Shown here piece by piece: positions 1-64,000 of a DNA stretch of 64,000 bases. Below the pieces are notes generated by a model that was given only the letters and a program-made list of their open reading frames with translations, was not told the DNA's origin and ran no database searches. How positions within the stretch are numbered: the first letter of the stretch is position 1; every line of letters starts with the position of its first letter. The stretch comes from an uncultured Candidatus Saccharibacteria bacterium. Lineage in GTDB: Bacteria > Patescibacteriota > Doudnabacteria > UBA920. Location of the stretch: the NCBI GenBank assembly GCA_964556325.1, contig CAZKVS010000001.1, positions 67,133-131,132 on the forward strand, in the 5' to 3' direction. The position numbers and the translations under genes were made by a program.

Positions 1-369
1 AGAGGGAACCCCGGACCGGCAGGCATTGGCGTAGTTATTCGGGATGAATCTGAGACTATTATTTTTGAACATGGCGCGTACATAGGCGACCAAACGAACA
101 ATTTTGCCGAGTACAGTGCGCTCATAAAGGCTTTAGAGACTGCTCGCGACCTAGGCGGGACAGACCTGCTGGTGCGCATGGACAGCGAGCTTATAGTGAA
201 GCAAATGCAGGGCCTATATAAAATAAAAGAACCAACCCTCCAAGGATTGGCCAGCCAGGTGTTAAAGCTCAAAAGTAATTTTAAGAGTGTAGTTTTTACT
301 CACGTGCGGCGCGAGTTCAACAAAGACGCCGACCGTATGGTCAACCAAGCCTTGGACGCCCAGATGTAA
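1..369 (+). CDS. rnhA: Ribonuclease H (RNase HI-type), 5' partial
   Basis: Frame 1 is open from base 1 and reads RGNPGPAGIGVVIRDE...NNFAEYSALIKALE...DSELIVKQMQG, ending ...MVNQALDAQM* at 369. This matches the RNase H fold (conserved E-Y motif and DSxLV). Confidence 0.6.
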   Translation, partial: RGNPGPAGIGVVIRDESETIIFEHGAYIGDQTNNFAEYSALIKALETARDLGGTDLLVRMDSELIVKQMQGLYKIKEPTLQGLASQVLKLKSNFKSVVFTHVRREFNKDADRMVNQALDAQM

Positions 370-502
370 ATAATTATCTGAATACGAAAAAGACGAAGTG
401 TATCGGAGCGCTGAGATGCTCCACACTTCGTCTTTTTGCTTTTGACTTTGAAATCCTCCCTGTTGATTGTTTCGCAGAGCGCTGATACGCTCCGTGTTTG
501 GA

Positions 503-1021
503 TTAGTGGCGGATGTCAATTTGGACCATCCGCCGACGTCTTTCTGCTGGTACGTTGTCCCAGCAGCTCATCGTATAATGAAGTAGTTTCTCCGCTCCTC
601 GGATCTGAAACCATGACTTCTTGTCGCCTGGCCCTTTGACTCGGTGGATATATGGGTTACCCAAGAGTGGGGCCTGCGCCGTACATACGACTGGCATGTC
701 CAAGGGAAGATAAAGCTCTTCCGTGACTTCGCTGGTGTCTTTATATACCAGTAGTACGACATCATCCGGTGCGTCTGGATTACCGTCGGCGTCATCTGGC
801 CACTCGTGGAAAACGCTTTCCGGAATCAGGCAGGACTCGCCGGGCTGCATAGCCCCGAGTGTGGTGCGGTAACCCATCGCTGAGTTCTCGGAAGTAAAGC
901 TTACTTCTACCGAAGGGGTTGATTGGTTGGGGCTAAAATCCCTGCCCAACGTGAAACCCCACACTAGCACCCCGAACAGGACGATGAAGCAAAGCGCAAT
1001 TTTGAGAAAGGTGTTACCCAT
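503..1021 (-). CDS. Membrane-anchored S26 signal-peptidase-I-like protein (paralogue A; catalytic residues look divergent)
   Basis: N-terminal TM helix. LGAMQPGESCL resembles the GDSMxPT box. YIHRVKGPGD resembles the YVKRIIGLPGD box. Ser is replaced by Ala and Lys by His. Confidence 0.35.
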   Translation of the reverse strand: MGNTFLKIALCFIVLFGVLVWGFTLGRDFSPNQSTPSVEVSFTSENSAMGYRTTLGAMQPGESCLIPESVFHEWPDDADGNPDAPDDVVLLVYKDTSEVTEELYLPLDMPVVCTAQAPLLGNPYIHRVKGPGDKKSWFQIRGAEKLLHYTMSCWDNVPAERRRRMVQIDIRH

Positions 1022-1186
1022 TTGCTCAAAGGTTTTGAAGATTTGTCTGACGCCCGCCAGATGTTTTTTTTGTCGAGTATTTCATGCCTTTTTCCTCCAA
1101 TGTAGCATGAGACGGTTCTTGGTCTGTCACCGTACTTAGCCCACATAGTGCTAGTTTTCGGTGACTGATTGGTTTTGGTTTTCGAT

Positions 1187-1741
1187 TTAGTTGTCTTCGC
1201 CCCACATGCCGTCATCAACGGCAATGAGGTTTGACTTTTCGTTCTCAGGCATGCCTGCCAAGGCTCTGATACGCGTCTGCGTGTTCCCGGGTACATAGAT
1301 CCTGTACCAAGGCTCACTGTCCGTAGGTCCTTTAATCTTCCGGATATAGGACAGCCCGAACTTCGGAGCCTGCGGGGTACACAAGACCGGTGCACCTGCC
1401 GGGATGAATTCCTTGCCGTCTTCCGATTCAATTACCGGCAGAGCATCCGGTCCAAGCTTGCCTCGTCCTGCTTGCAGGAACATGTTCTCCGGTAGAACAC
1501 AGCGGTCGCCGGGTTGCATTGTTGCCACGGTTTTGAGTTGACCCAAGCAGCAAACCACCGGCGCCTGCTGGATGTGTTGAATCAAGTTGTTTTGTCCAGC
1601 CGCGGTGGGTGGTTTAAGGAAGTTTTGGTAGGCCCCCCAGCCTAAACCAAACCCAAAGAAAATAGCTGCAAGCAACATGAACGTTGCGGCAACCGGATCA
1701 TTAACCATGCTTTTTCTCAGATTAGCGAAAAAGGTCTTCAT
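1187..1741 (-). CDS. Membrane-anchored S26 signal-peptidase-I-like protein (paralogue B)
   Basis: Tandem paralogue of 503..1021. N-terminal TM helix. Motifs TMQPGDRCVLPE, SYIRKIKGPTD and VDDGMWGEDN. Confidence 0.35.
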   Translation of the reverse strand: MKTFFANLRKSMVNDPVAATFMLLAAIFFGFGLGWGAYQNFLKPPTAAGQNNLIQHIQQAPVVCCLGQLKTVATMQPGDRCVLPENMFLQAGRGKLGPDALPVIESEDGKEFIPAGAPVLCTPQAPKFGLSYIRKIKGPTDSEPWYRIYVPGNTQTRIRALAGMPENEKSNLIAVDDGMWGEDN

Positions 1742-1898
1742 TTCATTTACCTCCGATTTTTTGCGATTGATTTTTGGTCACCCCATAGCTGAGCACATGT
1801 AGTGCTGCTTTAGGGTGGCGAGTGTTGGTTCTTGTGAAATGCCATGCAAAAAAGCCTTATAATTAAGGCTTTTATTGCGTATATATTATACTATAAAA

Positions 1899-3185
1899 CT
1901 AGCGTAATGTCAATATGCGTAAAGAGGTACCGGTGAGATAAACCAGTGTAGTATCGTTGAGGTATTGCAGGTGAGTGAACTGGTCTCCATTATCTAACAC
2001 GTACCTATTTTGTTCACCTCGGTCGTCTAACTCAAGGGCCACAAGTTGTTTGCCTTGGGCAAAGAGCGCGTATTGGAGGCTGGGTTGCACAATGTTTCCG
2101 GTAAATCCTTCGCCGCTCCGGGAGACTAATCGGCCGGTATTGCGACTGCTGTCATACCACCAGAGTTCACCGGCAGCCGTATAACTGAGAGTACCGGTTT
2201 GGTCAGAACCGGTTGTAACGCCGGTAGCTATAACTTCCGGTTGAGCGTTTACGCGATACAATGTTTTGTTGCTGAGCACAAACACTGCTTTTTCGCTATC
2301 TATGTAGAGGTGTGCGTCTTGTGTGGGGATGTTCTTTGTAAGCAGTTGGTCGTTGCTTAGCCCGTTCGTAGTTATGGTTGCGTGGTGTAGGTCACCTGTT
2401 TCTATCTCTTTTTCTATGTAGTATAGGTCTGCCTCACGGACGCGGAGTGCATATACGTTAGAGGCGAGCACAAGCGGCTTAGCGGTGAGTTTTTCAAACG
2501 AAAGCGCAAGTAGTACATGGTCGGGTGTGAGGACGAGCGCTACATTTTCAGTAAATAGTACTTGCGCAAGGGTAGGCACTTGTTTTGTAATATCAGTGAG
2601 CACAAACCCATCGGGGTTTAGTACTAAGAAAGAGTGAGCAGTGCGAATGCCTATAAAAGCATTAGTGGGGTTGGTTATAAGTTCTATAGGCGTTTCGGGA
2701 AGTGTCGTGCGAGTCGTCCGATCAGGCTCATCTAAGTTTGGTATGAGTGTAAGGGTGAGACCGCTCGCGTATACCAGCCCTTTGCTGTAAGCAGCGTATG
2801 AAGTAACTTCTGGGGCCAACTCCTGTGGCGTTTCGCGTTTAAGCAAAATTTGTTTTTCCGGGTTAGGGTTTGTGTACGTGACGTGGCCTGCCACCACAGG
2901 AAGTCGCTTTTGCCAATCCCAGTAGCCGTTTTTGTGCAGCTGGATAGTATAGTCCCCAGTGGGAACAAAACGAACAGATGCCGGAGTGGTGTCTTCCAGT
3001 TCGCCGTCTACAGAGACTTCCGCACCGCTCGGGTCGCTGGTTACAGAAATTATACCTGTTGGTTGCATGCGTCGGTTTCCTGCGAGTGGTAATTTACCCT
3101 GTACGTACAGGACTAAAGCGGGGGCAGTAACGGCAAAAAAGAGAATGCCTAGTACGAGTAAGGTATAACGAGGTTTTCGGGTCAT
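1899..3185 (-). CDS. PEGA-domain membrane/surface protein
   Basis: N-terminal TM helix followed by a PEGA-like segment (SVTSDPSGAEVSVDGE...TIQLHKNGYWDW). The rest is large and beta-rich. Confidence 0.45.
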   Translation of the reverse strand: MTRKPRYTLLVLGILFFAVTAPALVLYVQGKLPLAGNRRMQPTGIISVTSDPSGAEVSVDGELEDTTPASVRFVPTGDYTIQLHKNGYWDWQKRLPVVAGHVTYTNPNPEKQILLKRETPQELAPEVTSYAAYSKGLVYASGLTLTLIPNLDEPDRTTRTTLPETPIELITNPTNAFIGIRTAHSFLVLNPDGFVLTDITKQVPTLAQVLFTENVALVLTPDHVLLALSFEKLTAKPLVLASNVYALRVREADLYYIEKEIETGDLHHATITTNGLSNDQLLTKNIPTQDAHLYIDSEKAVFVLSNKTLYRVNAQPEVIATGVTTGSDQTGTLSYTAAGELWWYDSSRNTGRLVSRSGEGFTGNIVQPSLQYALFAQGKQLVALELDDRGEQNRYVLDNGDQFTHLQYLNDTTLVYLTGTSLRILTLR

Positions 3186-3385
3186 ATAAATGCAGAAGTC
3201 AGAATTTTAGAATGCCTAATAAAATCAGTGCACTTTCTTGTATTTTAGCGGTTTTTTTGGCCTATTACAATGAGCAGCATTTTGGTATACTAAAGACCAG
3301 TAATGAGAAATGAGGCTTGAGGTATGAGTCTGCTAAAAGCGAGTTTTACTCATTACTCACGGCTCATTACTCACTACTATTTTTT

Positions 3386-4402
3386 ATGGCAAAGTGGTTG
3401 CAAAACAAGATTGGGATAGACTTAGGCACAGCCAATACATTGGTGTTTTTGCCTCAGAAGGGAATTGTAATAAATGAACCCACGGTAGTGGCTATTACAT
3501 TGGATGACAATCGGGTTTTGGCGGTTGGCCAGGAGGCAAAAGATATGCTCGGTCGGACGCCAGAAACAATCGTAGCCCGCCGTCCTATGCGAGATGGGGT
3601 TATAGCAGATTACCGCGTAACCGAGGCTATGCTGCGGTATTTCATCAATAAGGCGCTCACAGGCTTTCGGCTCATGCGGCCTGAAGTAATGATTAGTGTG
3701 CCTGGCGGTGTTACTTCGACTGAACGAAGGGCTGTGCTTGACGCTGCTCGTGCTGCTGGTGCTCGGCAGGCTTTTGTAATTAAAGAGACGGTGGCGGCGG
3801 CTATTGGGGCAGGTATACCTATTGGCAGCGCTGCAGGGAACTTGGTTATAGATATTGGCGGCGGCACAACCGATGTAGCAGTGCTTTCTCTGGGAGGTAT
3901 TGTAACTTCTACTTCAGTGCGAGTTGCAGGAAACCGTTTAGATCAAAGCATTGTAGATTATGTTCGGAAAAAGCATGGTTTAACCATCGGAGATAGAACC
4001 GCAGAAGAGATTAAAATTAACATAGGTAGCGCACTCCGCCTTCCAGAAGAAGAAGTTATGGAAGTAAAGGGTCGCGATGTTATTTTGGGCTTACCTCGGA
4101 GTATTACTGTTTCCACCAACGAGGTTGTAGAGGCCATTCAGGAAGACTTAATTGAAATGGTTCGGGCTATCAAGACCGTCTTACAAGAAACGCCACCTGA
4201 GCTTATAAGCGATATTATAGATAAAGGCATGGTTATGACCGGGGGTACTGCCTTACTCAGGAATTTAGACCGGTATATTACTCAGGCTATTAGTGTGCCG
4301 TGTTTTGTGGCGGAAGACGCGCTTTTGTGTGTAGCGAAAGGCACGGGCGTGGCTTTGGATAACTTGGACAGCTATAAGCGCAGTATATTGAGTATAAAAT
4401 AA
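3386..4402 (+). CDS. mreB: Rod shape-determining actin homologue MreB
   Basis: KIGIDLGTANTLVF, DIGGGTTDVAV and the C-terminal GTG motif. Start moved to the internal Met (MAKWLQNK) of the 3317 ORF. Confidence 0.9.
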   Translation: MAKWLQNKIGIDLGTANTLVFLPQKGIVINEPTVVAITLDDNRVLAVGQEAKDMLGRTPETIVARRPMRDGVIADYRVTEAMLRYFINKALTGFRLMRPEVMISVPGGVTSTERRAVLDAARAAGARQAFVIKETVAAAIGAGIPIGSAAGNLVIDIGGGTTDVAVLSLGGIVTSTSVRVAGNRLDQSIVDYVRKKHGLTIGDRTAEEIKINIGSALRLPEEEVMEVKGRDVILGLPRSITVSTNEVVEAIQEDLIEMVRAIKTVLQETPPELISDIIDKGMVMTGGTALLRNLDRYITQAISVPCFVAEDALLCVAKGTGVALDNLDSYKRSILSIK

Positions 4403-4554
4403 ACGTAGTGCTTACAGGGCGCTCATACATGTAAAAGTTTTAAAACTTTTACATGTATTTTTTTATCCACTAGTAAATTAGTTTTTTTGTTGACATGTAC
4501 TGTGGTATACTTAAATAAATATTGAGTTATTAAAATTGAGAAACAAAAATTAGT

Positions 4555-5076
4555 ATGTCAGAAACTACACGGAAATCTTTTTATATTTTTCTGTCTACAT
4601 TTCTTGGGGTGTTATTGTTTTTAATGTTAGATAGAGCCGCGTTTTTAATAGCGTTTATTGCCGGGGCAGACATTACCTCTTTGCCTGTACTTGCCTTAGA
4701 GTACGTAACTTCCATGATAGCTGTCGCCTTTGGGGCGTGGTATGGTATTTGGCTCGGTCTTGTTTGGTATGCTGCGGTATACGAAGAGAAAACTACTCGA
4801 GGAGTGTATGGGTGGATAAGGGGTTTTCGTGGTGGGGCAGTGGGCGCCGCTCAGGACGGTTCTTGGGAAATAGACGACTTAGTTACGGTAACCTCCAACG
4901 ACTCAAAAGGACGAGAGAAGCTAGATTATTTTGAAGCAAACACGGTTAAATTTGCTGGTGGTTCTCCGGTTGCCTCTAGTAGGTTGCAACTTGCCCCGGA
5001 AGACGAAATGCCCAAACCGCGAGTGGTAGCAAAGCGTGCGCCTCGGAAGACGGCGGTAAGAAAAACAGTCTCTTAA
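4555..5076 (+). CDS. Hypothetical membrane protein with basic C-terminus
   Basis: Several predicted TM helices. The C-terminus is Lys/Arg-rich. Confidence 0.4.
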   Translation: MSETTRKSFYIFLSTFLGVLLFLMLDRAAFLIAFIAGADITSLPVLALEYVTSMIAVAFGAWYGIWLGLVWYAAVYEEKTTRGVYGWIRGFRGGAVGAAQDGSWEIDDLVTVTSNDSKGREKLDYFEANTVKFAGGSPVASSRLQLAPEDEMPKPRVVAKRAPRKTAVRKTVS

Positions 5077-5169
5077 ATGTAGAAGTTAGAATGCAGAATT
5101 CAGAATGAATTATGCGCTGGGTGGGCTCTGCATTTTCTATTCATAATTCTACATTCATAATTCTGCATG
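5077..5169. repeat. Word-built intergenic palindrome (GAAT/AGAAT words)
   Basis: gtagaagttagaatgcagaattcagaatgaattatg ... cattttctattcataattctacattcataattctgcatg. Confidence 0.6.
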
Positions 5170-5553
5170 TATATGACCTACGCTAAACTGCTTGGTTTTG
5201 GATTTATTTTAGCCGCTGTCTTAGTTGTACTGAAAACTATTTTTTTCGGGTATTTTACGTGGGAAGATACTTCAGCGTTGCATTATGTGTATTGGGGTGT
5301 AGCTGCATTGCTAACGCCTGCATTAGTTCGGCGTTTGGGTGTTATTACTATTTTGGAGGCCATGGTAGTGGCTGTACTCTGGCTCGTAATGGAAATAATA
5401 GGGGATTTAATAATTGCCGCGCCCATTGCGGGTTGGCGAGTGTTGGTTGACTCCAATTTTGCTATCGGCTACCTTATTCCTTCTTTAGTTATATTTATGT
5501 TTCATAAAAAGCGTCACGTGCACGTGCGGAAGCAGCTCGCGGCGGCAAAATAG
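5167..5553 (+). CDS. Hypothetical membrane protein
   Basis: 128 aa with about four hydrophobic helices. Confidence 0.4.
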   Translation: MYMTYAKLLGFGFILAAVLVVLKTIFFGYFTWEDTSALHYVYWGVAALLTPALVRRLGVITILEAMVVAVLWLVMEIIGDLIIAAPIAGWRVLVDSNFAIGYLIPSLVIFMFHKKRHVHVRKQLAAAK

Positions 5554-5649
5554 TGGACAAGCATTGGAAGCGCCTCTCATCAAGGCGTTTTTTTTGTTAT
5601 TGACTATAGGTGTACGGTCGTATACTATACAAGAAATGACCACATAACA

Positions 5650-5737
5650 AATGTCTAATACCTAATTTCTAATGTCTAGTCGAAATGCACAAGACTGTCC
5701 GGACCATTAGGAATTAGATATTAGAAATTAGGTATTT
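5650..5737. repeat. Word-built intergenic palindrome (CTAAT words)
   Basis: aatgtctaatacctaatttctaatgtctag ... cattaggaattagatattagaaattaggtatt. Confidence 0.65.
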
Positions 5738-5749
5738 CTTTCTACCTGT

Positions 5750-7219
5750 ATGCAACGCATAATCATGCATATCGATATGAATAGCTACTTTGCTTCTTGC
5801 GAACAGCAGGACAATTTGGCGTGGCGCAATAAGCCGTTGGGAGTATGCGAGCATTTAGGGGGGATAATTATTGCGCCATCGGTCGAGGCGAAACGATGGG
5901 GGATTAAAACCGGGACGCCAGTGTGGGAAGCGCGAAAGCTGTGCCCTCAAATTATTTTGACTAAAACAAATCCAGATCGCTATCGATATTACACTGCCAA
6001 GTTTTTAAAAGTTTTTGAAGATTACACAGCAGATATTGAACGGTATAGTATAGACGAAGCGTTTTTGGATGTGACAAAAGTTTGCAATGTCCGGGCCTGT
6101 TCTCCCCCTCATGAGGGGGAGTTAGAGGGGGTCGTAGAACATGTCAATAATTCTCACATTACTATGACCTCCCTCAGCCCCTCCTCAAGAGGAGGGGGGC
6201 AGGAGAAAAGCTTGCCCTCAAGCGGGGGAGGACCGGATTTGGTTGACCCTTATGAAGAAGCAGCGCGTATTGCGAAAGAGATAAAGCAGCGCATGGAGCG
6301 GGAAGTGGGGGATTACCTGCGTTGCTCTGTGGGAATTGGCTGGAGTAAACTTATTGCAAAAATTGGCTCTGATATGCAGAAGCCCGATGGACTTACTGTG
6401 TTGCGCCCTATAGATAAGGCTTGGCTCTATAAGAAGTTGCAGTTGACGGATATGCCAGGTATTGGCACACGAATGGCTAGTCGTTTGCGAGAACGGGGTA
6501 TACGAACATTGGTGGACTTGCAGAAGTGTTCGGCTACTAGCCTACACAGTTGGTTCGGTATTATGGGCTATCATTTATGGTCTATGGGTCAGTTGGAGGG
6601 GCTGTGGCACGAAGATTTTTCCGAGCTTGCCCCTATAAAGTCGGTGGGGCATATGTATACCATTGCGGCAGAGTTTCGTAACCAGGTGGGTGTGGGAGAG
6701 CGAGTACTCTACAGGCTTTCAGAAATGGTTGCACGGCGGTTACGCACGCTGGGGGTAGGGGCAGTTGGACTGTCTGCACATGTGGCAGATAAAGAATATA
6801 ATTTTTTTGGCGGCCAACGACAGTTGGGTATCCCTACGGCAACAGGGCAGGATATTTTTCATGCTGCGAAACACGCCATAGTGGGAGAATTAGGCGGGGC
6901 GTGGCCAGCGACTATTTATCGCGTGGGGGTGACTGCGTTTGGCTTGCAGAGTAGCCAGCGCGTGCAGCTAAGCTTGTTTCCGGAAGTAAATAGACGCTTG
7001 CGTGCCGATGCGGCTTTGGACGCTATTAATCGAAAATATACCAAAGACGAGTGGCAGGAGGCACGAGAAAGAGCCTCTTTGGGGCGTACGCCTAGCAATA
7101 GAGGTGCTGACGCTATTTTGCCGGCTCCCGCATTTTTTGCCCAACGGGTTATTCGTGACTCCGCTGGGTTTGGTCGCATGCGGGAGTTTTCCGTTGCTGA
7201 TTATAAACGCGGCGATTAG
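5750..7219 (+). CDS. dinB: DNA polymerase IV (Y-family) carrying an in-frame ~48 aa insertion
   Basis: MHIDMNSYFASCEQ, IDEAFLDVT and LIAKIGSDMQKPDGL motifs. An extra GC-rich segment lies between the LDVT motif and the palm continuation (see findings). Confidence 0.85.
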   Translation: MQRIIMHIDMNSYFASCEQQDNLAWRNKPLGVCEHLGGIIIAPSVEAKRWGIKTGTPVWEARKLCPQIILTKTNPDRYRYYTAKFLKVFEDYTADIERYSIDEAFLDVTKVCNVRACSPPHEGELEGVVEHVNNSHITMTSLSPSSRGGGQEKSLPSSGGGPDLVDPYEEAARIAKEIKQRMEREVGDYLRCSVGIGWSKLIAKIGSDMQKPDGLTVLRPIDKAWLYKKLQLTDMPGIGTRMASRLRERGIRTLVDLQKCSATSLHSWFGIMGYHLWSMGQLEGLWHEDFSELAPIKSVGHMYTIAAEFRNQVGVGERVLYRLSEMVARRLRTLGVGAVGLSAHVADKEYNFFGGQRQLGIPTATGQDIFHAAKHAIVGELGGAWPATIYRVGVTAFGLQSSQRVQLSLFPEVNRRLRADAALDAINRKYTKDEWQEARERASLGRTPSNRGADAILPAPAFFAQRVIRDSAGFGRMREFSVADYKRGD

Positions 7220-7223
7220 CAAG

Positions 7224-7326
7224 GCAGAATTATGAATCATGAAGTATGAATCAAGAGATAGACCACTCTTTTTCTAAAAGAAAAAGAGTGGTCTCCATAA
7301 TTCATAATTCCACATTCTTGATTCCG
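7224..7326. repeat. Word-built palindrome (TGAAT words) around a terminator hairpin
   Basis: cagaattatgaatcatgaagtatgaatcaag | agaccactctttttctaaaagaaaaagagtggtct | ccataattcataattccacattcttgattc. Confidence 0.65.
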
Positions 7327-7377
7327 TGCCTCACTTTGCTGTGGTATACTAAAAGTACTGTGATTAAGCAAAAAAGT

Positions 7378-7647
7378 ATGGCAGACGAAACAGAAAATTA
7401 TAAAAAAATGTTGTCCGACTTAATCAAGAAGCAAATGGTTATGCTCGGCCCCAATATTGCGCTCGATAAAGCACGTAAAGTGCCCGGCTTAAAGTTGGAC
7501 GATAGTGGTGAAGTGTTGGAAATGGACGGCGATCCTCGTATGGTTTTAAAGGGTGTGGCCAATGAATATATGACACTTTCAGGCCAAATTGCTCAAATGA
7601 CTCTCAATACTTTGTTAGAAAAATATCCTGGGGTACAGAACATCTAA
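7378..7647 (+). CDS. Small hypothetical protein
   Basis: Internal ATG at 7378 (MADETENYKKMLSDL...). The upstream part of the 7246 ORF lies inside a terminator-like palindrome. Confidence 0.4.
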   Translation: MADETENYKKMLSDLIKKQMVMLGPNIALDKARKVPGLKLDDSGEVLEMDGDPRMVLKGVANEYMTLSGQIAQMTLNTLLEKYPGVQNI

Positions 7648-7650
7648 AAC

Positions 7651-7752
7651 CGATGCGAAACTACGAATGATGCGAATCAACGAATGTCCTACGAATGCAA
7701 TTCTCCGTAGCTGGTTCGTAGATTCGCATGTATTCGTATATTCGCATCGCAT
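7651..7752. repeat. Word-built intergenic palindrome (CGAAT words)
   Basis: gatgcgaaactacgaatgatgcgaatcaacgaatg ... cgtagattcgcatgtattcgtatattcgcatcgcat. Confidence 0.65.
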
Positions 7753-7764
7753 ATAAAATAAACA

Positions 7765-9429
7765 ATGTTACTCAACATAATTTTAATTGTAGACTTGGTC
7801 CTGCTGGCCATTATGGTGGGGGTGTATATTCATTACACCTTGCGTGAGCGTTATTTGCTGCAGGGTCAGGTTGGTCAAGCATATGAGCTCCAGCAGCGTA
7901 TATACCAAATTCAGGTGCTTAAGGAGATTGGGGAGCGTATTGGGTATTCGTTGGATACAAATAAAATCGTAGAAATTATTACCAGCAGCCTTGGGAGTTT
8001 ACTGGAGTACGATACCGTGTCGTACATGGTCTTGCAGGGACAGGGTGACCAGCTGGTGTTTAAGTGCCATGTCAATAACACCGTGACTCACGCGTTTTTG
8101 GGTGAAGTGCGGGAGAAAATGTTGTTGTCGGTAAGCGCTATCTTGGACCGGGATTTTAAACCGGAGCTGGTAGATGAAAGCGTGACGGGGAATATTTTAG
8201 ACGATAACCTCAAAGTAAGTCTAAAGTCCTATTTTAACTTGCCGGTTGTTATAGGCGATAAATTAGTAGGGCTTATTAATGTAGGTTCGCAAGTGCCCGG
8301 TCAGTATGGGGATGCACAGGCGTCTATTTTGTATTCTATTACCAACCAAGCCTCTACGGCTGTATCTAAGTTGCAAGCAGTGCTGGAGAGTGAAAAGGGT
8401 AAATTGGTTGCTGTCATAAACTCTATGACCGATGGGGTAGTCATGGTGGATATGCGTAACCAGGTGTTGGTATCTAACCCAGCTGTGCGAAGTCTGCTAG
8501 AGATTGCTGGTGGGCAAGACACAACTATGTATGATGTGGTGGACGCGCTGGCCGGCAAAGTAGATGTGCGGACTAAGATTGAGCAGGCCATTGGCACTAA
8601 GTCGCCCATTGTGATTAGTGGGGTACAGTTGAAAGACCATATGGTAGAGCTGACCATAACACCAGTACGAAGTCAACAAGGGGATCAGTTAGGTGCGGCG
8701 GTGGTGTTCCATGATATTACGACGGAAAAAGACTTAGAAAAGCTTCGTCAGGACTTTACGGCTATGATGGTGCACGAACTCCGTGCGCCATTAACTGCCG
8801 TACGCTGGTCCAGTGAGTCGTTGGGCAAAATGGCCGTACCCGGCGCGGCTATAGAACCTAAGAAAATAGAAGAAACAGCCCTCACTATAAGCTCAGCTTC
8901 TCGGAACATGCTGGAGTTGGTCAATGACTTGCTGGATGTAGCTAAAATTGAGGCTGGTAAGTTTGATTTGAACCTGCAAGAGTACGATATTGTCGCTATT
9001 ATTAAAGACCAGCTGCTTACCTTTAAGGCTTTGGCTGAGCAAAAGCGGCTGCAGTTGAGTGATACGCTTCCAGATAAATTTATGGTAAAATGTGACAAGG
9101 TTCGCATTTCTCAGGCTTTGGAGAACCTGCTGTCTAACGCTATAAAATACACGGACAGCGGCCAGGTTATGGTCACTCTCACTATAGACCAGCAGAACAA
9201 AAAAGCGACCGTGGCGGTGAAGGACTCTGGGGTGGGCGTCAGCCGAGAAGATATTTCGCAGCTGTTCTCCAAGTTCCGCCAGCTCAAAAATACTGATAAT
9301 GCTCGCAAGGGTACTGGTCTTGGGCTGGTGGTGAGTAAAGGTATTGTGGAGGCGCACGGCGGTCAAATTTGGGCGGAGAGCGCGGGCGACAACATGGGTA
9401 CGACTTTTTACTTTACATTACCATTATAA
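7765..9429 (+). CDS. Sensor histidine kinase (TM-GAF-PAS-HisKA-HATPase)
   Basis: N-terminal TM. H-box HELRAPLTAV. N-box LLSNAIKYT. G-boxes DSGVGV and GTGLGL. Confidence 0.85.
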   Translation: MLLNIILIVDLVLLAIMVGVYIHYTLRERYLLQGQVGQAYELQQRIYQIQVLKEIGERIGYSLDTNKIVEIITSSLGSLLEYDTVSYMVLQGQGDQLVFKCHVNNTVTHAFLGEVREKMLLSVSAILDRDFKPELVDESVTGNILDDNLKVSLKSYFNLPVVIGDKLVGLINVGSQVPGQYGDAQASILYSITNQASTAVSKLQAVLESEKGKLVAVINSMTDGVVMVDMRNQVLVSNPAVRSLLEIAGGQDTTMYDVVDALAGKVDVRTKIEQAIGTKSPIVISGVQLKDHMVELTITPVRSQQGDQLGAAVVFHDITTEKDLEKLRQDFTAMMVHELRAPLTAVRWSSESLGKMAVPGAAIEPKKIEETALTISSASRNMLELVNDLLDVAKIEAGKFDLNLQEYDIVAIIKDQLLTFKALAEQKRLQLSDTLPDKFMVKCDKVRISQALENLLSNAIKYTDSGQVMVTLTIDQQNKKATVAVKDSGVGVSREDISQLFSKFRQLKNTDNARKGTGLGLVVSKGIVEAHGGQIWAESAGDNMGTTFYFTLPL

Positions 9430-9433
9430 ATTA

Positions 9434-9568
9434 ACGCGATCCGAAATTACGAATACATGCGAATCTACGAATAAACTACGAGTGAGACACAGGTGTGTTT
9501 TAGTTCGTTGCTTCGTAGACTATTCGCAGATTCGAATCATTTGTAGTTTCGCATCGGATACATTCGTA
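9434..9568. repeat. Word-built intergenic palindrome (CGAAT words)
   Basis: cgcgatccgaaattacgaatacatgcgaatctacgaataaactacgag ... cttcgtagactattcgcagattcgaatcatttgtagtttcgcatcggatacattcgtat. Confidence 0.65.
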
Positions 9569-9569
9569 T

Positions 9570-9950
9570 ATGCCAAAGATTGTTATAGCAGAAGACGATA
9601 AGTTATTGTCCGGTTCTCTCGTAGGTGCCTTTACCGACGCGCATTTTGAAGTTTTTCCTGCCTACGACGGTGAGGAAGCCATAGCAAAAATTAAAGAAGT
9701 AAAGCCTGACGCAGTACTGCTCGACGTCATGATGCCGAAGCTAGACGGTATTGGCGTGCTCTGGGAGCTTAAGGCAAACCCTGATACTTCTGGAACACCT
9801 GTGGTTGTGCTGACTAACATGGCCGACATGGACACTATAGCCAAAATTATGGATGCGGGTGGAACCGACTACTTGCTGAAGAGTGACCAGTCCATAGATA
9901 AAATTATAGAAAAAGTGCAGCAGGTCATGGCCCGCGCAGCCGCTAAATAG
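9570..9950 (+). CDS. Stand-alone response-regulator receiver domain
   Basis: IVIAEDD ... LLDVMMPKLDG ... K near the C-terminus. No output domain. Confidence 0.8.
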   Translation: MPKIVIAEDDKLLSGSLVGAFTDAHFEVFPAYDGEEAIAKIKEVKPDAVLLDVMMPKLDGIGVLWELKANPDTSGTPVVVLTNMADMDTIAKIMDAGGTDYLLKSDQSIDKIIEKVQQVMARAAAK

Positions 9951-10040
9951 TGAACAGGGGACAGTGGAAAGTGAACAGGTATAATCCTGTCTTTCCTGAT
10001 TGGCTGTAAACTGTTCACTAGTCACTATCCACTACACTAT
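9950..10040. repeat. Word-built palindrome (GTGAACAG words)
   Basis: agtgaacaggggacagtggaaagtgaacagg ... actgttcactagtcactatccactacact. Confidence 0.5.
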
Positions 10041-10566
10041 GGATGTATTTTCTCACGGATTATGGGGATACGCTTTGGCTTACCCGAGTGCGCAAAAGCA
10101 ACAAAAGCCTAAAAAGGCTTTATGGGGCTTAGTGTTAGGTATGTTGCCGGACGTTATTCCTTTTTTACCGGTTCAATTATATTTTTTATTTCATCGGGTA
10201 TCGTTTGATGCTGGACTCTTCTTTCCTGTGCCCCAACATTGGGTTTTTTCGTGGGCAATTGAAAGTTACAATTATACGCACAGTTTAGTATTGTGGGCTG
10301 TTGTGTTTGCGCTGGTTTTGATTGTGCGAAAAGGGAAAGTATGGATTCCGCTGTATGCGTGGGGATTGCACGTGCTTATGGATATTCCAACTCATCCAGA
10401 TTTTTTTCAAACTCCATTTTTATTTCCGCTATCGAGCTTTAAGCTGGTTGGCTTTGGCTTGTCGTGGGCGCATCCCCTTATTTTCTTCACCAATTGGGCC
10501 GCATTGGCGGTCATCTACGTGTTTATATTTCGAGATATTCGTAAGAGCAAGCGGGCTAATTCTTAA
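10039..10566 (+). CDS. Membrane-bound metal-dependent hydrolase-like protein (DUF457/YdjM-like)
   Basis: MDVFSHGLWGYAL start and His-rich TM helices. Assigned from overall pattern only. Confidence 0.35.
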   Translation: MDVFSHGLWGYALAYPSAQKQQKPKKALWGLVLGMLPDVIPFLPVQLYFLFHRVSFDAGLFFPVPQHWVFSWAIESYNYTHSLVLWAVVFALVLIVRKGKVWIPLYAWGLHVLMDIPTHPDFFQTPFLFPLSSFKLVGFGLSWAHPLIFFTNWAALAVIYVFIFRDIRKSKRANS

Positions 10567-10569
10567 TTC

Positions 10570-11046
10570 GTGATTCGTAATTCCAACTTCTTCGTTCTCG
10601 CGCATAACATTCGGAGCCTGCACAATGTGGGGGCTATTTTTCGTACAAGCGACGTATTTGGGGTCTCAAAGCTTTATTTAAGTGGTTATACCGGTCATCC
10701 GCCAGATGCAAAGCTAGAAAAGGTGGCGCTGGGGGCGGATAAAACCGTGCCCTGGGAGTACAATAAGTCTGCGGTACGAATTGTTAAGAAATTAAGATTG
10801 CAATATCCCGAACTTGTCGTAGTTGGGTTGGAAAATAACATAAAGGGTCGCACCATTCAGTTACTCTCAAAGTTCAAACCGCAGTTCCCTGTGTTATTGG
10901 TATTGGGCGAAGAGGTGAAGGGGATTCCCAAGCCGGTACAAGCGTTATGCGATGCATTTGTAGAAATTCCCCAATACGGGCAAAAAGAGTCGCTTAACGT
11001 CTCGGTCGCCTTTGGCATAGCTGCATATGCCCTAAAAACCCAGTAG
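10570..11046 (+). CDS. SpoU/TrmH-family RNA 2'-O-methyltransferase
   Basis: NIRSLHNVGAIFRTSD ... LVLGEEVKGI ... ESLNVSVAFGIAAY motifs. Confidence 0.75.
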   Translation: MIRNSNFFVLAHNIRSLHNVGAIFRTSDVFGVSKLYLSGYTGHPPDAKLEKVALGADKTVPWEYNKSAVRIVKKLRLQYPELVVVGLENNIKGRTIQLLSKFKPQFPVLLVLGEEVKGIPKPVQALCDAFVEIPQYGQKESLNVSVAFGIAAYALKTQ

Positions 11047-11470
11047 GGTTTAGACTGGTTTTACATCAAATATCATAACTAAGGGGCTCGCATATCCCTC
11101 ATACAAGTAGGTGTGGATTATGTTATTGTGGTACAGTAGTACCGCTGGTGTGGTACAGCGGGGGTTATCCACTGGCGACGGTTCGGCAGCGCTGTTATAC
11201 TGGTTGTAGACAAGTTGCTCCACACCGAAATAAATCACAAATACCTCAGCTAGAATTGCTATATTAAGATTTTGACAAGACTGTCAAATCAAGTTAGGAT
11301 ATGCTTCTGCTGAGATTTCTACAATAAAACACCTCCATAGGAGGTGCAGTATTTATTCTCAAACTCCGTGGCTACAAGGGGGTTACTGATTAACTACTTT
11401 GCGCTACAAACCTTCAAACTATAGTACTGACAACCTAAGATCGGCCGATCTTGGAAAGCCTTAAGCGTTC

Positions 11471-11623
11471 TTACCGCTTTCGGCTTTTTTTCTTAGAGGT
11501 TTTTGTATAGGCGGGGAACTTCCACCATCCGCCGTCTTTGCGGTAAACGGCTTTGCCGTTGCGCATCACGTATGGACAGTAAATGTATCCGTCTTTTAAG
11601 AAGCAATGATTTGGCGAAGCCAT
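11471..11623 (-). CDS. Possible small protein (50 aa) missing from the ORF track
   Basis: Read by hand: MASPNHCFLKDGYIYCPYVMRNGKAVYRKDGGWWKFPAYTKTSKKKSRKR*. GGA lies about 8 nt upstream. It sits in a 1.1 kb stretch without long ORFs. Confidence 0.2.
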   Translation of the reverse strand: MASPNHCFLKDGYIYCPYVMRNGKAVYRKDGGWWKFPAYTKTSKKKSRKR

Positions 11624-12137
11624 ACATCATCCTTTCTGTTGCCGTTTCCGACATACAACCCTTGCAGCCGAAATTTGTAGCCACGGAGTCTGCTAACAAA
11701 ACAGTCTACAAAAGGTAACAAAAAACTTGTACCTTACCTATAGTGCAAGGCGCAAAACCCTTTCGGGAAAATACGCTTGATATAGCGCATGGACTTTTTA
11801 GTTTCCTTACACTATAGGTATGACACAAGTATAAAAACTTATTGCGTGCCGGTTTTGCGTTTTATGAGGGGGTCCAGCCCTATTTATTAAACTACTATAT
11901 AAATTATACCATGGCTTCCTTATTTTCTTCCTGTGGAAAACTTAAAAGTATCAGAAAAAGGTTTTGTATTTTTTTATGTTTTATAGTCGGTCATTTTTAT
12001 AATCCTACAGTACGAGGAGATAAGGCTAAGTTGTAGTAATGTGAATAAAGCCTAACATACGTTTTGCTCATTTGTTTATATAAAAAAGAAAAGGTGTCGC
12101 TGGCACACCTATTCTTTGATTTTTGGACGATGACTGT

Positions 12138-13571
12138 TTAGCCTAGAGCCGTTGCATCTGCAAAATCTGCGATTTGCAGGGCTTTTTGCGTTGCTAGGCC
12201 CGTATACTGCTCGGGGTGGTGAAGTAAGGCTATTACTTCTGCGGGGATTTGTTTCCAGACTTCGCCAAATATTTCGTCTTCGAGCGCATATTCTGCGGCG
12301 ACCTCTACGAGGAGTCTGCCGCTCTTTTGTGCCCTGGGAACGAGTGTGTGGTTCACCAGTTCATGTCCGTCTTGCATGTATCCTGCCATTTGGATGGCAA
12401 TGTACAATGGTTCGGACAGAATGAGGTGGGCATTCATTTGAAAGTTTCGGCTGCAGTTATCGGCGTTTACTGTCATGCGTTCCAGGAAAGGTACGCCGCT
12501 GTCATTTTCCCGCAAGAGGGTATTGAGTTGGGTTACAAGATTCACGAGTATAATTGGGAAATCGCGGGCAACTGCACTGCCTACGAGGTCCCGTTGATGC
12601 TCGCTTAAAAGTGTATCCAGTACTTTGCCAAATTCGTTTTTGGTGCGAATCCACATAGCCTGCAAGTTTTCCCAGTTAATTGGGTTGCGCTTGTGGGCCA
12701 TGGTAGAGGAGCCGCCTTGGCCTACTATAAACTCTTCGGCAATTTCCGCAATTTCCGTTCGCATGAGTTGCCGACAGTCCAACCCAAGTTGGGCGAGGCT
12801 GGCTGAAAGCATGCAAGCGGAGTGGAGGTAGTAAGCAAGAGGTTCAGGGGGGAGGATTTGAGTGCTAATTCGAGCTGGTTTTAAACCCAGCTTGGAAAGC
12901 AGGCGTTCCTCATAGGTTTGGGCGCTGGCTTGGTTTGCCTGTTGTGCTCCAAGCCCAACTTGGGCATTGTATGCACCCACTGCGCCGGATATCTTGCCAA
13001 CCAGTTCCGTGTGGTGTAGCTCCATTTTCTGAAAGTTGTAGATAACGCGGTTGAGGACTGTTGCTAGCCAAAAACCGACCGTTATAGGCAGCGCATGCTG
13101 TCCATGTGTTCGTCCAATCTGTAATTGGTCTGCATAAGTGCGCACTAACCCAGACATGACTTGTATGGTTCGTTGCGTGGCAGGTCTTACGACTTGGCGG
13201 TGTGCCCGACTGAACTGTAGGATTCTGCCCGTGTCCAGAGGGTCGTAGCTCGTAAGCATGACGTGCAGCAGAGGAGCCATGTCGGGTGGTACAATCTTTG
13301 TCGCATTTGTAACCCAGGCGCGTATGTCGTGTTTGGTTACTTTGCGTTCAGTCTCCTCAATTTGGGTGGTGGTCAAGCTCAGGACTCTCGCCTGAACTTC
13401 TGGTGTTAAAAGAGCAATAACCTCTGCTGGAATCAGTCCAACTTCAGCCATTGTTTGTAGATTGGCAATTTCAACCTCTCCGACGGTCCGGTATAGATTG
13501 TCGTAACCAAACATATCGAAAAGCTGTTTTGGTTGATACCTGGGGTTTCCAGGCAGTATAAGATTGGTCAT
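12138..13571 (-). CDS. purB: Fumarate-lyase-superfamily enzyme, most likely adenylosuccinate lyase
   Basis: GSSTMAHKRNPI signature (SSxMPxKxN) plus the family's helical core. Subfamily is inferred. Confidence 0.6.
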   Translation of the reverse strand: MTNLILPGNPRYQPKQLFDMFGYDNLYRTVGEVEIANLQTMAEVGLIPAEVIALLTPEVQARVLSLTTTQIEETERKVTKHDIRAWVTNATKIVPPDMAPLLHVMLTSYDPLDTGRILQFSRAHRQVVRPATQRTIQVMSGLVRTYADQLQIGRTHGQHALPITVGFWLATVLNRVIYNFQKMELHHTELVGKISGAVGAYNAQVGLGAQQANQASAQTYEERLLSKLGLKPARISTQILPPEPLAYYLHSACMLSASLAQLGLDCRQLMRTEIAEIAEEFIVGQGGSSTMAHKRNPINWENLQAMWIRTKNEFGKVLDTLLSEHQRDLVGSAVARDFPIILVNLVTQLNTLLRENDSGVPFLERMTVNADNCSRNFQMNAHLILSEPLYIAIQMAGYMQDGHELVNHTLVPRAQKSGRLLVEVAAEYALEDEIFGEVWKQIPAEVIALLHHPEQYTGLATQKALQIADFADATALG

Positions 13572-13840
13572 CGTTTTTCCTCCGGTTGATTGTAGAAAGA
13601 GCAGTGTGTTTCAGCAATAAGCCATTCTAGCTAAGCTTTAAAACTTTGTACAATAGACAACCCGCTTCTACTTCGGAGATTAAATCCTGGGAAATTACAT
13701 CAAATACCATAACTTACCAAGGGGTGTGGATTGTTGTGAATCTTATATGAATAAAAGTATATATACCGCTGGGTCAAGCGGTATTTTTTATTTGTGGAAC
13801 TTTTGACCCGGTAGGGAACGGTGGGGTATACTGGTTATGC

Positions 13841-13893
13841 AGTGGTAGAAAGTGGATAAAAGTGGGGATAAGTGGTAGATAAAGTGGATAACC
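13841..13893 (+). promoter_or_regulatory. Five tandem AAAGTGG-type direct repeats about 10-11 bp apart, upstream of mraZ (putative MraZ operator)
   Basis: The run agtggtagaa agtggataaa agtggggataa gtggtagataa agtggataacc. It resembles MraZ-binding direct repeats (GTGGG / AAAGTGG) described in E. coli and Mollicutes. Confidence 0.5.
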
Positions 13894-13920
13894 TAACAAG
13901 AGTTACCAAGGGTAACTCTT

Positions 13921-13995
13921 ACCGCTGATCCTTGTATCCTTAATCCTTAACAAAATACACAATCGAGAATCGATTGTGTGAGTCAAGGATTAAAC
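13921..13995. repeat. Word-built palindrome (CCTTAAT words) with a central hairpin
   Basis: ccttgtatccttaatccttaac aaaatacacaatcgagaatcgattgtgtgagtcaaggattaaac. Confidence 0.55.
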
Positions 13996-13999
13996 ATTA

Positions 14000-14455
14000 A
14001 TGATTAGGGATGTACCCCCGCCTATGTTTATTGGTGAATACGATGCTTCAATAGACGATAAAGGTAGGGTTGCAGTGCCTACTAAGTTTCGAGCTGCCTT
14101 AAAAGGCAAGGTCGTGGTCACTCGCGGTCTTGATCAGTCGCTTTTTTTATACCAAAGTCCCGAGTGGAAAGTCATGGCGGAGAAGCTGGCTAGTCTCCCA
14201 ATTTCTACTGCAAATACTCGGGCCTTTTCCCGGCTGATGTTAGCCGGTGCGGTAGAGTGCGATATAGATAAACAGGGGAGAATTATCTTACCCAGCTATC
14301 TACAGGAGTTTGCCGGCATGTCTAAGCGGGTCATATTTGCCGGACTCTACAATCGTATAGAAATATGGAGCGAGGATCGGTGGAAAGCCTATAAGACTGA
14401 GACCGAAAAAGAAAGCACTGCCATAGCTGAGCAGTTGGGTAGTTTGGGAGTATAA
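14000..14455 (+). CDS. mraZ: Transcriptional regulator MraZ
   Basis: MFIGEYDASIDDKGRVAVP and a second DxxxR half-domain (DKQGRIILP). The true start may be the Met at 14024. Confidence 0.85.
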   Translation: MIRDVPPPMFIGEYDASIDDKGRVAVPTKFRAALKGKVVVTRGLDQSLFLYQSPEWKVMAEKLASLPISTANTRAFSRLMLAGAVECDIDKQGRIILPSYLQEFAGMSKRVIFAGLYNRIEIWSEDRWKAYKTETEKESTAIAEQLGSLGV

Positions 14456-14542
14456 GAAATATCTAATTTCTAATACCTAATATCTAATAAAAATACAAAG
14501 AATATTCTGTCATTAGAAATTAGTAATTAGGCATTAGAAATT
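14456..14542. repeat. Word-built intergenic palindrome (CTAAT words) between mraZ and rsmH
   Basis: aaatatctaatttctaatacctaatatctaat ... cattagaaattagtaattaggcattagaaatt. Confidence 0.65.
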
Positions 14543-15484
14543 ATGGCCGTCTACTCCCATACACCAGTTCTTTTACAAGAGGTTTTGGAATATTTGCAGC
14601 CTAAAGCTGGTGGCGTTTTTATAGACGCAACGCTTGGCGGCGGCGGGTACACAGAAGCAATTGCCACCAAGGTTGGCCAAAAAGGCAAGGTGCTATCGTT
14701 GGACCTAGATGCCGACGCAATCCAGGCATTTAAGGATAAACCTCGAATCTTGAAGCTCGAACCTGTCTTGGTTCAGGGAAATTTTAAAGACATCGCAGCT
14801 ATCGCTCAAGAACAAGGTTTTACCGGAGTAAATGGTATTGTGGCCGATATTGGCCTCTCAAGTTATGAACTTGATGACGCAGGGCGCGGCATTAGCTTTA
14901 AACACGATGAGCCGCTTGATATGCGTTTTAATGCCCAGTCCGATGGTGTGACTGCTGTGAGTTTACTCGCAGAAAAAACAGAATTAGAGCTGTCCACTTT
15001 GTTTACAAAATATGGTGAGGAGCGATACGCGCGTCCCATCGCCCGGAATATTGTTCGTACACGTACGGAAGAACCCGTTACGAGAACCACTCAGTTGGTG
15101 GATATTATTACGAACAGCATTCCGCGCGCTGTTAGACATAAAGCCCAAGATTCGTGCAGACGAATTTTCCAGGCTTTACGAATAGCCGTGAACGGAGAGT
15201 TGGACAATTTACAAGAGTTTCTACCAAGTGCGTTAAGTCTTCTTGCGCCAGGCGGTAGATTGGTTGTGGTATCTTTTCATTCTCTTGAGGATAGAATTGT
15301 AAAGCAATTCTTTGTTAAAGCCGCCACAGGGTGTATATGTCCGTCGAGTTTTCCCCAGTGTGTGTGTGGAAAGAAGCCACAAGTGCAAATTTTAACGCGG
15401 CGTCCTATTACGGCAGGTGAAGGTGAGCTTGCGCAGAACACACGGAGTCGCCCTGCAAAGCTGCGGGCAGCGCTTAAATTATAA
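14543..15484 (+). CDS. rsmH: 16S rRNA (cytosine1402-N4)-methyltransferase RsmH/MraW
   Basis: HTPVLLQEVLEYL, DATLGGGGY, SFHSLEDRIVK. Confidence 0.9.
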   Translation: MAVYSHTPVLLQEVLEYLQPKAGGVFIDATLGGGGYTEAIATKVGQKGKVLSLDLDADAIQAFKDKPRILKLEPVLVQGNFKDIAAIAQEQGFTGVNGIVADIGLSSYELDDAGRGISFKHDEPLDMRFNAQSDGVTAVSLLAEKTELELSTLFTKYGEERYARPIARNIVRTRTEEPVTRTTQLVDIITNSIPRAVRHKAQDSCRRIFQALRIAVNGELDNLQEFLPSALSLLAPGGRLVVVSFHSLEDRIVKQFFVKAATGCICPSSFPQCVCGKKPQVQILTRRPITAGEGELAQNTRSRPAKLRAALKL

Positions 15485-15514
15485 TATTAATTAGTAGTTT
15501 AAAATAAAACAAAA

Positions 15515-15952
15515 ATGTCAGCACCTCATGTAATGTCAGTTGTTACGCACCTACCCGGGATAGAAAGGTCCAGTGGAGCCTTAGCGGATAGAACTGCGCC
15601 ACACGCTCATGCCGGCAAGGTAGTTCGCGCAGCGTCTAAAAAAGGAGTTCGTAAAGTAGCTATTCCGTGGACCGCCTATGGGACGCTAGTGCTGGTGGGA
15701 ATAAATGTTTTGTTCTTTGGTTGGTACTTAGTCGGCGTAAACAATTTTGCGGGTCTGGGGTACGATATGAATCAGGCGCGCAAGCAGCTTATGAAGTCTA
15801 CGGAGGCTCAGAGGCAACTACAAGTATCTGTGGCCGAGCGGAGCGCCGTGGTGCGCATGCGTGAGCAGGCTGTTGCGGAACAACAATATGTTGCGCAGGG
15901 TATTCCTGAATTTATCCCGTTTGCTGCGCCTATGCAGCTTTCCATGCGTTAA
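15515..15952 (+). CDS. FtsL-like cell-division protein (TM + coiled coil)
   Basis: Sits between rsmH and ftsI. Single TM helix then a helical segment. Confidence 0.45.
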   Translation: MSAPHVMSVVTHLPGIERSSGALADRTAPHAHAGKVVRAASKKGVRKVAIPWTAYGTLVLVGINVLFFGWYLVGVNNFAGLGYDMNQARKQLMKSTEAQRQLQVSVAERSAVVRMREQAVAEQQYVAQGIPEFIPFAAPMQLSMR

Positions 15953-16015
15953 TACGGTTATTTGATATACATTGACTGCCTCGGCTATTTACTAATTACT
16001 AGGAACTAAGTACTG

Positions 16016-17764
16016 TTGCGTATGAAGCGGTCTACTACTATCACACCATTCACCGGTCGGATTAAGCTCGTTACCGGTGTTTTTGTATTTTTATTTACTA
16101 TATTAATTATTCGTCTCGCTGTGTTGCAGGTCGGTTCTGCTGCGTACTATAAAGATCAGGCAGCTGGCCAGCATGCTTTTTTTGATCAGCTGGCTCCCAG
16201 TCGGGGTGAAATTAAAGTAGCAGATAAAACCAGTGCGGAGAATTTACCTGTGGCTACAAATATTCACGTGCCTTTGGTATACGTGGTGCCAAAATCAGTA
16301 GTCGACCCTCTGCGAGTGGCTCAAGGACTTTCGGGGGTACTTGGTATTCCGGAGGCAGACATCTTGCCCAAGTTAAATAGTAAAAATAAGGCCTATGTGC
16401 CCATTAAACGAAGGCTGAGTCAGGACGAGGTAGATAAGCTAAAAGCTCTCAATTTACCCGGAGTTGCATTTGATGATGAGTTGGTGCGGTATTACCCAGA
16501 GCATTCATTTTTAAGTCACGTTATTGGTTTCTTGGGGTACAAGGAAAATTCAGGTAGTGACCGCGTGGGGTTATATGGCATTGAAAAAAGTTTTAACGGT
16601 GCCTTGTCGGGGCAAGCAGGTTCGTTAGATACTAATAATTCGGGTACCGGTTCGTGGTTGTTTGGTGTAAAACAGGCCTTCCAGAGTGCGACAAACGGGA
16701 GTCAGCTGCTTTTGACCATAGATCGTTCTGTCCAACTTACCGCTGAGCAAGTTCTAGCGAGTGCTGTAGAAACTCATCAGGCAGACGGTGGGTGTGTGAT
16801 AGTTATGGATCCAAAAACGGGTGCTGTACTCGCCATGGCGAGCAATCCGGCCTACGATCCAAACGAGTACAATAAGGTTGCTAATCAGGCCGTGTTTTCT
16901 AATTTATGTACCACTGGCTCGTATGAGCCAGGTTCGGTTTTTAAAGCGGTGACTATGGCGGCAGCAATCGATAAGGGTGCTATCACGCCCGATACTACCT
17001 ATGTTGACTCTGGACAGGTAGTGGTTGATGGATACACCATAAAAAACTCCGACAATAAAAGCCATGGAGTTCAAACCATGACTCAGGTACTGGAAGAGTC
17101 TTTAAACACCGGAGTAATATATGCTAAGAATAAAATTGGCAATAAAGCCTTTTTGGACTACGTGCAGCGCTTCGGATTTGGCAAGCTCACAGGCTTAGAC
17201 ATTCCGGAGATTGGCGGAAGTATAAAGAACTTAAATGGAAACGTAGAAGTAAACTACGATACTGCCAGTTTTGGGCAGGGGATACTGGTCACGCCTATAC
17301 AGATGGTAAAGGCCTATGCCGCTATTGCCAATGGCGGCAAAATGCCTGTTCCTCATGTGGTGGGCGCGCAAATAAGTCCCGATGGAAAGATAGCTGAAAC
17401 TCCTATTAGCCTCGGACAGCAAATTATTTCTCAAAAGACCGCTGAGAGTTTGGGGGCTATGTTAGTCAGTGTAGTTGAAAATGGTCACGGAAAACGGGCT
17501 CGAGTACCTGGGTATTACGTAGCAGGTAAGACAGGGACTGCGCAAGTAGCAAAACAAGATAGCGCGGGGTACGATCCGAATAATAACATTGGAACCTTTG
17601 TAGGCTATGCTCCGGTGGAAGATCCGAAGTTTGTTATGCTTGTACGTATAAACCATCCACGAACAGTGCAGTTCGCGGAGAGTACTGCTGGACCGGCCTG
17701 GGGTCAAATAGCAAAGTTTATTTTGTCTTACTACAACGTGCCACCGAATAGACCGCTTAAATAG
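16016..17764 (+). CDS. ftsI: Penicillin-binding protein (FtsI/PBP2-type transpeptidase)
   Basis: N-terminal TM. Motifs SVFK (SxxK), SDN and KTGT. Confidence 0.85.
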   Translation: MRMKRSTTITPFTGRIKLVTGVFVFLFTILIIRLAVLQVGSAAYYKDQAAGQHAFFDQLAPSRGEIKVADKTSAENLPVATNIHVPLVYVVPKSVVDPLRVAQGLSGVLGIPEADILPKLNSKNKAYVPIKRRLSQDEVDKLKALNLPGVAFDDELVRYYPEHSFLSHVIGFLGYKENSGSDRVGLYGIEKSFNGALSGQAGSLDTNNSGTGSWLFGVKQAFQSATNGSQLLLTIDRSVQLTAEQVLASAVETHQADGGCVIVMDPKTGAVLAMASNPAYDPNEYNKVANQAVFSNLCTTGSYEPGSVFKAVTMAAAIDKGAITPDTTYVDSGQVVVDGYTIKNSDNKSHGVQTMTQVLEESLNTGVIYAKNKIGNKAFLDYVQRFGFGKLTGLDIPEIGGSIKNLNGNVEVNYDTASFGQGILVTPIQMVKAYAAIANGGKMPVPHVVGAQISPDGKIAETPISLGQQIISQKTAESLGAMLVSVVENGHGKRARVPGYYVAGKTGTAQVAKQDSAGYDPNNNIGTFVGYAPVEDPKFVMLVRINHPRTVQFAESTAGPAWGQIAKFILSYYNVPPNRPLK

Positions 17765-17828
17765 CCTCTGAGGCTATTTAAGACATCTCTAATCCTTGAT
17801 CTTTAATCCTTAATCAAATACGAAAGCT
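17765..17828. repeat. Left arm of the inverted repeat around the four-helix-bundle gene (CCTTAAT words)
   Basis: ctctaatccttgatctttaatccttaatc is mirrored at 18198..18245 as ggattaagcattacagattagagattaaatc. Confidence 0.6.
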
Positions 17829-18197
17829 ATGGATAAACATGGGTTTCGATTTCGTGATTGGCCAGTATATAAAGATGCTCGAATATTTCGAACTCAAATA
17901 ATGCTTTTGGCCAAAACATTTCCGAAAGAAGAGTTATATGCGCTTACAGATCAAACGCGACGGGCACTTAATTCAATATTGTTAAATTTAGCAGAAGGCT
18001 CTAACAAAAACACTGATAAAGATACACGGGTATATATAAACCGTGCACAAGGGTCACTCGATGAGGTTGTTGCCTGCCTTGATTGTGCAATCGATGATAA
18101 GTACATTACTGAGGCTCAGCAAAAAGAGGCGCTGGAAATTGCAGAGTCTCTGGCGAAACAACTTAAGAGCTTTACTGCGTACCTATCTTCTCGTTAA
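17829..18197 (+). CDS. Four-helix-bundle protein (23S rRNA intervening-sequence protein family)
   Basis: Typical length and heptad pattern of TIGR02436-like proteins (LNSILLNLAEGS...). Flanked by inverted word-repeats. Confidence 0.6.
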   Translation: MDKHGFRFRDWPVYKDARIFRTQIMLLAKTFPKEELYALTDQTRRALNSILLNLAEGSNKNTDKDTRVYINRAQGSLDEVVACLDCAIDDKYITEAQQKEALEIAESLAKQLKSFTAYLSSR

Positions 18198-18245
18198 GGA
18201 TTAAGCATTACAGATTAGAGATTAAATCGCGCTCCTGCGCGATTT
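18198..18245. repeat. Right arm of the inverted repeat around the four-helix-bundle gene, with a short GC hairpin
   Basis: ggattaagcattacagattagagattaaatcgcgctcctgcgcgatttg. Confidence 0.55.
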
Positions 18246-18446
18246 GCCCCAATGCACGGTATTCCAAAAACGTTCATGAACAAAGTATAGGATAGTGCTG
18301 GCTATATTAGAAAAAACAATTACCTGCAGCGTGGTATCGTAGCGGTGGGTAATAGTAAAGATAATCAGTCCGTCTGAAATAAGGATAACAAAGCGATAGG
18401 TGAGTGCTTTCAACAGCGACCGCTTGGCGTGTTCGTGAAAAGCCAT
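18222..18446 (-). CDS. DUF2061-like small membrane protein
   Basis: KALTYRFVIL...HERFW pattern. Confidence 0.4.
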   Translation of the reverse strand: MAFHEHAKRSLLKALTYRFVILISDGLIIFTITHRYDTTLQVIVFSNIASTILYFVHERFWNTVHWGKSRRSAI

Positions 18447-18457
18447 ACGATGTATAT

Positions 18458-19345
18458 TTATTCTGTTCTGTCTGCTCGCTTACCGTGTACGACAGTTTTT
18501 TTAATGGGTGGTAAATGAGTAGGGCCGTAGTCAGACATAACTACACCCGCGGGATTGTGCTCAAGGCTAATGGCTCTTGGCTGTTGAAACGCGCCGTTTA
18601 CTAATAGCTTATTTATATAATGAAAGGCTGCATCTGCATGCTCTACCAGATGGTACAATTGCGTGTCTTCTGGAGCAATTGCTTGGTGTTCTTTCAAAAC
18701 TACTTTGTCAATCCACTTTAAGAGAGGTTGCCAGAAGTCTTTGTCTATAAGCACGACATACACACCGCTCATTTTTTTCGTTTGAATGAGTGTCAGAATT
18801 TCAAAAAGTTCGTCAAGCGTACCAAAGCCGCCCGGGAAAAATATGTATATTTGGGAAACTGAGGCAAGCATTACTTTGCGGGTAAAAAAGTAGTGGAACG
18901 ATTCGCTTTCGCTGACGTATCGGTTTATGCGTTGCTCTGAGGGGAGTTGTATATTTAAACCAACCGATTTACCTCCGGCCTCTTTTGCGCCTTTGTTGCC
19001 GGCTTCCATTATACCCGGTCCGCCGCCTGTGACGACTGCAAAGCCCTCTTTGGCCAGTAAGTAGCCAAGTCGTTGTGCGTCCCGGTACACCGAGTGTTCC
19101 GCGCCCCAGCGAGCAGAGCCAAAAAAGCTTACCGCATGTTCGAATTGGTTTATAAACCTGTACCCGGCCATAAACTCAGAGACAATGCGCCAAAGTCGCC
19201 CAGGAGAAAATAAGTTTTCCCGGACTGTCATGAGTTTGTCTACTTGTCGTTTAGTCAGCTGCCCGTTGTGAATAGTTATCTTTTTCCTGTTTTGCTTTTC
19301 GGGTAGGACGATGTGGATCTTTTTATGTGGGTGTTTGTCTGTCAT
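18458..19345 (-). CDS. LOG-family protein (cytokinin riboside 5'-monophosphate phosphoribohydrolase-like)
   Basis: [27 protein letters not shown] and [12 protein letters not shown] motifs. The N-terminal extension is longer than usual. Confidence 0.75.
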
Positions 19346-19390
19346 GATAAAAACTATTTGTATAATGCTTTTATATTATACCAGGCCATT

Positions 19391-19466
19391 GTAGAATTAC
19401 GAAGTATGAATCATGAATTATGAATTATTAATCAAAAACTCTCTGCAAAGCAGAGAGTTTTTTTCG
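19391..19466. repeat. TGAAT word repeats followed by a terminator hairpin
   Basis: gtagaattacgaagtatgaatcatgaattatgaattatt, then aaactctctgcaaagcagagagttttttt. Confidence 0.55.
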
Positions 19467-19488
19467 CGCATGATTTATATCCTTTGTT

Positions 19489-20121
19489 TTATGCGGACGT
19501 GCCAGGCTTGTTAGCTTCTTCGACAATTATTACTTCGGTGTTTTCTGTTACTGTAGTTGTTCGGGATAGGGTAAGCATATTAATAAACCAAATCAGGAAG
19601 AGGGAGAGTAGCATGAGGGCGAGCCAGGTGAGTCCGGCCATCTCGGTAAGCTGTTTTTCTCGCTGTTCTACTTCGCGGAGGCTACGGCCGGCGAGTACAA
19701 AGGTAGTTTTATCGCCTTTTACTTCTTGCATAACCGCTGCTACGCGTACCCCTGGTTGAGGTTGCCAAGTGAAGCGAATGTGTCCTTTTTGTTTTACGGT
19801 ATCAAACACGCCACTTGGAGGAACTGGGTTTTCGTTGTTGAGCTTGCCCGAGGTACCTACAACTTTGGCATTTTCGTCATATATAGCTATAAAAGGGGAG
19901 AGGCTGGTGCCCATGTCCACACTGCCGGTAGATCCCACTATTTGGTCTCGAGGAATACCTTTTTGAATGGCAGCTGCAACTTCTTGAGTTATTTCCACCT
20001 GAGGGTCATTGGCATTTTGGCGGTAGGTTTGTTGAACTGCGACCGTGGGAAAGCCGACTACCCCGGTAATCATAATGGCTAAAATAAGCCAAACTCCAAA
20101 TAGTTGTCCTTTTCTATTCAT
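19489..20121 (-). CDS. Hypothetical exported protein with N- and C-terminal TM segments
   Basis: Signal/TM at the N-terminus and a TM helix near the C-terminus. No recognisable motifs. Confidence 0.4.
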   Translation of the reverse strand: MNRKGQLFGVWLILAIMITGVVGFPTVAVQQTYRQNANDPQVEITQEVAAAIQKGIPRDQIVGSTGSVDMGTSLSPFIAIYDENAKVVGTSGKLNNENPVPPSGVFDTVKQKGHIRFTWQPQPGVRVAAVMQEVKGDKTTFVLAGRSLREVEQREKQLTEMAGLTWLALMLLSLFLIWFINMLTLSRTTTVTENTEVIIVEEANKPGTSA

Positions 20122-20223
20122 ATATTTATTCCTTACGTTACTCTTCTCAATATGATAGCAGGCCTGCCAGAAAACCCAAAATAAGCCAGTATATGTGGAG
20201 TATTATACAATGAGTCTGTCATA

Positions 20224-21636
20224 TTACTGGTGTTGCTGGCGCACTTCTTCAAGTATACCCGCAAGCTGCTCACTTGTGTGTACTGGATATTCAGGCGGTT
20301 CGTAGGTGAGTTTGTATGGTTCTGGTAAACTTGCCAATTGTGCCTTCACGCGAGCTTTGACGCCGTCTATATTTTCGAATGATACTGCGTGTTTTCCGTT
20401 ATCAACGAACTTTTGGAGTAAGGGTTCGCCGAGTTGCTCTGTTTCTAGGCCGATTATATCTTCGACCATCATTCCCGCTTGGTCGAATACTCGGAATATC
20501 TGCTTTCTACCCGGCAGGCTACCTTTGCCTTGAGCGAGTTTTGCTTTGTATTCTATGGTACCGTCCTCATGGCGGAGTTCAGCCATTTTATATACTGCTT
20601 CGAACTTAGGATTATCCGTAATGTTTGCTACCTCTGTAGAGCTAATAAAGCAATCTATGGGTGCTTTTTCGTCCATCAGGTATTTGATTTTATATTCGTC
20701 CAAGTTGGAGAATACTTGTATGCGCACGTCCGCAAAGCCAACTTCGTCAAGCCTGCTTCGAACATATCGAGATTCTTCCAGTATGTCGCCACTGTCTATG
20801 GTTACCATGAACTGCTTTTGTTGAAATTCAGATTTTTTTGCTTCAGTTATAAACACTTCTAACCCATGGCGTAGTCCATAGGTATCTATCATGACCAAGA
20901 ATAGGTCGGCTTTGGTTTGTAAAACATCAAATACATACCGAAAAGCTTCTGGCTCTGTGGGAAAAGACTTAATAAACGCATGGTTAATGTTTGCGGATAG
21001 TTTTCCAGTCGGCTTAATCTCGGGGAATTTTCTATATGACTGCGGGGTAAACTGTGGCATGGGGCTATCAAGTAAATATGGTGCGCGAGTGCCTATCCAT
21101 ATGCCTTGTTCGAAACCTGCCAGTCTGACCGTCGCCCCAGCAACAATCATTTTTTCGCGAGCCGATATCTTAACGCGAGCCACTTTGGTGGTGAGGCGTA
21201 CTACATAGCCAAAGGCATTCATGGTAAAAGCCGTAATCATGTTTGCTTCTGCGAGTGGGGCCGTTACTCGCACAATTGGTTCCCCTGGGAAGAAAATAGT
21301 CCCTTCTGCAAGTGCATGAATGTCACCACTAAACGCAAAAGTGCGGTAAAAGTTTTCTGTTTCGGGTGAGTCTATAACCCCAATCATTTTTAGAGTTTCT
21401 ATGGCGTCGTCATCAAACCTCAATCGTAGCAAGTAATCCACATAACGCTCTAGTCCGTCAAAAATATAAAAACCCCAGTTAGCAGGTTTTTCACGAACTA
21501 CTAAGTCATAGGTGGCGATAGACTTGTGAATTCCACGGTTAATCCACGCCATATTTCCAACGTAGATATTGGTATATTCGATAAACGGTATATCCGAGAT
21601 GTCTACATCGTAATACTTTCGTTGATGTTGGGTCAT
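20224..21636 (-). CDS. pncB: Nicotinate phosphoribosyltransferase-family enzyme
   Basis: Size and layout fit NAPRTase (DSGDILEESRYVRSRLDE region). Subfamily is uncertain. Confidence 0.5.
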   Translation of the reverse strand: MTQHQRKYYDVDISDIPFIEYTNIYVGNMAWINRGIHKSIATYDLVVREKPANWGFYIFDGLERYVDYLLRLRFDDDAIETLKMIGVIDSPETENFYRTFAFSGDIHALAEGTIFFPGEPIVRVTAPLAEANMITAFTMNAFGYVVRLTTKVARVKISAREKMIVAGATVRLAGFEQGIWIGTRAPYLLDSPMPQFTPQSYRKFPEIKPTGKLSANINHAFIKSFPTEPEAFRYVFDVLQTKADLFLVMIDTYGLRHGLEVFITEAKKSEFQQKQFMVTIDSGDILEESRYVRSRLDEVGFADVRIQVFSNLDEYKIKYLMDEKAPIDCFISSTEVANITDNPKFEAVYKMAELRHEDGTIEYKAKLAQGKGSLPGRKQIFRVFDQAGMMVEDIIGLETEQLGEPLLQKFVDNGKHAVSFENIDGVKARVKAQLASLPEPYKLTYEPPEYPVHTSEQLAGILEEVRQQHQ

Positions 21637-21945
21637 AGATGAGAAGCCTAATTTTCTTAACTCATCATATATCTATACGAATTAAAATAAAAGGCTTGTG
21701 GGCGCGGGTGCGGGGTTGTTGGACATAAGTAGTATTTTATGGTAGAATGATAAATAAATTTACACTTTTGAGTAATAGCGCTTATTTGTAACTAGTTATA
21801 AGTTATAAATAGAGCGCTGTTACTTACACTAACAGTAAAGTACAAGGGATACCGTTTGTCTTGATATATACATAATTGAGACGGTAGTGCCCAGAAGCGT
21901 ATTTTAGATTGAAACTGTCAGAAAAAATCAAGGGAGGGAAAAACC

Positions 21946-22509
21946 TTGTTTATTTCATGTTTTGGAAGCGGAAGTGGCCAGCCGGGGGAGCTGGTATATG
22001 ATGCCATGTTGAGCGTGGGGCGTCTGCTAGCGCAAAGGCGTCACACCGTGGTTACCGGTGGATTTGGCGGCTCGGGCATGCAAGCACCAGCGCAGGGAGC
22101 AAAAGAAGCGGGCGGTGAATCTGTTGGCCACACGCTTTTGGGTCTTCCGCCAAACCAGTTCCTAACTCGTTTCTTCGATTACGGAGTTATGTTTCGTTCG
22201 CCTGAGCTGCAATTTGGCACTCGTCTTGGGCGCATGCTCGAGAGCGATGGTTTTATCATCGGCGCGGGTGGCGGGCCTGGTACTGCCGTCGAATTTTTCT
22301 CCATCGTCAATATGGCCTATAAAGGCTTTTCTAACAATCCACAAAAGCGATGCGCAATTTTGTGGCCCAGCGGGGCGAACGTCCCAGGTTGGGATAACGC
22401 TATGTTGGAACAACTAACGAAGTGGGGCCTTTTTCCTGCAGAGGCTCGAAAATACATCAAGGTATGCACAACGCCTGAAGAGGCGGTTGTCTGGGCTTGC
22501 GGTGAGTAG
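21946..22509 (+). CDS. LOG/TIGR00730-family Rossmann-fold protein (second, divergent paralogue)
   Basis: GGFGGSGMQAPAQGAKEAGGESVG and GAGGGPGTAVEF motifs. Confidence 0.55.
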   Translation: MFISCFGSGSGQPGELVYDAMLSVGRLLAQRRHTVVTGGFGGSGMQAPAQGAKEAGGESVGHTLLGLPPNQFLTRFFDYGVMFRSPELQFGTRLGRMLESDGFIIGAGGGPGTAVEFFSIVNMAYKGFSNNPQKRCAILWPSGANVPGWDNAMLEQLTKWGLFPAEARKYIKVCTTPEEAVVWACGE

Positions 22510-22591
22510 CCGAAAGTCTGGAAATTTAAAGAAGCCGGTAGTGTGTCACTGACACACTACCGGCTTCATTGTTTATAAACTTATTATAATT

Positions 22592-23053
22592 TTACGCCCG
22601 GTGGTGGTCGGCGCGCCAGTCTTTTATAGCTTCTTTAATTTGGTCGTTCGTCAGGTTTTCATCTACCGCTCGTTTGGCTAGTGCCAAGAACTCCGCGTCG
22701 CTCGCAAAACGGAGGGCAATTATTTGTGGCATGGTGAGTTTAGAATCAAACGGTTTGCCGGTCATGACAAAGTGACGAAGGTTTTCCTCGGACCGGATAG
22801 CACGGTCTTGCACTTTGGCTGCAAACAATCGGCTAAAGAAAAACTGCATAATAGCGGCAATGCTCAAACCGAATAGTATAACGGGCTCAATCCAGTTTGT
22901 AAGGCCGCAGCCGCCAGTATGCACATAGTGCCAACGGACGTTGTACACACTTGCAAAAAGAGCGAGGACAAGGAGTCCGAGTAATACGATGTGGTAGAGG
23001 GGAACAAGCTGCCTATGGTTTTTATAGTTCTGTTCTTTCATAGTACGAAGCAT
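22592..23053 (-). CDS. Hypothetical membrane protein
   Basis: Three predicted TM helices and a charged C-terminal domain. Confidence 0.4.
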   Translation of the reverse strand: MLRTMKEQNYKNHRQLVPLYHIVLLGLLVLALFASVYNVRWHYVHTGGCGLTNWIEPVILFGLSIAAIMQFFFSRLFAAKVQDRAIRSEENLRHFVMTGKPFDSKLTMPQIIALRFASDAEFLALAKRAVDENLTNDQIKEAIKDWRADHHRA

Positions 23054-23451
23054 AATGATTATGAATATATATTTATAATACCATACCCCTCAAGGCTTAT
23101 ATTTTTATAGCCTGTTTATATCCTAAATCTTCTACTTTGCCATATATTTTACAGGTAAAATGAAGTATTTCCCTTGTTTATGCAGGTTTAATGTATTGAC
23201 TTATATTAATATTTATGCTATAGTATTTGGTATTTTACAACAGCAGTTTGGGTGTGTATAAAAACTTACGTACGCAAGCTGCTATTGTAAAGGTCGCTTT
23301 TACATTAGTCAGAGTGGACTGTGAACGTCACAGCTCTTGTTCTGGTTCTGTTGCTAAATTTTTGTAAGAAAGCAACTAAACACTACCGACTTGTGCCCTC
23401 AAGCCCAAGTCAGCGACAAACTTCAGCACAAGTTTTTGGAGGAATGAATCA

Positions 23452-23847
23452 ATGCCGAGTAAGAAAAGATATCACCAACCCGCCAAGGTTTCCCAAGGGG
23501 CGCCCAAAGGTCCTAAAGCTCAGAATGATCTGGTGTCGCAGATGCAAGTCGGCGCGAGCATGTTCGTTGAGCGCACGGCAGTCAAGGCTGACATTAGCAA
23601 GCTGCCCCAAGCCAAAAGGGGGGAGGAACACCGGATTGAGATTGGTCAAATTGACGCAAACGCAAAGGTCAAGGTCGCCGGTCCCATCAAGATCAAGCGA
23701 TTGAACATCACTGACTATCTCATCGTCGGATATACGCCGAAAATGGCGATTCCCGCGCGGAGTGATACGGAAGGCGCGAAGAGGTGGCAATCTATCCAGC
23801 GGAGAGTGCAGGGCCACGCCCTGCTCAAGCTCGCGGTGAAGCTCTAA
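23452..23847 (+). CDS. Hypothetical protein in a compositionally atypical (GC-rich) island
   Basis: 131 aa, basic. Followed by a GC-rich hairpin and T-run at 23856..23886. Confidence 0.4.
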   Translation: MPSKKRYHQPAKVSQGAPKGPKAQNDLVSQMQVGASMFVERTAVKADISKLPQAKRGEEHRIEIGQIDANAKVKVAGPIKIKRLNITDYLIVGYTPKMAIPARSDTEGAKRWQSIQRRVQGHALLKLAVKL

Positions 23848-24177
23848 CTTTTACCGCCTCGACAATACTAGGACCACGTGCACGCTGTTCGCACGTGGTT
23901 CTTTTGCATGTACGTAACGGTATGACGGTAAACATGGCGGTGGGTGTGGCGGTTGCATAAATCGCTTATATATAATACAATTTTAGGTATTTTACTTTAG
24001 CAGACTACCTGTCTAGTTCTTAGGTGTTTAGTCTGCTGATGTGAAGTCGTGTGCACGGCAGGTACGTTATTGGTTTTAGTCCATAGCGTACTTGAGAGCT
24101 ATCCTCTCGTTCTTGATGGTCTTCCATTAAGAAAAGCGGCGGTTATTATTCGTAACTCTAACTATTGAAGGGGGAAT

Positions 24178-24471
24178 GTGGTGGTTAATACACCGGTTGT
24201 GGGCGTGCGTGTCCATTCCATGCAGTTTGGGGTTGAATATCATTTACCAATTGTCGCGCTTACGGCGGCAACAAAGAAACTCGACCGTAACGCCCTTACT
24301 ACGGCGGACGGCGAGCTTGTGGTAACTCGACGAGTCGGTTATGGATTCGTAGTGGTGCGCGCGCCGCAGGCGCTTGCGTATCTTGCGGAAACTAAGCCTG
24401 TCCCAAGGCCGCAAACTGGCACAATGCCAAAACACGTATTGACTTTAACTCGCGAACCCAACCAACATTAA
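24178..24471 (+). CDS. Hypothetical protein (GTG start) in the same GC-rich island
   Basis: GAAGGGGG Shine-Dalgarno about 8 nt upstream of the GTG. Terminator hairpin gccgcagcgatg...atcgctgcggc at 24495..24535. Confidence 0.35.
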   Translation: MVVNTPVVGVRVHSMQFGVEYHLPIVALTAATKKLDRNALTTADGELVVTRRVGYGFVVVRAPQALAYLAETKPVPRPQTGTMPKHVLTLTREPNQH

Positions 24472-24561
24472 TGGTGGCGTTCGCAGCATAAACAAGCCGC
24501 AGCGATGCATTTTATCGCTGCGGCCTTTTCTTTCAGTTCGAAATTATTTTTTGTAGGTATG

Positions 24562-25239
24562 CTATTGTTTACCGTTCATGGCGGCGAGGCATTGGGTCTT
24601 GGCTGGTTCTTGGAGGCCGGCGCACATTGCTTCCATGCTTTGTCCCTGTGTTGGCATGGTTTGGGTTTGACCGTTTAGCTGCATCTTTTGCATGTCCTGC
24701 ATCATTTTGGTCATGTCAGTAAATTCTACACCTGCGGGCAGGGTAAACTTGCTGCTATCTGGCGTCCAGTTGGAACACTTAAAGTTGAACTGTTTGTTGG
24801 GGTCTATGTTGGCTTGGCCGGAGTTGCCCACATCACCCTTTGTGGTGTTGCCTTGCATGGCTTCAAAGTCCATCTTATAGCCGGTCTTTTGGCCATCCAT
24901 CCAGCTATAACTGGTTTTACCGTCCATAATCATGTGCGAAGTAATGCTTGTAGAACCTGTTCCAACCATGGTCTCCATGCTCATTTTTCCACCACTTATG
25001 TATACAGTGCTGGTACCGAGCCCTTCACCCACGGTGTAGGTACAAGTTTGGGACTGTCCTAGGCCAAGTAGTCCTTTGAGGGTATTTTGCATACCTTGTG
25101 GCTGCATGGCTTCTTTTTCAGGTGTGGGCTTCATCATTTCATCCTTTACTTCGGCAGTATTCTTGCTGCGCATGAAGAACCCGGCGAGCAGGGCGATAAC
25201 TATTATGGCCCCCACTCCTATTGCAATTTTTTTGTTCAT
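24562..25239 (-). CDS. Secreted Met/Gln-rich protein
   Basis: N-terminal signal/TM. About 11% Met, in clusters (MTKMMQDMQKMQ). Four Cys. Confidence 0.45.
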   Translation of the reverse strand: MNKKIAIGVGAIIVIALLAGFFMRSKNTAEVKDEMMKPTPEKEAMQPQGMQNTLKGLLGLGQSQTCTYTVGEGLGTSTVYISGGKMSMETMVGTGSTSITSHMIMDGKTSYSWMDGQKTGYKMDFEAMQGNTTKGDVGNSGQANIDPNKQFNFKCSNWTPDSSKFTLPAGVEFTDMTKMMQDMQKMQLNGQTQTMPTQGQSMEAMCAGLQEPAKTQCLAAMNGKQ

Positions 25240-25292
25240 AAAGTGTCGTTACTTATTCTTTGACTAAGTATAGCGGTAAATGAGGTCTTTGT

Positions 25293-25733
25293 TTAGCTGA
25301 GGTTTAAGGGCCGAGTCGGTGCAATAATGCTTCTGGGGTCGGTTTTCCAGATATCCGAGACATCCGCGTAGAGTTCTAGCTCGTTACCGTCGGGGTCGGA
25401 TATGTAGATACTGTGGGTTACGGTATGGTCAGCGAGGCCGGTAATAGCTACACCCTTTGCAACTAATTCTTTATATACAGTTTTTAGCTCGTCGTGTGAG
25501 TTGGCTACTTTAAAACCAATATGGTATAGACCTGGTTCCGGGTTGTGGGGTGGCCTTGGGGCACCTCCAATTTCTATTAGAAGCATTTCATGGTGCGTCC
25601 GTCCGGAGGAAAACAGTGCGATTGGTCCTTCGCGGTGGATTTCCGTAAAGCCAAGCGTGTCACGGTAAAAATTTGCTACACGTTCTAAGTTGGTGACGTA
25701 GAGGACTACATGTCCGAGTTCAAGTATTTTCAT
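25293..25733 (-). CDS. VOC/glyoxalase-family protein
   Basis: MKILELGHVVLYVTNLERVANFYRDTLGF and a second beta-alpha-beta-beta-beta module. Confidence 0.65.
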   Translation of the reverse strand: MKILELGHVVLYVTNLERVANFYRDTLGFTEIHREGPIALFSSGRTHHEMLLIEIGGAPRPPHNPEPGLYHIGFKVANSHDELKTVYKELVAKGVAITGLADHTVTHSIYISDPDGNELELYADVSDIWKTDPRSIIAPTRPLNLS

Positions 25734-26310
25734 GGTGCATAAAAGGGTTTTCCATATCAAAAACAATTTTTGGAGTATGGTTGTTTATTATATCTTCGTC
25801 TAAATTATATTTTTCGCTATAGAGTGTACCCACTACGCAGAATTTTGCTGCAGACCACTGAAAGCCGACTTTTTCCGCTACGGCTTTAACAGCTGCTTCC
25901 GATGTTCCCTCTATTTCTACGAATGGTTCCAAGAACGGCCATTCATCTATAGTAATTTCCACGTCATCAAGCATCTACAACTCACGCTTGGTTTCTTGGT
26001 AGGCTTTTTCCTGGCAGCCAAGCAGCCGCAAAAACTCTACGCCTTCGTTGAAGCTGTTAATAGTGAGGCAAGATTCTTTTTGGTCGGTAATAGTTGTCCC
26101 GTCCACCACTTTTACACTCATGGTAATTTTATTACCTTCGTCTCGCACCCGAGCCCATCCACCCTTCACCTCGTGGCCGCTGGGGAGCTTAAAGGTAGTA
26201 CGCTTTTGGAGAAACTCAGGCCGCGCAAGGGTGGCTCCTGCGGCTGTGAGCTTGTGGCGAATAGACTCCTTATCTATATGTGGAAACGTAGCTTCGTATT
26301 CTATGTCCAT
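25720..26310 (-). pseudogene. CYTH-domain triphosphatase / class IV adenylate-cyclase-like gene interrupted by an in-frame TAG
   Basis: ORFs 25975..26310 and 25720..25974 share a frame and are separated only by TAG (plus-strand cta at 25975..25977). The N-part has the EYExxF signature. The C-part has EIEGTSE. Confidence 0.5.
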
Positions 26311-26452
26311 AGTCGGGTTTTTAAATGTTAGGCTTTGGTGTAGGGGCGAGCTTTAGCCGCCCGAAAACGATGCGCTGAGCGGGCGGGCAAGCCTCGCCCC
26401 TACTATTCTGATTTTATGATGGATTTTTTATAGAGTGGTATACTTATAGTAT

Positions 26453-26851
26453 ATGATAGGTTTTACGTTTGAAAGTAAGCAGCCGGCACCGGATAAGCTC
26501 TGGCTCAAAGTTTCGGGCGGTTTAAGCGCTGCCAGTGCAGATGACTTAAAAGCTTGGATGGTGCAAATAGAGGCCATTATTGCTGCCATGCATACAGCTG
26601 CAGGTGTAGGTATTTCTTGCGTGTTTGACTTGGTGGACTTGGTCGAGGCAAATGACCCCGTGGTTATAACTTCTTTGGTTGAGTTCCAAAAGCAGAATAA
26701 GCCGCACATTCGCCGCACAGCTTTGGTAATAAAAGACCCGCAAGTGAGGCTTGCTATGAGCATTGTGGGTGCTTTAGCTGATCGCTACAACATCCGTTCT
26801 TTTGCTTCTAACCAAGAAGCCGAGGGGTGGGCCTATTCCGAACAGGCTTAA
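26453..26851 (+). CDS. Hypothetical protein (possibly STAS/anti-sigma-antagonist-like)
   Basis: 132 aa with an alpha/beta pattern. Weak resemblance only. Confidence 0.3.
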   Translation: MIGFTFESKQPAPDKLWLKVSGGLSAASADDLKAWMVQIEAIIAAMHTAAGVGISCVFDLVDLVEANDPVVITSLVEFQKQNKPHIRRTALVIKDPQVRLAMSIVGALADRYNIRSFASNQEAEGWAYSEQA

Positions 26852-27414
26852 CGCGTGTTAGCTTTTTGTAAACGTATATGCTGCACCTTTGTGTAGGTTT
26901 TTGAGTTCGGATTGCGTTGGTATATATCGACACGGCTTGCAATAAAATGAAGCGGGGGTGCAAGTTTTTTTAATTGCTGTTTCGTGGTGGCAAATATTTT
27001 TGTGGATAAGTGTTCCGCGATGGTTATATGCGGATGGCCGGGATGTGCAGTTGCATACCCGGTGTGGGTATCCGACATGCTCCCTTGCAAAGCTCGGAGT
27101 GTTTTCGTGTGTACCAATTTTAGAAATTTGGCTGACTCGGTGTTTGGCTTAATGTAAAGTACATTGTTTTTTCCTTCAAATGTTCCGTAGGAGTCCCACG
27201 TAAGCTGCTTTGCTTGTACTGTTTTAAGTTTCTTACCGAGGAGCTCAGCAATTTCCACTAGCGATAGTTTGGAGTTAAATGGCGGACACACAGTCACATG
27301 GACAGGCAAGTGGTATGGTCCTGTTTTGTGGTACGTGGCCTGTGCTCTTTTAATTCTCTTTTGAACTCTCGCTGGCGGAGTTATGGCAATTATGTAGGTT
27401 TCTATCATGGGCAA
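26848..27414 (-). CDS. 2H phosphoesterase (LigT-like 2'-5' RNA ligase / cyclic phosphodiesterase)
   Basis: Two H-x-T-x motifs (HVTVCPPF and HITIAEHL) at the usual spacing. Confidence 0.6.
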   Translation of the reverse strand: MPMIETYIIAITPPARVQKRIKRAQATYHKTGPYHLPVHVTVCPPFNSKLSLVEIAELLGKKLKTVQAKQLTWDSYGTFEGKNNVLYIKPNTESAKFLKLVHTKTLRALQGSMSDTHTGYATAHPGHPHITIAEHLSTKIFATTKQQLKKLAPPLHFIASRVDIYQRNPNSKTYTKVQHIRLQKANTR

Positions 27415-27436
27415 GGTATATATGGGTAGTATACCA

Positions 27437-28312
27437 CTACGCGGTGAACAGCTGCGCCGGGAAGTTTGGAGACATGGTTACTGTAAAGTCGGATTGCAGA
27501 ATAAGATACTCAAAAGTGTAGTGTTTGAGCAGGGTGGCGGGTGGCACAAAAAACAAACAAGTCGAAAGCGCGTCGGCTAGTAGGGTGGTGTCGGCTATGG
27601 TCCAGAGTGCGGCTATGTGTGTGGGTGAGGTGAGGGAGTGCGGGTCAAGGATGTGATGAAAGTTGCCCCACGCTCGTCTGTTGCCAGCAGAACCGCAGAG
27701 GCTTTGGTTCATGATGTGCGCAATACCAATTACCTGACTCGTGTCTGCAGGGTTTTCTAAACCAACTTTCAGTGGTTCTGGCGCTTCGGTTCGGTGGCGC
27801 ATGTCTCCGCCGGCGTCTACGGTGTAGGTTTGTATCCCTGCTTGTTCTATGAGTTCGCTTACTATATCTATTAAATACCCCTTGCCCGCTGCACCCACAT
27901 CAATGAGCACGGGAAGTTTGGTTATAAGCGTGGGGTAGTTGTATATAAGTGCTTCATCCCAGGTGGGCGGAGCACTAAGCTTTTTTCCTTGAAGTGAATA
28001 GTGTGCGTCGTAGCCAGCGTCGCTTAATGCTTGGCCAATGAGTGGAGTAAACGCGCCGTTGGTAATGCGGTAAAGTGTGTGGTACAAGCCCAGCATGGGC
28101 TCTGCATCGCTCGGTAGCTGGTAGCTGCCCGGCGTGCGGGCCACTTCACTAATTAGCGAGTCAGGTCGAAAGCGGGAGTAGTGGGCGTCAAAAAGAGCAA
28201 TCCGCTCCATAATTTGTGTGTGCAAATTATCGGACTGCTCTTTTGTTATGACGTCGTGTATGTCTATGACCCAATGCGTGCCAATTGCTTCAAATGTATA
28301 TTGGGTTGGCAT
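27437..28312 (-). CDS. apbE: FAD:protein FMN transferase (ApbE family)
   Basis: ApbE-like fold with GAAGKGYLIDI and TYTVDAGGDM motifs. Confidence 0.7.
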   Translation of the reverse strand: MPTQYTFEAIGTHWVIDIHDVITKEQSDNLHTQIMERIALFDAHYSRFRPDSLISEVARTPGSYQLPSDAEPMLGLYHTLYRITNGAFTPLIGQALSDAGYDAHYSLQGKKLSAPPTWDEALIYNYPTLITKLPVLIDVGAAGKGYLIDIVSELIEQAGIQTYTVDAGGDMRHRTEAPEPLKVGLENPADTSQVIGIAHIMNQSLCGSAGNRRAWGNFHHILDPHSLTSPTHIAALWTIADTTLLADALSTCLFFVPPATLLKHYTFEYLILQSDFTVTMSPNFPAQLFTA

Positions 28313-28354
28313 TCCTGTATTATCTAATAACTAAGTACCCCGCCGAAGAGGCGA

Positions 28355-28843
28355 CTAAGCACTAATTTTTGCCTGAGTTTTAATTTGCTCTACGGCGTCA
28401 TTGAAACCTTTTGGTGTAAGCGAGGATCCGGATACTTTATCGAGTGTGACCTCGTTAATATTTTTTCCAACAACCATGCTTGTAAAGTTTTGGCTAAAAA
28501 CCAGTTGCATTTTTTTGGATATTGGCTGTACTGTTTGGGGTTGGGCGGTCGCGTTGGTTACTATACCGTCTTTTAACGTAAGAGTAATTTCAATAGTTTC
28601 AGCTCCGCCGGGGGAGTTATAGCTACCCATGGCCGTATAGGTTCCGTCTTTGTAGGTAGCGGTAGAGGTTGTGGTAGTTTGTTCGTTTGGAGTAGGTGTC
28701 GTGGTGTCCGTCGTTGTTGCAGTATCCTCTTCTTTACCGGAAAACTTTACTACTGCAAGTATGACAAGTACGACTACTACGCCCGCGGCTATAGCGAGGC
28801 CTGCTTTGCTGCTTTTTGGGGTTTCGGGTGTTTGTTCAGACAT
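28355..28843 (-). CDS. Membrane-anchored FMN-binding-domain protein (likely ApbE substrate)
   Basis: N-terminal TM, Thr-rich linker, FMN_bind-like domain with DKVSGSSLT, a Dxx(S/T)G(A/S)(S/T) flavinylation-type motif. Confidence 0.55.
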   Translation of the reverse strand: MSEQTPETPKSSKAGLAIAAGVVVVLVILAVVKFSGKEEDTATTTDTTTPTPNEQTTTTSTATYKDGTYTAMGSYNSPGGAETIEITLTLKDGIVTNATAQPQTVQPISKKMQLVFSQNFTSMVVGKNINEVTLDKVSGSSLTPKGFNDAVEQIKTQAKISA

Positions 28844-28915
28844 AATGTATTTTTACTAATGTTCGTGTATTTTACCATAATTACTACAATAAAAAAAGAG
28901 AATTATTTCATGTAG

Positions 28916-29428
28916 CTACATCATTTCCCCGGTTTTTATTTTTTCAATCAGTGGACCCGGTGTGCAGCGGAATAAGAAACCCTGGCCCATATCTATATCT
29001 TGCGTAGAGTGGTGTATGCGGTCGTGGGGTATGAGCGTCTCGGTTGCGGCAAAGGACTGCACAAAACTTTCGTACGATTCCGCCAACGGGTAGGCCTCTA
29101 TATGTTCAAACTTATCTGTTTGAGAGTGGTCGGGTTTTTGGTCAGAGAGTTCGAGCAGGGTAATGGGTCCTAGTGCTGTGGGTATACTGCGTCGGAGTTT
29201 TATGAGTGCAATGCGTCGGTTGGAAATAATGGACTGGTATATGTACTCACTATCGTGCTCAAACAGTGCGCGTATATGTTCAAATGTTTCCGCGCTGTCA
29301 CATTTGTAGTTTATGTGGTCTACCGCGGCTTTACCTGCTAGGGCGTGCTTAGCCACAAATGCATTAAAAAGTGAAATGTACGGCTCCGTTTTTGTGTAAA
29401 AGTCTTCAAGGGTGCTTATCTCAATCAT
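28916..29428 (-). CDS. Hypothetical protein
   Basis: 170 aa. No confident motif. Confidence 0.35.
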   Translation of the reverse strand: MIEISTLEDFYTKTEPYISLFNAFVAKHALAGKAAVDHINYKCDSAETFEHIRALFEHDSEYIYQSIISNRRIALIKLRRSIPTALGPITLLELSDQKPDHSQTDKFEHIEAYPLAESYESFVQSFAATETLIPHDRIHHSTQDIDMGQGFLFRCTPGPLIEKIKTGEMM

Positions 29429-29438
29429 AGGGTGTAGG

Positions 29439-30092
29439 TTATGCGTTTATATATTTTTTAATTGCCTGAAAAGTTTTGTTATCTTCCACTATGCGCGTAT
29501 GGCCAATTACAGGTATTTCTATATTCTGTGCTCCCGGGAGTAGGGCGTTTTTATTGGGTAGGATATGGTTATCTCTGTGAGCATATAAGTTTAGCAACCT
29601 GCCGGGTGCGGGCGGTTTTTGAAGAAGATTGGTTATGAGTGAGGAACCCGGGCACAGCTCTTGTAAGTTGCATATCCAGAGTTTTCCTACCCATGTACCC
29701 TGGAACGGTGCGCTGAGAGTAATTACTTTTCCGACTTTTTCGGGATGTGCATCCAAATACCCTTTGGCCACCAAACCACCTTTGCTATGACCAATGAGCA
29801 ATACGTGTTCTAAGGAGTGGGTTTGTATATATTCATGTAAAATTTCCACGCATGCTGCTACTGGTTGGGTGTTGTAATTTAGTTCGGGCACGGTATGAAC
29901 GTGGTACCCCAGAGTGTTGAGTTGCTCCGCTATGGTAGTCAAAAAAATCCACGGCTCAGCAAAACCCGGTATAAGTAGCACGTCTCCCGCGTTACCTTTG
30001 TTCCATGCAGCCGGTGGGCGTTGCCAGAGCGCCCGGAAGTGCAGGCGTACTATAAGCAAATATTCCAGCAGCATGTAGTGCAGTGTTTTCAT
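29439..30092 (-). CDS. Alpha/beta-hydrolase (lipase/esterase-like)
   Basis: GHSKGG nucleophile elbow (GxSxG). Confidence 0.55.
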   Translation of the reverse strand: MKTLHYMLLEYLLIVRLHFRALWQRPPAAWNKGNAGDVLLIPGFAEPWIFLTTIAEQLNTLGYHVHTVPELNYNTQPVAACVEILHEYIQTHSLEHVLLIGHSKGGLVAKGYLDAHPEKVGKVITLSAPFQGTWVGKLWICNLQELCPGSSLITNLLQKPPAPGRLLNLYAHRDNHILPNKNALLPGAQNIEIPVIGHTRIVEDNKTFQAIKKYINA

Positions 30093-30161
30093 ACTAGCTC
30101 TAGTATATCAAATAAAAATACCATGACTCTTTCAGGAGCCATGGTATTTGGATGCATATAC

Positions 30162-30968
30162 CTATTGATTTGTCTGTGTGCTGGTAGTGGCAGAGGCTTT
30201 TACTTTTACATTTTTGAGTGCTTTTACAATGGTGCCTGCATCCTTTCGAGCAGTTTGTAAGTCTTGTGTTGCGAGCTTTATTTTTGCCCGTGCGTCTTTC
30301 AGGGCTGCTTGATTGGACTGGAATACTGTCTGGTCACCGTTATCGGGTTGTAGGTTTGCAATCAAGGTAATCGCTGCGTTGGCTTGCACTGTGGCGTCGG
30401 CAGTTTTTGCGTTCATGTCTACTAGACTTGCATTCATCGCGGTGACATCCTGTCCTGCAGTTTGTGCAGCGGTAATGCGAGTTTGCAGCTTCGCGCTTAA
30501 GTCGTTCATGAGTCCGACGGTGGTTATAATTCTATCCGCTGCCGCAGTAATACGGCCTTGAGGAAGAACGAGTAAATAAATGCGATAAGACTTGGTTATA
30601 GATTGTATATCAGCTTTTAAAGTTGTGCCGTCGGTATCCGCATCAATTTTTGCCTTGAGCGCATTCATCTCACTTATAGCTGCTTGTAGCGTGGCGGTTA
30701 GACTGGCTTTTTGGTTGGTAGAGACTCGTTGCATTTCGTTTATGCGGGTAGAAAGTGCAGTGAGGGCTTTTACGCGTGCGTTTATTTGCGCATCGGCTTT
30801 GGTCCGACCGGCGGTGTCTAGTCGGATGCTCATGCCCGTTGTTTTACCATCGGTCATGGTGTTGGCTTTTAGGTCATCGCGCATGAGCGCTGCAGATGCA
30901 GGGAGTGTGGATGCGCCAATGATGGCCGCGGCGGCAAGAGACGTGCCAAGTAGTTTTGAGAGTTTCAT
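30162..30968 (-). CDS. Secreted Ala/Thr-rich coiled-coil protein
   Basis: Signal peptide. Long helical Ala/Thr/Gln-rich repeats. Confidence 0.45.
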   Translation of the reverse strand: MKLSKLLGTSLAAAAIIGASTLPASAALMRDDLKANTMTDGKTTGMSIRLDTAGRTKADAQINARVKALTALSTRINEMQRVSTNQKASLTATLQAAISEMNALKAKIDADTDGTTLKADIQSITKSYRIYLLVLPQGRITAAADRIITTVGLMNDLSAKLQTRITAAQTAGQDVTAMNASLVDMNAKTADATVQANAAITLIANLQPDNGDQTVFQSNQAALKDARAKIKLATQDLQTARKDAGTIVKALKNVKVKASATTSTQTNQ

Positions 30969-30984
30969 ATAAGTAGAGGATTAA

Positions 30985-31284
30985 TTATTTAGCAGGTGCT
31001 TGCTGCTCATTGAGGCTAGAGTCTATGCTGGCTGAGTCGTTGCTGAGTCCGGCCATGTTGGTGTCTACTGCCTTGAGCGATGCATCTAAGTCTGCATTGG
31101 TGTTGGCACTGGCTGCGTTTGGTGTAGTTTGAGTTTGCGGAGGTACTTCGGTGGGAGTTACTGCAGTAGGTAACTGCGATGTGGTTGGAGGGGTGTCATC
31201 TACAGGAGTGTTTACAGTAGTCTGACTACTGCATCCTGCTGCGAGGAGGGTAATGAGACCCACAGCAAAAAAGACTTTTTTCAT
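30985..31284 (-). CDS. Lipoprotein (Pro/Thr-rich)
   Basis: MKKVFFAVGLITLLAAGCSS signal with an LAAGC lipobox. Confidence 0.5.
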   Translation of the reverse strand: MKKVFFAVGLITLLAAGCSSQTTVNTPVDDTPPTTSQLPTAVTPTEVPPQTQTTPNAASANTNADLDASLKAVDTNMAGLSNDSASIDSSLNEQQAPAK

Positions 31285-31372
31285 AATGTATTTCGTTTAA
31301 TAATCTGCTTCAGCGGACCCGCTGAATATATACCATAGTATACAACGCCCACATGAAGGGGCTGTTACACGG

Positions 31373-31861
31373 CTATAGGTTCACTATATACTGGGGTACA
31401 ATATGCGTGTTTTTGTATTTTTGCTGTAACCCAACAGGAAGCTTGGAAAAGTTTCTAATTATTTTTCTGCAGGTAGCCGCACCGCAGTTGCAGCGCATGG
31501 TCCATATGTCGTCGCTTGCGGTAATGGTGGAATAGTCTATTAACACTTCTGCACCCTTGGGTAGGTGGGTAATTGTATACACAAAAAGTTTCTGTCCATT
31601 TTTTACAACTTTCGCGTTTGGCTCACAGGAATGGTTTAAGTACACGCCTATATGCCCTTCAGGGCTGAGATAATAGTTTTCAGATATACGAAAGCAGTTG
31701 TCTAAAAAAGTACCCCCTCGCTCAAGTAGGGTAGTATAGTGTTTGCGCACGCCAAGGATAGCAAAAACAATCTGTTCAGGTTTAATATCGTGCGTAGTAA
31801 ATATGCCTTGACCGTTGCGGGTATGTGCAACAGTAAGACCTTTATAATGCGTGTCTTGCAT
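31373..31861 (-). CDS. SET-domain protein lysine methyltransferase-like
   Basis: NHSCEPN motif, ELxxDY-type motif (EVLIDY) and a post-SET Cys cluster (CNCGAATCRK). Confidence 0.7.
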   Translation of the reverse strand: MQDTHYKGLTVAHTRNGQGIFTTHDIKPEQIVFAILGVRKHYTTLLERGGTFLDNCFRISENYYLSPEGHIGVYLNHSCEPNAKVVKNGQKLFVYTITHLPKGAEVLIDYSTITASDDIWTMRCNCGAATCRKIIRNFSKLPVGLQQKYKNTHIVPQYIVNL

Positions 31862-31864
31862 GGT

Positions 31865-32416
31865 TTAGTTTTCTATAGCATGAAAAGCAGAGAGTAACTC
31901 TGGAAAAGTAGTATACCCTGCATCCGTATTTAAGTGGCCGCCGTTGTGTATGACTGTAGGCGCCACATCGAGTTTGGCAGCTAGGTCGGCGAGTACGTCT
32001 TGAGGTACATAGGGATCATTGTTCCCGTAAAAGACAAAAGACTTTCCCACTTTTTGCCGGACTTTTATAAAATCTATTACACGCTCACGCATAAAGTAAC
32101 TATTGAGCTCAGCACCATAGTCTTTGCCAAAACCCGCAACCGAAACTAAAGCACGCACATCGGTAGGTGAGTGTTCAATAAAGTCTAAGGCAGTAACCAC
32201 CCCCAACGAGTGGCCAACTAGCACTAGTTGGTCGGTTGGTGTATTGACTACCACGCGCTGCGTAGTAGAAAGCCATGTTGCTCTATCAGGGTGTTCAGCG
32301 TCCGGTAAGTTGGGCATGAGTACCGTGTGGCCTTGGCTCGTAAGTTGGTCGTGTAGCCACTGTTCCCAGTGCGCACCCGCGTGGCTGCCTATAGCGTGGA
32401 GTATTAAAACAGTCAT
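31865..32416 (-). CDS. Serine hydrolase of the YdeN/RBBP9 alpha/beta-hydrolase family
   Basis: MTVLILHAIGSHAGAHW ... VGHSLG nucleophile elbow. Confidence 0.55.
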   Translation of the reverse strand: MTVLILHAIGSHAGAHWEQWLHDQLTSQGHTVLMPNLPDAEHPDRATWLSTTQRVVVNTPTDQLVLVGHSLGVVTALDFIEHSPTDVRALVSVAGFGKDYGAELNSYFMRERVIDFIKVRQKVGKSFVFYGNNDPYVPQDVLADLAAKLDVAPTVIHNGGHLNTDAGYTTFPELLSAFHAIEN

Positions 32417-32418
32417 GG

Positions 32419-32700
32419 TTATTTGTCCGCTTTAGGAGTCTTACCCCACTGCCAGCGAGGCTTTTCGCCGGTTCTGTAACAAATAACTATAACCAACGCT
32501 ATAAGCACTATTTCTCTCACAAAGAACCAAACGAGCATGCTCGGAGTTGGTTCGGGTGTTGTGATAAGTCCCAGAGCGTTGACGAGGAGCATGAGTATAA
32601 ACACAGCTAACACTACCCAGCCTTGCCAACTTGCCGGGTACCATCCCCAGCCGTACGTTTTATTTCTAAACCAAAGTGTTTTCATAATTGTATTATACAA
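32419..32700 (-). CDS. Small membrane protein
   Basis: Two TM helices. Confidence 0.35.
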   Translation of the reverse strand: MYNTIMKTLWFRNKTYGWGWYPASWQGWVVLAVFILMLLVNALGLITTPEPTPSMLVWFFVREIVLIALVIVICYRTGEKPRWQWGKTPKADK

Positions 32701-33775
32701 TATTTGGCTCAGAAAAAATTATATCTGCAATGTCTCTCCGTACTTCGTTTATAAGACTTGCATCGGGCTTACGCTTTGGGTGTACAAAATTGGAAAGCAT
32801 GGCAAAGGCAAGTTCTTTTTGTATGTCACACACAACTAAGCAGCCAGTAAAGCCTGTTTTGCCAAATGTATGTGGAGTTGCGTACTGGCCCATATATCGG
32901 GGTTGATTCAGCTCCCAGCCTAAACCGGTACTCTGACCAAGCTTGGCAATTTGATTTGTGTGCATAAGCTTTACTGTCTCCGGTTTAAAGTACTGATGAC
33001 CTTCCAGCGAGCCGTAATTTAATAGCATGCGCAAGAAGCGAAGTAAGTCAGGTACTGTGGTAAATAGGCCGGCATTGCCCGGGTAAAATTGTTTTTGTAA
33101 CGCATGCGCAGACTCATCATGTACGGTGCCATGCAGCAAGCCGCCTCGCTCTTCATCTATTTCGGTAGGCACAACTCGTTGTAGGTCTTGCGGTTTAAAC
33201 GAAGTATCAACCATACCCAGTGGTTGAAAAAAGAGTTCTGCTGCTAGTTCCGGCAAAGAACGGCTATATATTTTTTCCACTACTAACCCAAGCAATATAC
33301 TGGGGGTGTTAGAGTACGCGTAGTGCGCGCCCGGGTCGTGACGCAGCTTGGTAGTGTAAATGAGCTTGAGTATGTCCTCCGGGGCATCATGTTTGTGTGA
33401 AGATAGGGGAGACTCTAGGTCTAGGAGTATGGTAAAGGTAAACAAGTGCCAAATAAGTATTTGTTCACGGTGTGGGTTCTGCAAGTCGGGAAGATAGTCG
33501 CATACTTTGTCGGTAACGCTCAATCGCCCGGACTCAATAAGTTTCAGTGCTAAACAAGCTGTGGGTATGGACTTAGTAACTGAGGCAACGTCAAAAATAC
33601 TATTCGCATGCACCTGTTTCGCGTCAGCATTGTACGTAGTAGCGCCTTCGGCAATGAGCTGCGTTGCACCTAGCGTATTAACAACTCCTACAACACAACC
33701 CGGAAACACTTTTTCCTGAATAGCTCGCTGAATTCGATTGCGAATTTTTGTTTCAGTGGAATTATGCATAGCCAC
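32693..33775 (-). CDS. Beta-lactamase-fold serine hydrolase (class C / PBP4*-like)
   Basis: SVTKS (SxxK) near the N-terminus, YxN-like region. Length fits. Confidence 0.6.
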   Translation of the reverse strand: MAMHNSTETKIRNRIQRAIQEKVFPGCVVGVVNTLGATQLIAEGATTYNADAKQVHANSIFDVASVTKSIPTACLALKLIESGRLSVTDKVCDYLPDLQNPHREQILIWHLFTFTILLDLESPLSSHKHDAPEDILKLIYTTKLRHDPGAHYAYSNTPSILLGLVVEKIYSRSLPELAAELFFQPLGMVDTSFKPQDLQRVVPTEIDEERGGLLHGTVHDESAHALQKQFYPGNAGLFTTVPDLLRFLRMLLNYGSLEGHQYFKPETVKLMHTNQIAKLGQSTGLGWELNQPRYMGQYATPHTFGKTGFTGCLVVCDIQKELAFAMLSNFVHPKRKPDASLINEVRRDIADIIFSEPNIV

Positions 33776-33817
33776 AGCATACCAAAAAACCGCCTGCAGG
33801 GCGATTTGTAGGAAATA

Positions 33818-34084
33818 CTATTGTTGGGTAGGGGCGCAGGTTAAAGTGTTATCTGCAGACATTCCACAAATGCCCGCAACTGTCTCGCCGTTTGTAAGTG
33901 CAAAGTCGCACATTTCAGCCCGTGCTTTGCCCTCGCAGGCATCTTGAGTTGCATCGGTTGCGGCACCTTTTACTTCCGCGCTTGCGTTGGCAGTTTGGGC
34001 ATGGAGTTCAGGTGGGCGAGTGTTGGTTCTGGTAGCAATGGAGTATCCGGCTATGCTGAGAGGTATGCTTACAAGGACTATTAT
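33818..34084 (-). CDS. Small secreted Cys-containing protein
   Basis: Internal Met followed by a signal/TM (MKPKFLIPIIIVLVSIPLSIAG). Four Cys. Confidence 0.35.
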   Translation of the reverse strand: MIVLVSIPLSIAGYSIATRTNTRPPELHAQTANASAEVKGAATDATQDACEGKARAEMCDFALTNGETVAGICGMSADNTLTCAPTQQ

Positions 34085-34200
34085 AATTGGTATTAAAAAT
34101 TTTGGTTTCATACATATAGTAGTTATTTGTACTATTATATCACCTCTGGAAGTAAATGCGGGGGCGTGTATGCCAGTTTTAGGTTTGATATAATTCATGC

Positions 34201-35235
34201 ATGAGCAGATTATTTCAAAAACATGTACAGGTACGGTTGGTTTCCTACTCGCTGTTAGTTGTAGCGGTTATAGTTGGTTTTGTGTTGGCCGGATATTTTT
34301 ACTATAAGAGCGAGCAGGGCGACATTCCTATGTTTACCAGAATCCGCGCGGACCGGCAGGACTTAAAATACACCAACCCACTCATAGCTTCAGATTTAAT
34401 AGATAAAAAACAGCTAACCGAGTATAAACCTTTGGAGAAAAAAGTTGCAGACTACATACATCAAGTTAAAACGTCCGGCACTGCCAAAGATGTAGGCGTG
34501 TACTATCGGGAGTTTACCAGTGGTGCGTGGACTGGAGTAAACGAAGACGCCTTGTTTGCGCCGGGAAGCTTGCAAAAAGTGCCGCTCATGGTGGCGTACT
34601 ATAAAATTGCAGAAACAGCCCCAGCAATTTTAAACGATAAACTTCCCAACACCATGCAGGGCGATGCAAATACAGCCCAAGCAGTTAAGCCTGCCAAAAC
34701 CATAGAGTACGGCCAGGAAGCCTCGGTATTGGATTTGCTCAAGCTCATGATTGGTTATTCCGACAACAACGCAACTAACGTGTTGTTCAATCATTTAGAT
34801 CAAGATTCCCTCAAAGAAGTTTTTTCCGATTTAAATCTCGTCTTCAATGACCCATCAGCACACACCAATTCTATTTCCCCAAAACAGTACAGCTTGTTTT
34901 TCCGGGTACTCTATAATGCCTCGTACTTAAGTTGGGCGTACTCTGAGCAGGCTTTAAGCTTGCTTACTCAAAGCGACTTTAAAGACGGACTAGCCGCGGG
35001 TGTGCCTCAAGGTGTGGAGGTGGCGCACAAGTTTGGCGAGAGCTATAACCAAGCGGAAATAAAAAACGGCATTACCCCTCTTGAGCAGTTTCATGACTGT
35101 GGGGTGGTGTATTACCCTAATCACCCATATATTTTATGCGTCATGACTAGGGGAGAAGGATTACAGCCACTTGCGAAAGTTATCCAAGACATTTCTCGTC
35201 TCGTCTACCAAGACGCCGAAAGCCGGTATCACTAA
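34201..35235 (+). CDS. Class A beta-lactamase-fold serine hydrolase-like protein
   Basis: N-terminal TM, SLQK (SxxK), YSDNNATN (SDN). The KTG box is replaced by HKFG. Confidence 0.5.
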   Translation: MSRLFQKHVQVRLVSYSLLVVAVIVGFVLAGYFYYKSEQGDIPMFTRIRADRQDLKYTNPLIASDLIDKKQLTEYKPLEKKVADYIHQVKTSGTAKDVGVYYREFTSGAWTGVNEDALFAPGSLQKVPLMVAYYKIAETAPAILNDKLPNTMQGDANTAQAVKPAKTIEYGQEASVLDLLKLMIGYSDNNATNVLFNHLDQDSLKEVFSDLNLVFNDPSAHTNSISPKQYSLFFRVLYNASYLSWAYSEQALSLLTQSDFKDGLAAGVPQGVEVAHKFGESYNQAEIKNGITPLEQFHDCGVVYYPNHPYILCVMTRGEGLQPLAKVIQDISRLVYQDAESRYH

Positions 35236-35243
35236 TGCCCCCC

Positions 35244-35277
35244 TGTCATTCCGAGCGAGTCTTCGAGTCGAGGAATC
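35244..35277. repeat. Short copy of the TGTCATTCCG... palindromic element
   Basis: tgtcattccgagcgagtcttcgagtcgaggaatc. Confidence 0.4.
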
Positions 35278-35360
35278 TAAAGGTCAAACTGAAAATCTTG
35301 CTAATTTATGCGTTTATTGTATAATACCTGAGCAATTTAGAAGCCGTATTTATAGTATAT

Positions 35361-35378
35361 TGCCCGGTAGCCAAGTGG
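35361..35378 (+). repeat. Duplicated 5' 18 nt of tRNA-Gln (tgcccggtagccaagtgg)
   Basis: Identical to 35711..35728. Confidence 0.7.
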
Positions 35379-35450
35379 TCCCGATCAATATACGGGATCT
35401 GCGATAAGGCATCCCGATGCCGCATCGGGACATTCGAAGGTTCGAATCCT
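35372..35450. repeat. Structured repeat R, copy 1
   Basis: caagtggtcccgatcaatatacggg...aaggcatcccgatgccgcatcgggacattcgaaggttcgaatcc. Two hairpins and a T-arm-like end. Copies at 35799..35872 and 35944..35981. Confidence 0.55.
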
Positions 35451-35693
35451 ATGTACCATACGTATATTTTGGAGAACCCTGAAGGTCGGTTATATATTGG
35501 TCAAACTGATAATGTTGGGAATAGGCTATTGCGGCATAATTCTAACATGGTAAAATCAACAAAGAATAAGGGGCCTTGGAAGCTAATATATAGTCGCGAG
35601 TTTGTCGCTCGGAGTGAGTCGGTAGCGTTCGAAACTTATTTAAAATCTCTAAAAAGTTCGAAGTACATTAAATCTTATATAGTTGGTTCTTAA
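35451..35693 (+). CDS. GIY-YIG nuclease family protein (UPF0213/YhbQ-like)
   Basis: YILENPEGRLYIGQTDNVGNRLLRHN ... PWKLIYSREF ... E. The start codon directly follows repeat R. Confidence 0.7.
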   Translation: MYHTYILENPEGRLYIGQTDNVGNRLLRHNSNMVKSTKNKGPWKLIYSREFVARSESVAFETYLKSLKSSKYIKSYIVGS

Positions 35694-35710
35694 TTGGCTG
35701 CCCGTCATAG

Positions 35711-35784
35711 TGCCCGGTAGCCAAGTGGTAAGGCAGAGGACTCTGAATCCTCCATCCTAGGTTCGAATCCTAGCCGGGCAGCCA
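35711..35784 (+). tRNA. tRNA-Gln (anticodon CUG), CCA encoded
   Basis: Folded by hand. Acceptor TGCCCGG/CCGGGCA, anticodon stem GAGGA/TCCTC with loop CUCUGAA, T-arm CTAGG-TTCGAAT-CCTAG. The D-arm GCCAAGTGGTAAGGCA is close to E. coli tRNA-Gln. Confidence 0.8.
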
Positions 35785-35798
35785 ATTAAGAATCTAAA

Positions 35799-35872
35799 TC
35801 AAGTGGCCCCGATTAAGATGCGGGGTCCTCGATAAGGCACCCCGATGCTGCATCGGGGCATTCGTAGGTTCG
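35799..35872. repeat. Structured repeat R, copy 2
   Basis: caagtggccccgattaagatgcgggg...aaggcaccccgatgctgcatcggggcattcgtaggttcg. Confidence 0.5.
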
Positions 35873-35943
35873 CCCGTCTCGGCCGAGGAGAGGGCTGCCG
35901 AGCCGAGGTCGGAAATCCTTCCACCCCAGCCAAATAAATATAA

Positions 35944-35981
35944 AAGGCATCCCGACTCCGAATCGGGGCATTCCTAGGTTC
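35944..35981. repeat. Structured repeat R, partial copy 3
   Basis: aaggcatcccgactccgaatcggggcattcctaggttc. Confidence 0.4.
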
Positions 35982-36042
35982 TCCCGACCCCGCTATTATT
36001 TATAATATGACGTCGGGACCCCGACGTTGCGTCGGTGGGAAC

Positions 36043-36059
36043 CCTAGCCGGGCAGCCAA
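36043..36059 (+). repeat. Duplicated 3' 17 nt of tRNA-Gln (cctagccgggcagccaa)
   Basis: Identical to 35769..35785. Confidence 0.65.
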
Positions 36060-36061
36060 CC

Positions 36062-36086
36062 AAAATCGCCGAACAGGCGGTTTTTA
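36062..36086 (+). terminator. Intrinsic terminator (AAAATCGCCGAACAGGCGGTTTTTA), member of a 3-copy motif
   Basis: Stem cgcc/ggcg extended by A/T pairs, then a T-run. Near-identical copies at 37317 and 47845. Confidence 0.6.
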
Positions 36087-36121
36087 TATTATGCCTTTTA
36101 TTGTAGTGCTATCATTAAAGT

Positions 36122-37009
36122 ATGCATATTTTAGTTATTACCGGGGGTTCGTCTTCCGAACGGAAAATTTCTTTGCTTTCGGCAAAGGGGGTTAAGGGCG
36201 CGTTAGTTGCCAACGGGCACGCGGTAACTATGTTTGATTTTAAACGGGGGTATGACCAACTACGGAGTGCGCTTGAGAAGTGTGATATGGTTTTTCCGGT
36301 CATGCACGGCAAAGAAGGGGAGGACGGCACGTTGTATAAGTTTCTCCGCTCTGCTAAAAAGCCGTACGTAGGCTCAGAGCCAAAGGGGGCAAGGGTTGCG
36401 TTTGATAAAATTCTATTTAAAAAGTATTGCGACGCCAAAGGCATTCTTACTGCGCCATGGAAGGTTGTTAAAACCAGAGAAGATATTACTCGGTTTGGGT
36501 TGCCGTGTGTGTTGAAGGCTACCTATGGAGGCTCTTCGCACGAAGTGGCGCTCTTGCACACTGAAAAAGACCTTGCGAGTATTCGCGTTAAAAAAATACT
36601 TGCACTACCGTGCCGCTGGTATGTAGAGAGGCTACTGCAGGGCGTTGAAATTACCGTTGGGGTTCTGAACGGCAAGGCGTTACCGGTAATAGAAATTGTA
36701 CCGCCAAGTGCCGGTTGGTTTGACTATAAAAGTAAGTATTCAGGTGAGTCCCAGGAAATTCCTTTTGCACCGTCGGTAAGTAGTAAAGTTCAAAAACAGG
36801 CGCAAGCTCTCGCACTACGCATACACAAAGACCTTCGCCTAGGTAGTTATTCCCGAACAGACTTTATTGTACAAAATAGTAAGTTGTACATCCTGGAAAC
36901 CAACACCCCCGGCGGTGTCGGGCTTACTTCCGAGAGCCTGCTCCCAAAAGCTGCCAAGGCCATGGGAATGAGCTTTGAAAAACTTATTCAGCAAATGTTA
37001 AAGCAATAA
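36122..37009 (+). CDS. ddl: D-alanine--D-alanine ligase
   Basis: MHILVITGGSSSERKISLLSAKGV N-terminus, ATP-grasp core, C-terminal LYILETNTPGGVG. Confidence 0.85.
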   Translation: MHILVITGGSSSERKISLLSAKGVKGALVANGHAVTMFDFKRGYDQLRSALEKCDMVFPVMHGKEGEDGTLYKFLRSAKKPYVGSEPKGARVAFDKILFKKYCDAKGILTAPWKVVKTREDITRFGLPCVLKATYGGSSHEVALLHTEKDLASIRVKKILALPCRWYVERLLQGVEITVGVLNGKALPVIEIVPPSAGWFDYKSKYSGESQEIPFAPSVSSKVQKQAQALALRIHKDLRLGSYSRTDFIVQNSKLYILETNTPGGVGLTSESLLPKAAKAMGMSFEKLIQQMLKQ

Positions 37010-37316
37010 CGTTTTGGCAAAGGCACCCTATACAAAGGTGACCATTGTGTGGGGGAGTTTTTTGGAACAGTCTGGATTCTGTGATTCAAACCAGCCTGTG
37101 GATATGCGTTTGCGGGCAACGTTTTGAGGAGTGTATAATATATACAGATTTCAAAAGGTACGGTATAACTCCCTGTGAGTTACCGGTAGGCACAGTTGGA
37201 ATACATTCCTGCGTCAAATTAAATGAACTTCTGTCCATACGAGTTCAACTGCTAGGGGAACTGCAGAACCTTAAAGGACAGCCCACGTTATACTGTGCCT
37301 CTTGAAATCTCCCAAA

Positions 37317-37341
37317 ATCGCCAAATAGGCGGTTTTTTATT
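37317..37341 (+). terminator. Intrinsic terminator, second copy of the shared motif
   Basis: aaaatcgccaaataggcggtttttt. Confidence 0.55.
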
Positions 37342-37411
37342 TATTAGAATAAATAATGTTCTTATGATACAATTATATTAAATTTGATCCTTTTCCGGTT
37401 GTAATAAGTTT

Positions 37412-37780
37412 ATGTTCCATGTTTTAATTGCCGAGGATGAAAAGCCGATGGCCCATGCCCTTGTGTTAAAGTTGGCTAAGGCCGGTTTCCATTCCACTGT
37501 AGCGGAAAATGGTCAGATAGCCTTAAATTTGCTGCGCGACGGCCGTTATGACTTATTGCTTTTAGACATAATTATGCCACTCGTGAATGGCTTTTCTGTT
37601 CTGGAACAGTTGAAAAAAGATGGTGAGCATGCCATGCCCATTATCATGACTACCAATTTGGGACAGGAAGAAGACCGAAAAAGAGCCATGGATTTGGGTG
37701 CTGTTGACTACGTTATTAAGTCAGACACGCCAATAGCTCAAATAGTAGAAAAGATTCAGGTTATTTTAAACCCAAAGTAA
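37412..37780 (+). CDS. Stand-alone response-regulator receiver domain
   Basis: VLIAEDE ... LLLDIIMP ... K. Confidence 0.8.
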   Translation: MFHVLIAEDEKPMAHALVLKLAKAGFHSTVAENGQIALNLLRDGRYDLLLLDIIMPLVNGFSVLEQLKKDGEHAMPIIMTTNLGQEEDRKRAMDLGAVDYVIKSDTPIAQIVEKIQVILNPK

Positions 37781-37820
37781 ACAGTATGAGTCGGTTGTGG
37801 GTGGATTGGGTTAGTTTCTT

Positions 37821-38303
37821 ATGCATATGGATGTAGCAAATTATGTAAACGATAAAAAGCATACCCCTGGGTACCGTTGTAATAAGTGTGGCAAACTCTT
37901 GACTGAAGGTGAAGAGCACAAGGTTGAAATACGGTGTAATCGTTGTGGGACACTCAATAAAATATTGGAGAAAATGACCGAGCAAGTAATTGTTACCGAT
38001 GTAAGAGGTACTATACTATTTGTAAACGGAGAAGTTGAACGAATAACCGGTTATAGTGCGGAAGAAGCTATAGGCAAAACGCCTTCTTTGTGGGGCGGGC
38101 AAATGCCGCCGGAATTTTATAAGACTATGTGGTCTACGCTGGTAGACGAGAAACAAGGAGTTTCCGTAAAAGTTACCAATCGGCATAAGTCAGGGTATTT
38201 GTACGACGCGCTTCTCAGAGTTTCTCCGGTGTTGGATAGTCAGGGAAAAATAGAGTTATTTGTTGGTTTTGAGTCTTTGGTTGCCAAGCATCCGCCCCAA
38301 TAA
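37821..38303 (+). CDS. Zn-ribbon + PAS-domain protein
   Basis: CNKCGKL...CNRCG ribbon followed by a PAS-like fold (ITGYSAEEAIGKT...). Confidence 0.55.
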   Translation: MHMDVANYVNDKKHTPGYRCNKCGKLLTEGEEHKVEIRCNRCGTLNKILEKMTEQVIVTDVRGTILFVNGEVERITGYSAEEAIGKTPSLWGGQMPPEFYKTMWSTLVDEKQGVSVKVTNRHKSGYLYDALLRVSPVLDSQGKIELFVGFESLVAKHPPQ

Positions 38304-38380
38304 CTGCTCAAAAATATATATGTCGTAGCTCTTGTAGCTCACTTTTTACTAGGTGAGTTTTTATTTTTTTAGAAAACAAA

Positions 38381-40024
38381 ATGGACGAAATAAAAATACG
38401 AGAAATATTGCTAAAAGAAGACTATGTTTCCGCAGCCGATTTAAAAACTGCCGAGGAGTATGCTAAAAGTCATAAGACCACTTTACTCGATGGTCTTCTG
38501 TCTTTGCAGTTAATTACCAAAGATTTACTGCACCAAGCAATTGCCGAGTTTTTGGGCATGGCTTTTATAGACTTGACTGCAAAGCCGCCGGATAAAAAAG
38601 ATATACTCAGTATTCCGAAAGCTTTGGCGGAAAAAGAAAAAATAATTTTGTACAAGCAAACTTCCAAAGAGGCTACCATCGTTTCTGGTGGGGTTGTGTC
38701 TCCCGAAGCCTTGGCAGAACTGCAGAACCTTTTTGTAAATAAAAAAATAAGTGTTGTCTACGCTGATCCAGAAGCAATTGCACTCGCGATGATGCAGTAT
38801 CGGCCGGCACTTGAAACTCGATTTGGCGAAATTATCAAAGCCGGTGGAAAGGTTGCTCCGGAAATAATCGATCAAATTCTAGACGACGCACTTGCTTTGC
38901 GTGCGTCCGATATCCACTGCGAGCCGCAAGGTGCTGACGTACTTATTCGTTTTAGGATTGACGGAGTATTGCATGAAGCTGGACGAGTACCGAAAGAACA
39001 TTACGAAAACATTGTGAACCGGATTAAGGTGCAGGCCAAGCTGAGAATTGATGAACACTTGGCGAGTCAAGACGGTGCTATCCATTTTAGTGGCACACAT
39101 CATCAGGCAGACCTGCGGGTTTCAATTGTACCCACACTAGACGGTGAAAAAGTGGTTATTCGGGTTTTGGCAGAGTATGTTCGAGACTTTTCTCTCACAG
39201 ATATAGGGTTATCGGCGGAGGATCAACAAACGGTTGTGGAGGCCGCTCATAAACCGTTTGGTATGGTATTGGTGACTGGTCCTACTGGCAGCGGAAAGAC
39301 TACTACGTTATATTCCTTAGTCAAACTGTTAAACGACACGCAAGTTAACATAACCACTATTGAAGACCCGGTTGAGTATAAAATTACCGGCATAAACCAA
39401 ATTCAGGTAAATACTGTAAGCAATTTAACTTTTGCCAAAGGTCTGAGGGCAATAGCCAGGCAAGACCCCAATATTATTTTGGTGGGTGAAATCCGAGATT
39501 TAGAAACGGCGGATATAGCGGTCAACGCAGCGTTAACTGGTCACTTATTACTTTCCACTTTTCACGCCAACGACTCTGCTGCTGTAATGCCAAGGCTTTT
39601 AAACATGGGCATTGAGCCATTTTTACTTTCATCGACTCTGGAATTGATAGTGGCCCAGCGCTTGGTAAGGAAGATATGTGAAAGTTGTCGGTTCACTCAG
39701 AGCGTTACTCTGGACGACATTATAAAGTTGCTGCCACGTGCGAAAGAATATTTTTCAGAAAGTTCCGTAACGCTCTATAACGGTAAAGGGTGTGGTGCGT
39801 GCTCTCAGACTGGCTATAAAGGTCGTTTGGGTTTGTTCGAGTTTTTAAAAGTCACGCCAGAAATGTCCGACTTAATTTTGGCTAACCCTTCGAGTAAACA
39901 AATTTGGCAATTAGCAAAATCCCAAGGCTGTCGAAGTTTGTTTGAAGATGGTATACAAAAAGTTAAAGCGGGACACACGACGTTGGAAGAGTTATTGAGA
40001 GTGGTAAAACCTAAAGATTTATAA
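38381..40024 (+). CDS. pilB: Type IV pilus assembly ATPase PilB (GspE family)
   Basis: N-terminal GSPII_E_N repeats, Walker A VLVTGPTGSGKTTTLYS, Asp/His boxes, C-terminal tetra-Cys (CESC...CGAC). Confidence 0.9.
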   Translation: MDEIKIREILLKEDYVSAADLKTAEEYAKSHKTTLLDGLLSLQLITKDLLHQAIAEFLGMAFIDLTAKPPDKKDILSIPKALAEKEKIILYKQTSKEATIVSGGVVSPEALAELQNLFVNKKISVVYADPEAIALAMMQYRPALETRFGEIIKAGGKVAPEIIDQILDDALALRASDIHCEPQGADVLIRFRIDGVLHEAGRVPKEHYENIVNRIKVQAKLRIDEHLASQDGAIHFSGTHHQADLRVSIVPTLDGEKVVIRVLAEYVRDFSLTDIGLSAEDQQTVVEAAHKPFGMVLVTGPTGSGKTTTLYSLVKLLNDTQVNITTIEDPVEYKITGINQIQVNTVSNLTFAKGLRAIARQDPNIILVGEIRDLETADIAVNAALTGHLLLSTFHANDSAAVMPRLLNMGIEPFLLSSTLELIVAQRLVRKICESCRFTQSVTLDDIIKLLPRAKEYFSESSVTLYNGKGCGACSQTGYKGRLGLFEFLKVTPEMSDLILANPSSKQIWQLAKSQGCRSLFEDGIQKVKAGHTTLEELLRVVKPKDL

Positions 40025-40025
40025 C

Positions 40026-41162
40026 ATGCCTCAGGTAAAAATTCGTAAACGTCAGATTGAAGAAGACTATGAAGCACAACCGCCTTTTGCGTTTCATTCG
40101 GGCTGGCCGTACTTTACTGTTGGCTTTGGTGACGAGATAGACTACTTTGTGGAGAATTTGAGCATTATGATAGCTTCGGGTATGGGTGTAACCGCGGCTT
40201 TGGCTGGCATTAAAGTCGGTACTAAAAACCGGAGTTTAAAAAAGAACATAGCAGTCATAGAACAAATGATTGCCGATGGTTTTCCGCTTTGGAAAGCCTT
40301 TGAGCGCACTCAATTTTTACCCTCTCGAATAATTGCCTTAGTAAAATCGGGTGAAGAATCGGGTCGTTTACCTGAGCACCTCAATTTAGTTACTATCCAA
40401 CAGCATAAAGAACGAATTTTTGTTTCCCGTATACGCTCCGCATTGCTGTATCCGGGTATTGTGCTCGCGTTGGCCTTTGTGGTTGCGGTGGGCAGCGCGT
40501 GGGTCACGCTCCCACGGCTAATTACAGTTTTTAATGAAATTCACACGAGTTTGCCACCCACCACTAGAATGATTATTTGGTTGGGGAATTTTTTGGCCCA
40601 CTACGGCAGTTTCGCAGTTCCCCTCACTCTGTTCGGGGCTGGAGTACTCGTATATGCAATATTTTTTTATACTAAAACTAAAATTGTAGGGGAGTATATT
40701 ATATTATTTTTACCGGGAATAAATAAGCTCATCCAAGGTGTAGAGTTGGCGCGCTTTGGCTATATATTTGGCGCCTTGCTTTCTGCGGGTATTCACATAG
40801 AGGAAGCCATGAGTTCCGTTCGTGAGGGGACTAGCTTTGTATCGTATAGAAAATTCTACGTATTTTTGCAAGACGGCATAAGCCAAGGCAATTCATTTAG
40901 TACCATCTTTGCCGGATATGCACACTCAGATCGCTATATTCCGGCGCCTATGCAAAAACTTATTATTGCTGCTGAGCAAAGTGGTAAATTGCCGGAGACC
41001 TTACTAAAAATTGGCCAAATTTTTGAAGAAAAAACTGAAACCATGAGTCAGGATTTATCTACTATTTTAGAGCCAATAGTTTTAATTGTTGTAGGAATTT
41101 TTGTAGGCTTTATTGTATTAGGTTTAATTAGCCCAATATATGGACTTTCAAGCCAGATATAA
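40026..41162 (+). CDS. pilC: Type IV pilus platform protein PilC (GspF family)
   Basis: Two T2SSF-like repeats and three TM segments. Confidence 0.85.
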   Translation: MPQVKIRKRQIEEDYEAQPPFAFHSGWPYFTVGFGDEIDYFVENLSIMIASGMGVTAALAGIKVGTKNRSLKKNIAVIEQMIADGFPLWKAFERTQFLPSRIIALVKSGEESGRLPEHLNLVTIQQHKERIFVSRIRSALLYPGIVLALAFVVAVGSAWVTLPRLITVFNEIHTSLPPTTRMIIWLGNFLAHYGSFAVPLTLFGAGVLVYAIFFYTKTKIVGEYIILFLPGINKLIQGVELARFGYIFGALLSAGIHIEEAMSSVREGTSFVSYRKFYVFLQDGISQGNSFSTIFAGYAHSDRYIPAPMQKLIIAAEQSGKLPETLLKIGQIFEEKTETMSQDLSTILEPIVLIVVGIFVGFIVLGLISPIYGLSSQI

Positions 41163-41589
41163 CACGCAGGGTTTTAGTCTTATCGAAGTTATGGTTGTGG
41201 TCGGGCTTTTAGCGTTGTTCGCTGGAGCTGTTGGGCCCGTGTACCGAACAGTACAAACCAAGACAAATTTAGATATTGCTGTTGCGGGGGTAGCTTCAGC
41301 GTACAGGCGGGCACAGGCAGCGTCTCAGTCGGGCAACGCTGATGCTAATTGGGGAGTAAAATTTTTTACGACTCATACTGTTGTATTTGCGGGGAACAGT
41401 TATGCAGTAAGGCAAGCTTCCTATGACGAAAAACTAGATTTCCCGGATGACACAACTGTTTCTGGAAATACTGAAGTTGTGTTTACTAAATTTACCGGAT
41501 TACCACAAGCTACTGGAACTACAACAGTAACGAACTCTTTTGGCAGTAAAAACCTCATTGTAAATGCACAAGGAACTGTTACGTACTAA
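41140..41589 (+). CDS. Type IV pilin-like protein (prepilin N-terminal methylation domain)
   Basis: Leader MDFQARYNTQG then FSLIEVMVVVGLLALFAG (G|F, with E5). Confidence 0.7.
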   Translation: MDFQARYNTQGFSLIEVMVVVGLLALFAGAVGPVYRTVQTKTNLDIAVAGVASAYRRAQAASQSGNADANWGVKFFTTHTVVFAGNSYAVRQASYDEKLDFPDDTTVSGNTEVVFTKFTGLPQATGTTTVTNSFGSKNLIVNAQGTVTY

Positions 41590-43747
41590 AAAAGAAACTG
41601 GTTTTTCTGTGGCCGAGGTGGTTATTGCCGCGGCCGTGTTGACTATTTTCATTACGGGGATTACTTCTGCTTTGGTTGCTCTGGGCAGAAATATTAACTC
41701 CTCTGGCCACAAAGCACAAGCAGTGTTGTTGGCTGAAGAAGCCTTGGAAGGCTCGCGTAACATTCGCGACGCGGCTTTTTCTAATCTTATTGACGGAACA
41801 TATGGTATGGCCACGGCTAGTAACCAGTGGAACTTTTCCGGCAGCTCAGATGTAAACGGCATTTATACAAGGCAAACAACTGTTTCTACAGTCAGCGCCA
41901 ACCAAAAACAAATATCATCCACCGTTTCTTGGCGACACGGTGCAGCGTTAAACCGCAGTGTTACTGTATCAACGTACCTAACTAACTGGCTTACGAGCCT
42001 GGCAAGGGGAGGATTATTAGCCTATGGTAATGGCGGCACAACGCTCGACAGTATTTTTTATCGTGTACTAAATAACACCGGTAATTGGTCAGCTGCAGCC
42101 CAAGCAGCAGATATAGATGCTGGTACGAGTAATCGGGCTTTGCGTGCTGTGAGGGTTTACGCGTCGGCTACTCGAAATGAAAAAGTCTTAATTTCCCGAC
42201 ATTACAACGGGACTACTCAATACGTGTACGCGCAAGTGTATAACGGCTCCAGTTGGGGTAATGTGCAATTGCTTTCAAGCTGGACAGCCGGAACTTTTCT
42301 AGATGTGCAAAATTTTGACGGCACATATTTAGCAAATGGCAGTTTCATGGTAATTTTTTCTGATAATACAATTATTCCTAAAATGAGAACCTGGAATGGG
42401 TCTGTGTGGTCTGCTCAAAGCTCTCTCACTACCTTAGGCGCCGGCGCTATACCAAACTATGTAGTGGCTAAAGCTCGTTCGGGTAGCAATGAAGTAATGG
42501 CGGCATTTTTTACACAAAATTCTAGAACAATTAGTGAATATTATAACGGTAGCGCCTGGTCGGCAATTACATCACATGCGGCAGCTGCGCCGGTTAATAC
42601 AACTAGGTTTGTAGATTTTGCCTGGAGTCCAAACAATGCTTTAAAAGGCGGTTTGGTATATTCCACCGGAGCTGCCGACAGGGCTTTGCATATAAAAATT
42701 TGGACAGCGAATGGTTTGGGTAGTGGGAGTTGGAGTGCTGTAGCCAATACTGCGAATCAAGGAGTTGGGTCAACGAGGCTGGGGGCAGTGTCTATTGTGG
42801 GTCGGCCGGGAGCAGATGAATTTATTGCCTGTAACAAAAATACCAGCCTGCAAATTATCTGCTACAAAAGTACTTTTACCCCTACGTGGACTAACCCAAC
42901 TAACCAAAGCCTAACCGCGACCACCAATGCAGGAATACAGCGTCCATTTCATATGGGTTTTGAATCGGTGTCCGGTGACCCCGCTATTGGCGTTTATTCC
43001 GACGCGACTGCTACGCCAAAACTAAAAAAGTATACAGCTTCAAGCTCCACGTGGGACGCTTCCGCTACCAGCTTAAATACTTTATTAGCTTCTTTAGCTT
43101 CGGTAAAAGTAATACCCGCTCCAACCACCAATGATATTTTGGTGTTGCTTGGAGACACAAATGCAGATCTCTATTCCACTATTTGGGATGGAACCAATAA
43201 TGTAATATATTCGCCACCCTTGGGAAATACTTCCATAGAAAGTAACTTGGATTCCAATACAGTTGGGAGAGCTGAAAGCTTTTTTGCTACTGCTACTGCC
43301 AGTGGCACTATAAATAGTATCAGTGTGTTCCTTGAATCAACTTCTACATCAACAAATTTAGTAGCTGGATTATATACAAACTCTGGGGGGAGCCCAGGAA
43401 CCCTGCTCTCACAAGGGAGTAGCTCTACTTTGATAAATGGAGCATGGAACACTATTGCTATTCCTTCAGTTACTCTAACTTCCGGTACAAGTTATTGGAT
43501 ATCTATTTTAGGCACGGCTGGCGGAGTTCCTAGATTTAGGGACAGAAGCGGGGGCCCTTGTAATAGTGAAACAAGTGCCTCTACAACGTTAACTTCATTG
43601 CCGGCATCCTGGACCACTGGCACTGTATTTACGACTTGTCCTTTGTCAGCTTATGTCAGTGGGAATGGTAATTCTTTTACACCTCACGGTATCAGTGGCT
43701 CCGCTACTACTGATTATTGGTACGATTTTGCTTGGGACGTATTTTAG
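41564..43747 (+). CDS. Giant pilin-like protein (prepilin N-terminus + ~690 aa Ser/Thr/Gly/Asn-rich beta-rich domain)
   Basis: Leader ...KKETG then FSVAEVVIAAAVLTIF. The rest is low in charge and rich in S/T/G/N/W, like an adhesin. Confidence 0.65.
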   Translation: MHKELLRTKKETGFSVAEVVIAAAVLTIFITGITSALVALGRNINSSGHKAQAVLLAEEALEGSRNIRDAAFSNLIDGTYGMATASNQWNFSGSSDVNGIYTRQTTVSTVSANQKQISSTVSWRHGAALNRSVTVSTYLTNWLTSLARGGLLAYGNGGTTLDSIFYRVLNNTGNWSAAAQAADIDAGTSNRALRAVRVYASATRNEKVLISRHYNGTTQYVYAQVYNGSSWGNVQLLSSWTAGTFLDVQNFDGTYLANGSFMVIFSDNTIIPKMRTWNGSVWSAQSSLTTLGAGAIPNYVVAKARSGSNEVMAAFFTQNSRTISEYYNGSAWSAITSHAAAAPVNTTRFVDFAWSPNNALKGGLVYSTGAADRALHIKIWTANGLGSGSWSAVANTANQGVGSTRLGAVSIVGRPGADEFIACNKNTSLQIICYKSTFTPTWTNPTNQSLTATTNAGIQRPFHMGFESVSGDPAIGVYSDATATPKLKKYTASSSTWDASATSLNTLLASLASVKVIPAPTTNDILVLLGDTNADLYSTIWDGTNNVIYSPPLGNTSIESNLDSNTVGRAESFFATATASGTINSISVFLESTSTSTNLVAGLYTNSGGSPGTLLSQGSSSTLINGAWNTIAIPSVTLTSGTSYWISILGTAGGVPRFRDRSGGPCNSETSASTTLTSLPASWTTGTVFTTCPLSAYVSGNGNSFTPHGISGSATTDYWYDFAWDVF

Positions 43748-43759
43748 AAATGGAAAAAT

Positions 43760-44287
43760 ATGAATCCTAAATTAGGAATACATCGCACACATACGCAGGT
43801 TGGTTTTACCCTTATAGAAATGCTGGTCTATACCGCACTGTTTGCGTTAATGGTTTCGGCGTTGGTGGCGTTTATGAGTACGTTGTCTCAAAGTCGGATA
43901 CGTAACCAGGCCGTGCTGGAGGTGAATGACCAGGCTGCGCAGGTTATGCGGGTTATTACTCAAAATGTACGCAATGCCACGTCTGTAAGTTCCCCCAGCA
44001 TTGGCACTTCGGGGAGCTCGCTTTCTGTTAATACAGTTTTACCCGCTACTACTCCTACCACGTTTACGGTGTCGGGCGGTACTTTATACATTACCCAGGG
44101 TTCAGGTGGGGCTGTGGCGCTGACTAACAACAGAGTAGCCGTAAGTAATGTATTATTTTCCAATTTGTCGAGGGCTTCAACGTTCGGTACGGTGAGAGTG
44201 AGCTTTACTCTACGGAGCGTCTCTTCTGCAACTCAGGCGCAATATAACTATTCAGCAAATTTTTATGGTACGGGTACTCTACGATAA
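43760..44287 (+). CDS. Type IV pilin/pseudopilin
   Basis: MNPKLGIHRTHTQVG then FTLIEMLVYTALFALMV. Confidence 0.7.
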   Translation: MNPKLGIHRTHTQVGFTLIEMLVYTALFALMVSALVAFMSTLSQSRIRNQAVLEVNDQAAQVMRVITQNVRNATSVSSPSIGTSGSSLSVNTVLPATTPTTFTVSGGTLYITQGSGGAVALTNNRVAVSNVLFSNLSRASTFGTVRVSFTLRSVSSATQAQYNYSANFYGTGTLR

Positions 44288-44669
44288 AAGTTATACAGGA
44301 TTTGTAACGCTCTATAGCGTGATAATTTTGGGCTCGATTGGTTTAGTCCTGGTTGCAGCATTGGCCGCTACAAGCATATGGGTTATTCGTACGAGTGGTG
44401 ATGACAAAAATTCTGCTCAGGCACGCAAGGCTGCGGATAGTTGTGTGGAACTAGCCTTGCAAGCTATGCACGATAGCAATAGCTTTACTGGCAGTGGCAA
44501 TGCTTCCGTTGGTGGCGCAACGTGTACTTATGTAGTGACCAACACCGGTGGGAATAACCGCACTGTGGGTGCTACAGGCACAGTTGGTGCCCTGGTACGT
44601 AGAGTTTCTGTTACAACTACTGCCTTTACTCCTTCCCTTACTGTTTCTAGCTGGCAAGAAGTGCCTTAG
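44265..44669 (+). CDS. Minor pilin-like protein (PilX-like, lacks E5)
   Basis: Hydrophobic N-terminus (GFVTLYSVIILGSIGLVLVAALA), then an S/T/G-rich domain. Overlaps the previous gene by 23 nt. Confidence 0.4.
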   Translation: MVRVLYDKSYTGFVTLYSVIILGSIGLVLVAALAATSIWVIRTSGDDKNSAQARKAADSCVELALQAMHDSNSFTGSGNASVGGATCTYVVTNTGGNNRTVGATGTVGALVRRVSVTTTAFTPSLTVSSWQEVP

Positions 44670-44699
44670 GTATTAAATTATTTTCTAGCGTTCAAAAAT

Positions 44700-46958
44700 A
44701 TGAAACAATTCCCTAAAAAAATATTTACCACCACCGTCCGAGAATCGGAACTAGTTGCCCAAGGTGTTAAGAAGCTCACTCTGCAACCAGCTGAGGATTT
44801 CTCCTTTACTCCCGGGCAATATGTGTGGGTGGAAATTCCTACACTTAAAATTGGTGATCCTGCGGGTAACAGAAAAGCATTTTCTATTTGCAGTCTTCCA
44901 AACTCTCAAAACACTTTTTCGGTTGTAGCCAGAGAAAGTGCAAGCGGTTTTAAAAAAGCGTGGTTTGCGCTGAGCCCCGGGGATACGGTAATAACTCATG
45001 GTCCATTTGGTTCAAGCTTTGGTATACATGAGCACTTTCCAAAGAATATAGTTATGATTGCCGGAGGGGTGGGCGTCGCGCCTTTCTTGCCAGTCATTGA
45101 GCTAATACAAAAACGGGCCTTACCCATACGGTGTATTCTTATCTATCTTGACAAAACAGAAGAATCTACCCCGTTTCTCTCTGAACTTGAGCAGCTACAA
45201 AATACAAACAGTTTTTTTGAATATCGTGCAGTGTATGACTATTTTTCATGGGGGTATATAAAAACTAAGTACGAAAATCTAACAGGCGCTACTGAGTGGT
45301 GGGTGTCTGGTTCACAGAAGATGGTTGAGTATGTGTATGCCGAGTTGTCAAAAGGTGGGGTGGCGCGGGAACACATGGTTTTTGAAAATTATTACCCAAG
45401 TTCAAAAGACAACTTAAACATAGAGCAGGTGAGAGAGCAAATGCAGAAAGAGGGTTTACTTACCCAGGCCATACAAAACTCCACTAACCATACAATAATT
45501 ACCGACTCCAACGGTATTGTGTTGTTTGCAAACAAAGCTGCTGAAAAAATAACTGGTTATTCGCAGGCCGAAATTTTGGGGAATACCCCCCGGTTGTGGG
45601 GCGGTATGATGGATCCGGCTTTTTATAAAGATTTTTGGCAGAAAAAGAGGTCCGGCCAGTCGTTTGAAGGTGAGATGACTAATCGTCGAAAAAACGGCGA
45701 GCTGTATCATACCATAGCCCACATTGCGCCAATTTTCGGAACAAGCAAAGAGATTATTGGTTTTATTGGCACCGAAGAAGATGTCACCAGTCTAAAGAAA
45801 CAGGAAGAAAAAATACTTCAGGATAAATTAAAAGATGAAGCTATTTTAAGTAGCATTGGAGAAAGCGTTATAGCAACCGACAATACGGGTAAGGTTGTGT
45901 TTGCAAACCAAACTGCTCTAGACTTGTTTGAGCAGCCTGAAGAAATAGTATTTAATAAAAAAATTTGGGACATTCTTATTTTAGTCGATGCTAAGGGAGG
46001 GTTAATTACAGAAGCGAGTCGTCCTATGAAGTTGGCATTAACTACAGGAAAGAAGATTATAACTTCTGAGTATTGTTTTTACAACGAAAACAACAAAAAG
46101 AAAATTGTAGTGGCTATTACTGCGACTCCTGTAATTTTAGATGGCTCTATTATTGGAGCAATAGAAATTATCCGCGATATTACAAAAGAAAAAGAAATAG
46201 ATCAAGCCAAAACTGAATTTGTCTCTCTAGCTAGTCACCAACTGCGTACGCCGCTTTCGGCAATAAATTGGTATACAGAAATGCTCCTTGCCGGAGACGC
46301 AGGAAAACTAAATGATGAGCAGGAGAAATATCTTAAAGAGGTGTACACAGGTAATCAACGCATGGTGGAATTGGTTAACGCACTGCTAAATGTGTCTCGC
46401 TTAGATTTGGGAACCTTTGTCATTGAACCAAAGCCGACTGATGTTTTAGCGTTGGCAAAAAGCGTACTTGGCGAATTGCAGCCGCTCATTACGCAAAAGC
46501 AATTAACTGTTACAGAACATTTTAGTCAAGGCATTCCCCAGTTCAATGCAGATGAAAAATTACTTCGCATGGTGTTCCAAAACTTGTTGTCTAACTCTGT
46601 AAAATACACCTTACTTAAAGGTTCTGTAACGGCTGACGTTACCGTGGTATCTAAAGATGAAATGTTTGGTGGTAAAAAAGTTGCGGTGGACAGCTTGGCT
46701 ATTTGTGTATCCGATTCCGGTATGGGCATTCCCACTGCGCAGCACGCTAAAATTTTCTCAAAGTTATTTCGAGCCGACAATGCTATGGAAACAGAGGCTG
46801 AGGGCACGGGGCTAGGTTTGTATATTGTAAAATCAATCGTTGACCAGTCAGGTGGAAAGATTTGGTTTAAGTCGGAACAAGATAAAGGAACTGAATTTTA
46901 TGTATTATTTCCCATAACTGGTATGAAGTCAAAAGATGGTTTAAAGAAGCTTGAATAA
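44700..46958 (+). CDS. Hybrid sensor histidine kinase with an N-terminal FNR-like FAD/NAD(P)H-binding oxidoreductase domain, PAS repeats, HisKA and HATPase
   Basis: RKAFSICS (RxYS-type FAD motif), MIAGGVGVAPFLP (GGxGxxP NAD motif), two PAS segments, H-box LASHQLRTPLSAI, G-boxes DSGMGI and GTGLGL. Confidence 0.75.
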   Translation: MKQFPKKIFTTTVRESELVAQGVKKLTLQPAEDFSFTPGQYVWVEIPTLKIGDPAGNRKAFSICSLPNSQNTFSVVARESASGFKKAWFALSPGDTVITHGPFGSSFGIHEHFPKNIVMIAGGVGVAPFLPVIELIQKRALPIRCILIYLDKTEESTPFLSELEQLQNTNSFFEYRAVYDYFSWGYIKTKYENLTGATEWWVSGSQKMVEYVYAELSKGGVAREHMVFENYYPSSKDNLNIEQVREQMQKEGLLTQAIQNSTNHTIITDSNGIVLFANKAAEKITGYSQAEILGNTPRLWGGMMDPAFYKDFWQKKRSGQSFEGEMTNRRKNGELYHTIAHIAPIFGTSKEIIGFIGTEEDVTSLKKQEEKILQDKLKDEAILSSIGESVIATDNTGKVVFANQTALDLFEQPEEIVFNKKIWDILILVDAKGGLITEASRPMKLALTTGKKIITSEYCFYNENNKKKIVVAITATPVILDGSIIGAIEIIRDITKEKEIDQAKTEFVSLASHQLRTPLSAINWYTEMLLAGDAGKLNDEQEKYLKEVYTGNQRMVELVNALLNVSRLDLGTFVIEPKPTDVLALAKSVLGELQPLITQKQLTVTEHFSQGIPQFNADEKLLRMVFQNLLSNSVKYTLLKGSVTADVTVVSKDEMFGGKKVAVDSLAICVSDSGMGIPTAQHAKIFSKLFRADNAMETEAEGTGLGLYIVKSIVDQSGGKIWFKSEQDKGTEFYVLFPITGMKSKDGLKKLE

Positions 46959-47382
46959 ATTAATGAGTAAACATATGTCTATGTCAAACGAAGATAAGGT
47001 GGTATTAGTGCTCGAAGACGAGCGGCCTTTGCTAGAGGCTATAAAATTAAAACTAGAAAAAAATAGTTTTGAGGTGGTAACGGCTCGAACTGTGGAGCAG
47101 GCAAAACAGTACGTTGACGATTTAGTAAAGGTAGATGTTATTTGGCTGGATCATTACCTCCTTGGTAAGGAGAACGGGTTAGATTTTGTGGCTTGGTGCA
47201 AGGAAGAAAATAATGCTAAGTGCAAAAACATTCCTATATTTGTAGTTTCAAACACCGCCAGCGCAGATAAAGTTTCTACGTACATGCGTCTCGGTGCAAA
47301 AGAATATTTTGTGAAGTCAAACCATCGGCTAGATGAAATTGTAAAAGCAATTGCTGACTATTTAAACAAGGGGATTGAATAA
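46951..47382 (+). CDS. Stand-alone response-regulator receiver domain
   Basis: VVLVLEDE ... IWLDHYL ... K. Confidence 0.7.
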   Translation: MNKLMSKHMSMSNEDKVVLVLEDERPLLEAIKLKLEKNSFEVVTARTVEQAKQYVDDLVKVDVIWLDHYLLGKENGLDFVAWCKEENNAKCKNIPIFVVSNTASADKVSTYMRLGAKEYFVKSNHRLDEIVKAIADYLNKGIE

Positions 47383-47391
47383 TAACTTATT

Positions 47392-47784
47392 ATGGAAAAT
47401 AAAAAGACAATTTTGGTGGTGGAAGTTGTAGAAGATGAGGCACCACTCCGAAATGCACTTGTAGAAAAATTATCTCGTGAAGGATTCTCAGTCTTAAACG
47501 CAAAAAATGGCGAAGAGGGATTACAAACAGCTTTGTCTAATCACCCGAACTTAATATTGCTTGACATTATAATGCCAAAAATGAATGGATTAGAAATGTT
47601 AGAAAAGTTGAGAGCCGATGCCTGGGGTAAAACAGCACACGTGATAATGCTTACTAACCTAAGCGACAACGAAAAAATTGCCGAAGCAATGCATAGCCAC
47701 GCCTTTGATTATTTTGTGAAGTCTGATATTAAAATTCAAGAAGTAGTAGATAAAATAAAAGAAAAGTTATTGCATAAAGCATAG
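47392..47784 (+). CDS. Stand-alone response-regulator receiver domain
   Basis: ILVVEVVEDE ... LILLDIIMPKMNG ... K. Confidence 0.8.
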   Translation: MENKKTILVVEVVEDEAPLRNALVEKLSREGFSVLNAKNGEEGLQTALSNHPNLILLDIIMPKMNGLEMLEKLRADAWGKTAHVIMLTNLSDNEKIAEAMHSHAFDYFVKSDIKIQEVVDKIKEKLLHKA

Positions 47785-47844
47785 TATATAAGTTGGTTTT
47801 ATTAATGAAGTAGTATACTAAGGCGTCGTATAGGGGAGTTTGTC

Positions 47845-47871
47845 GGAAAATCGCCGAATAGGCAGTTTTTT
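47845..47871 (+). terminator. Intrinsic terminator, third copy of the shared motif
   Basis: ggaaaatcgccgaataggcagtttttt. Confidence 0.5.
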
Positions 47872-47907
47872 GATATGCTGAATTGAGAATTTGCTATAGT
47901 CGTTATC

Positions 47908-48537
47908 ATGACAGCAGAACGCGAGTTTTTTGTAGTAAAACCAGAGCTTGTGCAGTCAGACCCATGGGTTGAACTTGTGCGCAGGGAGCGGGAGTTGGGA
48001 GAGGTGCACGAGCGGATGCTTTTGGCTTTGCAGTATGTGAAGGGTGAGAGAGATGCTGCGCTTGTTTTGGGTGATGCTTCTAAGGTGCAGGCTAAATATT
48101 TACTAGAGCAAGCTGGTTTTGGATTGGTGACAGATGTAGATATAAGTCCCAGCTTAGGGGATGATGAAGTAGTGCCCCTTTCGGAAGAGCGACTAAAACG
48201 AATTGTTTCTCCGTTTGATGGATACATGCCGCCGGAAGAAAGTTTTAATTTTATATATGGCAAGTCTTTAGCTTTTAACCCAAAAGAGACTACACCGGAA
48301 GTTTTGCTCCGTATGCAGCTTGCTTTAACTGAGGGTGGTATATTTTCGGCTGCGTGGGCAGGGGAGTACGACGAGTTCCGCTCCAAACATTATTCCCAAG
48401 AAGAGCTTGAACAACTGTACATTCAGAGCGGGTTACACATCCTACATATGGATAATCGAACCCCTGAGGAAGTGCGGGGACTCAATTCAACTCGAGTTGC
48501 GCATTTAATAGATATTATTGCCGAAAAGAGTAATTAA
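47908..48537 (+). CDS. Hypothetical protein
   Basis: 209 aa with balanced composition. The overlapping minus-strand ORF is Ser-rich and low-complexity, so it is likely spurious. Confidence 0.45.
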   Translation: MTAEREFFVVKPELVQSDPWVELVRRERELGEVHERMLLALQYVKGERDAALVLGDASKVQAKYLLEQAGFGLVTDVDISPSLGDDEVVPLSEERLKRIVSPFDGYMPPEESFNFIYGKSLAFNPKETTPEVLLRMQLALTEGGIFSAAWAGEYDEFRSKHYSQEELEQLYIQSGLHILHMDNRTPEEVRGLNSTRVAHLIDIIAEKSN

Positions 48538-48551
48538 AGTAGTTTAAATAT

Positions 48552-49307
48552 ATGGCTGTTGCTGCAACTGAAAAATATTTTACAGAGACAGGTGAGTTCT
48601 CCGAGCAAAAACGGACAGAGTTTTTGTCGGGTTTAAAAGATGAAACATCTGACGCATTTGAGCATATTGACTTGGGTGATTTCTTGCGTTTCGCAGGAGT
48701 GCCAAATCAACTTATTATTGATGAAATAAATACCGTGCCTGTAGACCAGCGACTTGCTAAGGCTGTGGAGTTAGGTATTTTGGCGAGTCCAGAAGGATAT
48801 AGTTGGTCCTTTAGCGGTTTGCGACCAATTGTTTTTGTAAAAGTGGGCGGTCAGATGATGCCTTTTTATCGAAGCAGTAAGGGCACAGGGGGTGTAAAAA
48901 CCGCGGGGGTGTGGTACCCATTCTTTGGATTCGGAGAAGACGAGTGGTTAATAAAAGGCGGTGGGGATAATTTTGAAACGAGCTATAACAACTCCGCTTT
49001 GCAGAAAGCCCAAGCTATATTAAACGCTGCGTTGAATTGGGATCATACCTTGGACTTGGTGGGGATGGATATTCAGGGGTATCCACTGCACGAGTTGGAA
49101 AACTTTTGCCCCCCGAGCGAACTCAACCAGCTAGTGTATGGCGAAAAAGAGTTGCCTTATCATCCCGATAGGCACGACGGCAAGTCCGGCGAGCGAATAA
49201 CTAAAATAATAATGGCCATGTACGAAAAGTATCCCGTTGAAGTGGTTAAGGGAGTGGTGGAGGCAAATCGTAGTAGATTAACAGAGCTCGGGTACAACCC
49301 GTCCTAG
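48552..49307 (+). CDS. Hypothetical protein
   Basis: 251 aa. No confident motif. Confidence 0.4.
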   Translation: MAVAATEKYFTETGEFSEQKRTEFLSGLKDETSDAFEHIDLGDFLRFAGVPNQLIIDEINTVPVDQRLAKAVELGILASPEGYSWSFSGLRPIVFVKVGGQMMPFYRSSKGTGGVKTAGVWYPFFGFGEDEWLIKGGGDNFETSYNNSALQKAQAILNAALNWDHTLDLVGMDIQGYPLHELENFCPPSELNQLVYGEKELPYHPDRHDGKSGERITKIIMAMYEKYPVEVVKGVVEANRSRLTELGYNPS

Positions 49308-49312
49308 ATTTT

Positions 49313-49840
49313 ATGAAAACATACGTCGCGCTGTTGCGCGGGATAAATGTGGGTGGAAATAAGAAAGTGGAAATGGCCAAGCTGAAGCAAGTGTTTGAGA
49401 AGCTTGGCTTTGAGCATGTGTCTACTTATATAAATTCGGGCAATGTTATTTTTTCCAGCAAAGGTGTACCTGTAGCTGTGGATCTGGAAAAAGTGCTCAA
49501 AAAATCTTTTGGGTTTGCTATTGCGGTGGTGCTGCGTGACGCAGCAAGTATAGCTAAAGTCGCTAAGGCTATTCCGAAGGGCTGGGAAAATAATCCGGAA
49601 GTAAAAACAGATGTCTTGTTTTTGTGGGATGAGTACAACAAGAAAAGCTCTCTTGGTTTAATTAGCGTGCACCCCGAAGCGGATAAGTTGAAGTATGTAG
49701 ACGGTGCCATTATTTGGCATGTAAACAGAAAGTTTTACACGAAGAGTGGTATGCGAAAGTTTATTGGCACCCCGCTCTACAAAAACATGACCGCCCGCAA
49801 TGTAAATACCGTGCGTAAGTTGGTCATCTTAATGAAATAA
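49313..49840 (+). CDS. DUF1697-family protein
   Basis: MKTYVALLRGINVGGNKKV N-terminal signature. Confidence 0.65.
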   Translation: MKTYVALLRGINVGGNKKVEMAKLKQVFEKLGFEHVSTYINSGNVIFSSKGVPVAVDLEKVLKKSFGFAIAVVLRDAASIAKVAKAIPKGWENNPEVKTDVLFLWDEYNKKSSLGLISVHPEADKLKYVDGAIIWHVNRKFYTKSGMRKFIGTPLYKNMTARNVNTVRKLVILMK

Positions 49841-49843
49841 TGT

Positions 49844-51040
49844 ATGCGTAAAAAAGTTCCTTCGGCGGTGTGGTTTCTGGGAGTGGTGAGTTTTTTAAAC
49901 GATACAGCCTCGGAAATGTTGTATCCTATTATGCCTATTTTCCTTACCCAAGTATTGGGTGCGCCAGTGTTTGTGGTGGGTATTATAGAAGGCATAGCAG
50001 AAGGCGGAGCGTCATTTTTTAAAACCGTGTTTGGCTACTGGTCGGACCGCTTGCAAAAACGTAAAGTGTTTGTAGTGGCGGGGTATGGCGCTAGTACCAT
50101 TTCTAAAGTTATAATTGCCCTGGCCTATACCTGGCCCATTGTTTTGCTCGGACGCATAGTAGACCGTGTGGGGAAGGGCGCCCGGACTGGTGCTCGGGAT
50201 GCATTGCTACTGGAAGCCACGGACGAAACCAACAAAGGGTTTATTTTTGGTTTTCACCGAACTATGGATACGGCCGGTGCGGTAGTGGGACCGCTGTTGG
50301 CCTTAGTCTTGCTGTGGGTTTTTCACAACAACATTCGATTAGTCTTGTACGTTGCGGTAGTGCCGGCGCTGGCGGCACTCGTCTTTTTTGCCTGGGTGAA
50401 GGAAGCGAAGAAACAGTATCAAACTACAAAGACTAAACTCACGTTAGCGGTGAAGGGGTTTCCCCCCAAGCTCAAACTCTTTTTGGTTGGCTTGTGCTTG
50501 TTCTCGCTTGGTAACTCGTCCGATAGTTTTCTCATTTTGCGAGCGAAAGACCTGGGCCTAAGCCTAACTATGGTTATAGCTGCGTACATTGTGTACAACA
50601 TTGTGTACGCCGCGGCCTCAGTGCCAGCGGGATTGTTGGCAGATAAAATTGGTCCGAAAAAAGTCTTTATTGCCGGTATACTTATTTTTGCCTTGGTGTA
50701 TTTAGGTTTTGCCTACAACACCCATGCAAGCACGGTGTGGGTATTGTTCGCAGTCTACGGTTTTTACATAGCTTTAACCGACGGCGTGTCTAAGGCGCTC
50801 GTTGGTCACTTTACCCCGCCGGAACAAGCAGGGGTCGTGTACGGCGTGCTGGGTACGGTGACTAGTTTGTTTACCTTGCTTGCCTCCGTACTGGGTGGGT
50901 TTTTGTGGAGCAGTGTTTCGCCAACTGCGACTTTCTTGTTTGCAGTAGTGTGCGCATTGCTCTCCCTTGTTATTTTCTTATTTTTAAAAACAGATTCTCC
51001 GGTGCTGATTGAAGTTGCCCGTCCAGGACAAAACAGGTAA
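49844..51040 (+). CDS. MFS transporter
   Basis: About 12 TM helices. GRIVDRVGKG loop motif between TM2 and TM3. Confidence 0.7.
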   Translation: MRKKVPSAVWFLGVVSFLNDTASEMLYPIMPIFLTQVLGAPVFVVGIIEGIAEGGASFFKTVFGYWSDRLQKRKVFVVAGYGASTISKVIIALAYTWPIVLLGRIVDRVGKGARTGARDALLLEATDETNKGFIFGFHRTMDTAGAVVGPLLALVLLWVFHNNIRLVLYVAVVPALAALVFFAWVKEAKKQYQTTKTKLTLAVKGFPPKLKLFLVGLCLFSLGNSSDSFLILRAKDLGLSLTMVIAAYIVYNIVYAAASVPAGLLADKIGPKKVFIAGILIFALVYLGFAYNTHASTVWVLFAVYGFYIALTDGVSKALVGHFTPPEQAGVVYGVLGTVTSLFTLLASVLGGFLWSSVSPTATFLFAVVCALLSLVIFLFLKTDSPVLIEVARPGQNR

Positions 51041-51144
51041 AATTTAAAAAGAGGTACGTTTCTAGTCGATTACTTTAGCTGGTTGACTATTAATGTGGCA
51101 TTCAGTGGGTTATTTTTTGCGAAGCAAAAGCGTAACTTGATTTA

Positions 51145-51807
51145 ATGAATTATTGTACGTTGTCTATGGCTATTATAAATGGAATGAGAGATACAATACA
51201 GTGGTATGATGAGAACGCTACTGAATATGCTACTGCGGGCAAAGACTTAACTTTCCATACAGGAATTGAAAAGTTTACCTCTTATTTATTGCCCGGTTCT
51301 AAAGTTCTCGATGCTGGTTGTGGAGCAGGTAGGGATTCGCAGGTTTTACATGCAATGGGTTTGCATGTTACTGGAGTTGATCTTTCTGAGGGCTTGCTTA
51401 AAGAGGCGCGCAAGCGATGCCCAGATGTTAATTTCGTACTTGGAGACTTGCTTGACTTGCCTTTTGAAAACGAATCCTTTGATGGGGTGTGGGCGCACGC
51501 TTCTCTCGTTCATCTGGAAACAATTCAACAGGCACAAAAAGTATTGCTTGAATTTCATAGAGTATTAAAATCTAACGGAGTTGTATACATGATGGTAAAA
51601 CAACAGATGGGTAGTGATAAAACTGCCGTTGTTTCAGACACGCTCTCAAATCATGACAGATTTTTCCAATATTATAATAAGGAGGAACTTGTGGCCTTAG
51701 TAGAAAAGGCGCAGTTGACTACTTTATTCATCGTAGATGATGTAGACGATAGGGCGGGTCGGTCTGATACCAAGTGGATATGGTTAATAGCTAGAAAGAC
51801 AACATAA
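51145..51807 (+). CDS. Class I SAM-dependent methyltransferase
   Basis: VLDAGCGAGRDS (motif I) and later DGVWAHASLVHL. Confidence 0.75.
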   Translation: MNYCTLSMAIINGMRDTIQWYDENATEYATAGKDLTFHTGIEKFTSYLLPGSKVLDAGCGAGRDSQVLHAMGLHVTGVDLSEGLLKEARKRCPDVNFVLGDLLDLPFENESFDGVWAHASLVHLETIQQAQKVLLEFHRVLKSNGVVYMMVKQQMGSDKTAVVSDTLSNHDRFFQYYNKEELVALVEKAQLTTLFIVDDVDDRAGRSDTKWIWLIARKTT

Positions 51808-51823
51808 TTTATTTCTGATAACT

Positions 51824-52252
51824 ATGTTTGAGGAAAAAACAATCGTAACGGTGCAGGTGCATGTAGCTGCGCCTATAGAGAAAGTCTGGGAGTATTGGAC
51901 TAACCCTGAACACATCACTCATTGGAACTTTGCGTCAGATGACTGGGAGTGCCTGGGTGGAACAAGTGACCTGCGCGTAGGCGGTACGTTTACTTCCCGC
52001 ATGCAGGCGAAAGATGGCAGTAGTGGTTTTGATTTTAGCGGTATATATACGGAAATAGTTCCTCAAGAGCGGATATTCTATGTCATGTCAGGAGAGGACG
52101 AGCGGAAAGTAGACGTGACGTTTACCGACGTTGGTGACGGTATCCTTGTAACTGAATCGTTTGAAACCGAAACGGAAAATCCGCCGGAAATGCAACAAGA
52201 GGGCTGGCAGGCTATACTCGACAACTTTAAAAAGCACGTAGAAAATGCATAA
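51824..52252 (+). CDS. SRPBCC-superfamily protein (AHSA1/activator-of-Hsp90-ATPase-like)
   Basis: VHVAAPIEKVWEYWTNPEHITHW pattern. Confidence 0.6.
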   Translation: MFEEKTIVTVQVHVAAPIEKVWEYWTNPEHITHWNFASDDWECLGGTSDLRVGGTFTSRMQAKDGSSGFDFSGIYTEIVPQERIFYVMSGEDERKVDVTFTDVGDGILVTESFETETENPPEMQQEGWQAILDNFKKHVENA

Positions 52253-52339
52253 CTTCTAAACAGCAATTGCAAGTGCACTATATTAATTATTATATAAGCT
52301 CATTAGCTAGCCAGCTAAGAAGCTAGAAAGCTACTATAT

Positions 52340-52585
52340 ATGCCACAACAAGCAGGAACCTATTGTGAAAGTTGCATGATGCCGTTTGCCAAAGATCCGG
52401 GCAAGCGTGAATCAGATAAGTACTGTAGTCTCTGTTTTAAAGACGGTAAGCTGCAGTATGAAGGTAATGACCTAAAAGAGTTTCAACGAGTCGCTTACGA
52501 AAGCATGATTAAGCGCGGCACGAACAAGTGGTTGGCAAAGCTTTATACTTTTATGATTCGCTTTGCCCCTCGCTGGAAGAAATAA
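52340..52585 (+). CDS. Zinc-ribbon small protein
   Basis: CESC...CSLC pair. Confidence 0.45.
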   Translation: MPQQAGTYCESCMMPFAKDPGKRESDKYCSLCFKDGKLQYEGNDLKEFQRVAYESMIKRGTNKWLAKLYTFMIRFAPRWKK

Positions 52586-52592
52586 TCTCTCC

Positions 52593-52748
52593 TGTCATTC
52601 CGGAAGCTACCCACCTACGCCAAGGCTTCGGCGGGCAGGCGAGTCAATCTCCAACCAAGCAAGGGCTACTTGTCCGACGTAGCTTTAGCGAAGTTGGGTC
52701 CGGAATCCATCTTAACACCTGGATCCCGGCTCAGAGGCCGGGATGACG
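52593..52748. repeat. MITE-like element with TGTCATTCCGG / CCGGGATGAC terminal inverted repeats (copy A, 156 bp)
   Basis: Starts tgtcattccggaagc and ends ggccgggatgacgg. Internal sub-palindromes tccggaatcc and ggatcccgg. Confidence 0.6.
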
Positions 52749-52769
52749 GCTACTTTTGGAAGAAATATA

Positions 52770-53012
52770 ATGCATAATCAATCCAACGACCCACTACACG
52801 GAAAGACGCTACAAGCAATTGTAGAGTTTTTGGTAGCGGAGTATGGGTGGGAAAACTTAGGCACACGGATAAAGATTAAATGTTTTCAGGTAAACCCCAG
52901 TGTAAAATCCAGCCTGACCTTCTTGCGTCGTACCTCTTGGGCGCGCGAGCAAGTAGAAGCGTTGTACGTGGGTGCTATTCGTGAAAAGCCCACAGATATG
53001 TCGTTTGAGTAA
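52770..53012 (+). CDS. DUF2132 (VF530-like) small protein
   Basis: LHGKTLQAIVEFLVAEYGWENLG...KSSLTFLRRTSWAREQVEALY. Confidence 0.55.
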   Translation: MHNQSNDPLHGKTLQAIVEFLVAEYGWENLGTRIKIKCFQVNPSVKSSLTFLRRTSWAREQVEALYVGAIREKPTDMSFE

Positions 53013-53075
53013 ATATGGAAAAACATCCCCGCATATCGCTGGCGTAATTAGCAGGCCTCTCACATTGCCCACTCT

Positions 53076-53182
53076 CTGTCATTCCGGTTTCCACGAGGTC
53101 TTCCGAGGGAATACCGGAATCCAGTATTTCTAAGGCGTGGATCCCGGACAGCCCGCGAGGGCTTGTGGCTTCCGGGATGACA
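53076..53182. repeat. MITE-like element, copy B (107 bp)
   Basis: tgtcattccggtttcc...ggcttccgggatgaca. Confidence 0.6.
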
Positions 53183-53219
53183 AGACAGGGGGGGGCGCAA
53201 GAGGTTAAATATTTATAGT

Positions 53220-53786
53220 ATGAAAAGAATTTTTATAATACACGGATGGGCGGGGAGTCCGATTGGAGACTGGATTGCCTGGGCCAAACAAGCGTTTGAG
53301 GCGAAAGGTTTTGAGGTGGTGGCGCCGGAAATGCCGGACACCTTGCATCCAAACATTGACGCATGGGTGAGTCACTTGCGAGACTTAGTAGGGAAGCCTG
53401 ATTCCAATACATTTTTTGTGGGCCACAGCATTGGCTGCCAAACTATCTTGCGGTATTTGGAAACTATAAGCACCCAAGTGGGCGGAGCAGTCTTTGTTGC
53501 GGGTTGGTTTGGTTTGGAAAATTTGGAAAATGCGGAAGTAGAGGAAGTAGCAAAGCCCTGGCTAACCGTGCCGATTAACTTAGAAAAGGTGCGGGCGGTG
53601 CTTCCTAAGTCCGTGTTGCTCATTTCCAGTAACGACGACTACGGCGCATATGAACTGAACGTTAAAAAATTTACTGAGCTTGGCTCGAAAATAGTTGTGC
53701 TCCAAGACGCAGGCCACATAACCGGCGGTGATGGTTTTATTGAGTTGCCTCAGTTGATAGAAGTGTTCGACTCCATCTTTCACTAA
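53220..53786 (+). CDS. Serine hydrolase of the YdeN/RBBP9 alpha/beta-hydrolase family (paralogue of 31865..32416)
   Basis: MKRIFIIHGWAGSPIGDW ... VGHSIG. Confidence 0.55.
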   Translation: MKRIFIIHGWAGSPIGDWIAWAKQAFEAKGFEVVAPEMPDTLHPNIDAWVSHLRDLVGKPDSNTFFVGHSIGCQTILRYLETISTQVGGAVFVAGWFGLENLENAEVEEVAKPWLTVPINLEKVRAVLPKSVLLISSNDDYGAYELNVKKFTELGSKIVVLQDAGHITGGDGFIELPQLIEVFDSIFH

Positions 53787-53819
53787 TTTTTTTTTCGCTA
53801 GCTGTTTATTATAATTTTT

Positions 53820-53863
53820 CCAAATACCACGTTTTTCGCGGCCGCGAAAAACGTGGTATTTGG
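53820..53863. repeat. Perfect 44 bp palindrome (22 bp arms, no spacer, GCGGCCGC core)
   Basis: ccaaataccacgtttttcgcgg|ccgcgaaaaacgtggtatttgg. Confidence 0.8.
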
Positions 53864-53940
53864 CAGTATGTCTATGTGGGCTAGAGTCGCTTAAGTGCTA
53901 GTTTTTTGGTATGCTGTAAGCAATATTAAACACAACAAGC

Positions 53941-54444
53941 ATGTCCGAAAATGTATCTCACGATAGTGAAACGCCAGCAATCGGTCAACAGGTCATTACT
54001 GCATGTGCATTTATACATCAGGAATTTGAAGGTGTCGAAAAAGTCTTTTTACCCAAACGAGCGGAGACTAAAAAGTTTTTGCCCGGTGTGTATGAGTTGC
54101 CTGGTGGGCATATAGATTATGCAGAAGATATTGTAGCTGGTTTAAAAAGAGAAGTTATGGAAGAGTTTAGCATGAGCATAAGTGTGGGTGACCCGTTTGC
54201 GGTGTTTACATATACTAATGAAGTGAAAGGTTCGCATTCCATAGAAGTAATTTATTTTGCGCAGTTCACCGACTCCCTTGGGCAGATTGTGTTGCATCCG
54301 GATGACCATTCCACCTTTGGATGGTTTGCAGAAGACGAACTTGACCAAGTCGCAGACGCAAATAAACGTGGCGACGACCCAGAAATACTAGCTATTAAAA
54401 AAGGCTTTGCTTTGTTAAATGGTGGCAATCCTGCTTTTAAATAA
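53941..54444 (+). CDS. NUDIX hydrolase
   Basis: Nudix box GGHIDYAEDIVAGLKREVMEEFS. Confidence 0.75.
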   Translation: MSENVSHDSETPAIGQQVITACAFIHQEFEGVEKVFLPKRAETKKFLPGVYELPGGHIDYAEDIVAGLKREVMEEFSMSISVGDPFAVFTYTNEVKGSHSIEVIYFAQFTDSLGQIVLHPDDHSTFGWFAEDELDQVADANKRGDDPEILAIKKGFALLNGGNPAFK

Positions 54445-54446
54445 TT

Positions 54447-54893
54447 ATGCCGGATATACAGTTTATTAAATATCTTAAAACTTTACCCGCGGAAGATTGG
54501 GAGAAAAAAGTCACAGCGGACTGGGATGTCAAAAATGTGGTAGCACATATGATTGGTTGGGACCGAGGCGATGTGAATGCAATAAAAACTATATGGGAGA
54601 CTAAACAGCCGCCTGTGTGGAAGCTCTCTGGATGGGGGAAAGCAGACGACGATGCGTATAACGCAAAGTGGGTGGAGCACTATAAAGATTACACTCCTGA
54701 TGAGCTTATCTTGGAGTGGGAGAAGTGGCAGGTAGAGGTACGGGCGCTGGTGAGTTTTTATGGAGAAAAAAATCTTCGAGCTCGTCCTGATTTATTTGAC
54801 TGGCTTTTTGAGGGGGTTGAGGATAATAGAAAAGACAGCACCCCCGGACATTATAAACATCATTACAATCAACTTAAACAAGTTTTAGGATAG
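54447..54893 (+). CDS. Hypothetical protein (DinB/ClbS-like four-helix-bundle, DUF1706-like)
   Basis: WDVKNVVAHMIGWDR pattern. Confidence 0.35.
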   Translation: MPDIQFIKYLKTLPAEDWEKKVTADWDVKNVVAHMIGWDRGDVNAIKTIWETKQPPVWKLSGWGKADDDAYNAKWVEHYKDYTPDELILEWEKWQVEVRALVSFYGEKNLRARPDLFDWLFEGVEDNRKDSTPGHYKHHYNQLKQVLG

Positions 54894-54900
54894 AACAAGT

Positions 54901-55368
54901 ATGCCCGACGCAAACATAGACCAGAAAGACCCATATTTTGTAGCCGTAAAAGTTTTTTTAGAACTTGACGGTAAGTTTTTGGTGATGAAAGACAATTTTG
55001 GTCAGTGGGACTTGCCGGGTGGACGTATAAAGAAAGATGAGTTTGCTGTACCGCTAGAAGACATCGTAAAACGGAAGATGTTTGAAGAGGTGGGAGAGGG
55101 CGTACAGTATGTATTAGGTAAGCCTATAGTCTTTATGCGGCATGAGCGAGTAGAGCACGCGCCGGGTAACCCCACAGTGCGCATATTTGCCATTGGCTAC
55201 CAAGCTACCTGGCAGAGTGGGGAAGTGAGTTTCTCTGAGCGTCATACCGAGCTGCTGTGGGCTGACCCTGCCACATTTAAACCCGCAGATTACTTTACCG
55301 GCGGCTGGTTGAAGGGTGTGCAAGAATATATAGCTTTACAAACGGAGCCTCAGGCACCCCTTGAGTAA
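54901..55368 (+). CDS. NUDIX hydrolase
   Basis: Nudix box GGRIKKDEFAVPLEDIVKRKMFEEVGE. Confidence 0.75.
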   Translation: MPDANIDQKDPYFVAVKVFLELDGKFLVMKDNFGQWDLPGGRIKKDEFAVPLEDIVKRKMFEEVGEGVQYVLGKPIVFMRHERVEHAPGNPTVRIFAIGYQATWQSGEVSFSERHTELLWADPATFKPADYFTGGWLKGVQEYIALQTEPQAPLE

Positions 55369-55381
55369 TATTTGTTGAAAT

Positions 55382-56848
55382 ATGATGAATAAAAATCAAT
55401 CTCCTTGGTTGGATCAAATGGTTCGGACTAGACCAGGCATACGTCTTGCGCAAAATATGGAAGTGGATACAGCCATTATTGGTGGGGGTATTGCGGGTGT
55501 GGCAACGGCGTACTTTACCTTGGCGCATACGGACCACACGGTTGCTTTGCTGGAAATGGGGAAAGTGGCACATGGCGCTACGGGGCACAACGGCGGGTTT
55601 TTGGCTACGTACTTTGAGCGGAGTTTTATTAGTATTGTCAGAGAATTTGGTTTGGAGCTGGCTACTCGAGGGCAGCGCGACGTTGAATCGGCGTGGGAGT
55701 TGTTGGAGGATATGCGGGACACTGCTCAACTGAAGACGCCCATTTGGATTTTTACCGGGTACGCTGCCATTGCTACGGAGGAAGAACTTTTAATTCACTT
55801 GCGAAATTTAGCTCTCCGGGCGAAGGCAGGGTTGGAGGTTATACCACTATTGGTGGCTGAGGACGCTCTGTATATACCCCATATTCCGGATGTGTATCAA
55901 GACTTGTATAGACTTATTCCCCGTGTAGAGTTGGCGGAGCTCTTAGAAGTTAAAGACTCCGCTTATTTTGCGGCTTTGCCGGAGAAGAAAGGTTGTATGA
56001 ATAGTGCGGCATTTTGCGAGGAGCTGGTGCAGTATATGTTAGTTACTTATCCGGACCGGTTTACGTTACTTGAGCATACACCAGTGGAAGAAATTCGGCT
56101 GCAGGCAAACAGTGCTGTGGTATATGCCGGCGAGTTTACTGTTCAGTCCAAGCGGGTAGTGTTATGTACGAATGGTTTTGAGAATGTGCGCATAGTAAAT
56201 ACAGTAGGGCCAGACATAAACAAAAAGTTCCATCATTTAGTACGAGGTATAGTGGGCTATATGGCTGGTTACGTAGAGGCTTCCGAACGACCGCCTGTAG
56301 AAATTAGTTTTTTGCCAAAAAGCGCCCGTAAGGGGGACGATGTATTCTCCGAAGAACCCTATTTTTACTTGACTCGTAGACCATTTGGACAGGTAGATGA
56401 GAAGCCGCAAAACTTAATATCTATTGGCGGGCCGGAAGCTTTAATGGATGACACCAATGACTATACGTTGGACCATGACTATCCAGCACAAGCCAAACAA
56501 GACATAGACACATTCTTACAGACTACATACGCGCAAGCTCACCCGGAAGGAGAGGAGTATAAGTTTCTATGGCATGGGCTTATGGGTTTTACGCCAAATG
56601 GTATTCGCTTAGTCGGTCCAGAGCCGTTAAACCCTGTGCTGCTTTATAACTTAGGTTGTAACGGTGTGGGGCTTATGCCTTCCATCTTTGGCGGTCGCAA
56701 AATAGCTCGGTTTCTCGCCGGAGAAGTTTTGCCTCCTTCTATGTTTGACCCTGTAGACCAGCGTACGTCTGAAGCACGGCCAAGCATCCCATTGCGTACG
56801 GTGCAAGATCGATCTAATAATGCAGCGCGCCAAGGGCGTAACGTGTGA
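55382..56848 (+). CDS. FAD-dependent oxidoreductase (DAO family)
   Basis: DTAIIGGGIAGVATAY dinucleotide-binding motif. C-terminal GCNGVG. Confidence 0.7.
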   Translation: MMNKNQSPWLDQMVRTRPGIRLAQNMEVDTAIIGGGIAGVATAYFTLAHTDHTVALLEMGKVAHGATGHNGGFLATYFERSFISIVREFGLELATRGQRDVESAWELLEDMRDTAQLKTPIWIFTGYAAIATEEELLIHLRNLALRAKAGLEVIPLLVAEDALYIPHIPDVYQDLYRLIPRVELAELLEVKDSAYFAALPEKKGCMNSAAFCEELVQYMLVTYPDRFTLLEHTPVEEIRLQANSAVVYAGEFTVQSKRVVLCTNGFENVRIVNTVGPDINKKFHHLVRGIVGYMAGYVEASERPPVEISFLPKSARKGDDVFSEEPYFYLTRRPFGQVDEKPQNLISIGGPEALMDDTNDYTLDHDYPAQAKQDIDTFLQTTYAQAHPEGEEYKFLWHGLMGFTPNGIRLVGPEPLNPVLLYNLGCNGVGLMPSIFGGRKIARFLAGEVLPPSMFDPVDQRTSEARPSIPLRTVQDRSNNAARQGRNV

Positions 56849-56950
56849 AATGTATGACCATTAATATTATATGAACCAAGATATTTTAAATTATAGTTGA
56901 CAGGCTTCGTATTTGATATATACTTGATTAGTCAACTATATATCAAATAT

Positions 56951-57367
56951 ATGAAAAACATGCACAGTGGAGTAGGGTTTTTATTGCAGCTCGCAAAAGT
57001 AAATGCGGTCTTTACCCGTAAGCTGGACGCGCGACTTGGCGGTATAGGTTTTACGGAGTTTGTACTTATGTACCACATAAGCCAAGCCGAAGGTGGTCGC
57101 ATGCGCCGTACCGACTTGGCCGAAAAGTTGGGTTTAACAGCGTCGGGCGTCACTCGGCTGCTCTTGCCTATGGAAAAAATTGGTTTGGTTAAGCGCGAGG
57201 CGGACAAAAACGACGCACGGGTGAGTTACGTGACTCTTGGTGCCGGCGGCAAACAAAAATTGGCTGAAGGCATGGAACGCGCAGAACTTTTTGTGGAGGA
57301 TGTGATGCCTACGGGTAAATTAAAAAAGTTAGAAGACTTGACTCAGTTACTTGCAGAAATTGTTTAA
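56951..57367 (+). CDS. MarR-family transcriptional regulator
   Basis: Winged-HTH pattern (RTDLAEKLGLTASGVTRLLLPMEKIGLVKRE...D). Confidence 0.7.
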   Translation: MKNMHSGVGFLLQLAKVNAVFTRKLDARLGGIGFTEFVLMYHISQAEGGRMRRTDLAEKLGLTASGVTRLLLPMEKIGLVKREADKNDARVSYVTLGAGGKQKLAEGMERAELFVEDVMPTGKLKKLEDLTQLLAEIV

Positions 57368-57408
57368 ACAGTGATGCATGGAGAAAGCCATCCAAGAAGG
57401 GTGGCTTT

Positions 57409-58143
57409 TTAAGTTAGCTTGCTAAAAAGTAGTTTATATATCTGTCTTTGAAATTGCGCGAATTTAGGACTTTCAATTAAGCTTGCGGTTTCTGTGTCGT
57501 AGTCAATTATTGCCACGTAGTCTCCATAAATTATATTGGTAATATTGTATTCAAAGGAGTCATAACTTCGCGGGATGGCTTTGGAATAACGCTCAATCCT
57601 GTTTCTGCGCTTTTTTTGAGTTGCTTCATTGGTTATAACAAATTTTTGCATGTCCCAGTTCGGCCCGGCGGCCCGGCGCCAGTATGATTTAGAGTAGTAC
57701 TTTTTGTGTTTTGTGTAATCGGCTGATGATTCGTACCGATACAATGTCTCACCTTTTTTGGTGTGGCTGACTAAATAGTCAAACACATACGCAATACCAT
57801 CCCGACCCTGGAAGTAGCGAATGGCAGGCTTCTTGCTTGCATGTTCAAACTGGTGTTGAAGTACTGGCAGTCGTTCCTGAAATTCAGCTTGGAGCTCTTC
57901 AAGTACCGCCTGTAAATTGGATGGGTTTTCAGCTGTATAGATTGTGCGTTTGCCTAGTTTGCTTTCGGAAATTAAGTTTTTTTCCAAGAGCAGGGGAAGT
58001 TGGCGATAGAGTAGCGGGCGGTAGAGTCCGGTCGCTTTGGCTAAGCCTGCTAGGGTGGTGGGCCCGCCTTTGAGGAGTATCTGATATATAGTCTCCGCTT
58101 GTGCCGGAAGCCCGAGTTTGGCGAAGAGGGAAATCTTTTTCAT
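57409..58143 (-). CDS. TrmB-like HTH transcriptional regulator
   Basis: N-terminal wHTH (IYQILLKGGPTTLAGLAKATGLYRPLLYRQL). C-terminal domain unknown. Confidence 0.45.
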   Translation of the reverse strand: MKKISLFAKLGLPAQAETIYQILLKGGPTTLAGLAKATGLYRPLLYRQLPLLLEKNLISESKLGKRTIYTAENPSNLQAVLEELQAEFQERLPVLQHQFEHASKKPAIRYFQGRDGIAYVFDYLVSHTKKGETLYRYESSADYTKHKKYYSKSYWRRAAGPNWDMQKFVITNEATQKKRRNRIERYSKAIPRSYDSFEYNITNIIYGDYVAIIDYDTETASLIESPKFAQFQRQIYKLLFSKLT

Positions 58144-58331
58144 AGTTTTAAGTGTATTACAAGTAGTACACTTTTTATCTTACCTAGAAGCCCTAAAACA
58201 AACAAGTGTTAGGAAATTATAGTCTATATGTTACAAACCTTACCATTTGGAAAGCACTTTTTGCATTGTCTATAGTACGGTATAAGTAGCACAAGATAAG
58301 CAGAACATTCACAATTTTTTAGGGGGTTACC

Positions 58332-58610
58332 ATGACGGGAGTAAAGATTCTTGAAGCGGTTGAGACTTATGAGCAGTTATTTGCGGAACGGGGTATGCAG
58401 CGCGTTAAAGTGTCACATGATATGGTGCCGCAAAATGCCGGCGAGCAATTGGGACATGCATATGCCATGCTGCCGCAATTACGAGAATTTGTAGCTGAAG
58501 GTAGACTGGAAAAAGCTTTTAGGTGGCTTGGGTTTATCCAAGGTGTACTCTGGGCGAACGGTGTGTTCGTCTTGGAAGACCTCAAGAACCATAATCGGCC
58601 GGTTTCTTAA
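58332..58610 (+). CDS. Hypothetical small protein
   Basis: 92 aa. Hairpin terminator at 58620..58660. Confidence 0.35.
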   Translation: MTGVKILEAVETYEQLFAERGMQRVKVSHDMVPQNAGEQLGHAYAMLPQLREFVAEGRLEKAFRWLGFIQGVLWANGVFVLEDLKNHNRPVS

Positions 58611-58748
58611 TCCCAGATCAAAGAATGTCTAGTTACACATACTCGACATTCTTTTGGGCGACCACTTTTTTTATATGTGATGGTGTATTGATTTATTCGT
58701 GTTTTCCTAGTATCCTTATGCGGCTTTACATCACTTTTCAAGGAGGCT

Positions 58749-59507
58749 TTGAAAGACATGGGACTGGTAGCATCTGTCCGTCCTAAAGCGAGTGTCACTA
58801 TGGCAGTGTTTGTACTGGCCGGCATGCACTTTTCCCGTCAACCTATTTCTTGGTTTGTGGTTTGCATGGTGTTGTTCATCGCTATGTTTGCGATGAGCTG
58901 GAATGACCTTTATGATCGGGCGGCAGACCGGCAAAAAGGAAAAATGTATGCATGGGAACATCCCAAACGACTGACCGCATTGGTTTCAGTTCTAGCCGTC
59001 ATTTCGTTCTCAATGACACTATTTGCGTTTACTCTCAGGACAGGGTTCGGATGTCTTGGCGTGGCTATATGGTTTAGCTCGGCCATATATCCATTTTTGC
59101 AAACCCGACCATGCATAAAGAATGTGACTGTTGCGCTTACCGTTGGGGCAACTGTCCTTTTCCCACTGTGTGTACAATTTTCTGCTGCTCAGTGGTTACT
59201 GTTTTGTTCCTTATGTTTATTGACGTCTGCTCGAGAGTTTTTGGGAGATGTTGATGGCGTGCGTGTTGAACAGTTCTACAAACGAACTGCCGCGATGGTA
59301 TGGGGTGTTCCTCGCTCCAAGAACGTTGCAGCAACGTTACTCATTGCATCATCGTTGGTGGCCTTTTTGTGGCCAGCCTTTTTGCTCGCCGCTATTCCGA
59401 CTCTTGTAGGAGCAGTTCTGCTCCTTGTTAACAAGAACTATGCTGTGGCTCGGTTGTTGTTAGAGCTTTCCCTGGTAGGTTGGGGAGTGGCGGCCTATAT
59501 GTCTTAA
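58749..59507 (+). CDS. UbiA-family prenyltransferase-like membrane protein
   Basis: NDLYDRAADRQKGK (NDxxDxxxD). Seven to eight TM helices. Confidence 0.55.
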   Translation: MKDMGLVASVRPKASVTMAVFVLAGMHFSRQPISWFVVCMVLFIAMFAMSWNDLYDRAADRQKGKMYAWEHPKRLTALVSVLAVISFSMTLFAFTLRTGFGCLGVAIWFSSAIYPFLQTRPCIKNVTVALTVGATVLFPLCVQFSAAQWLLFCSLCLLTSAREFLGDVDGVRVEQFYKRTAAMVWGVPRSKNVAATLLIASSLVAFLWPAFLLAAIPTLVGAVLLLVNKNYAVARLLLELSLVGWGVAAYMS

Positions 59508-59553
59508 ACAAAAAGCGCCAGGTTTCTGAATAGAAACCTGGCGCTTTGACGAT

Positions 59554-59928
59554 TTACACACTTAGTAGCTTTATTAAGTTGGCGTGCAGAGCAGCTACGG
59601 CTTCGTCTTTTTTGAGTGCTTCGGTGTAGTTAGTGCCAAAGGCGCCGTTGCCGCCGCCGGTGGTAGTGAGGGTGGTTTTGGTGTATTTGGCTATTTGGTT
59701 TATCTCGGCTTCGGTTTTGGCTTCCTTACTCTCTAAGAGTTCGTCCATGCTTATAACTAGAGCACTTAGGGTTTTGAGCCAGGCAAAAGACTCATCGTTC
59801 ACCACTAGCTGGTAGTAGTGGTTGGGGTTTTGAATGGGGCCAACGGTGGACTCATATGTGCGTTTTTGGTACTCCATCAGTGCCTTATGAAGCAGTAGAA
59901 GCTGCTCTCGAATTTCGCTTAAGTTCAT
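59554..59928 (-). CDS. Hypothetical protein
   Basis: Start moved to the internal Met (MNLSEIREQ). Confidence 0.35.
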   Translation of the reverse strand: MNLSEIREQLLLLHKALMEYQKRTYESTVGPIQNPNHYYQLVVNDESFAWLKTLSALVISMDELLESKEAKTEAEINQIAKYTKTTLTTTGGGNGAFGTNYTEALKKDEAVAALHANLIKLLSV

Positions 59929-60050
59929 AAATTTTACAACAATTGAACAATGTAACAATGAAACAATAGAACATTAGTATACCAAAATTAAGAAAAGAAC
60001 GTGATATAATACCCGTGCTTTGTTAAGTAGGCTCTAATTTCTTTTTCCGT

Positions 60051-60887
60051 ATGGCTGAATATTATAAAAGTTATAAACCCCGGACTTTTGACCCGGCGAG
60101 CAAAGAAGCCTTTAAAGTCTCCAGGAGTAAGATTGATTTTTTTGTAGATTGTCCGCGCTGTTTTTACATGGAAGCCCGACACGGGGTCAAACGGCCTAGC
60201 ATGCCTTCGTTTACACTCAATCTTGCCGTGGATGCTTTGCTTAAAAAAGAGTTTGATGTACATCGAACAAAAGGCAGTGCTCATCCTCTCATGGAAAAGT
60301 ATGGGTTGGACCTTGTGCCATTTAAGCATGTGCAAATGGACGAGTGGCGAGAGAACTTTGTGGGCGTGCGGACTTTACACCAGCCTACCAATTTGCTGGT
60401 GTTTGGAGCGGTAGATGACATTTGGGTGAGTAAAATGGGGGAGCTATTTGTGGTGGACTATAAAGCTACTAGCAAAGACACTGCCGTAACTGAGTTGGAG
60501 AACACAAAATGGCACGACCAGTATCGTCGGCAAATGGAGGTCTACCAGTGGTTGCTCCGTCAAAATGGTTTTACTGTTTCCAACACTGGTTATTTTGTAT
60601 ACGTAAACGGCAGGAAGGACTTAGCTGCCTTTGATGGCAAGCTTGAGTTTGAAGTTAATCTTATTTCGTACACGGGTAGTGACGCGTGGGTAGAGCAAAC
60701 ACTTTCGCGCATGAAAACGTGTTTATTGGGCGAGTTGCCGAGTATAAGCGACACCTGCGAATTTTGTGTGTATCGTAAATCTGCTCAGGGTTTTGAGGTT
60801 ACGGAGCAAAAGGCTAAAGTACCGGTGCAAGTGGCTAAAGCTGCTAAGAAAGTCCGTGCCACACCCATTGGCGAGCCGTTGTTTTAA
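60051..60887 (+). CDS. PD-(D/E)XK nuclease with Cas4-like cysteine pattern
   Basis: DDIWVS...VVDYKAT (D...D/ExK) and QxxxY. One N-terminal Cys (CPRC) and three C-terminal Cys (C-x11-C-x2-C), as in RecB-family Fe-S nucleases. Confidence 0.5.
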   Translation: MAEYYKSYKPRTFDPASKEAFKVSRSKIDFFVDCPRCFYMEARHGVKRPSMPSFTLNLAVDALLKKEFDVHRTKGSAHPLMEKYGLDLVPFKHVQMDEWRENFVGVRTLHQPTNLLVFGAVDDIWVSKMGELFVVDYKATSKDTAVTELENTKWHDQYRRQMEVYQWLLRQNGFTVSNTGYFVYVNGRKDLAAFDGKLEFEVNLISYTGSDAWVEQTLSRMKTCLLGELPSISDTCEFCVYRKSAQGFEVTEQKAKVPVQVAKAAKKVRATPIGEPLF

Positions 60888-60974
60888 TGTATAAGCCCGC
60901 ACATCGCACGCGTTGCCTTTTAAGCCGAAAAAACCTATACTAAAGTATAGGTTTTGTCTTTAAAATAGATACAT

Positions 60975-62135
60975 ATGCGGAGAATTATAGTTAGTATGTT
61001 AGGGCTTATGGGGGTGGGTCTTATGTTGTTGCCTTCAGTGAGTTTGGCAGCGGAGTTTGTAAAACCCTCAGACGATTCGGGCAACTTGGTTTTAAGTACC
61101 ACGGAAACACATAAGAACTTGTACACTGCGGGTGGAAATGTAACCGTGAATAGCGAAACAAAAGGCGATTTGTACGTAGCTGGCGGAGTTATTACCATAG
61201 ACGGTGCAGTGGAACAAGATGCTGTAATTGCCGGTGGTACGGTATTTGTAAACAGCAAAGTAGGTGGCGATGTTCGCGTGGCCGGTGGTACGGTTACTGT
61301 AAACGCAGATATTGCCGGTGATGTAGTGGCAGCCGGTGGCACACTCGTTATAAGCGAACGAGCTAAAATTGGTGGAGACTTAATCATGGCCGGTGGTACG
61401 GTAACACTCAGTGCGCCGGTAGCCGGTAAAGTGTGGGCAACAGGTGGCCAAGTGACAGTAGATAGCACAGTCGCTGGTGCAGTCACTATTAAGTCCGCTC
61501 GCATGGTGACTTTTGGCTCCCGTGCAAATGTGGCTGGTTCAGTTACCGTGACTGGCGAGCAAGAACCTGTGGTTCGTGACGGTGCCAAAGTGGGTACCAT
61601 TAACTACACCAAGTCCATGGAAAGTGCCACGGCTGGACAAGTTGCTCGCGTGTTGGTGCTTGGTAGCTTGGTCTGGGTGTTGGCCTCTATAGTTACTGCT
61701 TTGGTGTTTGCATGGTTGGCTCCTCGCCGAGTAGAAAACTTTGTGGCTGCTGTACAACGGAAGTTTTGGGTTAACGCTGCTATTGGGTTAGCTGCTTTAG
61801 TGGTTACGCCTGTCGTAATAATTGCTTTACTCTTCTTACTTGTGGGTTACCAGCTCGCTCTGCTGTTGCTAGTGGGGTATATATTTGCCTTAAGCATAGC
61901 CTGGGTTCTCGCTGTATTATGGACCGGTGTGCAAACCTATCATCTCATACAAAGGAAGGCCGCGGTGCCTATGGGCTGGCAAGTAGCGGTGCTAGGTGGT
62001 GTCATTTTCACCCTTGTTCGCTTTATTCCAGTAGTCGGCATGCTATTCTGTTTTGTAGTACTTATGGCTAGCTTTGGCGGGTTATTGGTCCAGGCAAAAC
62101 AGAGCTTAATTGAGCGACACAGCGAAGAAAAATAA
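60975..62135 (+). CDS. Bactofilin-like protein (polymer-forming beta-helix repeats) with C-terminal multi-TM domain
   Basis: Signal peptide. Repeated GGxVxVxxxVxGDV units. Four TM helices at the C-terminus. Confidence 0.55.
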   Translation: MRRIIVSMLGLMGVGLMLLPSVSLAAEFVKPSDDSGNLVLSTTETHKNLYTAGGNVTVNSETKGDLYVAGGVITIDGAVEQDAVIAGGTVFVNSKVGGDVRVAGGTVTVNADIAGDVVAAGGTLVISERAKIGGDLIMAGGTVTLSAPVAGKVWATGGQVTVDSTVAGAVTIKSARMVTFGSRANVAGSVTVTGEQEPVVRDGAKVGTINYTKSMESATAGQVARVLVLGSLVWVLASIVTALVFAWLAPRRVENFVAAVQRKFWVNAAIGLAALVVTPVVIIALLFLLVGYQLALLLLVGYIFALSIAWVLAVLWTGVQTYHLIQRKAAVPMGWQVAVLGGVIFTLVRFIPVVGMLFCFVVLMASFGGLLVQAKQSLIERHSEEK

Positions 62136-62246
62136 TTAATTTCCTCGGATGCACGGATAACACGGATTGCGCAGATTATGGAGCAGTGCCTTTCGTATTC
62201 TGTATTGCAATCTGTGATATCCGTGTAATCCGTAATCTGTGAACAT
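62136..62246. repeat. Word-built intergenic palindrome (CGGAT words)
   Basis: gatgcacggataacacggattgcgcagattatg ... caatctgtgatatccgtgtaatccgtaatctgtg. Confidence 0.65.
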
Positions 62247-62525
62247 ATGGGTATTTTAGACAAACTAAAAGACGTAAATGAAATGCGCAAGCAAGCCAAG
62301 CAAATAGAGCTGCTTCTTGGGCAGGTAGATGTAACTGGTAAGTCCTCCGGTGGTAAAATAATCATTACCATGGACGGAAACCAGGTCGTAAAAAGTGTAC
62401 AAGTGGACGACTCTATAGTAGGAGACAGGGGAGAAATAGCGCGTAACATTCGGGCCGCTTTAGACGATTTATTTAAAGAGCACAAGAAAGTGTTGCAGTC
62501 CAAGTTTGGTAGTATGATGCAATAG
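62247..62525 (+). CDS. ybaB: Nucleoid-associated protein YbaB/EbfC
   Basis: Length and pattern MGILDKLKDVNEMRKQAKQIE... Confidence 0.7.
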   Translation: MGILDKLKDVNEMRKQAKQIELLLGQVDVTGKSSGGKIIITMDGNQVVKSVQVDDSIVGDRGEIARNIRAALDDLFKEHKKVLQSKFGSMMQ

Positions 62526-62640
62526 TCGCAAAGAAATTTCCAATTTCTAATTACTAATTTCTAATGTGAAGTACAAAAACCTTATTGTATTCATAATTAG
62601 AAATTAGATATTAGGCATTAGATATTTGAGTCAAAACTAA
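62526..62640. repeat. Word-built intergenic palindrome (CTAAT words)
   Basis: ccaatttctaattactaatttctaatgtg ... cataattagaaattagatattaggcattagatattt. Confidence 0.65.
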
Positions 62641-62641
62641 A

Positions 62642-63508
62642 ATGAGAACATATCTAAAAATACTTTTTGCTGGTATTACCACACTGCTGTTACCGTCGCA
62701 GGTTTTTGCCTTAACTATTTACGACTTGCAACCTCGGGTGGAAGCGGCTTCGGTTACAGCCAAGTCTGTTGTGGTACTTAATCAAACTAACGGAGAAGTA
62801 TTATATGAGCTGGGTGGGGGAGATGTTCGCACGCCGGCTAGCTTGGTAAAACTTACTACTGTATTGGTCGCACTTGATGTAATTCCAGATTGGAACGCAA
62901 CCTGTACCGTTGGCATTGCCGACCGTGTGGGTGGAGTTCAAATAACTAAGGCAGACCAGGCTATAACATATACTCTGAACAGCATGCTCCGTGCAGTGCT
63001 TATTCCTTCGGCAAACGACGCTGCAACTGCGCTTGCTCGGTGTACGGGACTTTCGCATGCAGGCTTTTTAGCGCGCATGCAAAGTAAGGCCATGCAGCTT
63101 GGCGCAACACAAACTGCGTTTGCAGACACCTCCGGCATATCAGGTGCAAATAAAACCACGGCGCTGGACATGGCCCATATAGCCAACGCAGCATTTAGCA
63201 CGGAGATTGTCCGAAGTATAACTCGACTCTCCAGCTACCGTCTATGCAGTGTGCAAAAGCAGTGCCAAACGCTGGCCAATACTAACCAGTTGTTGAAAGA
63301 TAAAGATTTAACCACAATAGCAGGTAAAACAGGGACACTCGATGGCGCATATAACTTTGCGGGTAGCTTTCGCGATGTCCACGGCCATTATTTTGTAGTA
63401 GTAGTACTTGGTGGTACGACTAAGGATGCCCGTTTTGCTGAAGCTAAAAAGCTAGTCAGTTTTGCCTCCGTTCGTGCTGACTGGTCTGACCAGTTTGTTG
63501 TAAGATAG
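62642..63508 (+). CDS. D-alanyl-D-alanine carboxypeptidase (PBP5/DacA family)
   Basis: Signal peptide. Motifs SLVK (SxxK), SAND (SxN) and KTGT. Confidence 0.75.
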   Translation: MRTYLKILFAGITTLLLPSQVFALTIYDLQPRVEAASVTAKSVVVLNQTNGEVLYELGGGDVRTPASLVKLTTVLVALDVIPDWNATCTVGIADRVGGVQITKADQAITYTLNSMLRAVLIPSANDAATALARCTGLSHAGFLARMQSKAMQLGATQTAFADTSGISGANKTTALDMAHIANAAFSTEIVRSITRLSSYRLCSVQKQCQTLANTNQLLKDKDLTTIAGKTGTLDGAYNFAGSFRDVHGHYFVVVVLGGTTKDARFAEAKKLVSFASVRADWSDQFVVR

Positions 63509-63577
63509 ATGCTGATATACGCAGATTGCGACGCGGATAAACGCGGAGTGTTTCGGTTGCTCTTCAGTAACCTCCTT

Positions 63578-63637
63578 TGTCATTCCGGACGCTACAAGTC
63601 CCGATGCCGCATCGGGATGCGGGCGATCCGGAATCCA
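63578..63637. repeat. MITE-like element, short copy C, containing the TCCCGATGCCGCATCGGGA core
   Basis: tgtcattccggacgctacaagtcccgatgccgcatcgggatgcgggcgatccggaatcc. Confidence 0.55.
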
Positions 63638-63648
63638 TCTTTATTTAT

Positions 63649-64000
63649 ATGCGAAAGAATATTTTACAGGTCGAAATAAATATACCTGCAGGAAAAGTGT
63701 TTGATTTTACTTTAAACCCAGAGAATACTCCACTTTGGGTTGATAGTATTTTGCACGAAGAAATTGACACGTCCATCCCTCAACTGGGTACGCATTATAG
63801 AAATAAGTCTAGGAGCGGGGTGTGGAATGAGTACGAAGTTACGGAATTTGTGTCCCAAAAAACTTTTACATTTAAGCAGCTAGGTAGCTCTTATGCGGTT
63901 CGATATGATTTTGAGATTGTATCTGATAGTGTGACTAAGCTTACGTACACTGAATGGATGGAGGCGGGGGACCTGGAATCTCCTTTTGATACCCTTCCCC
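63649..64000 (+). CDS. SRPBCC/polyketide-cyclase-like protein, 3' partial
   Basis: MRKNILQVEINIPAGKVFDFTLNPENTPLWV... Runs off the window end. Confidence 0.45.
   Translation, partial: MRKNILQVEINIPAGKVFDFTLNPENTPLWVDSILHEEIDTSIPQLGTHYRNKSRSGVWNEYEVTEFVSQKTFTFKQLGSSYAVRYDFEIVSDSVTKLTYTEWMEAGDLESPFDTLP

Follow-up and report, generated by a model that had tools for sequence, protein, structure and literature searches.

Long imperfect palindromes built from degenerate 7-nt words occupy intergenic gaps in the stretch of DNA analysed here, a 64-kb segment of a Candidatus Doudnabacteria (CPR) genome (hereafter the window). Our preferred reading, held at about even confidence, is that they are stem-loop elements of the intervening-sequence (IVS) type, located in transcribed spacers and mostly devoid of an open reading frame (ORF). 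We make this assignment because a ribosomal RNA IVS and cassettes carrying a PF05635 gene in several phyla share the same arm build. Each element has two opposed arrays, with about four degenerate 7-nt units apiece, that enclose a short loop; at 17785–18222, the loop carries the small four-helix-bundle gene typical of 23S rRNA IVSs.

The palindromes exceed chance expectation. A stem-alignment scan of the window found 26 palindromes scoring at least 12, where 20 block shuffles averaged 1.6, and 11 with a score of at least 14 and a span of at least 70 nt, against 0.1 in the shuffles; they lie almost exclusively in non-coding DNA. Ten of the twelve loci proposed in a preliminary description are genuine long imperfect palindromes, with RNAfold z-scores against shuffles of -4.1 to -9.2. 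The locus at 19391–19466, however, is a direct array followed by a terminator, with no palindrome, and that at 17765–18245 does have inverted word arms, but as two 28-nt arms flanking a 122-aa ORF; 9950–10040 and 13921–13995 are hairpins, albeit weak or short. Every intergenic gap had been said to carry a palindrome, whereas a word hairpin is present in only 12 of the 55 gaps of at least 30 nt (about a fifth), all of them clustered within 3.2–18.3 kb or 62.1–62.7 kb. The remaining gaps contain ordinary promoters and G+C-rich terminators. The hairpins are unlikely to be an assembly artefact, because an independent assembly (L001) matches the window at 100% across 3,034 nt, two hairpins included.

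The hairpins are 70–150 nt in size, and their arms are made of about three to five degenerate copies of a 7-nt (sometimes 8–10-nt) word, detected by TRF as tandem periods of 7 (or 14, 17, 21) with 2–4.7 copies. Autocorrelation of the non-coding DNA of the window peaks at lags 7, 14 and 21; the coding DNA has period 3 only. Being built of repeated 7-nt words, the arms tolerate a 7- or 14-nt slide and pair nearly equally well in the shifted registers. Copy number is matched between opposed arms. Many stems are weak, being made up of A/U-rich 5-bp helices interrupted by 2x2 mismatches that fall at the two variable positions of each heptad. The loops of the ORF-less hairpins are 5–40 nt long and mutually unrelated in sequence. 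Rather than each gap having its own word, as previously claimed, words recur across loci (CTAAT at three, CGAAT at two, GAAT-type at three and ATCCTTA at two). In an all-versus-all BLAST, the 7651 and 9422 hairpins have 24 nt in common at 100%, spacer positions included. The hairpins at 14456 and 62534 are 76% alike, the likeness being confined to the arms. Heptad arrays can also exist without a stem, as solo direct arrays occur at 10557 and 19394. Among 24 hairpins, the excess of G–U over A–C mismatches on the sense strand was not significant (37 versus 26, p = 0.21), so no RNA-specific signature of selection is seen. No target-site duplication was seen at the hairpins, and no rnc, transposase or reverse transcriptase gene was found within the 64-kb window.

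Gap anatomy and a promoter scan place the hairpins in spacers expected to be transcribed, as had been supposed: between co-directional genes, in 5′ UTRs, or at 3′ ends just past a stop codon (hairpins and cassette arms are given without strand). The mreB 5′ leader carries a hairpin at 3291–3386 (ATGAGnn/nnCTCAT, period 7; palindrome score 16.5, 30 of 39 arm positions paired, TRF period 7 x4.7) that begins directly 3′ of a -10-like TATACT in a promoter-like site at 3264–3291; it was overlooked in the preliminary description. An AGAATnn hairpin at 5074–5171 (RNAfold, palindrome scan, TRF) fills the gap between the ORFs 4555–5076 and 5167–5553, its stem base taking in the stop codon and start codon of these ORFs. 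The 5′ UTR of dinB contains a CTAATnn hairpin (5650–5737; z -5.7, score 19.5), located 3′ of a terminator at 5566–5592 and a promoter (TTGACT-17-TATACT). Immediately 3′ of the dinB stop codon lies an ATGAATn hairpin at 7222–7331 (RNAfold and palindrome scan), with a 16-bp G+C-rich hairpin at its centre (7260–7293) and the next promoter downstream. Sigma-70-like promoters precede the 5′ UTR hairpins at 3291, 5650 and 13921. CGAAT words build two hairpins, one between ORF 7378–7647 and a histidine kinase gene (7651–7749; 17-nt double unit, z -9.2, score 22) and one in the gap that separates the histidine kinase gene from that of the response regulator (9422–9572), where the stem base again takes in stop and start codons. 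A weak word hairpin is found 3′ of the response regulator gene at 9947–10040 (GTGAACAG; z -4.7, palindrome score only 11).

A solo direct array on the + strand (10557–10583; TAATTCG x3.9 by TRF), likewise overlooked before, lies at the junction before spoU without an opposed arm. Just 5′ of mraZ, a short hairpin at 13921–13995 (RNAfold, TRF; inner perfect stem 13957–13979) has ATCCTTA words in its 5′ arm and the Shine–Dalgarno-like AAGGAT in its 3′ arm. The mraZ–rsmH gap is filled by a CTAATnn hairpin at 14456–14543 (RNAfold, palindrome scan, TRF), with weaker pairing that reaches into both coding sequences (14438–14565). The other solo array (19394–19434, + strand; ATGAATC x4–6 by TRF) adjoins a classical terminator at 19434–19462. 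A CGGAT/CAGAT hairpin of period 9 precedes ybaB (62146–62232; z -6.8), and a CTAATnn hairpin occupies the gap between ybaB and a D-Ala-D-Ala carboxypeptidase gene (62534–62627; z -6.4, score 21). By eye, the hairpin before ybaB resembles the histidine kinase–response regulator hairpin of L002, a pair absent from the all-versus-all BLAST output. Genes behind hairpins are without a GGAGG Shine–Dalgarno sequence, which other window genes have, and the distance from the last word to the start codon is variable.

The main clue to the nature of the elements is a gene that the preliminary description had missed. The ORF at 17829–18197 (+ strand, 122 aa) is a PF05635/TIGR02436 four-helix-bundle gene (Pfam 2e-26; NCBIfam), annotated as '23S rRNA intervening-sequence protein', with 331 homologues and the PDB relative 2GSC. 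It forms the loop of a cassette whose 5′ arm (17785–17815; ATCTCTA/ATCCTTA heptads, TRF period 7 x3.7) pairs with a 3′ arm (18195–18222; TAAGGAT-type heptads) that starts inside the stop codon (IR score 15.5, z 7.2); directly 3′ is a small bidirectional terminator-like hairpin (18225–18245). Word-built inverted arms flank 20 of 41 metagenomic PF05635 genes, compared with roughly 5–8 among some 120 other ORFs of these metagenomic loci. They also flank 8 of 10 PF05635 genes from plasmids of cyanobacteria and Bacteroidota (Nostoc, Calothrix, Trichormus, Geminocystis, Picosynechococcus and Riemerella) and one PF05635 gene of Gemmatirosa. Cassettes of this type are wedged within operons (cas6|cas4, cmr2|cmr3 and sufA|sufB). 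In Azospirillum lipoferum, a PF05635 ORF lies inside the 23S rRNA gene as a classical IVS, the stem of which is formed by two pairing period-7 arrays of about four copies each (z -9.7). Contrary to the earlier suggestion, the architecture is not lineage-specific: it brackets PF05635 genes in CPR, Cyanobacteriota, Bacteroidota and Gemmatimonadota and forms the Azospirillum 23S rRNA IVS stem, and its grammar agrees with that of the heptamer arrays published for Xanthomonas and cyanobacteria (PMC4692102). Neither PF05635 nor S23 occurs in that paper, and text searches of the literature found no paper describing a link between PF05635 and heptamer arrays.

Several features of 23S rRNA IVSs with an S23p/PF05635 ORF (Leptospira, Coxiella, Alphaproteobacteria) recur in the window elements: a long terminal inverted-repeat stem, a loop that may or may not hold a PF05635 ORF, sporadic presence among relatives and toleration inside transcripts. 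The arms of the Azospirillum IVS consist of about four 7-nt units, exactly as in the window cassette. IVS-like insertions and 23S_rRNA_IVP ORFs are present in CPR rRNA genes (PMC11270868). The window elements differ in lying in mRNA spacers and UTRs rather than rRNA helices, in their A/T-rich, more mismatched stems, and in that only 1 of 12 has an ORF, the other 11 having loops of only 5–40 nt; these ORF-less hairpins are placed in the same class as the cassette by shared grammar, not sequence homology. The Coxiella IVS has a 28-bp terminal stem with the S23p ORF in the loop, and its excision by RNase III mid-stem has been shown experimentally; RNase III excision is also reported for Salmonella, Leptospira and Alphaproteobacteria (PMC4990558).

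In the window, transcription, folding and RNase III cleavage of the hairpins are what we infer rather than experimental results as in the rRNA cases. Each element would fold in the transcript into an imperfect mRNA stem of 25–45 bp, which, by analogy with rRNA IVSs, RNase III probably cuts. Cleavage would part neighbouring cistrons, or shorten leaders, without harming them, and the elements would be tolerated in spacers for this reason. For an ORF-bearing element, it would free a small mRNA that has its ends paired and is expressed from the host transcript. Weak A/U-rich stems may fail to be cut. More speculatively, the arrays may grow and homogenize at the DNA level by heptad slippage and copying between the two arms, and at least some families may spread between sites. 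The suggestion of an RNA-processing or selfish-repeat system made in the preliminary description comes near to this interpretation.

The same architecture is found patchily in orthologous gaps of other CPR genomes, being present, absent or built from another word. Of 21 lineages, about 8 have a hairpin in the mraZ–rsmH gap, and in 9 others this gap is just 1–24 nt long, a sporadic presence that parallels the distribution of IVSs. Covariation of words that preserves pairing had been suggested as a check and is borne out in this gap: five to six words are used among six to seven lineages (CTAAT being common to the window and L024), and the arms are complementary in each. CGAAT-type hairpins precede the histidine kinase gene in the window, L002, L007 and L008, and a related CTAAAT/ACGAAA hairpin does so in L010 (about 55% RsmH identity). 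The L002 orthologue of the 7222 hairpin is built from the same word as in the window; the 13921 hairpin is missing there. L076 (Moraniibacteriota) and L080 (a Parcubacteria-group MAG) share both hairpin termini at non-orthologous sites, the termini being identical even though the left and right words do not match. The hairpins are dispensable, and their turnover outpaces that of the flanking genes.

The hairpins might instead be selected cis-regulatory mRNA structures that keep the downstream start codon occluded before translation of the upstream gene (translational coupling), or that serve as 5′ or 3′ stabilizers or attenuators. This rather unlikely reading draws on the stem bases that take in upstream stop and downstream start codons (5074–5171, 9422–9572 and 14438–14565), the missing GGAGG sequences, the pairing of an AAGGA Shine–Dalgarno-like 3′ arm with its complement at 13921, the persistence of the pre-histidine kinase hairpin, and the TAACTGA heptamers of Beggiatoa, which also lie just 5′ of Shine–Dalgarno-less start codons (PMC4679880). 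However, the hairpin is not needed for expression, as the same gaps are hairpin-free (1–24 nt) in many relatives; words are exchanged between genomes only about 24% diverged; the spacing between the last word and the start codon varies; the G–U excess is not seen; and the same grammar occurs in rRNA and flanking a selfish-looking ORF. The palindromes could also be a neutral by-product, that is, heptamer microsatellites generated in situ by slippage and mirrored by intra-strand template switching, with no function, mobility or real tie to IVSs. The slippery arms, the position of the mismatches, the solo arrays and the period-7 signal across non-coding DNA as a whole are consistent with such an origin, and heptamer simple repeats are reported to be over-represented in many bacteria (PMC4692102). 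We nevertheless consider it unlikely in view of the strong association, seen across phyla, with a single small gene family (PF05635), the matched arm copy numbers, the identical termini in two CPR groups and the 24 identical nt in two window hairpins; moreover, 100-nt junk in a fifth of gaps would be rare for streamlined CPR genomes.

It is less probable still that the arrays are binding sites, in RNA or DNA, for a multimeric protein that reads some four to five 7-nt units in each arm, the hairpin being secondary. The candidate is the pentameric PF05635 protein or a partner, and relatives of this family include the DGR protein Avd, which binds nucleic acid together with reverse transcriptase. 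Relatives are homopentameric (PDB 2GSC, five chains), as is Xanthomonas S23p (PMC4990558), and arrays have about four units in the window, Azospirillum and Xanthomonas. Word type also tracks PF05635 clade, with ATCCTTA in all homologues of 62–75% identity and other words in distant ones, but this correlation is expected from co-inheritance alone; the window has one PF05635 gene and at least six words, and units spaced 7 bp apart are not in phase along double-stranded DNA. Classical MITEs dependent on a transposase that acts in trans from another part of the genome would have a fitting size, terminal inverted symmetry, intergenic location and presence/absence polymorphism in orthologous gaps, and could account for the termini common to L076 and L080. 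Yet there is no genome-wide consensus, copies within one 'family' being only 70–76% alike and in the periodic arms only, and neither a target-site duplication nor, within 64 kb, a transposase is seen; this origin is very improbable.

Correia-, ERIC- and RUP-type MITEs and REP/BIME sequences are likewise small intergenic palindromic repeats, co-transcribed and able to affect mRNA fate (PMC3184786), but they have a conserved family consensus and do not consist of tandem heptads; in MITEs, the terminal inverted repeats are defined and come with duplications of TA or other targets, and REPs are 20–40 nt long and G+C-rich. In agreement with the preliminary description, the hairpins are not REP or CRISPR sequences, nor simple convergent terminators. 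The heptamer arrays of Xanthomonas (GGGAATC, with 70–75 inverted pairs in each genome) and those of the STRR type in heterocystous cyanobacteria resemble the window elements in their 7-nt unit, mostly in about four copies, their intergenic position favouring aligned ORFs at up to about 50 nt from start or stop codons, their transcription (expected in the window), the differences between sister species in the genes adjoined, and the stem-loops that inverted pairs can form (PMC4692102). Throughout those genomes the arrays draw on one or a few G-rich words, discussed as G-quadruplex formers, whereas several related A/T-rich words coexist in the window (CTAAT, CGAAT, TGAAT, CGGAT and ATCCTTA). The TAACTGA repeats of Beggiatoaceae, cyanobacteria and Bacteroidetes consist of a single word and are nearly always direct rather than inverted, but their placement a few nt 5′ of Shine–Dalgarno-less start codons resembles that of the window 3′ arms and of the solo array at 10557.

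Word palindromes, whose arms are opposed arrays of a degenerate word of about 7 nt (CTAAT, CGAAT, TGAAT, CGGAT and ATCCTTA types), are a real, non-random and phylum-spanning architecture. Because minimum free energy in 100-nt windows failed to tell A/T-rich hairpins from G+C-rich coding DNA, the window was scanned with a banded stem alignment (match +1, mismatch −1.5, gap −2, loop ≤40, span ≤300). Palindromes scoring at least 12 numbered 26, compared with 1.6 on average over 20 block shuffles, and those scoring at least 14 over a span of at least 70 nt numbered 11, compared with 0.1, far above the shuffled-sequence control in both cases. Almost all are non-ORF. The 12 intervals listed in a preliminary description also fold with free energies 4–9 s.d. 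below those of mononucleotide shuffles. Tandem Repeats Finder reports a period of 7 (or 14, 17 or 21) with 2–4.7 copies in nearly all arms, and base identity peaks at lags 7, 14 and 21 in non-coding DNA, coding DNA showing period 3 alone. Against an assembly artefact, an independently assembled contig matches 3,034 nt, with two of the hairpins among them, at 100% identity. Finally, in loci retrieved with RsmH, a comparison that puts the window in Candidatus Doudnabacteria (CPR/Patescibacteria; RsmH 81% identical to that of the window in the nearest genome, 50–60% in others), long palindromes occur at 2–4 per 10 kb in several CPR loci, compared with mostly 0–1 in Firmicutes loci obtained with the same query. 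The arms in the CPR loci are, judged by eye, word-built as in the window, so the elements are not confined to it.

The preliminary description assigned a word-built palindrome to each intergenic gap, which is an overstatement: with all gaps listed, word hairpins occur in 12 of the 55 gaps of at least 30 nt and are restricted to 3.2–18.3 kb and 62.1–62.7 kb. Other gaps hold ordinary σ70-like promoters, G+C-rich terminators and Shine–Dalgarno sequences. Its coordinates are mostly right, except that 19391–19466 is a solo direct heptamer array with a classical terminator and 17765–18245 is a gene between two arms; absent from its list are a hairpin at 3291–3386 (before mreB) and a solo array at 10557–10583. 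Words were also said to differ between loci, yet they recur: CTAAT is found at 5650, 14456 and 62526, and CGAAT at 7651 and 9434. GAAT-type words are present at 5077, 7224 and 19394, and ATCCTTA at 13921 and 17785. At least six related words are thus present in the 64 kb of the window, some at two or three loci. Copies built from the same word are 70–76% alike, in the periodic arms only, with unrelated loops.

Alignment of the arms as reverse complements gives 391 Watson–Crick pairs; G·T accounts for 20 further positions, A·C for 15 and other mismatches for 55, with mismatches concentrated at two variable positions that separate 5-nt cores. The arms do pair. Pairing is almost unchanged after sliding by 7 or 14 nt, and the arms are therefore opposed arrays of one word, not exact inverted copies. 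The terminal inverted repeats pair into a long enclosing stem; many of the stems are weak. The reported placement between co-directional genes is borne out: some hairpins fill the entire spacer, in which case the stem base often takes in stop and start codons (5074–5171, 9422–9572 and 14438–14565). Others lie in a 5′ UTR (5650–5737, downstream of a terminator and TTGACT-17-TATACT; 3291–3386, downstream of TATACT) or after a stop codon (7222–7331). From their positions, the hairpins should be transcribed. In the gap listing, genes downstream of hairpins have no GGAGG Shine–Dalgarno sequence, whereas many other window genes have one. Whether transcription always meets the A-rich word first was considered as well, but a palindrome reads alike on both strands and is uninformative on direction, and the idea was given up. 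Mechanical ORF calls at 7246–7647, 3317–4402 and 10000–10566 begin within hairpin arms, with likely true starts at 7378, ~3386 and ~10042, respectively; gene callers should be expected to place spurious start codons or ORFs within word arms, as here at 7246 and 3317. An exact look-up of the PBP protein gave no match, probably owing to a different start in the gene call.

One of the 12 window elements carries an ORF in its loop, a PF05635 gene at 17829–18197 (Pfam 2e-26; TIGR02436, ‘23S rRNA intervening-sequence protein’, the S23p four-helix-bundle family); the other 11 have none. The flanking arms of this cassette (17785–17815 and 18195–18222) also pair with each other. A relative of the protein with a solved structure is Xanthomonas XCC0516 (PDB 2GSC, five chains). 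The 331 homologues of the window protein include many that are 65–80% identical across CPR phyla, a higher conservation than that of RsmH (14543–15484; 50–60% in the nearest genomes), which suggests horizontal spread of the cassette. Inverted tandem-word arrays bracket 20 of 41 testable PF05635 genes in 46 metagenomic loci, the word being ATCCTTA at close homologues and GGGNCAA, GTTATTN, TTATNGC, GACNACA or others at distant ones. As a control, of some 120 other ORFs in these loci only about 5–8 reach such scores, several being neighbours with an arm in common.

On annotated plasmids, the family is found mostly in Nostocales, the classical taxa of heptamer repeats (STRRs), and also in Riemerella, Azospirillum and Gemmatirosa. 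Some of the plasmid genes are wedged within operons, between cas6 and cas4, cmr2 and cmr3, or sufA and sufB. At cyanobacterial and Bacteroidota loci, inverted heptamer arrays surround the ORF in 8/10 cases and direct arrays in 2/10; the Gemmatirosa gene has the same inverted build with an 8-nt unit. In Azospirillum lipoferum the PF05635 ORF is embedded in a 23S rRNA gene, making the element a textbook intervening sequence (IVS), and its terminal stem consists of two period-7 arrays (3.9 and 4.1 copies) that pair with a z score of −9.7. The stem of at least one classical IVS is thus a word-built palindrome. With inverted word arrays in cyanobacteria, Bacteroidota, Gemmatirosa and the Azospirillum stem, the suggestion of a lineage-specific system has to be given up. 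No paper that we found describes PF05635 genes with heptad arms on either side; the comments of TIGRFAM curators may mention something similar. In an etfB–etfA operon of a comparison locus (L114, 900–2890), repeat-bracketed spacers are occupied by a GxxExxY ORF (TIGR04256, PD-(D/E)XK-like) in one case and a PF05635 ORF in the other, GxxExxY being a second small gene family with a PF05635-like lifestyle.

Orthologous gaps were matched one by one through synteny. Between mraZ and rsmH, hairpins are built from CTAAT in the window and in L024, TGAAT in L002, TAGTCTC in L003, TATTTC in L009 and L010, and TTTTCAA in L076; two lineages have direct words alone, and in nine the gap is 1–24 nt and empty. 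Before the histidine kinase gene, a CGAAT-type hairpin is present in four lineages (the window, L002, L007 and L008) and a related CTAAAT/ACGAAA hairpin in L010. In the dinB 5′ UTR, four lineages have a hairpin, each built from a different word, and three have no hairpin. Between the window and L002 (~76% coding-DNA identity), the word is kept in two of six comparable gaps and changed in three, and presence differs in one. Hairpins are thus sporadic among relatives, orthologous gaps occurring with and without them. Where the word changes, both arms of a locus always change together, the covariation that had been proposed as a check. On this comparative evidence, the elements are dispensable and of quick turnover.

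Slippage combined with copying between arms, a possible origin of the arrays, would explain slippery registers, solo arrays and locus-wide word replacement. Mobility of the elements is suggested by two observations. The CGAAT hairpins at 7651 and 9434, 1.7 kb apart, have 24 identical nt in common, and hairpins at non-orthologous sites in a Moraniibacteriota locus (L076, 10900–11009) and a Parcubacteria-group MAG (L080, 4847–4957) have identical 19-nt and 17-nt termini. In neither copy of this latter pair does the left word, CTAAT, match the right word, ATTCG. A scan of viral contigs with the 19-mer terminus returned unrelated coding DNA only, and one with (ATCCTTA)3 returned direct arrays without PF05635. 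In viral contigs L132, L136, L137, L140 and L148, such direct (ATCCTTA)n or (TAAGGAT)n arrays occupy many intergenic sites with no PF05635 nearby, and read as tandem Shine–Dalgarno-like motifs on one strand.

Comparison with known systems sets several aside. As originally noted, the pattern is not that of REP/BIME elements (20–40-nt G+C-rich palindromes with a GTAG/CGTC head), the window elements being 70–150 nt long with 20–44% G+C and no such head, nor that of CRISPR arrays (identical 25–40-nt direct repeats with unique spacers), the units here being 7 nt, contiguous and inverted between arms. Integron attC sites were considered and rejected. Intrinsic terminators have a short G+C-rich stem and a T run, and word stems were not picked up by a terminator scan, its sole word-element entry being the inner stem of the 13921 hairpin (13957–13979, minus strand); by eye, an inner core at 7260–7293 and a separate hairpin at 19434–19462 are terminator-like. 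Rfam finds one tRNA only in the window, and tRNAs and a SAM riboswitch only in 20 PF05635 loci; no family covers the hairpins. Since the window has no rRNA by Rfam, and every element is placed between protein genes or ahead of one and not in a 23S/16S helix, we call them IVS-type and not strict IVSs. Strict IVSs occur sporadically and are regarded as horizontally transferred. In Coxiella, RNase III cuts the 28-bp terminal IVS stem mid-stem, and RNase III excision of IVSs is also reported in Salmonella, Leptospira and Alphaproteobacteria (PMC4990558); an arm of about four heptads comes to ~28 nt, the length of the Coxiella stem. CPR rRNA genes contain IVS-like insertions and IVP ORFs (PMC11270868).

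The tandem 7-nt units seen in intergenic DNA by Tandem Repeats Finder and lag-7 autocorrelation also resemble heptameric arrays, of which the Xanthomonas GGGAATC array is the nearest published analogue of the ORF-less form. Those arrays mostly have four units, lie between aligned ORFs near start or stop codons and are transcribed; there are 70–75 inverted pairs per genome, and sister species differ in the genes concerned (PMC4692102). Cyanobacterial heptamers and Beggiatoa TAACTGA repeats are further relatives (PMC4679880). The Xanthomonas paper makes no mention of PF05635 or S23 (PMC4692102), and we found no paper linking heptamer arrays to PF05635 or IVS stems. What is new is the A/T-rich, multi-word form in mRNA spacers; heptamer inverted arrays and IVS stems are known.

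We put at about even the chance that the window elements are IVS-type stem-loops in mRNA spacers, 11 without an ORF and one with. Judged by sequence, the ORF-less hairpins are tied to the cassettes by grammar, not homology. By analogy with the rRNA IVS literature, RNase III would cut the stems; cleavage would uncouple neighbouring cistrons or trim a leader, which we propose is why the elements are tolerated at these sites, and cleavage of the ORF-bearing cassette would free a small mRNA from the host transcript. A test for RNA-level selection, the sense-strand excess of G–U over A–C mismatches, was not significant (37 versus 26 in 24 hairpins, p = 0.21), and the window has no rnc or reverse transcriptase gene. 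Appreciable weight must be given to rival explanations: the hairpins may be neutral microsatellite mirrors, selected regulatory structures, MITEs or protein-binding arrays. For a classical MITE there is no family consensus with conserved termini across copies, the L076/L080 pair being the exception; no target-site duplication is evident by eye at hairpin borders, relatives being too distant for a filled-versus-empty comparison, and the 64-kb window has no transposase gene.

A broader form of the IVS-type reading, which we regard as a long shot, makes heptad arms and PF05635 (perhaps GxxExxY) proteins one widespread cis/trans system. The pentamer would recognise its own arms, in RNA or single-stranded DNA form, over about four to five 7-nt units, promoting excision, protection or spread of promoter-less cassettes in host transcripts (rRNA, tRNA clusters and operon spacers), and ORF-less word hairpins, STRRs and Xanthomonas GGGAATC inverted pairs would be non-autonomous relatives. 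The functions of STRRs and of the ‘IVS protein’ are reported as unknown (PMC4692102; PMC4990558), and both would gain one from such a system.

One sequence grammar is apparently common to rRNA IVSs with orphan S23p, cyanobacterial and Xanthomonas heptamers, and CPR operon-spacer hairpins. The cyanobacterial and Xanthomonas repeats have long been used in fingerprinting and, to our knowledge, never explained. The cross-link between PF05635 and IVSs renders two old puzzles testable. If the grammar is indeed common to all three, IVS-type passengers would sit in a fifth of the intergenic gaps of such a genome, probably shaping mRNA processing, gene hitch-hiking on host transcripts could be studied in PF05635 cassettes as a simple and testable model, and assays of RNase III and of PF05635 binding would have concrete substrates.

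The window holds other features of note. Four AAAGTGG-N3 repeats of period 10 (13849–13888) lie between a −10-like TATACT and mraZ; almost all CPR relatives keep them, and they probably act as the MraZ operator of the dcw operon. The dinB promoter is overlapped by GGTGTACGGTCGTATAC at 5606–5628. Upstream of dinB, seven related genomes conserve a GTGAAC-N4-GTATAC-like box, a probable LexA/SOS box. Within dinB, a 108-nt G+C-rich imperfect palindrome (6096–6203) is in frame; alignments of relatives end at 6090, the Pfam IMS domain is stretched by ~50 residues, and a 39-nt piece, 92% identical, occurs in an intergenic gap of L008 (7064–7102). It is apparently a dispersed palindromic element inserted in frame, in the manner of the Rickettsia palindromic elements. 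The leader of a tRNA-Gln gene (35711–35784, within 35687–35792) is complementary at 22/23 positions to the tRNA 3′ end and trailer, and the surrounding ~900 nt (35236–36121) contain tRNA-like fragments and a 43-nt repeat (35834 and 35944). A palindrome with 26-nt arms at 11725–11830, between two small ORFs, is not word-built and is a different kind of element. A second family of dispersed structured repeats is made up of G+C-rich hairpins at 35240, 53081–53180 and 63536–63635, which have a common GTCATTCCGG-type motif.

Follow-up and report, generated by a model that had tools for sequence, protein, structure and literature searches.

A composite GC-rich hairpin cassette in the dinB gene of a CPR genome, probably a copy of a dispersed selfish repeat family

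The 64-kb stretch of DNA analysed here (the window, whose positions serve as coordinates throughout) holds a dinB gene that is interrupted, in frame, by a block of GC-rich inverted repeats. The gene product matches the Pfam families IMS (2e-36), IMS_HHH_1 (2.3e-10), and IMS_C (9.2e-10), as well as Pol IV structures in the PDB with E-values down to 1e-39, and it has all parts of a Y-family DNA polymerase IV, namely the IMS palm and fingers, the HhH thumb, the IMS_C little finger, and the catalytic acidic residues. The catalytic motifs HIDMN and SIDEAF are intact, and an alignment of 121 DinB orthologues showed D9 in at least 90% of the sequences and D102/E103 in every one of them. The nearest DinB proteins came from CPR metagenomes, one of them labelled Candidatus Doudnabacteria, and it is from such names of homologues and loci that the host is assigned to CPR. 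When we compared the gene with that of L001 (sample SRR21621035), the sole other contig with the same cassette, the 253 substitutions outside the insert were distributed over first, second, and third codon positions as 41/22/190, and this dominance of third positions indicates purifying selection on the gene. The host gene and the insert occupy the following positions:

5750-7219, plus strand: dinB, the host gene, encoding a Y-family DNA polymerase IV of 489 residues (Pfam and PDB Pol IV matches)
6088-6239, plus strand: inserted cassette of 152 nt, residues ~114-163 (blastn to L002/L003 and codon-level comparison)

A reading made from the sequence alone had put the element at 6086-6245, which was right as to location and slightly off at the boundaries, as blastn alignments of the nearest relatives, L002 and L003, to the window stop exactly at 6087 and pick up again at 6240. 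In these relatives, the place of the cassette is taken by an unrelated loop of 44 nt, so that the net gain from the 152-nt substitution is 36 codons (108 nt) and not the roughly 48 extra codons first counted. Likewise, the gene had been taken to have about 45% GC, which is the value of the window; the rest of dinB has 49% and the element 57% (65% in its arms, 31% in its centre), making the compositional contrast between element and gene a modest one. Within the cassette, we distinguish these parts:

6096-6117, plus strand: left arm of an imperfect outer inverted repeat, 22 nt, pairing with 6215-6236 (82% complementary)
6102-6121, plus strand: hairpin module 1, a perfect 10+10 palindrome of CTCCCCCTCA and TGAGGGGGAG, translated as SPPHEGE; core of the multi-copy family
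6125-6137, plus strand: outer arm GAGGGGGTC, then GTAG; the same arm with RTAG flanks hairpin 1 in many copies
6134-6165, plus strand: AT-richer centre (31% GC over 6133-6167)
6166-6175, plus strand: inner arm GACCTCCCTC, pairing with 6125-6133 in RNA and DNA folds
6178-6197, plus strand: hairpin module 2, a 9+2+9 hairpin CCCCTCCTC-AA-GAGGAGGGG, translated as PSSRGG (repeat and hairpin search)
6215-6236, plus strand: degenerate half-copy of hairpin 1 (CCCTCAAGCGGGGGAG), 88% identical to 6106-6121; right arm of the outer inverted repeat

The palindromic, GC-rich nature of the block is thus real, with a 10+10 palindrome and a 9+2+9 hairpin lying in frame within a Y-family polymerase gene, and 100 shuffles yielded no 20-mer match. 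Three palindromes had been proposed, of which the first two stand; the third, gccctcaagcgggggag, makes a poor hairpin and instead repeats half of the first in direct orientation, at 88% identity. Folding of the RNA from 6080 to 6250 gave a single long branched hairpin of -85.8 kcal/mol (z = -5.65), and the DNA fold of the cassette region reached z = -3.95, with the left arm at 6096-6117 building the outer stem in both. A search of the cassette region against Rfam returned only sub-threshold miRNA and whalefall noise and no RNA, ribozyme, or intron family, while the window as a whole gave a single tRNA and nothing else. The sequence after the cassette hairpins contains no T-run of the promoter or terminator type. 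The predicted insert peptide includes the stretches SPPHEGELEGV and SLSPSSRGGGQEK.

The cassette sits in a part of DinB that varies widely in length. Residues 3-111 and 167-332 of the dinB product align with chain positions 3-113 and 116-276 of E. coli Pol IV (4ir1), leaving ~55 residues between LDVT and the next helix without a counterpart in that enzyme. Among the 121 orthologues, the loop from the invariant N113 to D166 mostly comprises 12-13 residues (69/121; range 4-124), and none of the alignment points to a conserved segment of the same length as the insert. The same loop has been expanded independently in ~20 of the 121 orthologues, by similar or by other hairpin repeats: the same type of motif is carried by P0052 (SPPVQEGLREV), P0062 (NPPPFKEELGEV), and L047, which has four tandem CCCCTCCTYGAARAGGAGGGG hairpins (PLLEKEGK) with a 39-nt period, indicating that local amplification does occur, while L046 contains unrelated palindromes (GTCATTCCGG... 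together with CGAATCTACGAAT repeats). The DinB loop is a permissive site that has been colonised repeatedly. AlphaFold2, with the orthologue alignment as input, predicted residues 117-162 to be disordered (pLDDT <50, no secondary structure) between confident flanks, namely the strand and short helix just after the catalytic SIDEAF motif on one side and the helix at 167-186 on the other, in agreement with the surface loop in Pol IV that had been expected from the sequence.

Copies of the hairpin elsewhere identify the cassette as a member of a repeat family. We searched for the 18-mer core TCCCCCTCATGAGGGGGA in 185,579 species genomes (one genome per species) and obtained 41 loci, compared to ~9 expected for a random 18-mer, with a strong enrichment in Doudnabacteria and Saccharibacteria. 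Three Doudnabacteria MAGs hold at least 11 (JAHFJD01), at least 4 (MFEK01), and at least 1 copy, and four loci lie in Saccharibacteria MAGs; many of these copies are in frame in unrelated housekeeping genes. A DNA scan of metagenomes for core, arm, and GTCGT gave 6 loci, 4 of which duplicate known MAG loci. Within the window, no second core copy was present at up to 3 mismatches and no similar hairpin was found. A single copy per 64 kb means that the family is either sparse or inactive in the genome of the window. At 11864-11874 there is an 11-nt stretch, ATGAGGGGGTC, that may be a remnant, a doubtful one. The idea of a DNA-uptake sequence was rejected, as the 7-mers of the element are not over-represented elsewhere in the window.

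The copies share an architecture rather than a full-length sequence. The 9-nt arm GAGGGGGTC or its complement sits a few bases from the core, and the arm is followed by RTAG (GTAG or ATAG) in ~10 of 22 cases and by GTGG, GCAG, or ACAG in others; in symmetric copies, CTAY and RTAG base-pair with each other. The similarity found by blastn to L013, L029, and L037 reaches across query positions 15-56. The composite layout of the window copy recurs in L007, L013, L022, L032, L037, and L050: hairpin 1 is followed by the arm, the arm by a centre of variable sequence and 20-45 nt in length, and the centre by the complementary arm and a hairpin of the CCCCTCCTC..GAGGAGGGG type. Hairpins of the module 2 type were found in L007, L032, L022, L023, and L050, and the dinB loop of L047 contains a tandem run of four. 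The centre at 6134-6165 is specific to the dinB allele and varies in other composite copies. Stems differ between sub-families yet stay perfectly complementary (CTCCCCCTC/GAGGGGGAG, CCCCTCCTC/GAGGAGGGG, CCCTCTCCC/GGGAGAGGG, TCCCCCCTT/AAGGGGGGA), so the potential to form a hairpin, as predicted from base complementarity, is the property conserved across them. Furthermore, in the sampled CPR loci the pyrimidine arm came first in 50 out of 50 hairpins. One MAG has 30 related hairpins in 67 kb, and the density in the sampled Doudnabacteria loci, which were picked for holding at least one core copy, is ~3-4.5 per 10 kb (~4.5 in JAHFJD01) compared to 0.3 in the window. The complete 152-nt composite with the same centre was found in genome, metagenome, and protein searches only in the dinB of the window and of L001. 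An exhaustive phmmer search of the insert peptide against 1.84 billion representatives returned just two unrelated repetitive ORFs, indicating that the full composite is absent from other protein families; a peptide search of a 5.8-billion protein set was uninformative, with no candidate having three words in common with the query. With the full composite confined, in these searches, to dinB alleles, its modules may have been put together at the locus itself.

Copies in other genes, too, keep the reading frame. In the sampled CPR loci, 33 of 50 hairpins are located well within ORFs of 150 aa or more, and ORFs across the core run on for hundreds of codons on either side. The core copy interrupts the Pfam domain itself in UvrC, Sua5/YrdC, Cyclase, RsmA, Lgt, and GluRS, and lies outside or between the best-matched domain stretches in ComEC, LysRS, a GT4 glycosyltransferase, and an RNase_T-domain protein; single genes can hold several hairpins (four in RsmA, three in UvrC). 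Of the core's three frames, one has a TGA in it; genic copies are read only in the other two, as SPPHEG or LPLMRG. The window copy follows the same pattern: its core, bounded by the inverted repeats at 6096-6236, is 141 nt or 47 codons long, and a single one of its six frames is open, which is the frame of dinB. The reading frame is thus kept, as had been proposed, and the coincidence of the only open frame with that of the host in a core of 141 nt argues for translation rather than removal. We infer from these sequence features that the insert is read through during translation, and it would probably be neutral, or nearly so, for the polymerase.

The relatives of the window gene trace the recent history of the allele. 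Up to 6087, L002 and L003 (samples SRR25018356 and SRR28520275) match the window at 98.8-99.6% identity; the element is missing from both, as it is from the other near relatives, L046 and L004. L001, in contrast, has an element 96.3% identical to that of the window in a dinB that is otherwise only 80.5% identical, and identity at third codon positions amounts to 96% in the element and 39-71% elsewhere (binomial p = 4e-9). Such a combination, absence from a relative at ~99% identity and 96% likeness in a relative at 80%, marks the window dinB as a mosaic, in which the cassette has been moved by homologous recombination. Four of the 5 substitutions in the insert (6088-6239) between window and L001 fall at first or second codon positions, indicating that the peptide is not what is conserved. 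We next considered informative sites, i.e., positions at which L001 and L002 differ. Upstream of the loop, the window is L002-type at 52 of 52 such sites, while from 6239 to 6265 it is L001-type at 7 of 8 (p ~6e-5), before turning L002-type again, which delimits the following feature:

6088-6265, plus strand: recombination patch, L001-type in an L002-type backbone (informative sites and element identity to L001)

The identity of L002 to the window drops from 98.8% left of the loop to 92.8% right of it, so the insertion site coincides with a recombination junction. Transfer of such a patch explains the high nucleotide identity without constraint, and it also explains the absence of a target-site duplication, of which none is visible in the alignment with L002 and L004, where the cassette replaces the ancestral loop.

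Taken together, we favour, with a probability of roughly three in four, the reading that the block at 6088-6239 is one composite member of a family of short GC-rich hairpin repeats dispersed in CPR genomes, that is, selfish DNA similar to REPs, RPEs, and MITEs. The cassette would consist of two opposed hairpin modules around a variable centre, each with an outer arm of 9-10 nt, plus a third, degenerate half-module, the arms of the family running pyrimidine and then purine. Selfish hairpin copies of this kind would land all over the genome, and those in genes would survive only if they leave the frame open and lie in a surface loop that permits them, in which case they would be translated as a disordered loop rich in Pro, Gly, Ser, and Glu that the protein tolerates. 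In DinB, the insertion site would be the loop right after the catalytic SIDEAF strand. The dinB copy itself probably reached, or left, the lineage of the window as an allele and not via transposition, a patch of ~180 nt with the cassette being swapped by homologous recombination between lineages with 20% divergence in dinB. The primary spread of the modules, by contrast, probably took place by some form of transposition. No transposase was found among the ten window neighbours of dinB or the ten ORFs flanking intergenic copies, the genes beside dinB and beside intergenic copies being all housekeeping genes, and no parent or autonomous insertion sequence for the modules was identified in the sampled flanks.

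The high nucleotide conservation of the insert could also reflect structural constraint. The block would then be a functional structured nucleic-acid element within the coding sequence, conserved at the nucleotide level, be it an mRNA structure that tunes translation or stability of dinB or a protein-binding or recombination site. The very stable fold speaks for this, as do the 96% nucleotide identity to L001 compared to 80% gene-wide, third codon positions included, and the alignment to L002 that breaks, like a recombination junction, exactly at the loop. We nevertheless consider it unlikely, as the element is missing in the four nearest relatives, as a transferred patch that includes 7 of 8 flanking informative sites accounts for the identity, and as the same modules recur in many unrelated genes and in intergenic DNA, with neither an Rfam match nor a promoter- or terminator-like T-run after the hairpins. 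If it is the protein and not the nucleic acid that matters, the insert could be an adaptive, lineage-specific peptide loop, e.g., a partner-binding extension of Pol IV, to which the palindromic DNA would be incidental. In its favour, Pol kappa of eukaryotes carries a long insertion at the corresponding site, the insert preserves the frame, and purifying selection acts on the remainder of the gene. Yet 4 of the 5 differences that separate the window insert from that of L001 fall at codon positions where changes are non-synonymous, the insert is absent from relatives with 99% identity upstream, the loop is predicted to be disordered, and the same DNA is read in two different frames in other proteins, which makes this account very improbable.

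Equally remote is a local origin, in which the loop grew by replication slippage or hairpin-primed duplication and the likeness to sequences elsewhere is compositional convergence. Direct repeats within the block (D1, D2) and the four hairpins that L047 has in tandem at this site, one every 39 nt, show what such growth could look like, whereas identical 18-22-mers together with the 9-nt arm and RTAG in unrelated genes of several genomes, the uniform pyrimidine-first polarity in 50 of 50 hairpins, and a cassette that is 96% alike between lineages 20% diverged do not fit with it. Finally, this strong hairpin inside a coding region might never become part of the mature protein: it might be cut out of the mRNA, or the ribosome might skip it as it does the GC-rich 'byp' elements in some yeast mitochondria. 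This we find barely credible, because the 141-nt core and the 108-nt length change are both multiples of three, the single open frame out of six is that of the host, genic copies elsewhere never use the frame that contains a stop, and no ribozyme or intron family was matched.

The selfish-repeat reading places the cassette among several known classes of elements without assigning it to one of them. RPEs (Ogata et al. 2000, as summarised in PMC10969869 and PMC3733652) are described as palindromic elements of ~150 bp that lie in frame in many Rickettsia genes. The CPR elements are likewise palindromic, ~100-150 bp long, and dispersed in a small genome, often in frame in unrelated housekeeping genes with an extra peptide that is compatible with the fold, and they come without a known associated transposase. 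They differ in host (CPR instead of Alphaproteobacteria) and in construction, being built from 20-nt pyrimidine-first modules with variable centres and not from a conserved 150-bp unit, and the peptide that they encode is not conserved as a whole. As the two were compared by behaviour and not by sequence, the resemblance to RPEs proposed at the outset appears to hold for behaviour only (multiple copies, in frame, in a tolerant loop) and not for family membership.

Structurally, the modules look closer to short REP-type hairpins arranged in doublets. Their stems of 9-11 bp and loops of 0-5 nt fit the REP criterion of a short stem-loop (stem 5-13 bp, loop 2-20 bp) that is repeated tens to thousands of times, and REPs and REPINs, too, are stem-loops of 20-40 bp, often in inverted doublets that fold into larger structures, with family sizes of tens to hundreds of copies. 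REPs have a GTAG-like tetranucleotide beside the stem, to which the RTAG after ~10 of 22 CPR arms may correspond; the RTAG of symmetric CPR copies is, however, base-paired, while the GTAG of REPs is unpaired. The REPs with GTAG or CGTC tags that Di Nocera et al. (2013) described include intragenic copies encoding 20-82 residues, with UvrABC, error-prone polymerases, and tRNA synthetases prominent among the proteins concerned; the phyla covered are Proteobacteria, Cyanobacteria, Chloroflexi, PVC, and a small number of others, CPR not being among them (PMC3733652). Most REPs lie outside genes, whereas the sampled CPR copies are intragenic in two thirds of cases. The sampled CPR flanks contain no gene for a RAYT, the IS200/IS605-type Y1 transposase with which REPs form a REPtron. 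Membership of the CPR modules in the GTAG superfamily is unproven.

The comparison with MITEs is similarly mixed. Bacterial MITEs include Correia/NEMIS, ERIC, RUP, and Nezha. Like these, the CPR elements are non-coding, fall within 70-300 bp, have terminal inverted repeats, form long hairpins, and can make in-frame fusions, and the 22-nt outer inverted repeat with 82% complementarity fits the MITE criterion of 15-30 bp terminal inverted repeats. The CPR cassette, however, has no target-site duplication and no identified parent insertion sequence, its ends are imperfect (82%), and only its modules recur and not the full-length unit; a MITE should have a duplicated target site and be repeated over its whole length, and in both respects the CPR elements do not qualify. 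Yeast mitochondria, too, have small mobile hairpins rich in GC, the GC clusters and 'byp' elements, which enter a genome of lower GC content, coding regions included. They are, however, organellar, and byp is skipped by the ribosome, whereas in CPR the insert keeps both the frame and the ORF, which speaks for read-through.

As a kind, a selfish palindromic repeat of the RPE/REP type is already known, and what is new here is its phylum. A literature search for palindromic, MITE, or in-frame elements of CPR/Patescibacteria found no relevant description, and the repeat family appears to be undescribed; it also appears to be abundant and predominantly intragenic in CPR genomes. Its interest lies mainly in this intragenic abundance, in the presence/absence alleles of dinB, and in the recombinational transfer. 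With it, at least a part of the unusual insertions in CPR proteins gains a concrete explanation at the DNA level, which bears on annotation, structure prediction, and orthology calls in such genomes. More tentatively, CPR may host a large and still active superfamily of pyrimidine-first hairpins that has its own, non-RAYT way of spreading, persists mainly in coding loops, and is a principal generator of lineage-specific insertions in CPR proteins, its cassettes being exchanged between lineages through recombination at tolerant loops, with a preference for genes of DNA repair and translation; we regard this extension as possible, if rather doubtful.

The dinB locus provides a clean natural experiment, with alleles that have or lack the cassette in near-identical backgrounds, and the several independent colonisations of its loop make it usable for studying the spread and cost of the repeats. 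The 5' untranslated region of dinB adds a second palindrome polymorphism at the same locus: the window, L002, and L046 have an AT-rich long hairpin in common, and L001 and L004 bear a different palindrome. This affinity is the reverse of that of the cassette, which again points to cassette-like exchange.

Upon comparing the window's dinB with that of its nearest relative, L002, which lacks the loop cassette, we found 98.8% identity to the left of the loop but only 92.8% to its right (6240-7219). A second cluster of sites of the type found in L001, the contig that carries the same cassette in a diverged dinB, was located at ~6950-7200. Together, the lower right-hand identity and this cluster indicate that the window's dinB has recombined further, outside the cassette patch (6088-6265).

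A long AT-rich hairpin of ~100 nt was also observed 5' of dinB, placed between a conserved promoter-like site and the dinB start:
5600-5605, TTGACT of the promoter-like site
5623-5628, TACTAT of the promoter-like site
5640-5745, AT-rich hairpin

This hairpin is common to the window, L002 and L046 (the latter two without the loop cassette), while the equivalent spot in L001 (1-197) and L004 (7857-8000; also without the loop cassette) is taken by another palindrome, which consists of ACGAAT repeats. The 5' site holds a second palindromic cassette subject to exchange, whose distribution among dinB loci is at odds with that of the loop cassette.

The same DinB loop has other occupants. In L047 (3457-3594; orthologue P0063), the hairpin CCCCTCCTYGAARAGGAGGGG occurs four times in tandem, once every 39 nt, yielding a loop of 124 residues in which PLLEKEGK is read four times, so that local amplification of modules is possible. 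In L046 (~2350-2555; orthologue P0003), the loop is filled by unrelated repeats:
Repeat 1, palindrome GTCATTCCGG...CCCGGGATGAC, translated VIPASEPESR...
Other repeats, direct repeats CGAATCTACGAAT

Furthermore, a composite copy in L037 (3566-3700) contains a nested insertion (…GCCAGAGGCTTCGGCGGGCA…) within the loop of its second hairpin, as do L051 and L054; this suggests that hairpin loops themselves serve as insertion targets.

Both the 18-mer core of hairpin module 1 and its flanking 9-nt arm are present in two MAGs labelled Gammaproteobacteria, L006 (7892) and L039 (3421), the latter additionally with GGGGGTCGTAG. Either the range of the family extends beyond CPR or these bins are contaminated. 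In L018 (Aquamicrobium; 5964, 6278 and 6567) and likewise in L009 and L016 (Rhizobiales), the 18-mer lies within an unrelated alphaproteobacterial tandem repeat of ~300 nt, which is a separate repeat family with the core palindrome in common.

The window additionally holds three long palindromes in intergenic DNA:
4425-4458, AT-rich 17+17 palindrome, directly after mreB
22531-22567, palindrome with an 18-bp stem
53820-53863, perfect 22+22 palindrome, CCAAATACCACGTTTTTCGCGG and CCGCGAAAAACGTGGTATTTGG

Two tRNA-like stretches, which gave no call by ARAGORN or Rfam, flank tRNA-Gln (35711-35784):
35352-35470, T-arm of GGTTCGAATCC type
35780-35900, T-arm of GGTTCGAATCC type

Each contains the hairpin TCCCGATGCNGCATCGGGA, a third copy of which lies at 63599-63617.

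Follow-up and report, generated by a model that had tools for sequence, protein, structure and literature searches.

The small gene between ftsI and the convergent DUF2061 gene in the window (the whole 64-kb stretch of DNA that was analysed) lies in the loop of a long hairpin, in whose two arms a 7-nt word specific to the clade is arrayed in opposite orientations. We consider, with moderate confidence, that gene and arms together form a cassette of the intervening-sequence (IVS) type encoding an S23p protein, a kind first known from 23S rRNA genes and here probably resident in an mRNA spacer. The following features of the region are referred to below (positions are those of the window).

17756..17782, + strand: 13-bp perfect palindrome, CTTAAATAGCCTC t GAGGCTATTTAAG, over the last ftsI codons and the stop codon (17762-17764)
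17785..17815, + strand: left arm, about four heptamers, ATCTCTA ATCCTTG ATCTTTA ATCCTTA ATC
17829..18197, + strand: four-helix-bundle protein gene, 122 aa (PF05635 / TIGR02436, 'S23p')
18194..18224, + strand: right arm, complementary array, TTAAGGA TTAAGCA TTACAGA TTAGAGA TTA
18224..18245, no strand assigned: 9-bp G+C-rich hairpin, AAATCGCGC tcct GCGCGATTT, in the last DUF2061 codons

The enclosed gene and its protein family

The 122-aa ORF on the + strand has exactly the coordinates and length given in an earlier reading of this DNA made from its letters (the sequence-only reading). The assignment made there, to the four-helix-bundle family first found in 23S rRNA intervening sequences, was borne out by profile searches, in which both PF05635 (23S_rRNA_IVP; 92.7 bits, cut-off 33.8) and TIGR02436 'four helix bundle protein' (82.9 bits, cut-off 24) scored above threshold, and by a match to the structure of XCC0516 (PDB 2GSC, 2gsc_A; E 2.4e-7), in which the family motif was aligned. 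This motif, R45-x3-S49-x3-N53-x2-E56 in the 122-aa translation, follows the published consensus GxxRxxxSxxxNxxE (PMC3936711). The family is very large, with 6394 matches for one clade alone; its members mostly receive their annotation with no further remark, and its genes have earlier been read as CRISPR-linked in function because of their occurrence between cas genes (PMC3936711). The neighbours of the cassette in the window are FtsI, DUF2061, a LOG-family protein and NAPRTase.

Avd, the accessory protein of diversity-generating retroelements, was considered as an identity for the product and rejected. The two share a fold superfamily (pentameric four-helix bundles), and PF22296 (bAvd) also matches some homologues of the cassette protein; however, the protein reaches 22.5 bits on the Avd equivalog NF033474, far under the cut-off of 80, and neither a reverse transcriptase nor a template/variable (TR/VR) repeat pair adjoins the gene.

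Inverted heptamer arrays form the arms

Each arm holds about four copies of the word ATCYYTR or of its complement and is a period-7 array rather than a plain palindrome. The arms are 83% complementary over 29 nt (17785-17813 versus 18194-18222) and are spaced 380 nt; their alignment scores 34, whereas 30 shuffles averaged 15.4 and did not exceed 25. In the minimum-free-energy structure predicted for 17750-18260 (z = -6.95), the two arms are paired with each other. The window holds a single instance of the full left arm, and 100 shuffles gave none. Arrays of period 7 number 12 in the window, compared with two at period 8, none at periods 5, 6, 9 and 10, and none in shuffles.

The left array ends 13 nt upstream of the ATG of the gene, and the right arm covers 4 nt at the 3' end of the gene, including its stop codon (18195-18197), as well as the minus-strand stop codon of the convergent DUF2061 gene (18222-18224). 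The sequence-only reading had placed the gene exactly between two arms built from CCTTAAT/GATTAAG words; inverted ATCYYTR arrays do flank it, but the fit is not exact, as the right arm overlaps the stop codon by these 4 nt. As the sequence-only reading had it, the two flanks belong together and with the gene, and neither is a plain terminator.

Two further hairpins, at 17756-17782 and at 18224-18245, are separate from the arms. The former was found only in cassette-carrying lineages, being absent from the relatives L125-L128, whose FtsI is 86% identical, and is not a canonical intrinsic terminator because no T-run follows it. The latter falls within the high-identity tract common to the window and L074, the second lineage with the cassette. 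A promoter and terminator scan revealed no promoter-like site on the + strand near the cassette and no G+C-rich stem with a T-run, as in an intrinsic terminator, on the + strand of 17600-18500, and no Rfam family, rRNA included, matched at 13500-19000.

The same gene and the same words at other loci

A metagenome scan yielded 46 homologue loci. In another genome, a homologue 81% identical to the cassette protein (P0003) lies between def and an RNase T-like gene; its left flank reads AATCCTT AATCCTT AACTCTT AATCTTT, and its right flank carries GATTAAG, GGTTAAA and GATTAAA words. Among the 18 unique homologues of at least 62% identity, nearly all have (A/T)ATC(C/T)TT words on both sides, and the homologues at 62-81% identity are found in about 12 unrelated gene contexts. 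With its occurrence in so many unrelated places, the package therefore behaves like a portable cassette and not like a part of the cell-division cluster.

The layout of the package also recurs. Among the homologue loci, 0-24 nt separate the left array from the start codon, the right array often starts 2-43 nt ahead of the stop codon, and some ORFs run into the array; the outermost word, ATCTCTA / TAGAGAT, is conserved in the window, L074 and L079. The upstream neighbour is co-oriented with the four-helix-bundle gene in 14 of the 15 callable cases, and the same co-orientation was seen at all of the cyanobacterial cas-operon and Planctomycetota loci examined. Of 33 unique four-helix-bundle genes, 42% have an array on each side, versus 1.6% of 1039 control ORFs (p = 6e-15), and for about 27 of 34 such genes the inverted-repeat score lies above all shuffles.

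More distant homologues (31-46% identity) use other words, such as GGGTCAA/GGGGCAA, CATATGG/CTTATCG and GTTATTG. In 830 kb of CPR DNA around ftsI, a region without such a gene, none of 70 period-7 arrays carries the ATCCTT word. Arms of the same element pair modestly better with each other than arms of different loci do (35.1 versus 29.8; p = 0.0008). No excess of G.U over A.C mismatches was found in 29 arm pairs (53 versus 51), so that nothing in the arms is specific to sense-RNA pairing over what two arrays of one degenerate word would give, and a sense-RNA pairing signature was dismissed as a signal.

History of the ftsI-DUF2061 spacer

The host was placed among the Patescibacteria (CPR), close to Candidatus Doudnabacteria. 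The sequence-only reading had connected the missing murE, murF and mraY, and the change of strand after ftsI, with the cassette. This connection fails, as relatives without the cassette share the same cluster end and the same convergent DUF2061 gene: in L001, L002, L004 and L005 (FtsI 60-65% identical), mraZ-rsmH-ftsL-ftsI is directly followed by convergent DUF2061, with a LOG-family gene and a 210-aa gene beyond it, and in L125-L128 the same cluster is followed by convergent DUF2061 without the cassette gene. Thus, the end of the dcw cluster at ftsI and the strand flip predate the cassette, and, as judged from these gene orders, the short cluster is a trait of the lineage and not damage caused by the cassette. 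A PF05635 homologue was found within 6 kb of ftsI at none of 73 orthologous ftsI loci. The comparison of the region downstream of ftsI that the earlier reading had proposed therefore agrees with it as to the absence of the cassette from relatives, but not as to the cluster end and the flip, which are identical there.

The relatives do not offer the picture of an empty site that was invaded, because their spacer already contains an ORF-less hairpin of other words. In the relatives with 86% identical FtsI, this spacer is about 80 nt long and its hairpin is built from GACAAG-type words (GAGACAAG... / CTTGTCACCTG) around a central perfect stem, AACACGAGACC t GGTCTCGTGTT; between L125 and L128 it differs by a 14-nt indel, equal to two heptamers. 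A spacer hairpin of this word family is also present in L002 (65% FtsI identity), and its presence in relatives at both 65% and 86% FtsI identity indicates that it is the older state of the spacer. In the window and L074, the entire ftsI-DUF2061 spacer is replaced by the ATCCTT-word cassette. On this comparative evidence, the cassette is a lineage-specific gain that took the place of an older ORF-less word hairpin. No target-site duplication was seen between the cassette loci and the relatives lacking the gene, the whole spacer having been swapped, and no gene for a mobility enzyme is present. As the relatives' spacer holds another hairpin and there is no clean empty site, the insertion borders are not definable to the base.

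Comparison of the two cassette-carrying lineages bears on the age of the cassette. Between the window and L074, the cassette proteins are 98% identical, and FtsI is 93% identical as protein and 84% as nucleotides. DNA identity amounts to 84-92% in the flanking genes, 95.7% in the cassette ORF and 97-100% in the arms, and climbs to 0.95-0.99 only over approximately 17730-18280, a tract that coincides with the cassette. At 4-fold sites, the cassette gene shows a divergence of 0.135 and ftsI one of 0.479 (p = 2e-6); the LOG gene stands at 0.341 and mraZ at 0.206. Thus, the cassette either is younger than its surroundings or was recently exchanged; as the divergence of the flanks is uneven too (note the low value of mraZ), this apparent youth could reflect simply one more recombination tract.

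Several of these observations bear on the proposal, made in the sequence-only reading, of a small mobile or invasive cassette. Its absence from 73 ftsI loci and from the relatives with 86% identical FtsI, its roughly 12 contexts and its lower divergence than the flanks all agree with mobility, but no mechanism was seen; as there is neither a target-site duplication nor a mobility enzyme, the term 'mobile' is used here in a distributional sense.

ORF-less heptamer hairpins in the window

The sequence-only reading also spoke of similar word-palindromes at other places, and this is true, with 12 period-7 arrays in the window and many heptamer hairpins in its spacers, as follows.

13927..14011, + strand: ORF-less copy of the cassette arms in the mraZ 5' UTR, 3.8 kb from the cassette
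13927-13951: left array of this copy, GATCCTT GTATCCT TAATCCT TAAC
13957-13979: central perfect hairpin of this copy, ACACAATCGA gaa TCGATTGTGT
13985-14011: right array of this copy, AAGGATT AAACATT AATGATT AGGGAT
3299-3373, 5076-5155, 5648-5740, 7226-7324, 9944-10037: ORF-less heptamer hairpins of other words
14452-14545 (mraZ-rsmH), 15985-16014 (ftsL-ftsI), 19393-19440, 62531-62630: ORF-less heptamer hairpins of other words
10554-10591: heptamer array

The element at 13927-14011 is the only further copy with cassette words in the 64-kb window. It folds with -30.3 kcal/mol (z = -5.0) and, by hand count, is roughly 85% identical to the cassette arms. The string AAATAC is common to this element and the cassette, where it reaches just inside the left arm into the loop; such sharing past the arm fits an internally deleted relative of the cassette. 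An orthologous copy is present in L128 and none in L125 or L017, and the copy in L074 has a different loop hairpin and re-sorted right words. These differences in presence and arrangement indicate that such elements turn over much faster than the surrounding genes.

Period-7 arrays are frequent among the closest relatives; of the other CPR lineages, a few also have them commonly, and many lack them. Of the arrays that lie distal to a four-helix-bundle gene, 21% have the word of that gene, versus 11% expected; a single protein is therefore not cognate to all arrays of a genome unless there are several paralogues, and the notion of one protein and one word per genome is unsupported as stated.

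Related loci in other phyla

A second clade, around L116, belongs to the Planctomycetota. Its members, with 75-79% identity to the protein of L116, occur in at least three contexts (mutS-gene-M48 peptidase, mutS-gene-NTase/HEPN and gspF-gspG-gene), and each is preceded by GAC(A/G)GA(G/A/T) words (GACRGAR) and followed by the complements of these words. In cyanobacteria, copies on complete plasmids are wedged into cas operons, with either cmr2 and cmr3 or cas6 and cas4 as neighbours, and the inverted words are GTCAGGA/TCCTGAC in Nostoc punctiforme, GGAGATA/TATCTCC in Picosynechococcus and GGTGACA/TGTCACC in Anabaena sp. 90. A Pseudanabaena copy (L132) carries long arrays in direct, not inverted, orientation. 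Across the loci, arrays typically comprise 4-5 units.

The Planctomycetota word matches the heptamer GACAGAT of the Coxiella IVS. No Coxiella entry was present among the best 120 matches to the Planctomycetota-clade protein, so that the shared heptamer is for now regarded as a coincidence of words, and a relationship of this clade to the Coxiella protein is unsupported.

In Xanthomonas campestris, a 4-unit GGGAATC array begins 6 nt past bccP and extends over the start codon of XCC0516, and an inverted pair of 4-unit arrays lies in the groES-groEL spacer (Rehm et al., supplementary table). The same genome has 186 arrays of this one word, with about 70 inverted array pairs that enclose no ORF (Rehm et al.). 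The XCC0516 protein, the structure of which has been solved, forms a pentamer (PMC4990558).

Comparison with known repeat elements

The ORF-containing 23S rRNA IVSs, which besides Coxiella occur in Leptospira, Xanthomonas and Brucella, resemble the cassette in that a PF05635 ORF lies in the loop of a terminal-inverted-repeat stem (28 bp there, 29 nt here). The Coxiella element offers the closest description: RNase III cutting of its 28-bp terminal stem was shown experimentally, and two or three tandem GACAGAT units, varying by strain, followed by a degenerate GACAGAA, lie just upstream of the S23p start (PMC4990558). Tandem heptamers directly upstream of the start codon, with a strain-variable number of units, an element size of about 430 nt, a patchy distribution and a suspected mobility are all points of likeness with the cassette (PMC4990558). 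Unlike the rRNA elements, the cassette lies between the convergent protein genes ftsI and DUF2061 and not in 23S or 16S rRNA; its heptamer is ATCYYTR and not GACAGAT, and its excision by RNase III is a prediction from the Coxiella case. The authors of the Coxiella study regarded S23p as not made in vivo and decaying (PMC4990558).

The XCC0516 gene is likewise a direct sequence relative with a 4-unit heptamer array at its start codon, but the published table gives no inverted partner for this adjacent array. Rehm et al. treated the xanthomonad GGGAATC repeats as G-quadruplex-forming simple repeats and did not mention the protein family. The cyanobacterial STRR (GGGGATT) and the Beggiatoaceae TAACTGA repeats share with the cassette arms an intergenic position, a period of 7 and a frequent end at start codons, and the four-helix-bundle genes on cyanobacterial plasmids sit between heptamer arrays of STRR-like design; however, STRR and TAACTGA have been described as free-standing repeats, in papers that mention neither 23S IVSs nor four-helix-bundle proteins. 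MITEs and REP-type palindromes are also short, structured and dispersed spacer elements that differ between close strains. The cassette differs from them in its degenerate 7-nt words, its variable unit number and the absence of a target duplication, as do elements of its type in the occurrence of many word families in one genome. Beyond the Coxiella IVS description, no literature linking PF05635 to heptamer arrays was found, and a connection, across phyla, of this family with heptamer arrays specific to each clade appears to be undescribed in the literature searched.

Proposed mechanism

As there is no + strand promoter-like site or terminator and the gene is co-oriented with ftsI, the cassette would have no promoter of its own and would be transcribed by read-through from ftsI. 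By analogy with the Coxiella IVS, its arms would pair in the transcript into a stem of about 29 bp that is cut by RNase III; both the co-transcription and the cutting of the stem are probable. The cut would free the cassette RNA and leave the ftsI mRNA with the 13-bp hairpin (17756-17782) at its end as a 3' cap, and, with the mRNA capped after processing, the insertion would cost the host operon little.

A processing stem alone would need no particular sequence, yet the word is constant within a protein clade across hosts and contexts and differs between clades, which argues that the arrays are read sequence-specifically. Their recogniser would most simply be the encoded (pentameric) protein, and, on this pattern, the words are probably recognised by the cassette's own product. 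Binding to the arrays could regulate how the cassette is processed or translated, or could aid its spread, which may proceed by recombination or replacement at existing hairpin spacers and not by cut-and-paste transposition. Against the reading as an IVS-type cassette stand the one cyanobacterial copy with direct arrays (L132), the other words of most nearby arrays, the equal numbers of G.U and A.C mismatches, the only modest pairing advantage of arms from one element, the view of the Coxiella authors on S23p, the lack of a target duplication and of a mobility gene, and the uneven synonymous divergence of the flanks.

Alternative explanations

A different explanation is that gene and arrays form a host regulatory module, that is, that the protein is a resident, non-selfish regulator that binds heptamer arrays in RNA or DNA, with the arrays at its own gene being autoregulatory and the ORF-less hairpins constituting its regulon; TRAP and HutP are ring proteins that bind spaced repeats in a comparable way. 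ORF-less heptamer hairpins do lie in many spacers of the window, often ending at the next start codon, and the hairpin in the mraZ 5' UTR uses the cassette's words. The specificity of words to the protein clade, the match between arrays of typically 4-5 units and a pentameric XCC0516 protein, and the 186 Xanthomonas arrays of one word that also stands at the XCC0516 start are likewise as a regulator would predict. However, most arrays near the gene have other words, and the gene is missing from close relatives that are still rich in arrays. It is also found in operons of unrelated kinds (cas, mutS, T2SS, def), among which no common function is evident, and the cassette is younger than its flanks. 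We therefore consider such a module unlikely. A DNA transposable element, in which the arms would be terminal inverted repeats for a transposase encoded elsewhere, the element at 13927-14011 a MITE-like derivative and the gene mere cargo, appears more doubtful still. Its inverted termini with a conserved outermost word (ATCTCTA / TAGAGAT in the window, L074 and L079), the presence, at a distance of 3.8 kb, of an ORF-less element with these arms, the approximately 12 contexts and the patchy presence among relatives would suit it, but the spacer was replaced whole and not interrupted, with no target-site duplication, and the arm units vary in number and order, unlike the ends bound by transposases. 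In addition, among the loci examined, a transposase gene lies near the locus only in L125 (an IS1595), where the cassette is missing, and some positions have been stably inherited across several genomes.

That the arms are an ordinary spacer structure, a bidirectional terminator or stabiliser between ftsI and DUF2061 that happens to hold a small gene, or that the gene is an Avd or retroelement remnant, is very improbable. Relatives do have a hairpin without a gene in the same spacer, and, for the Avd variant, PF05635 is related to Avd and the Avd model is weakly matched (22.5 bits, cut-off 80). No T-run terminators were found, however, and the ordinary-spacer explanation is already contradicted by the same words flanking homologues in unrelated, mostly co-directional operons and by the two-sided array enrichment (42% of these genes versus 1.6% of control ORFs); the Avd variant is opposed by the same sub-threshold equivalog score and by neighbours (FtsI, DUF2061 and the LOG-family gene) that include no reverse transcriptase.

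Implications

The IVS-type cassette proposed here offers a testable idea for the S23p protein, namely sequence-specific binding to a 7-nt repeat, and a possible source of the unexplained intergenic heptamer repeats of several phyla. It also calls for caution with annotations made by guilt by association, such as the CRISPR link of four-helix-bundle genes. More tentatively, and with considerable doubt, PF05635 genes with inverted heptamer arrays may constitute one widespread class of elements in CPR bacteria, Planctomycetota, Cyanobacteria, Xanthomonas and Coxiella, in which each encoded pentamer binds specifically to the 7-nt word of its own arrays; on this view, the classical ORF-containing IVS is only the special case that resides in rRNA, and the ORF-less arrays (STRR, GGGAATC and the spacer hairpins of this genome) would be non-autonomous or decayed relatives. 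If this wider reading is true, it would explain why bacterial genomes have, as has long been noted, an excess of heptameric repeats, and would assign a function to a large protein family that is now without one.

Heptamer hairpins in intercistronic spacers and their divergence

Intercistronic spacers of the window are filled by ORF-less hairpins and arrays of 7-nt words, whose end is often the next start codon; within the dcw cluster, three of the four spacers contain such an element. Several word families are represented, namely xxCTAAT/ATTAGxx, AGAAT, GAATTA, GTGAACA and ACGGAT. The hairpin at 7226-7324 and the ORF at 7246-7647 overlap at the predicted start of the latter.

ORF-less 7-nt-word hairpins and arrays in the window
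3-11 kb: 3299-3373, 5076-5155, 5648-5740, 7226-7324, 9944-10037, 10554-10591
14-20 kb: 14452-14545, 15985-16014, 19393-19440
62 kb: 62153-62233, 62531-62630

The mraZ-rsmH spacer hairpin (14455-14542) shows 65% identity to its counterpart at 1654-1759 in L074, the related locus sharing the cassette, with words TAATTTC/TAATACC in the window and CCAATTT/CCAATAT in L074, and the flanking genes are 86-92% identical. The heptamer hairpins change far faster than the genes. The ORF-less ftsI-DUF2061 hairpins of the cassette-free relatives L125 (6244-6330) and L128 (6244-6316) lie in otherwise near-identical surroundings, and their right arrays differ by exactly 14 nt, or two heptamers. This difference is best read as slippage altering the unit number, similar to the change reported for the Coxiella IVS (PMC4990558).

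The region upstream of mraZ

A promoter-like site precedes mraZ in the window, followed by five GTGG boxes, presumably MraZ operator repeats:
13804-13809, TTGACC, and 13827-13832, TATACT: promoter-like site
13842, 13852, 13862, 13872 and 13884: GTGG boxes, spaced by ~10 nt

The stretch containing both (13804-13895) is 98% conserved with L074, and its conservation is clear in all close relatives. The annotated mraZ ATG (14000) falls within the right heptamer array; the true start is probably the ATG at 14024 (MFIGEY...), which matches all relatives. In L125, one of the relatives with 86% identical FtsI, an IS1595-family transposase gene (1318-2184) separates the SpoU methylase gene from mraZ as an insertion that L128 and the window lack.

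Four-helix-bundle genes in other contexts

In two loci, the four-helix-bundle homologue forms the N-terminal part of a far longer ORF (L086, 2489-3382, 297 aa; L090, 632-1561, 309 aa), and several additional ATCCTT/AAGGAT arrays occur both upstream and downstream in L086. These long ORFs could represent array read-through, fusion or tandem cassettes.

In cyanobacterial plasmids (L130, L131 and L132) and Planctomycetota (L133, L136 and L137), the four-helix-bundle genes are located within conserved operons and are co-oriented in every case: between cmr2 and cmr3, between cas6 and cas4, 3' of mutS, or among the pseudopilin genes of a type II secretion operon. The copy between cas6 and cas4 on Pseudanabaena galeata plasmid pPg_01 (L132) departs from the inverted design, its two flanking arrays being in direct orientation:
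1380-1491: upstream array, ~15 units of AAAGCTA
1852-1960: downstream array, long, AAAGCCA

A functional link of four-helix-bundle genes to CRISPR-Cas has been suggested (PMC3936711); alternatively, this association may reflect promiscuous insertion.
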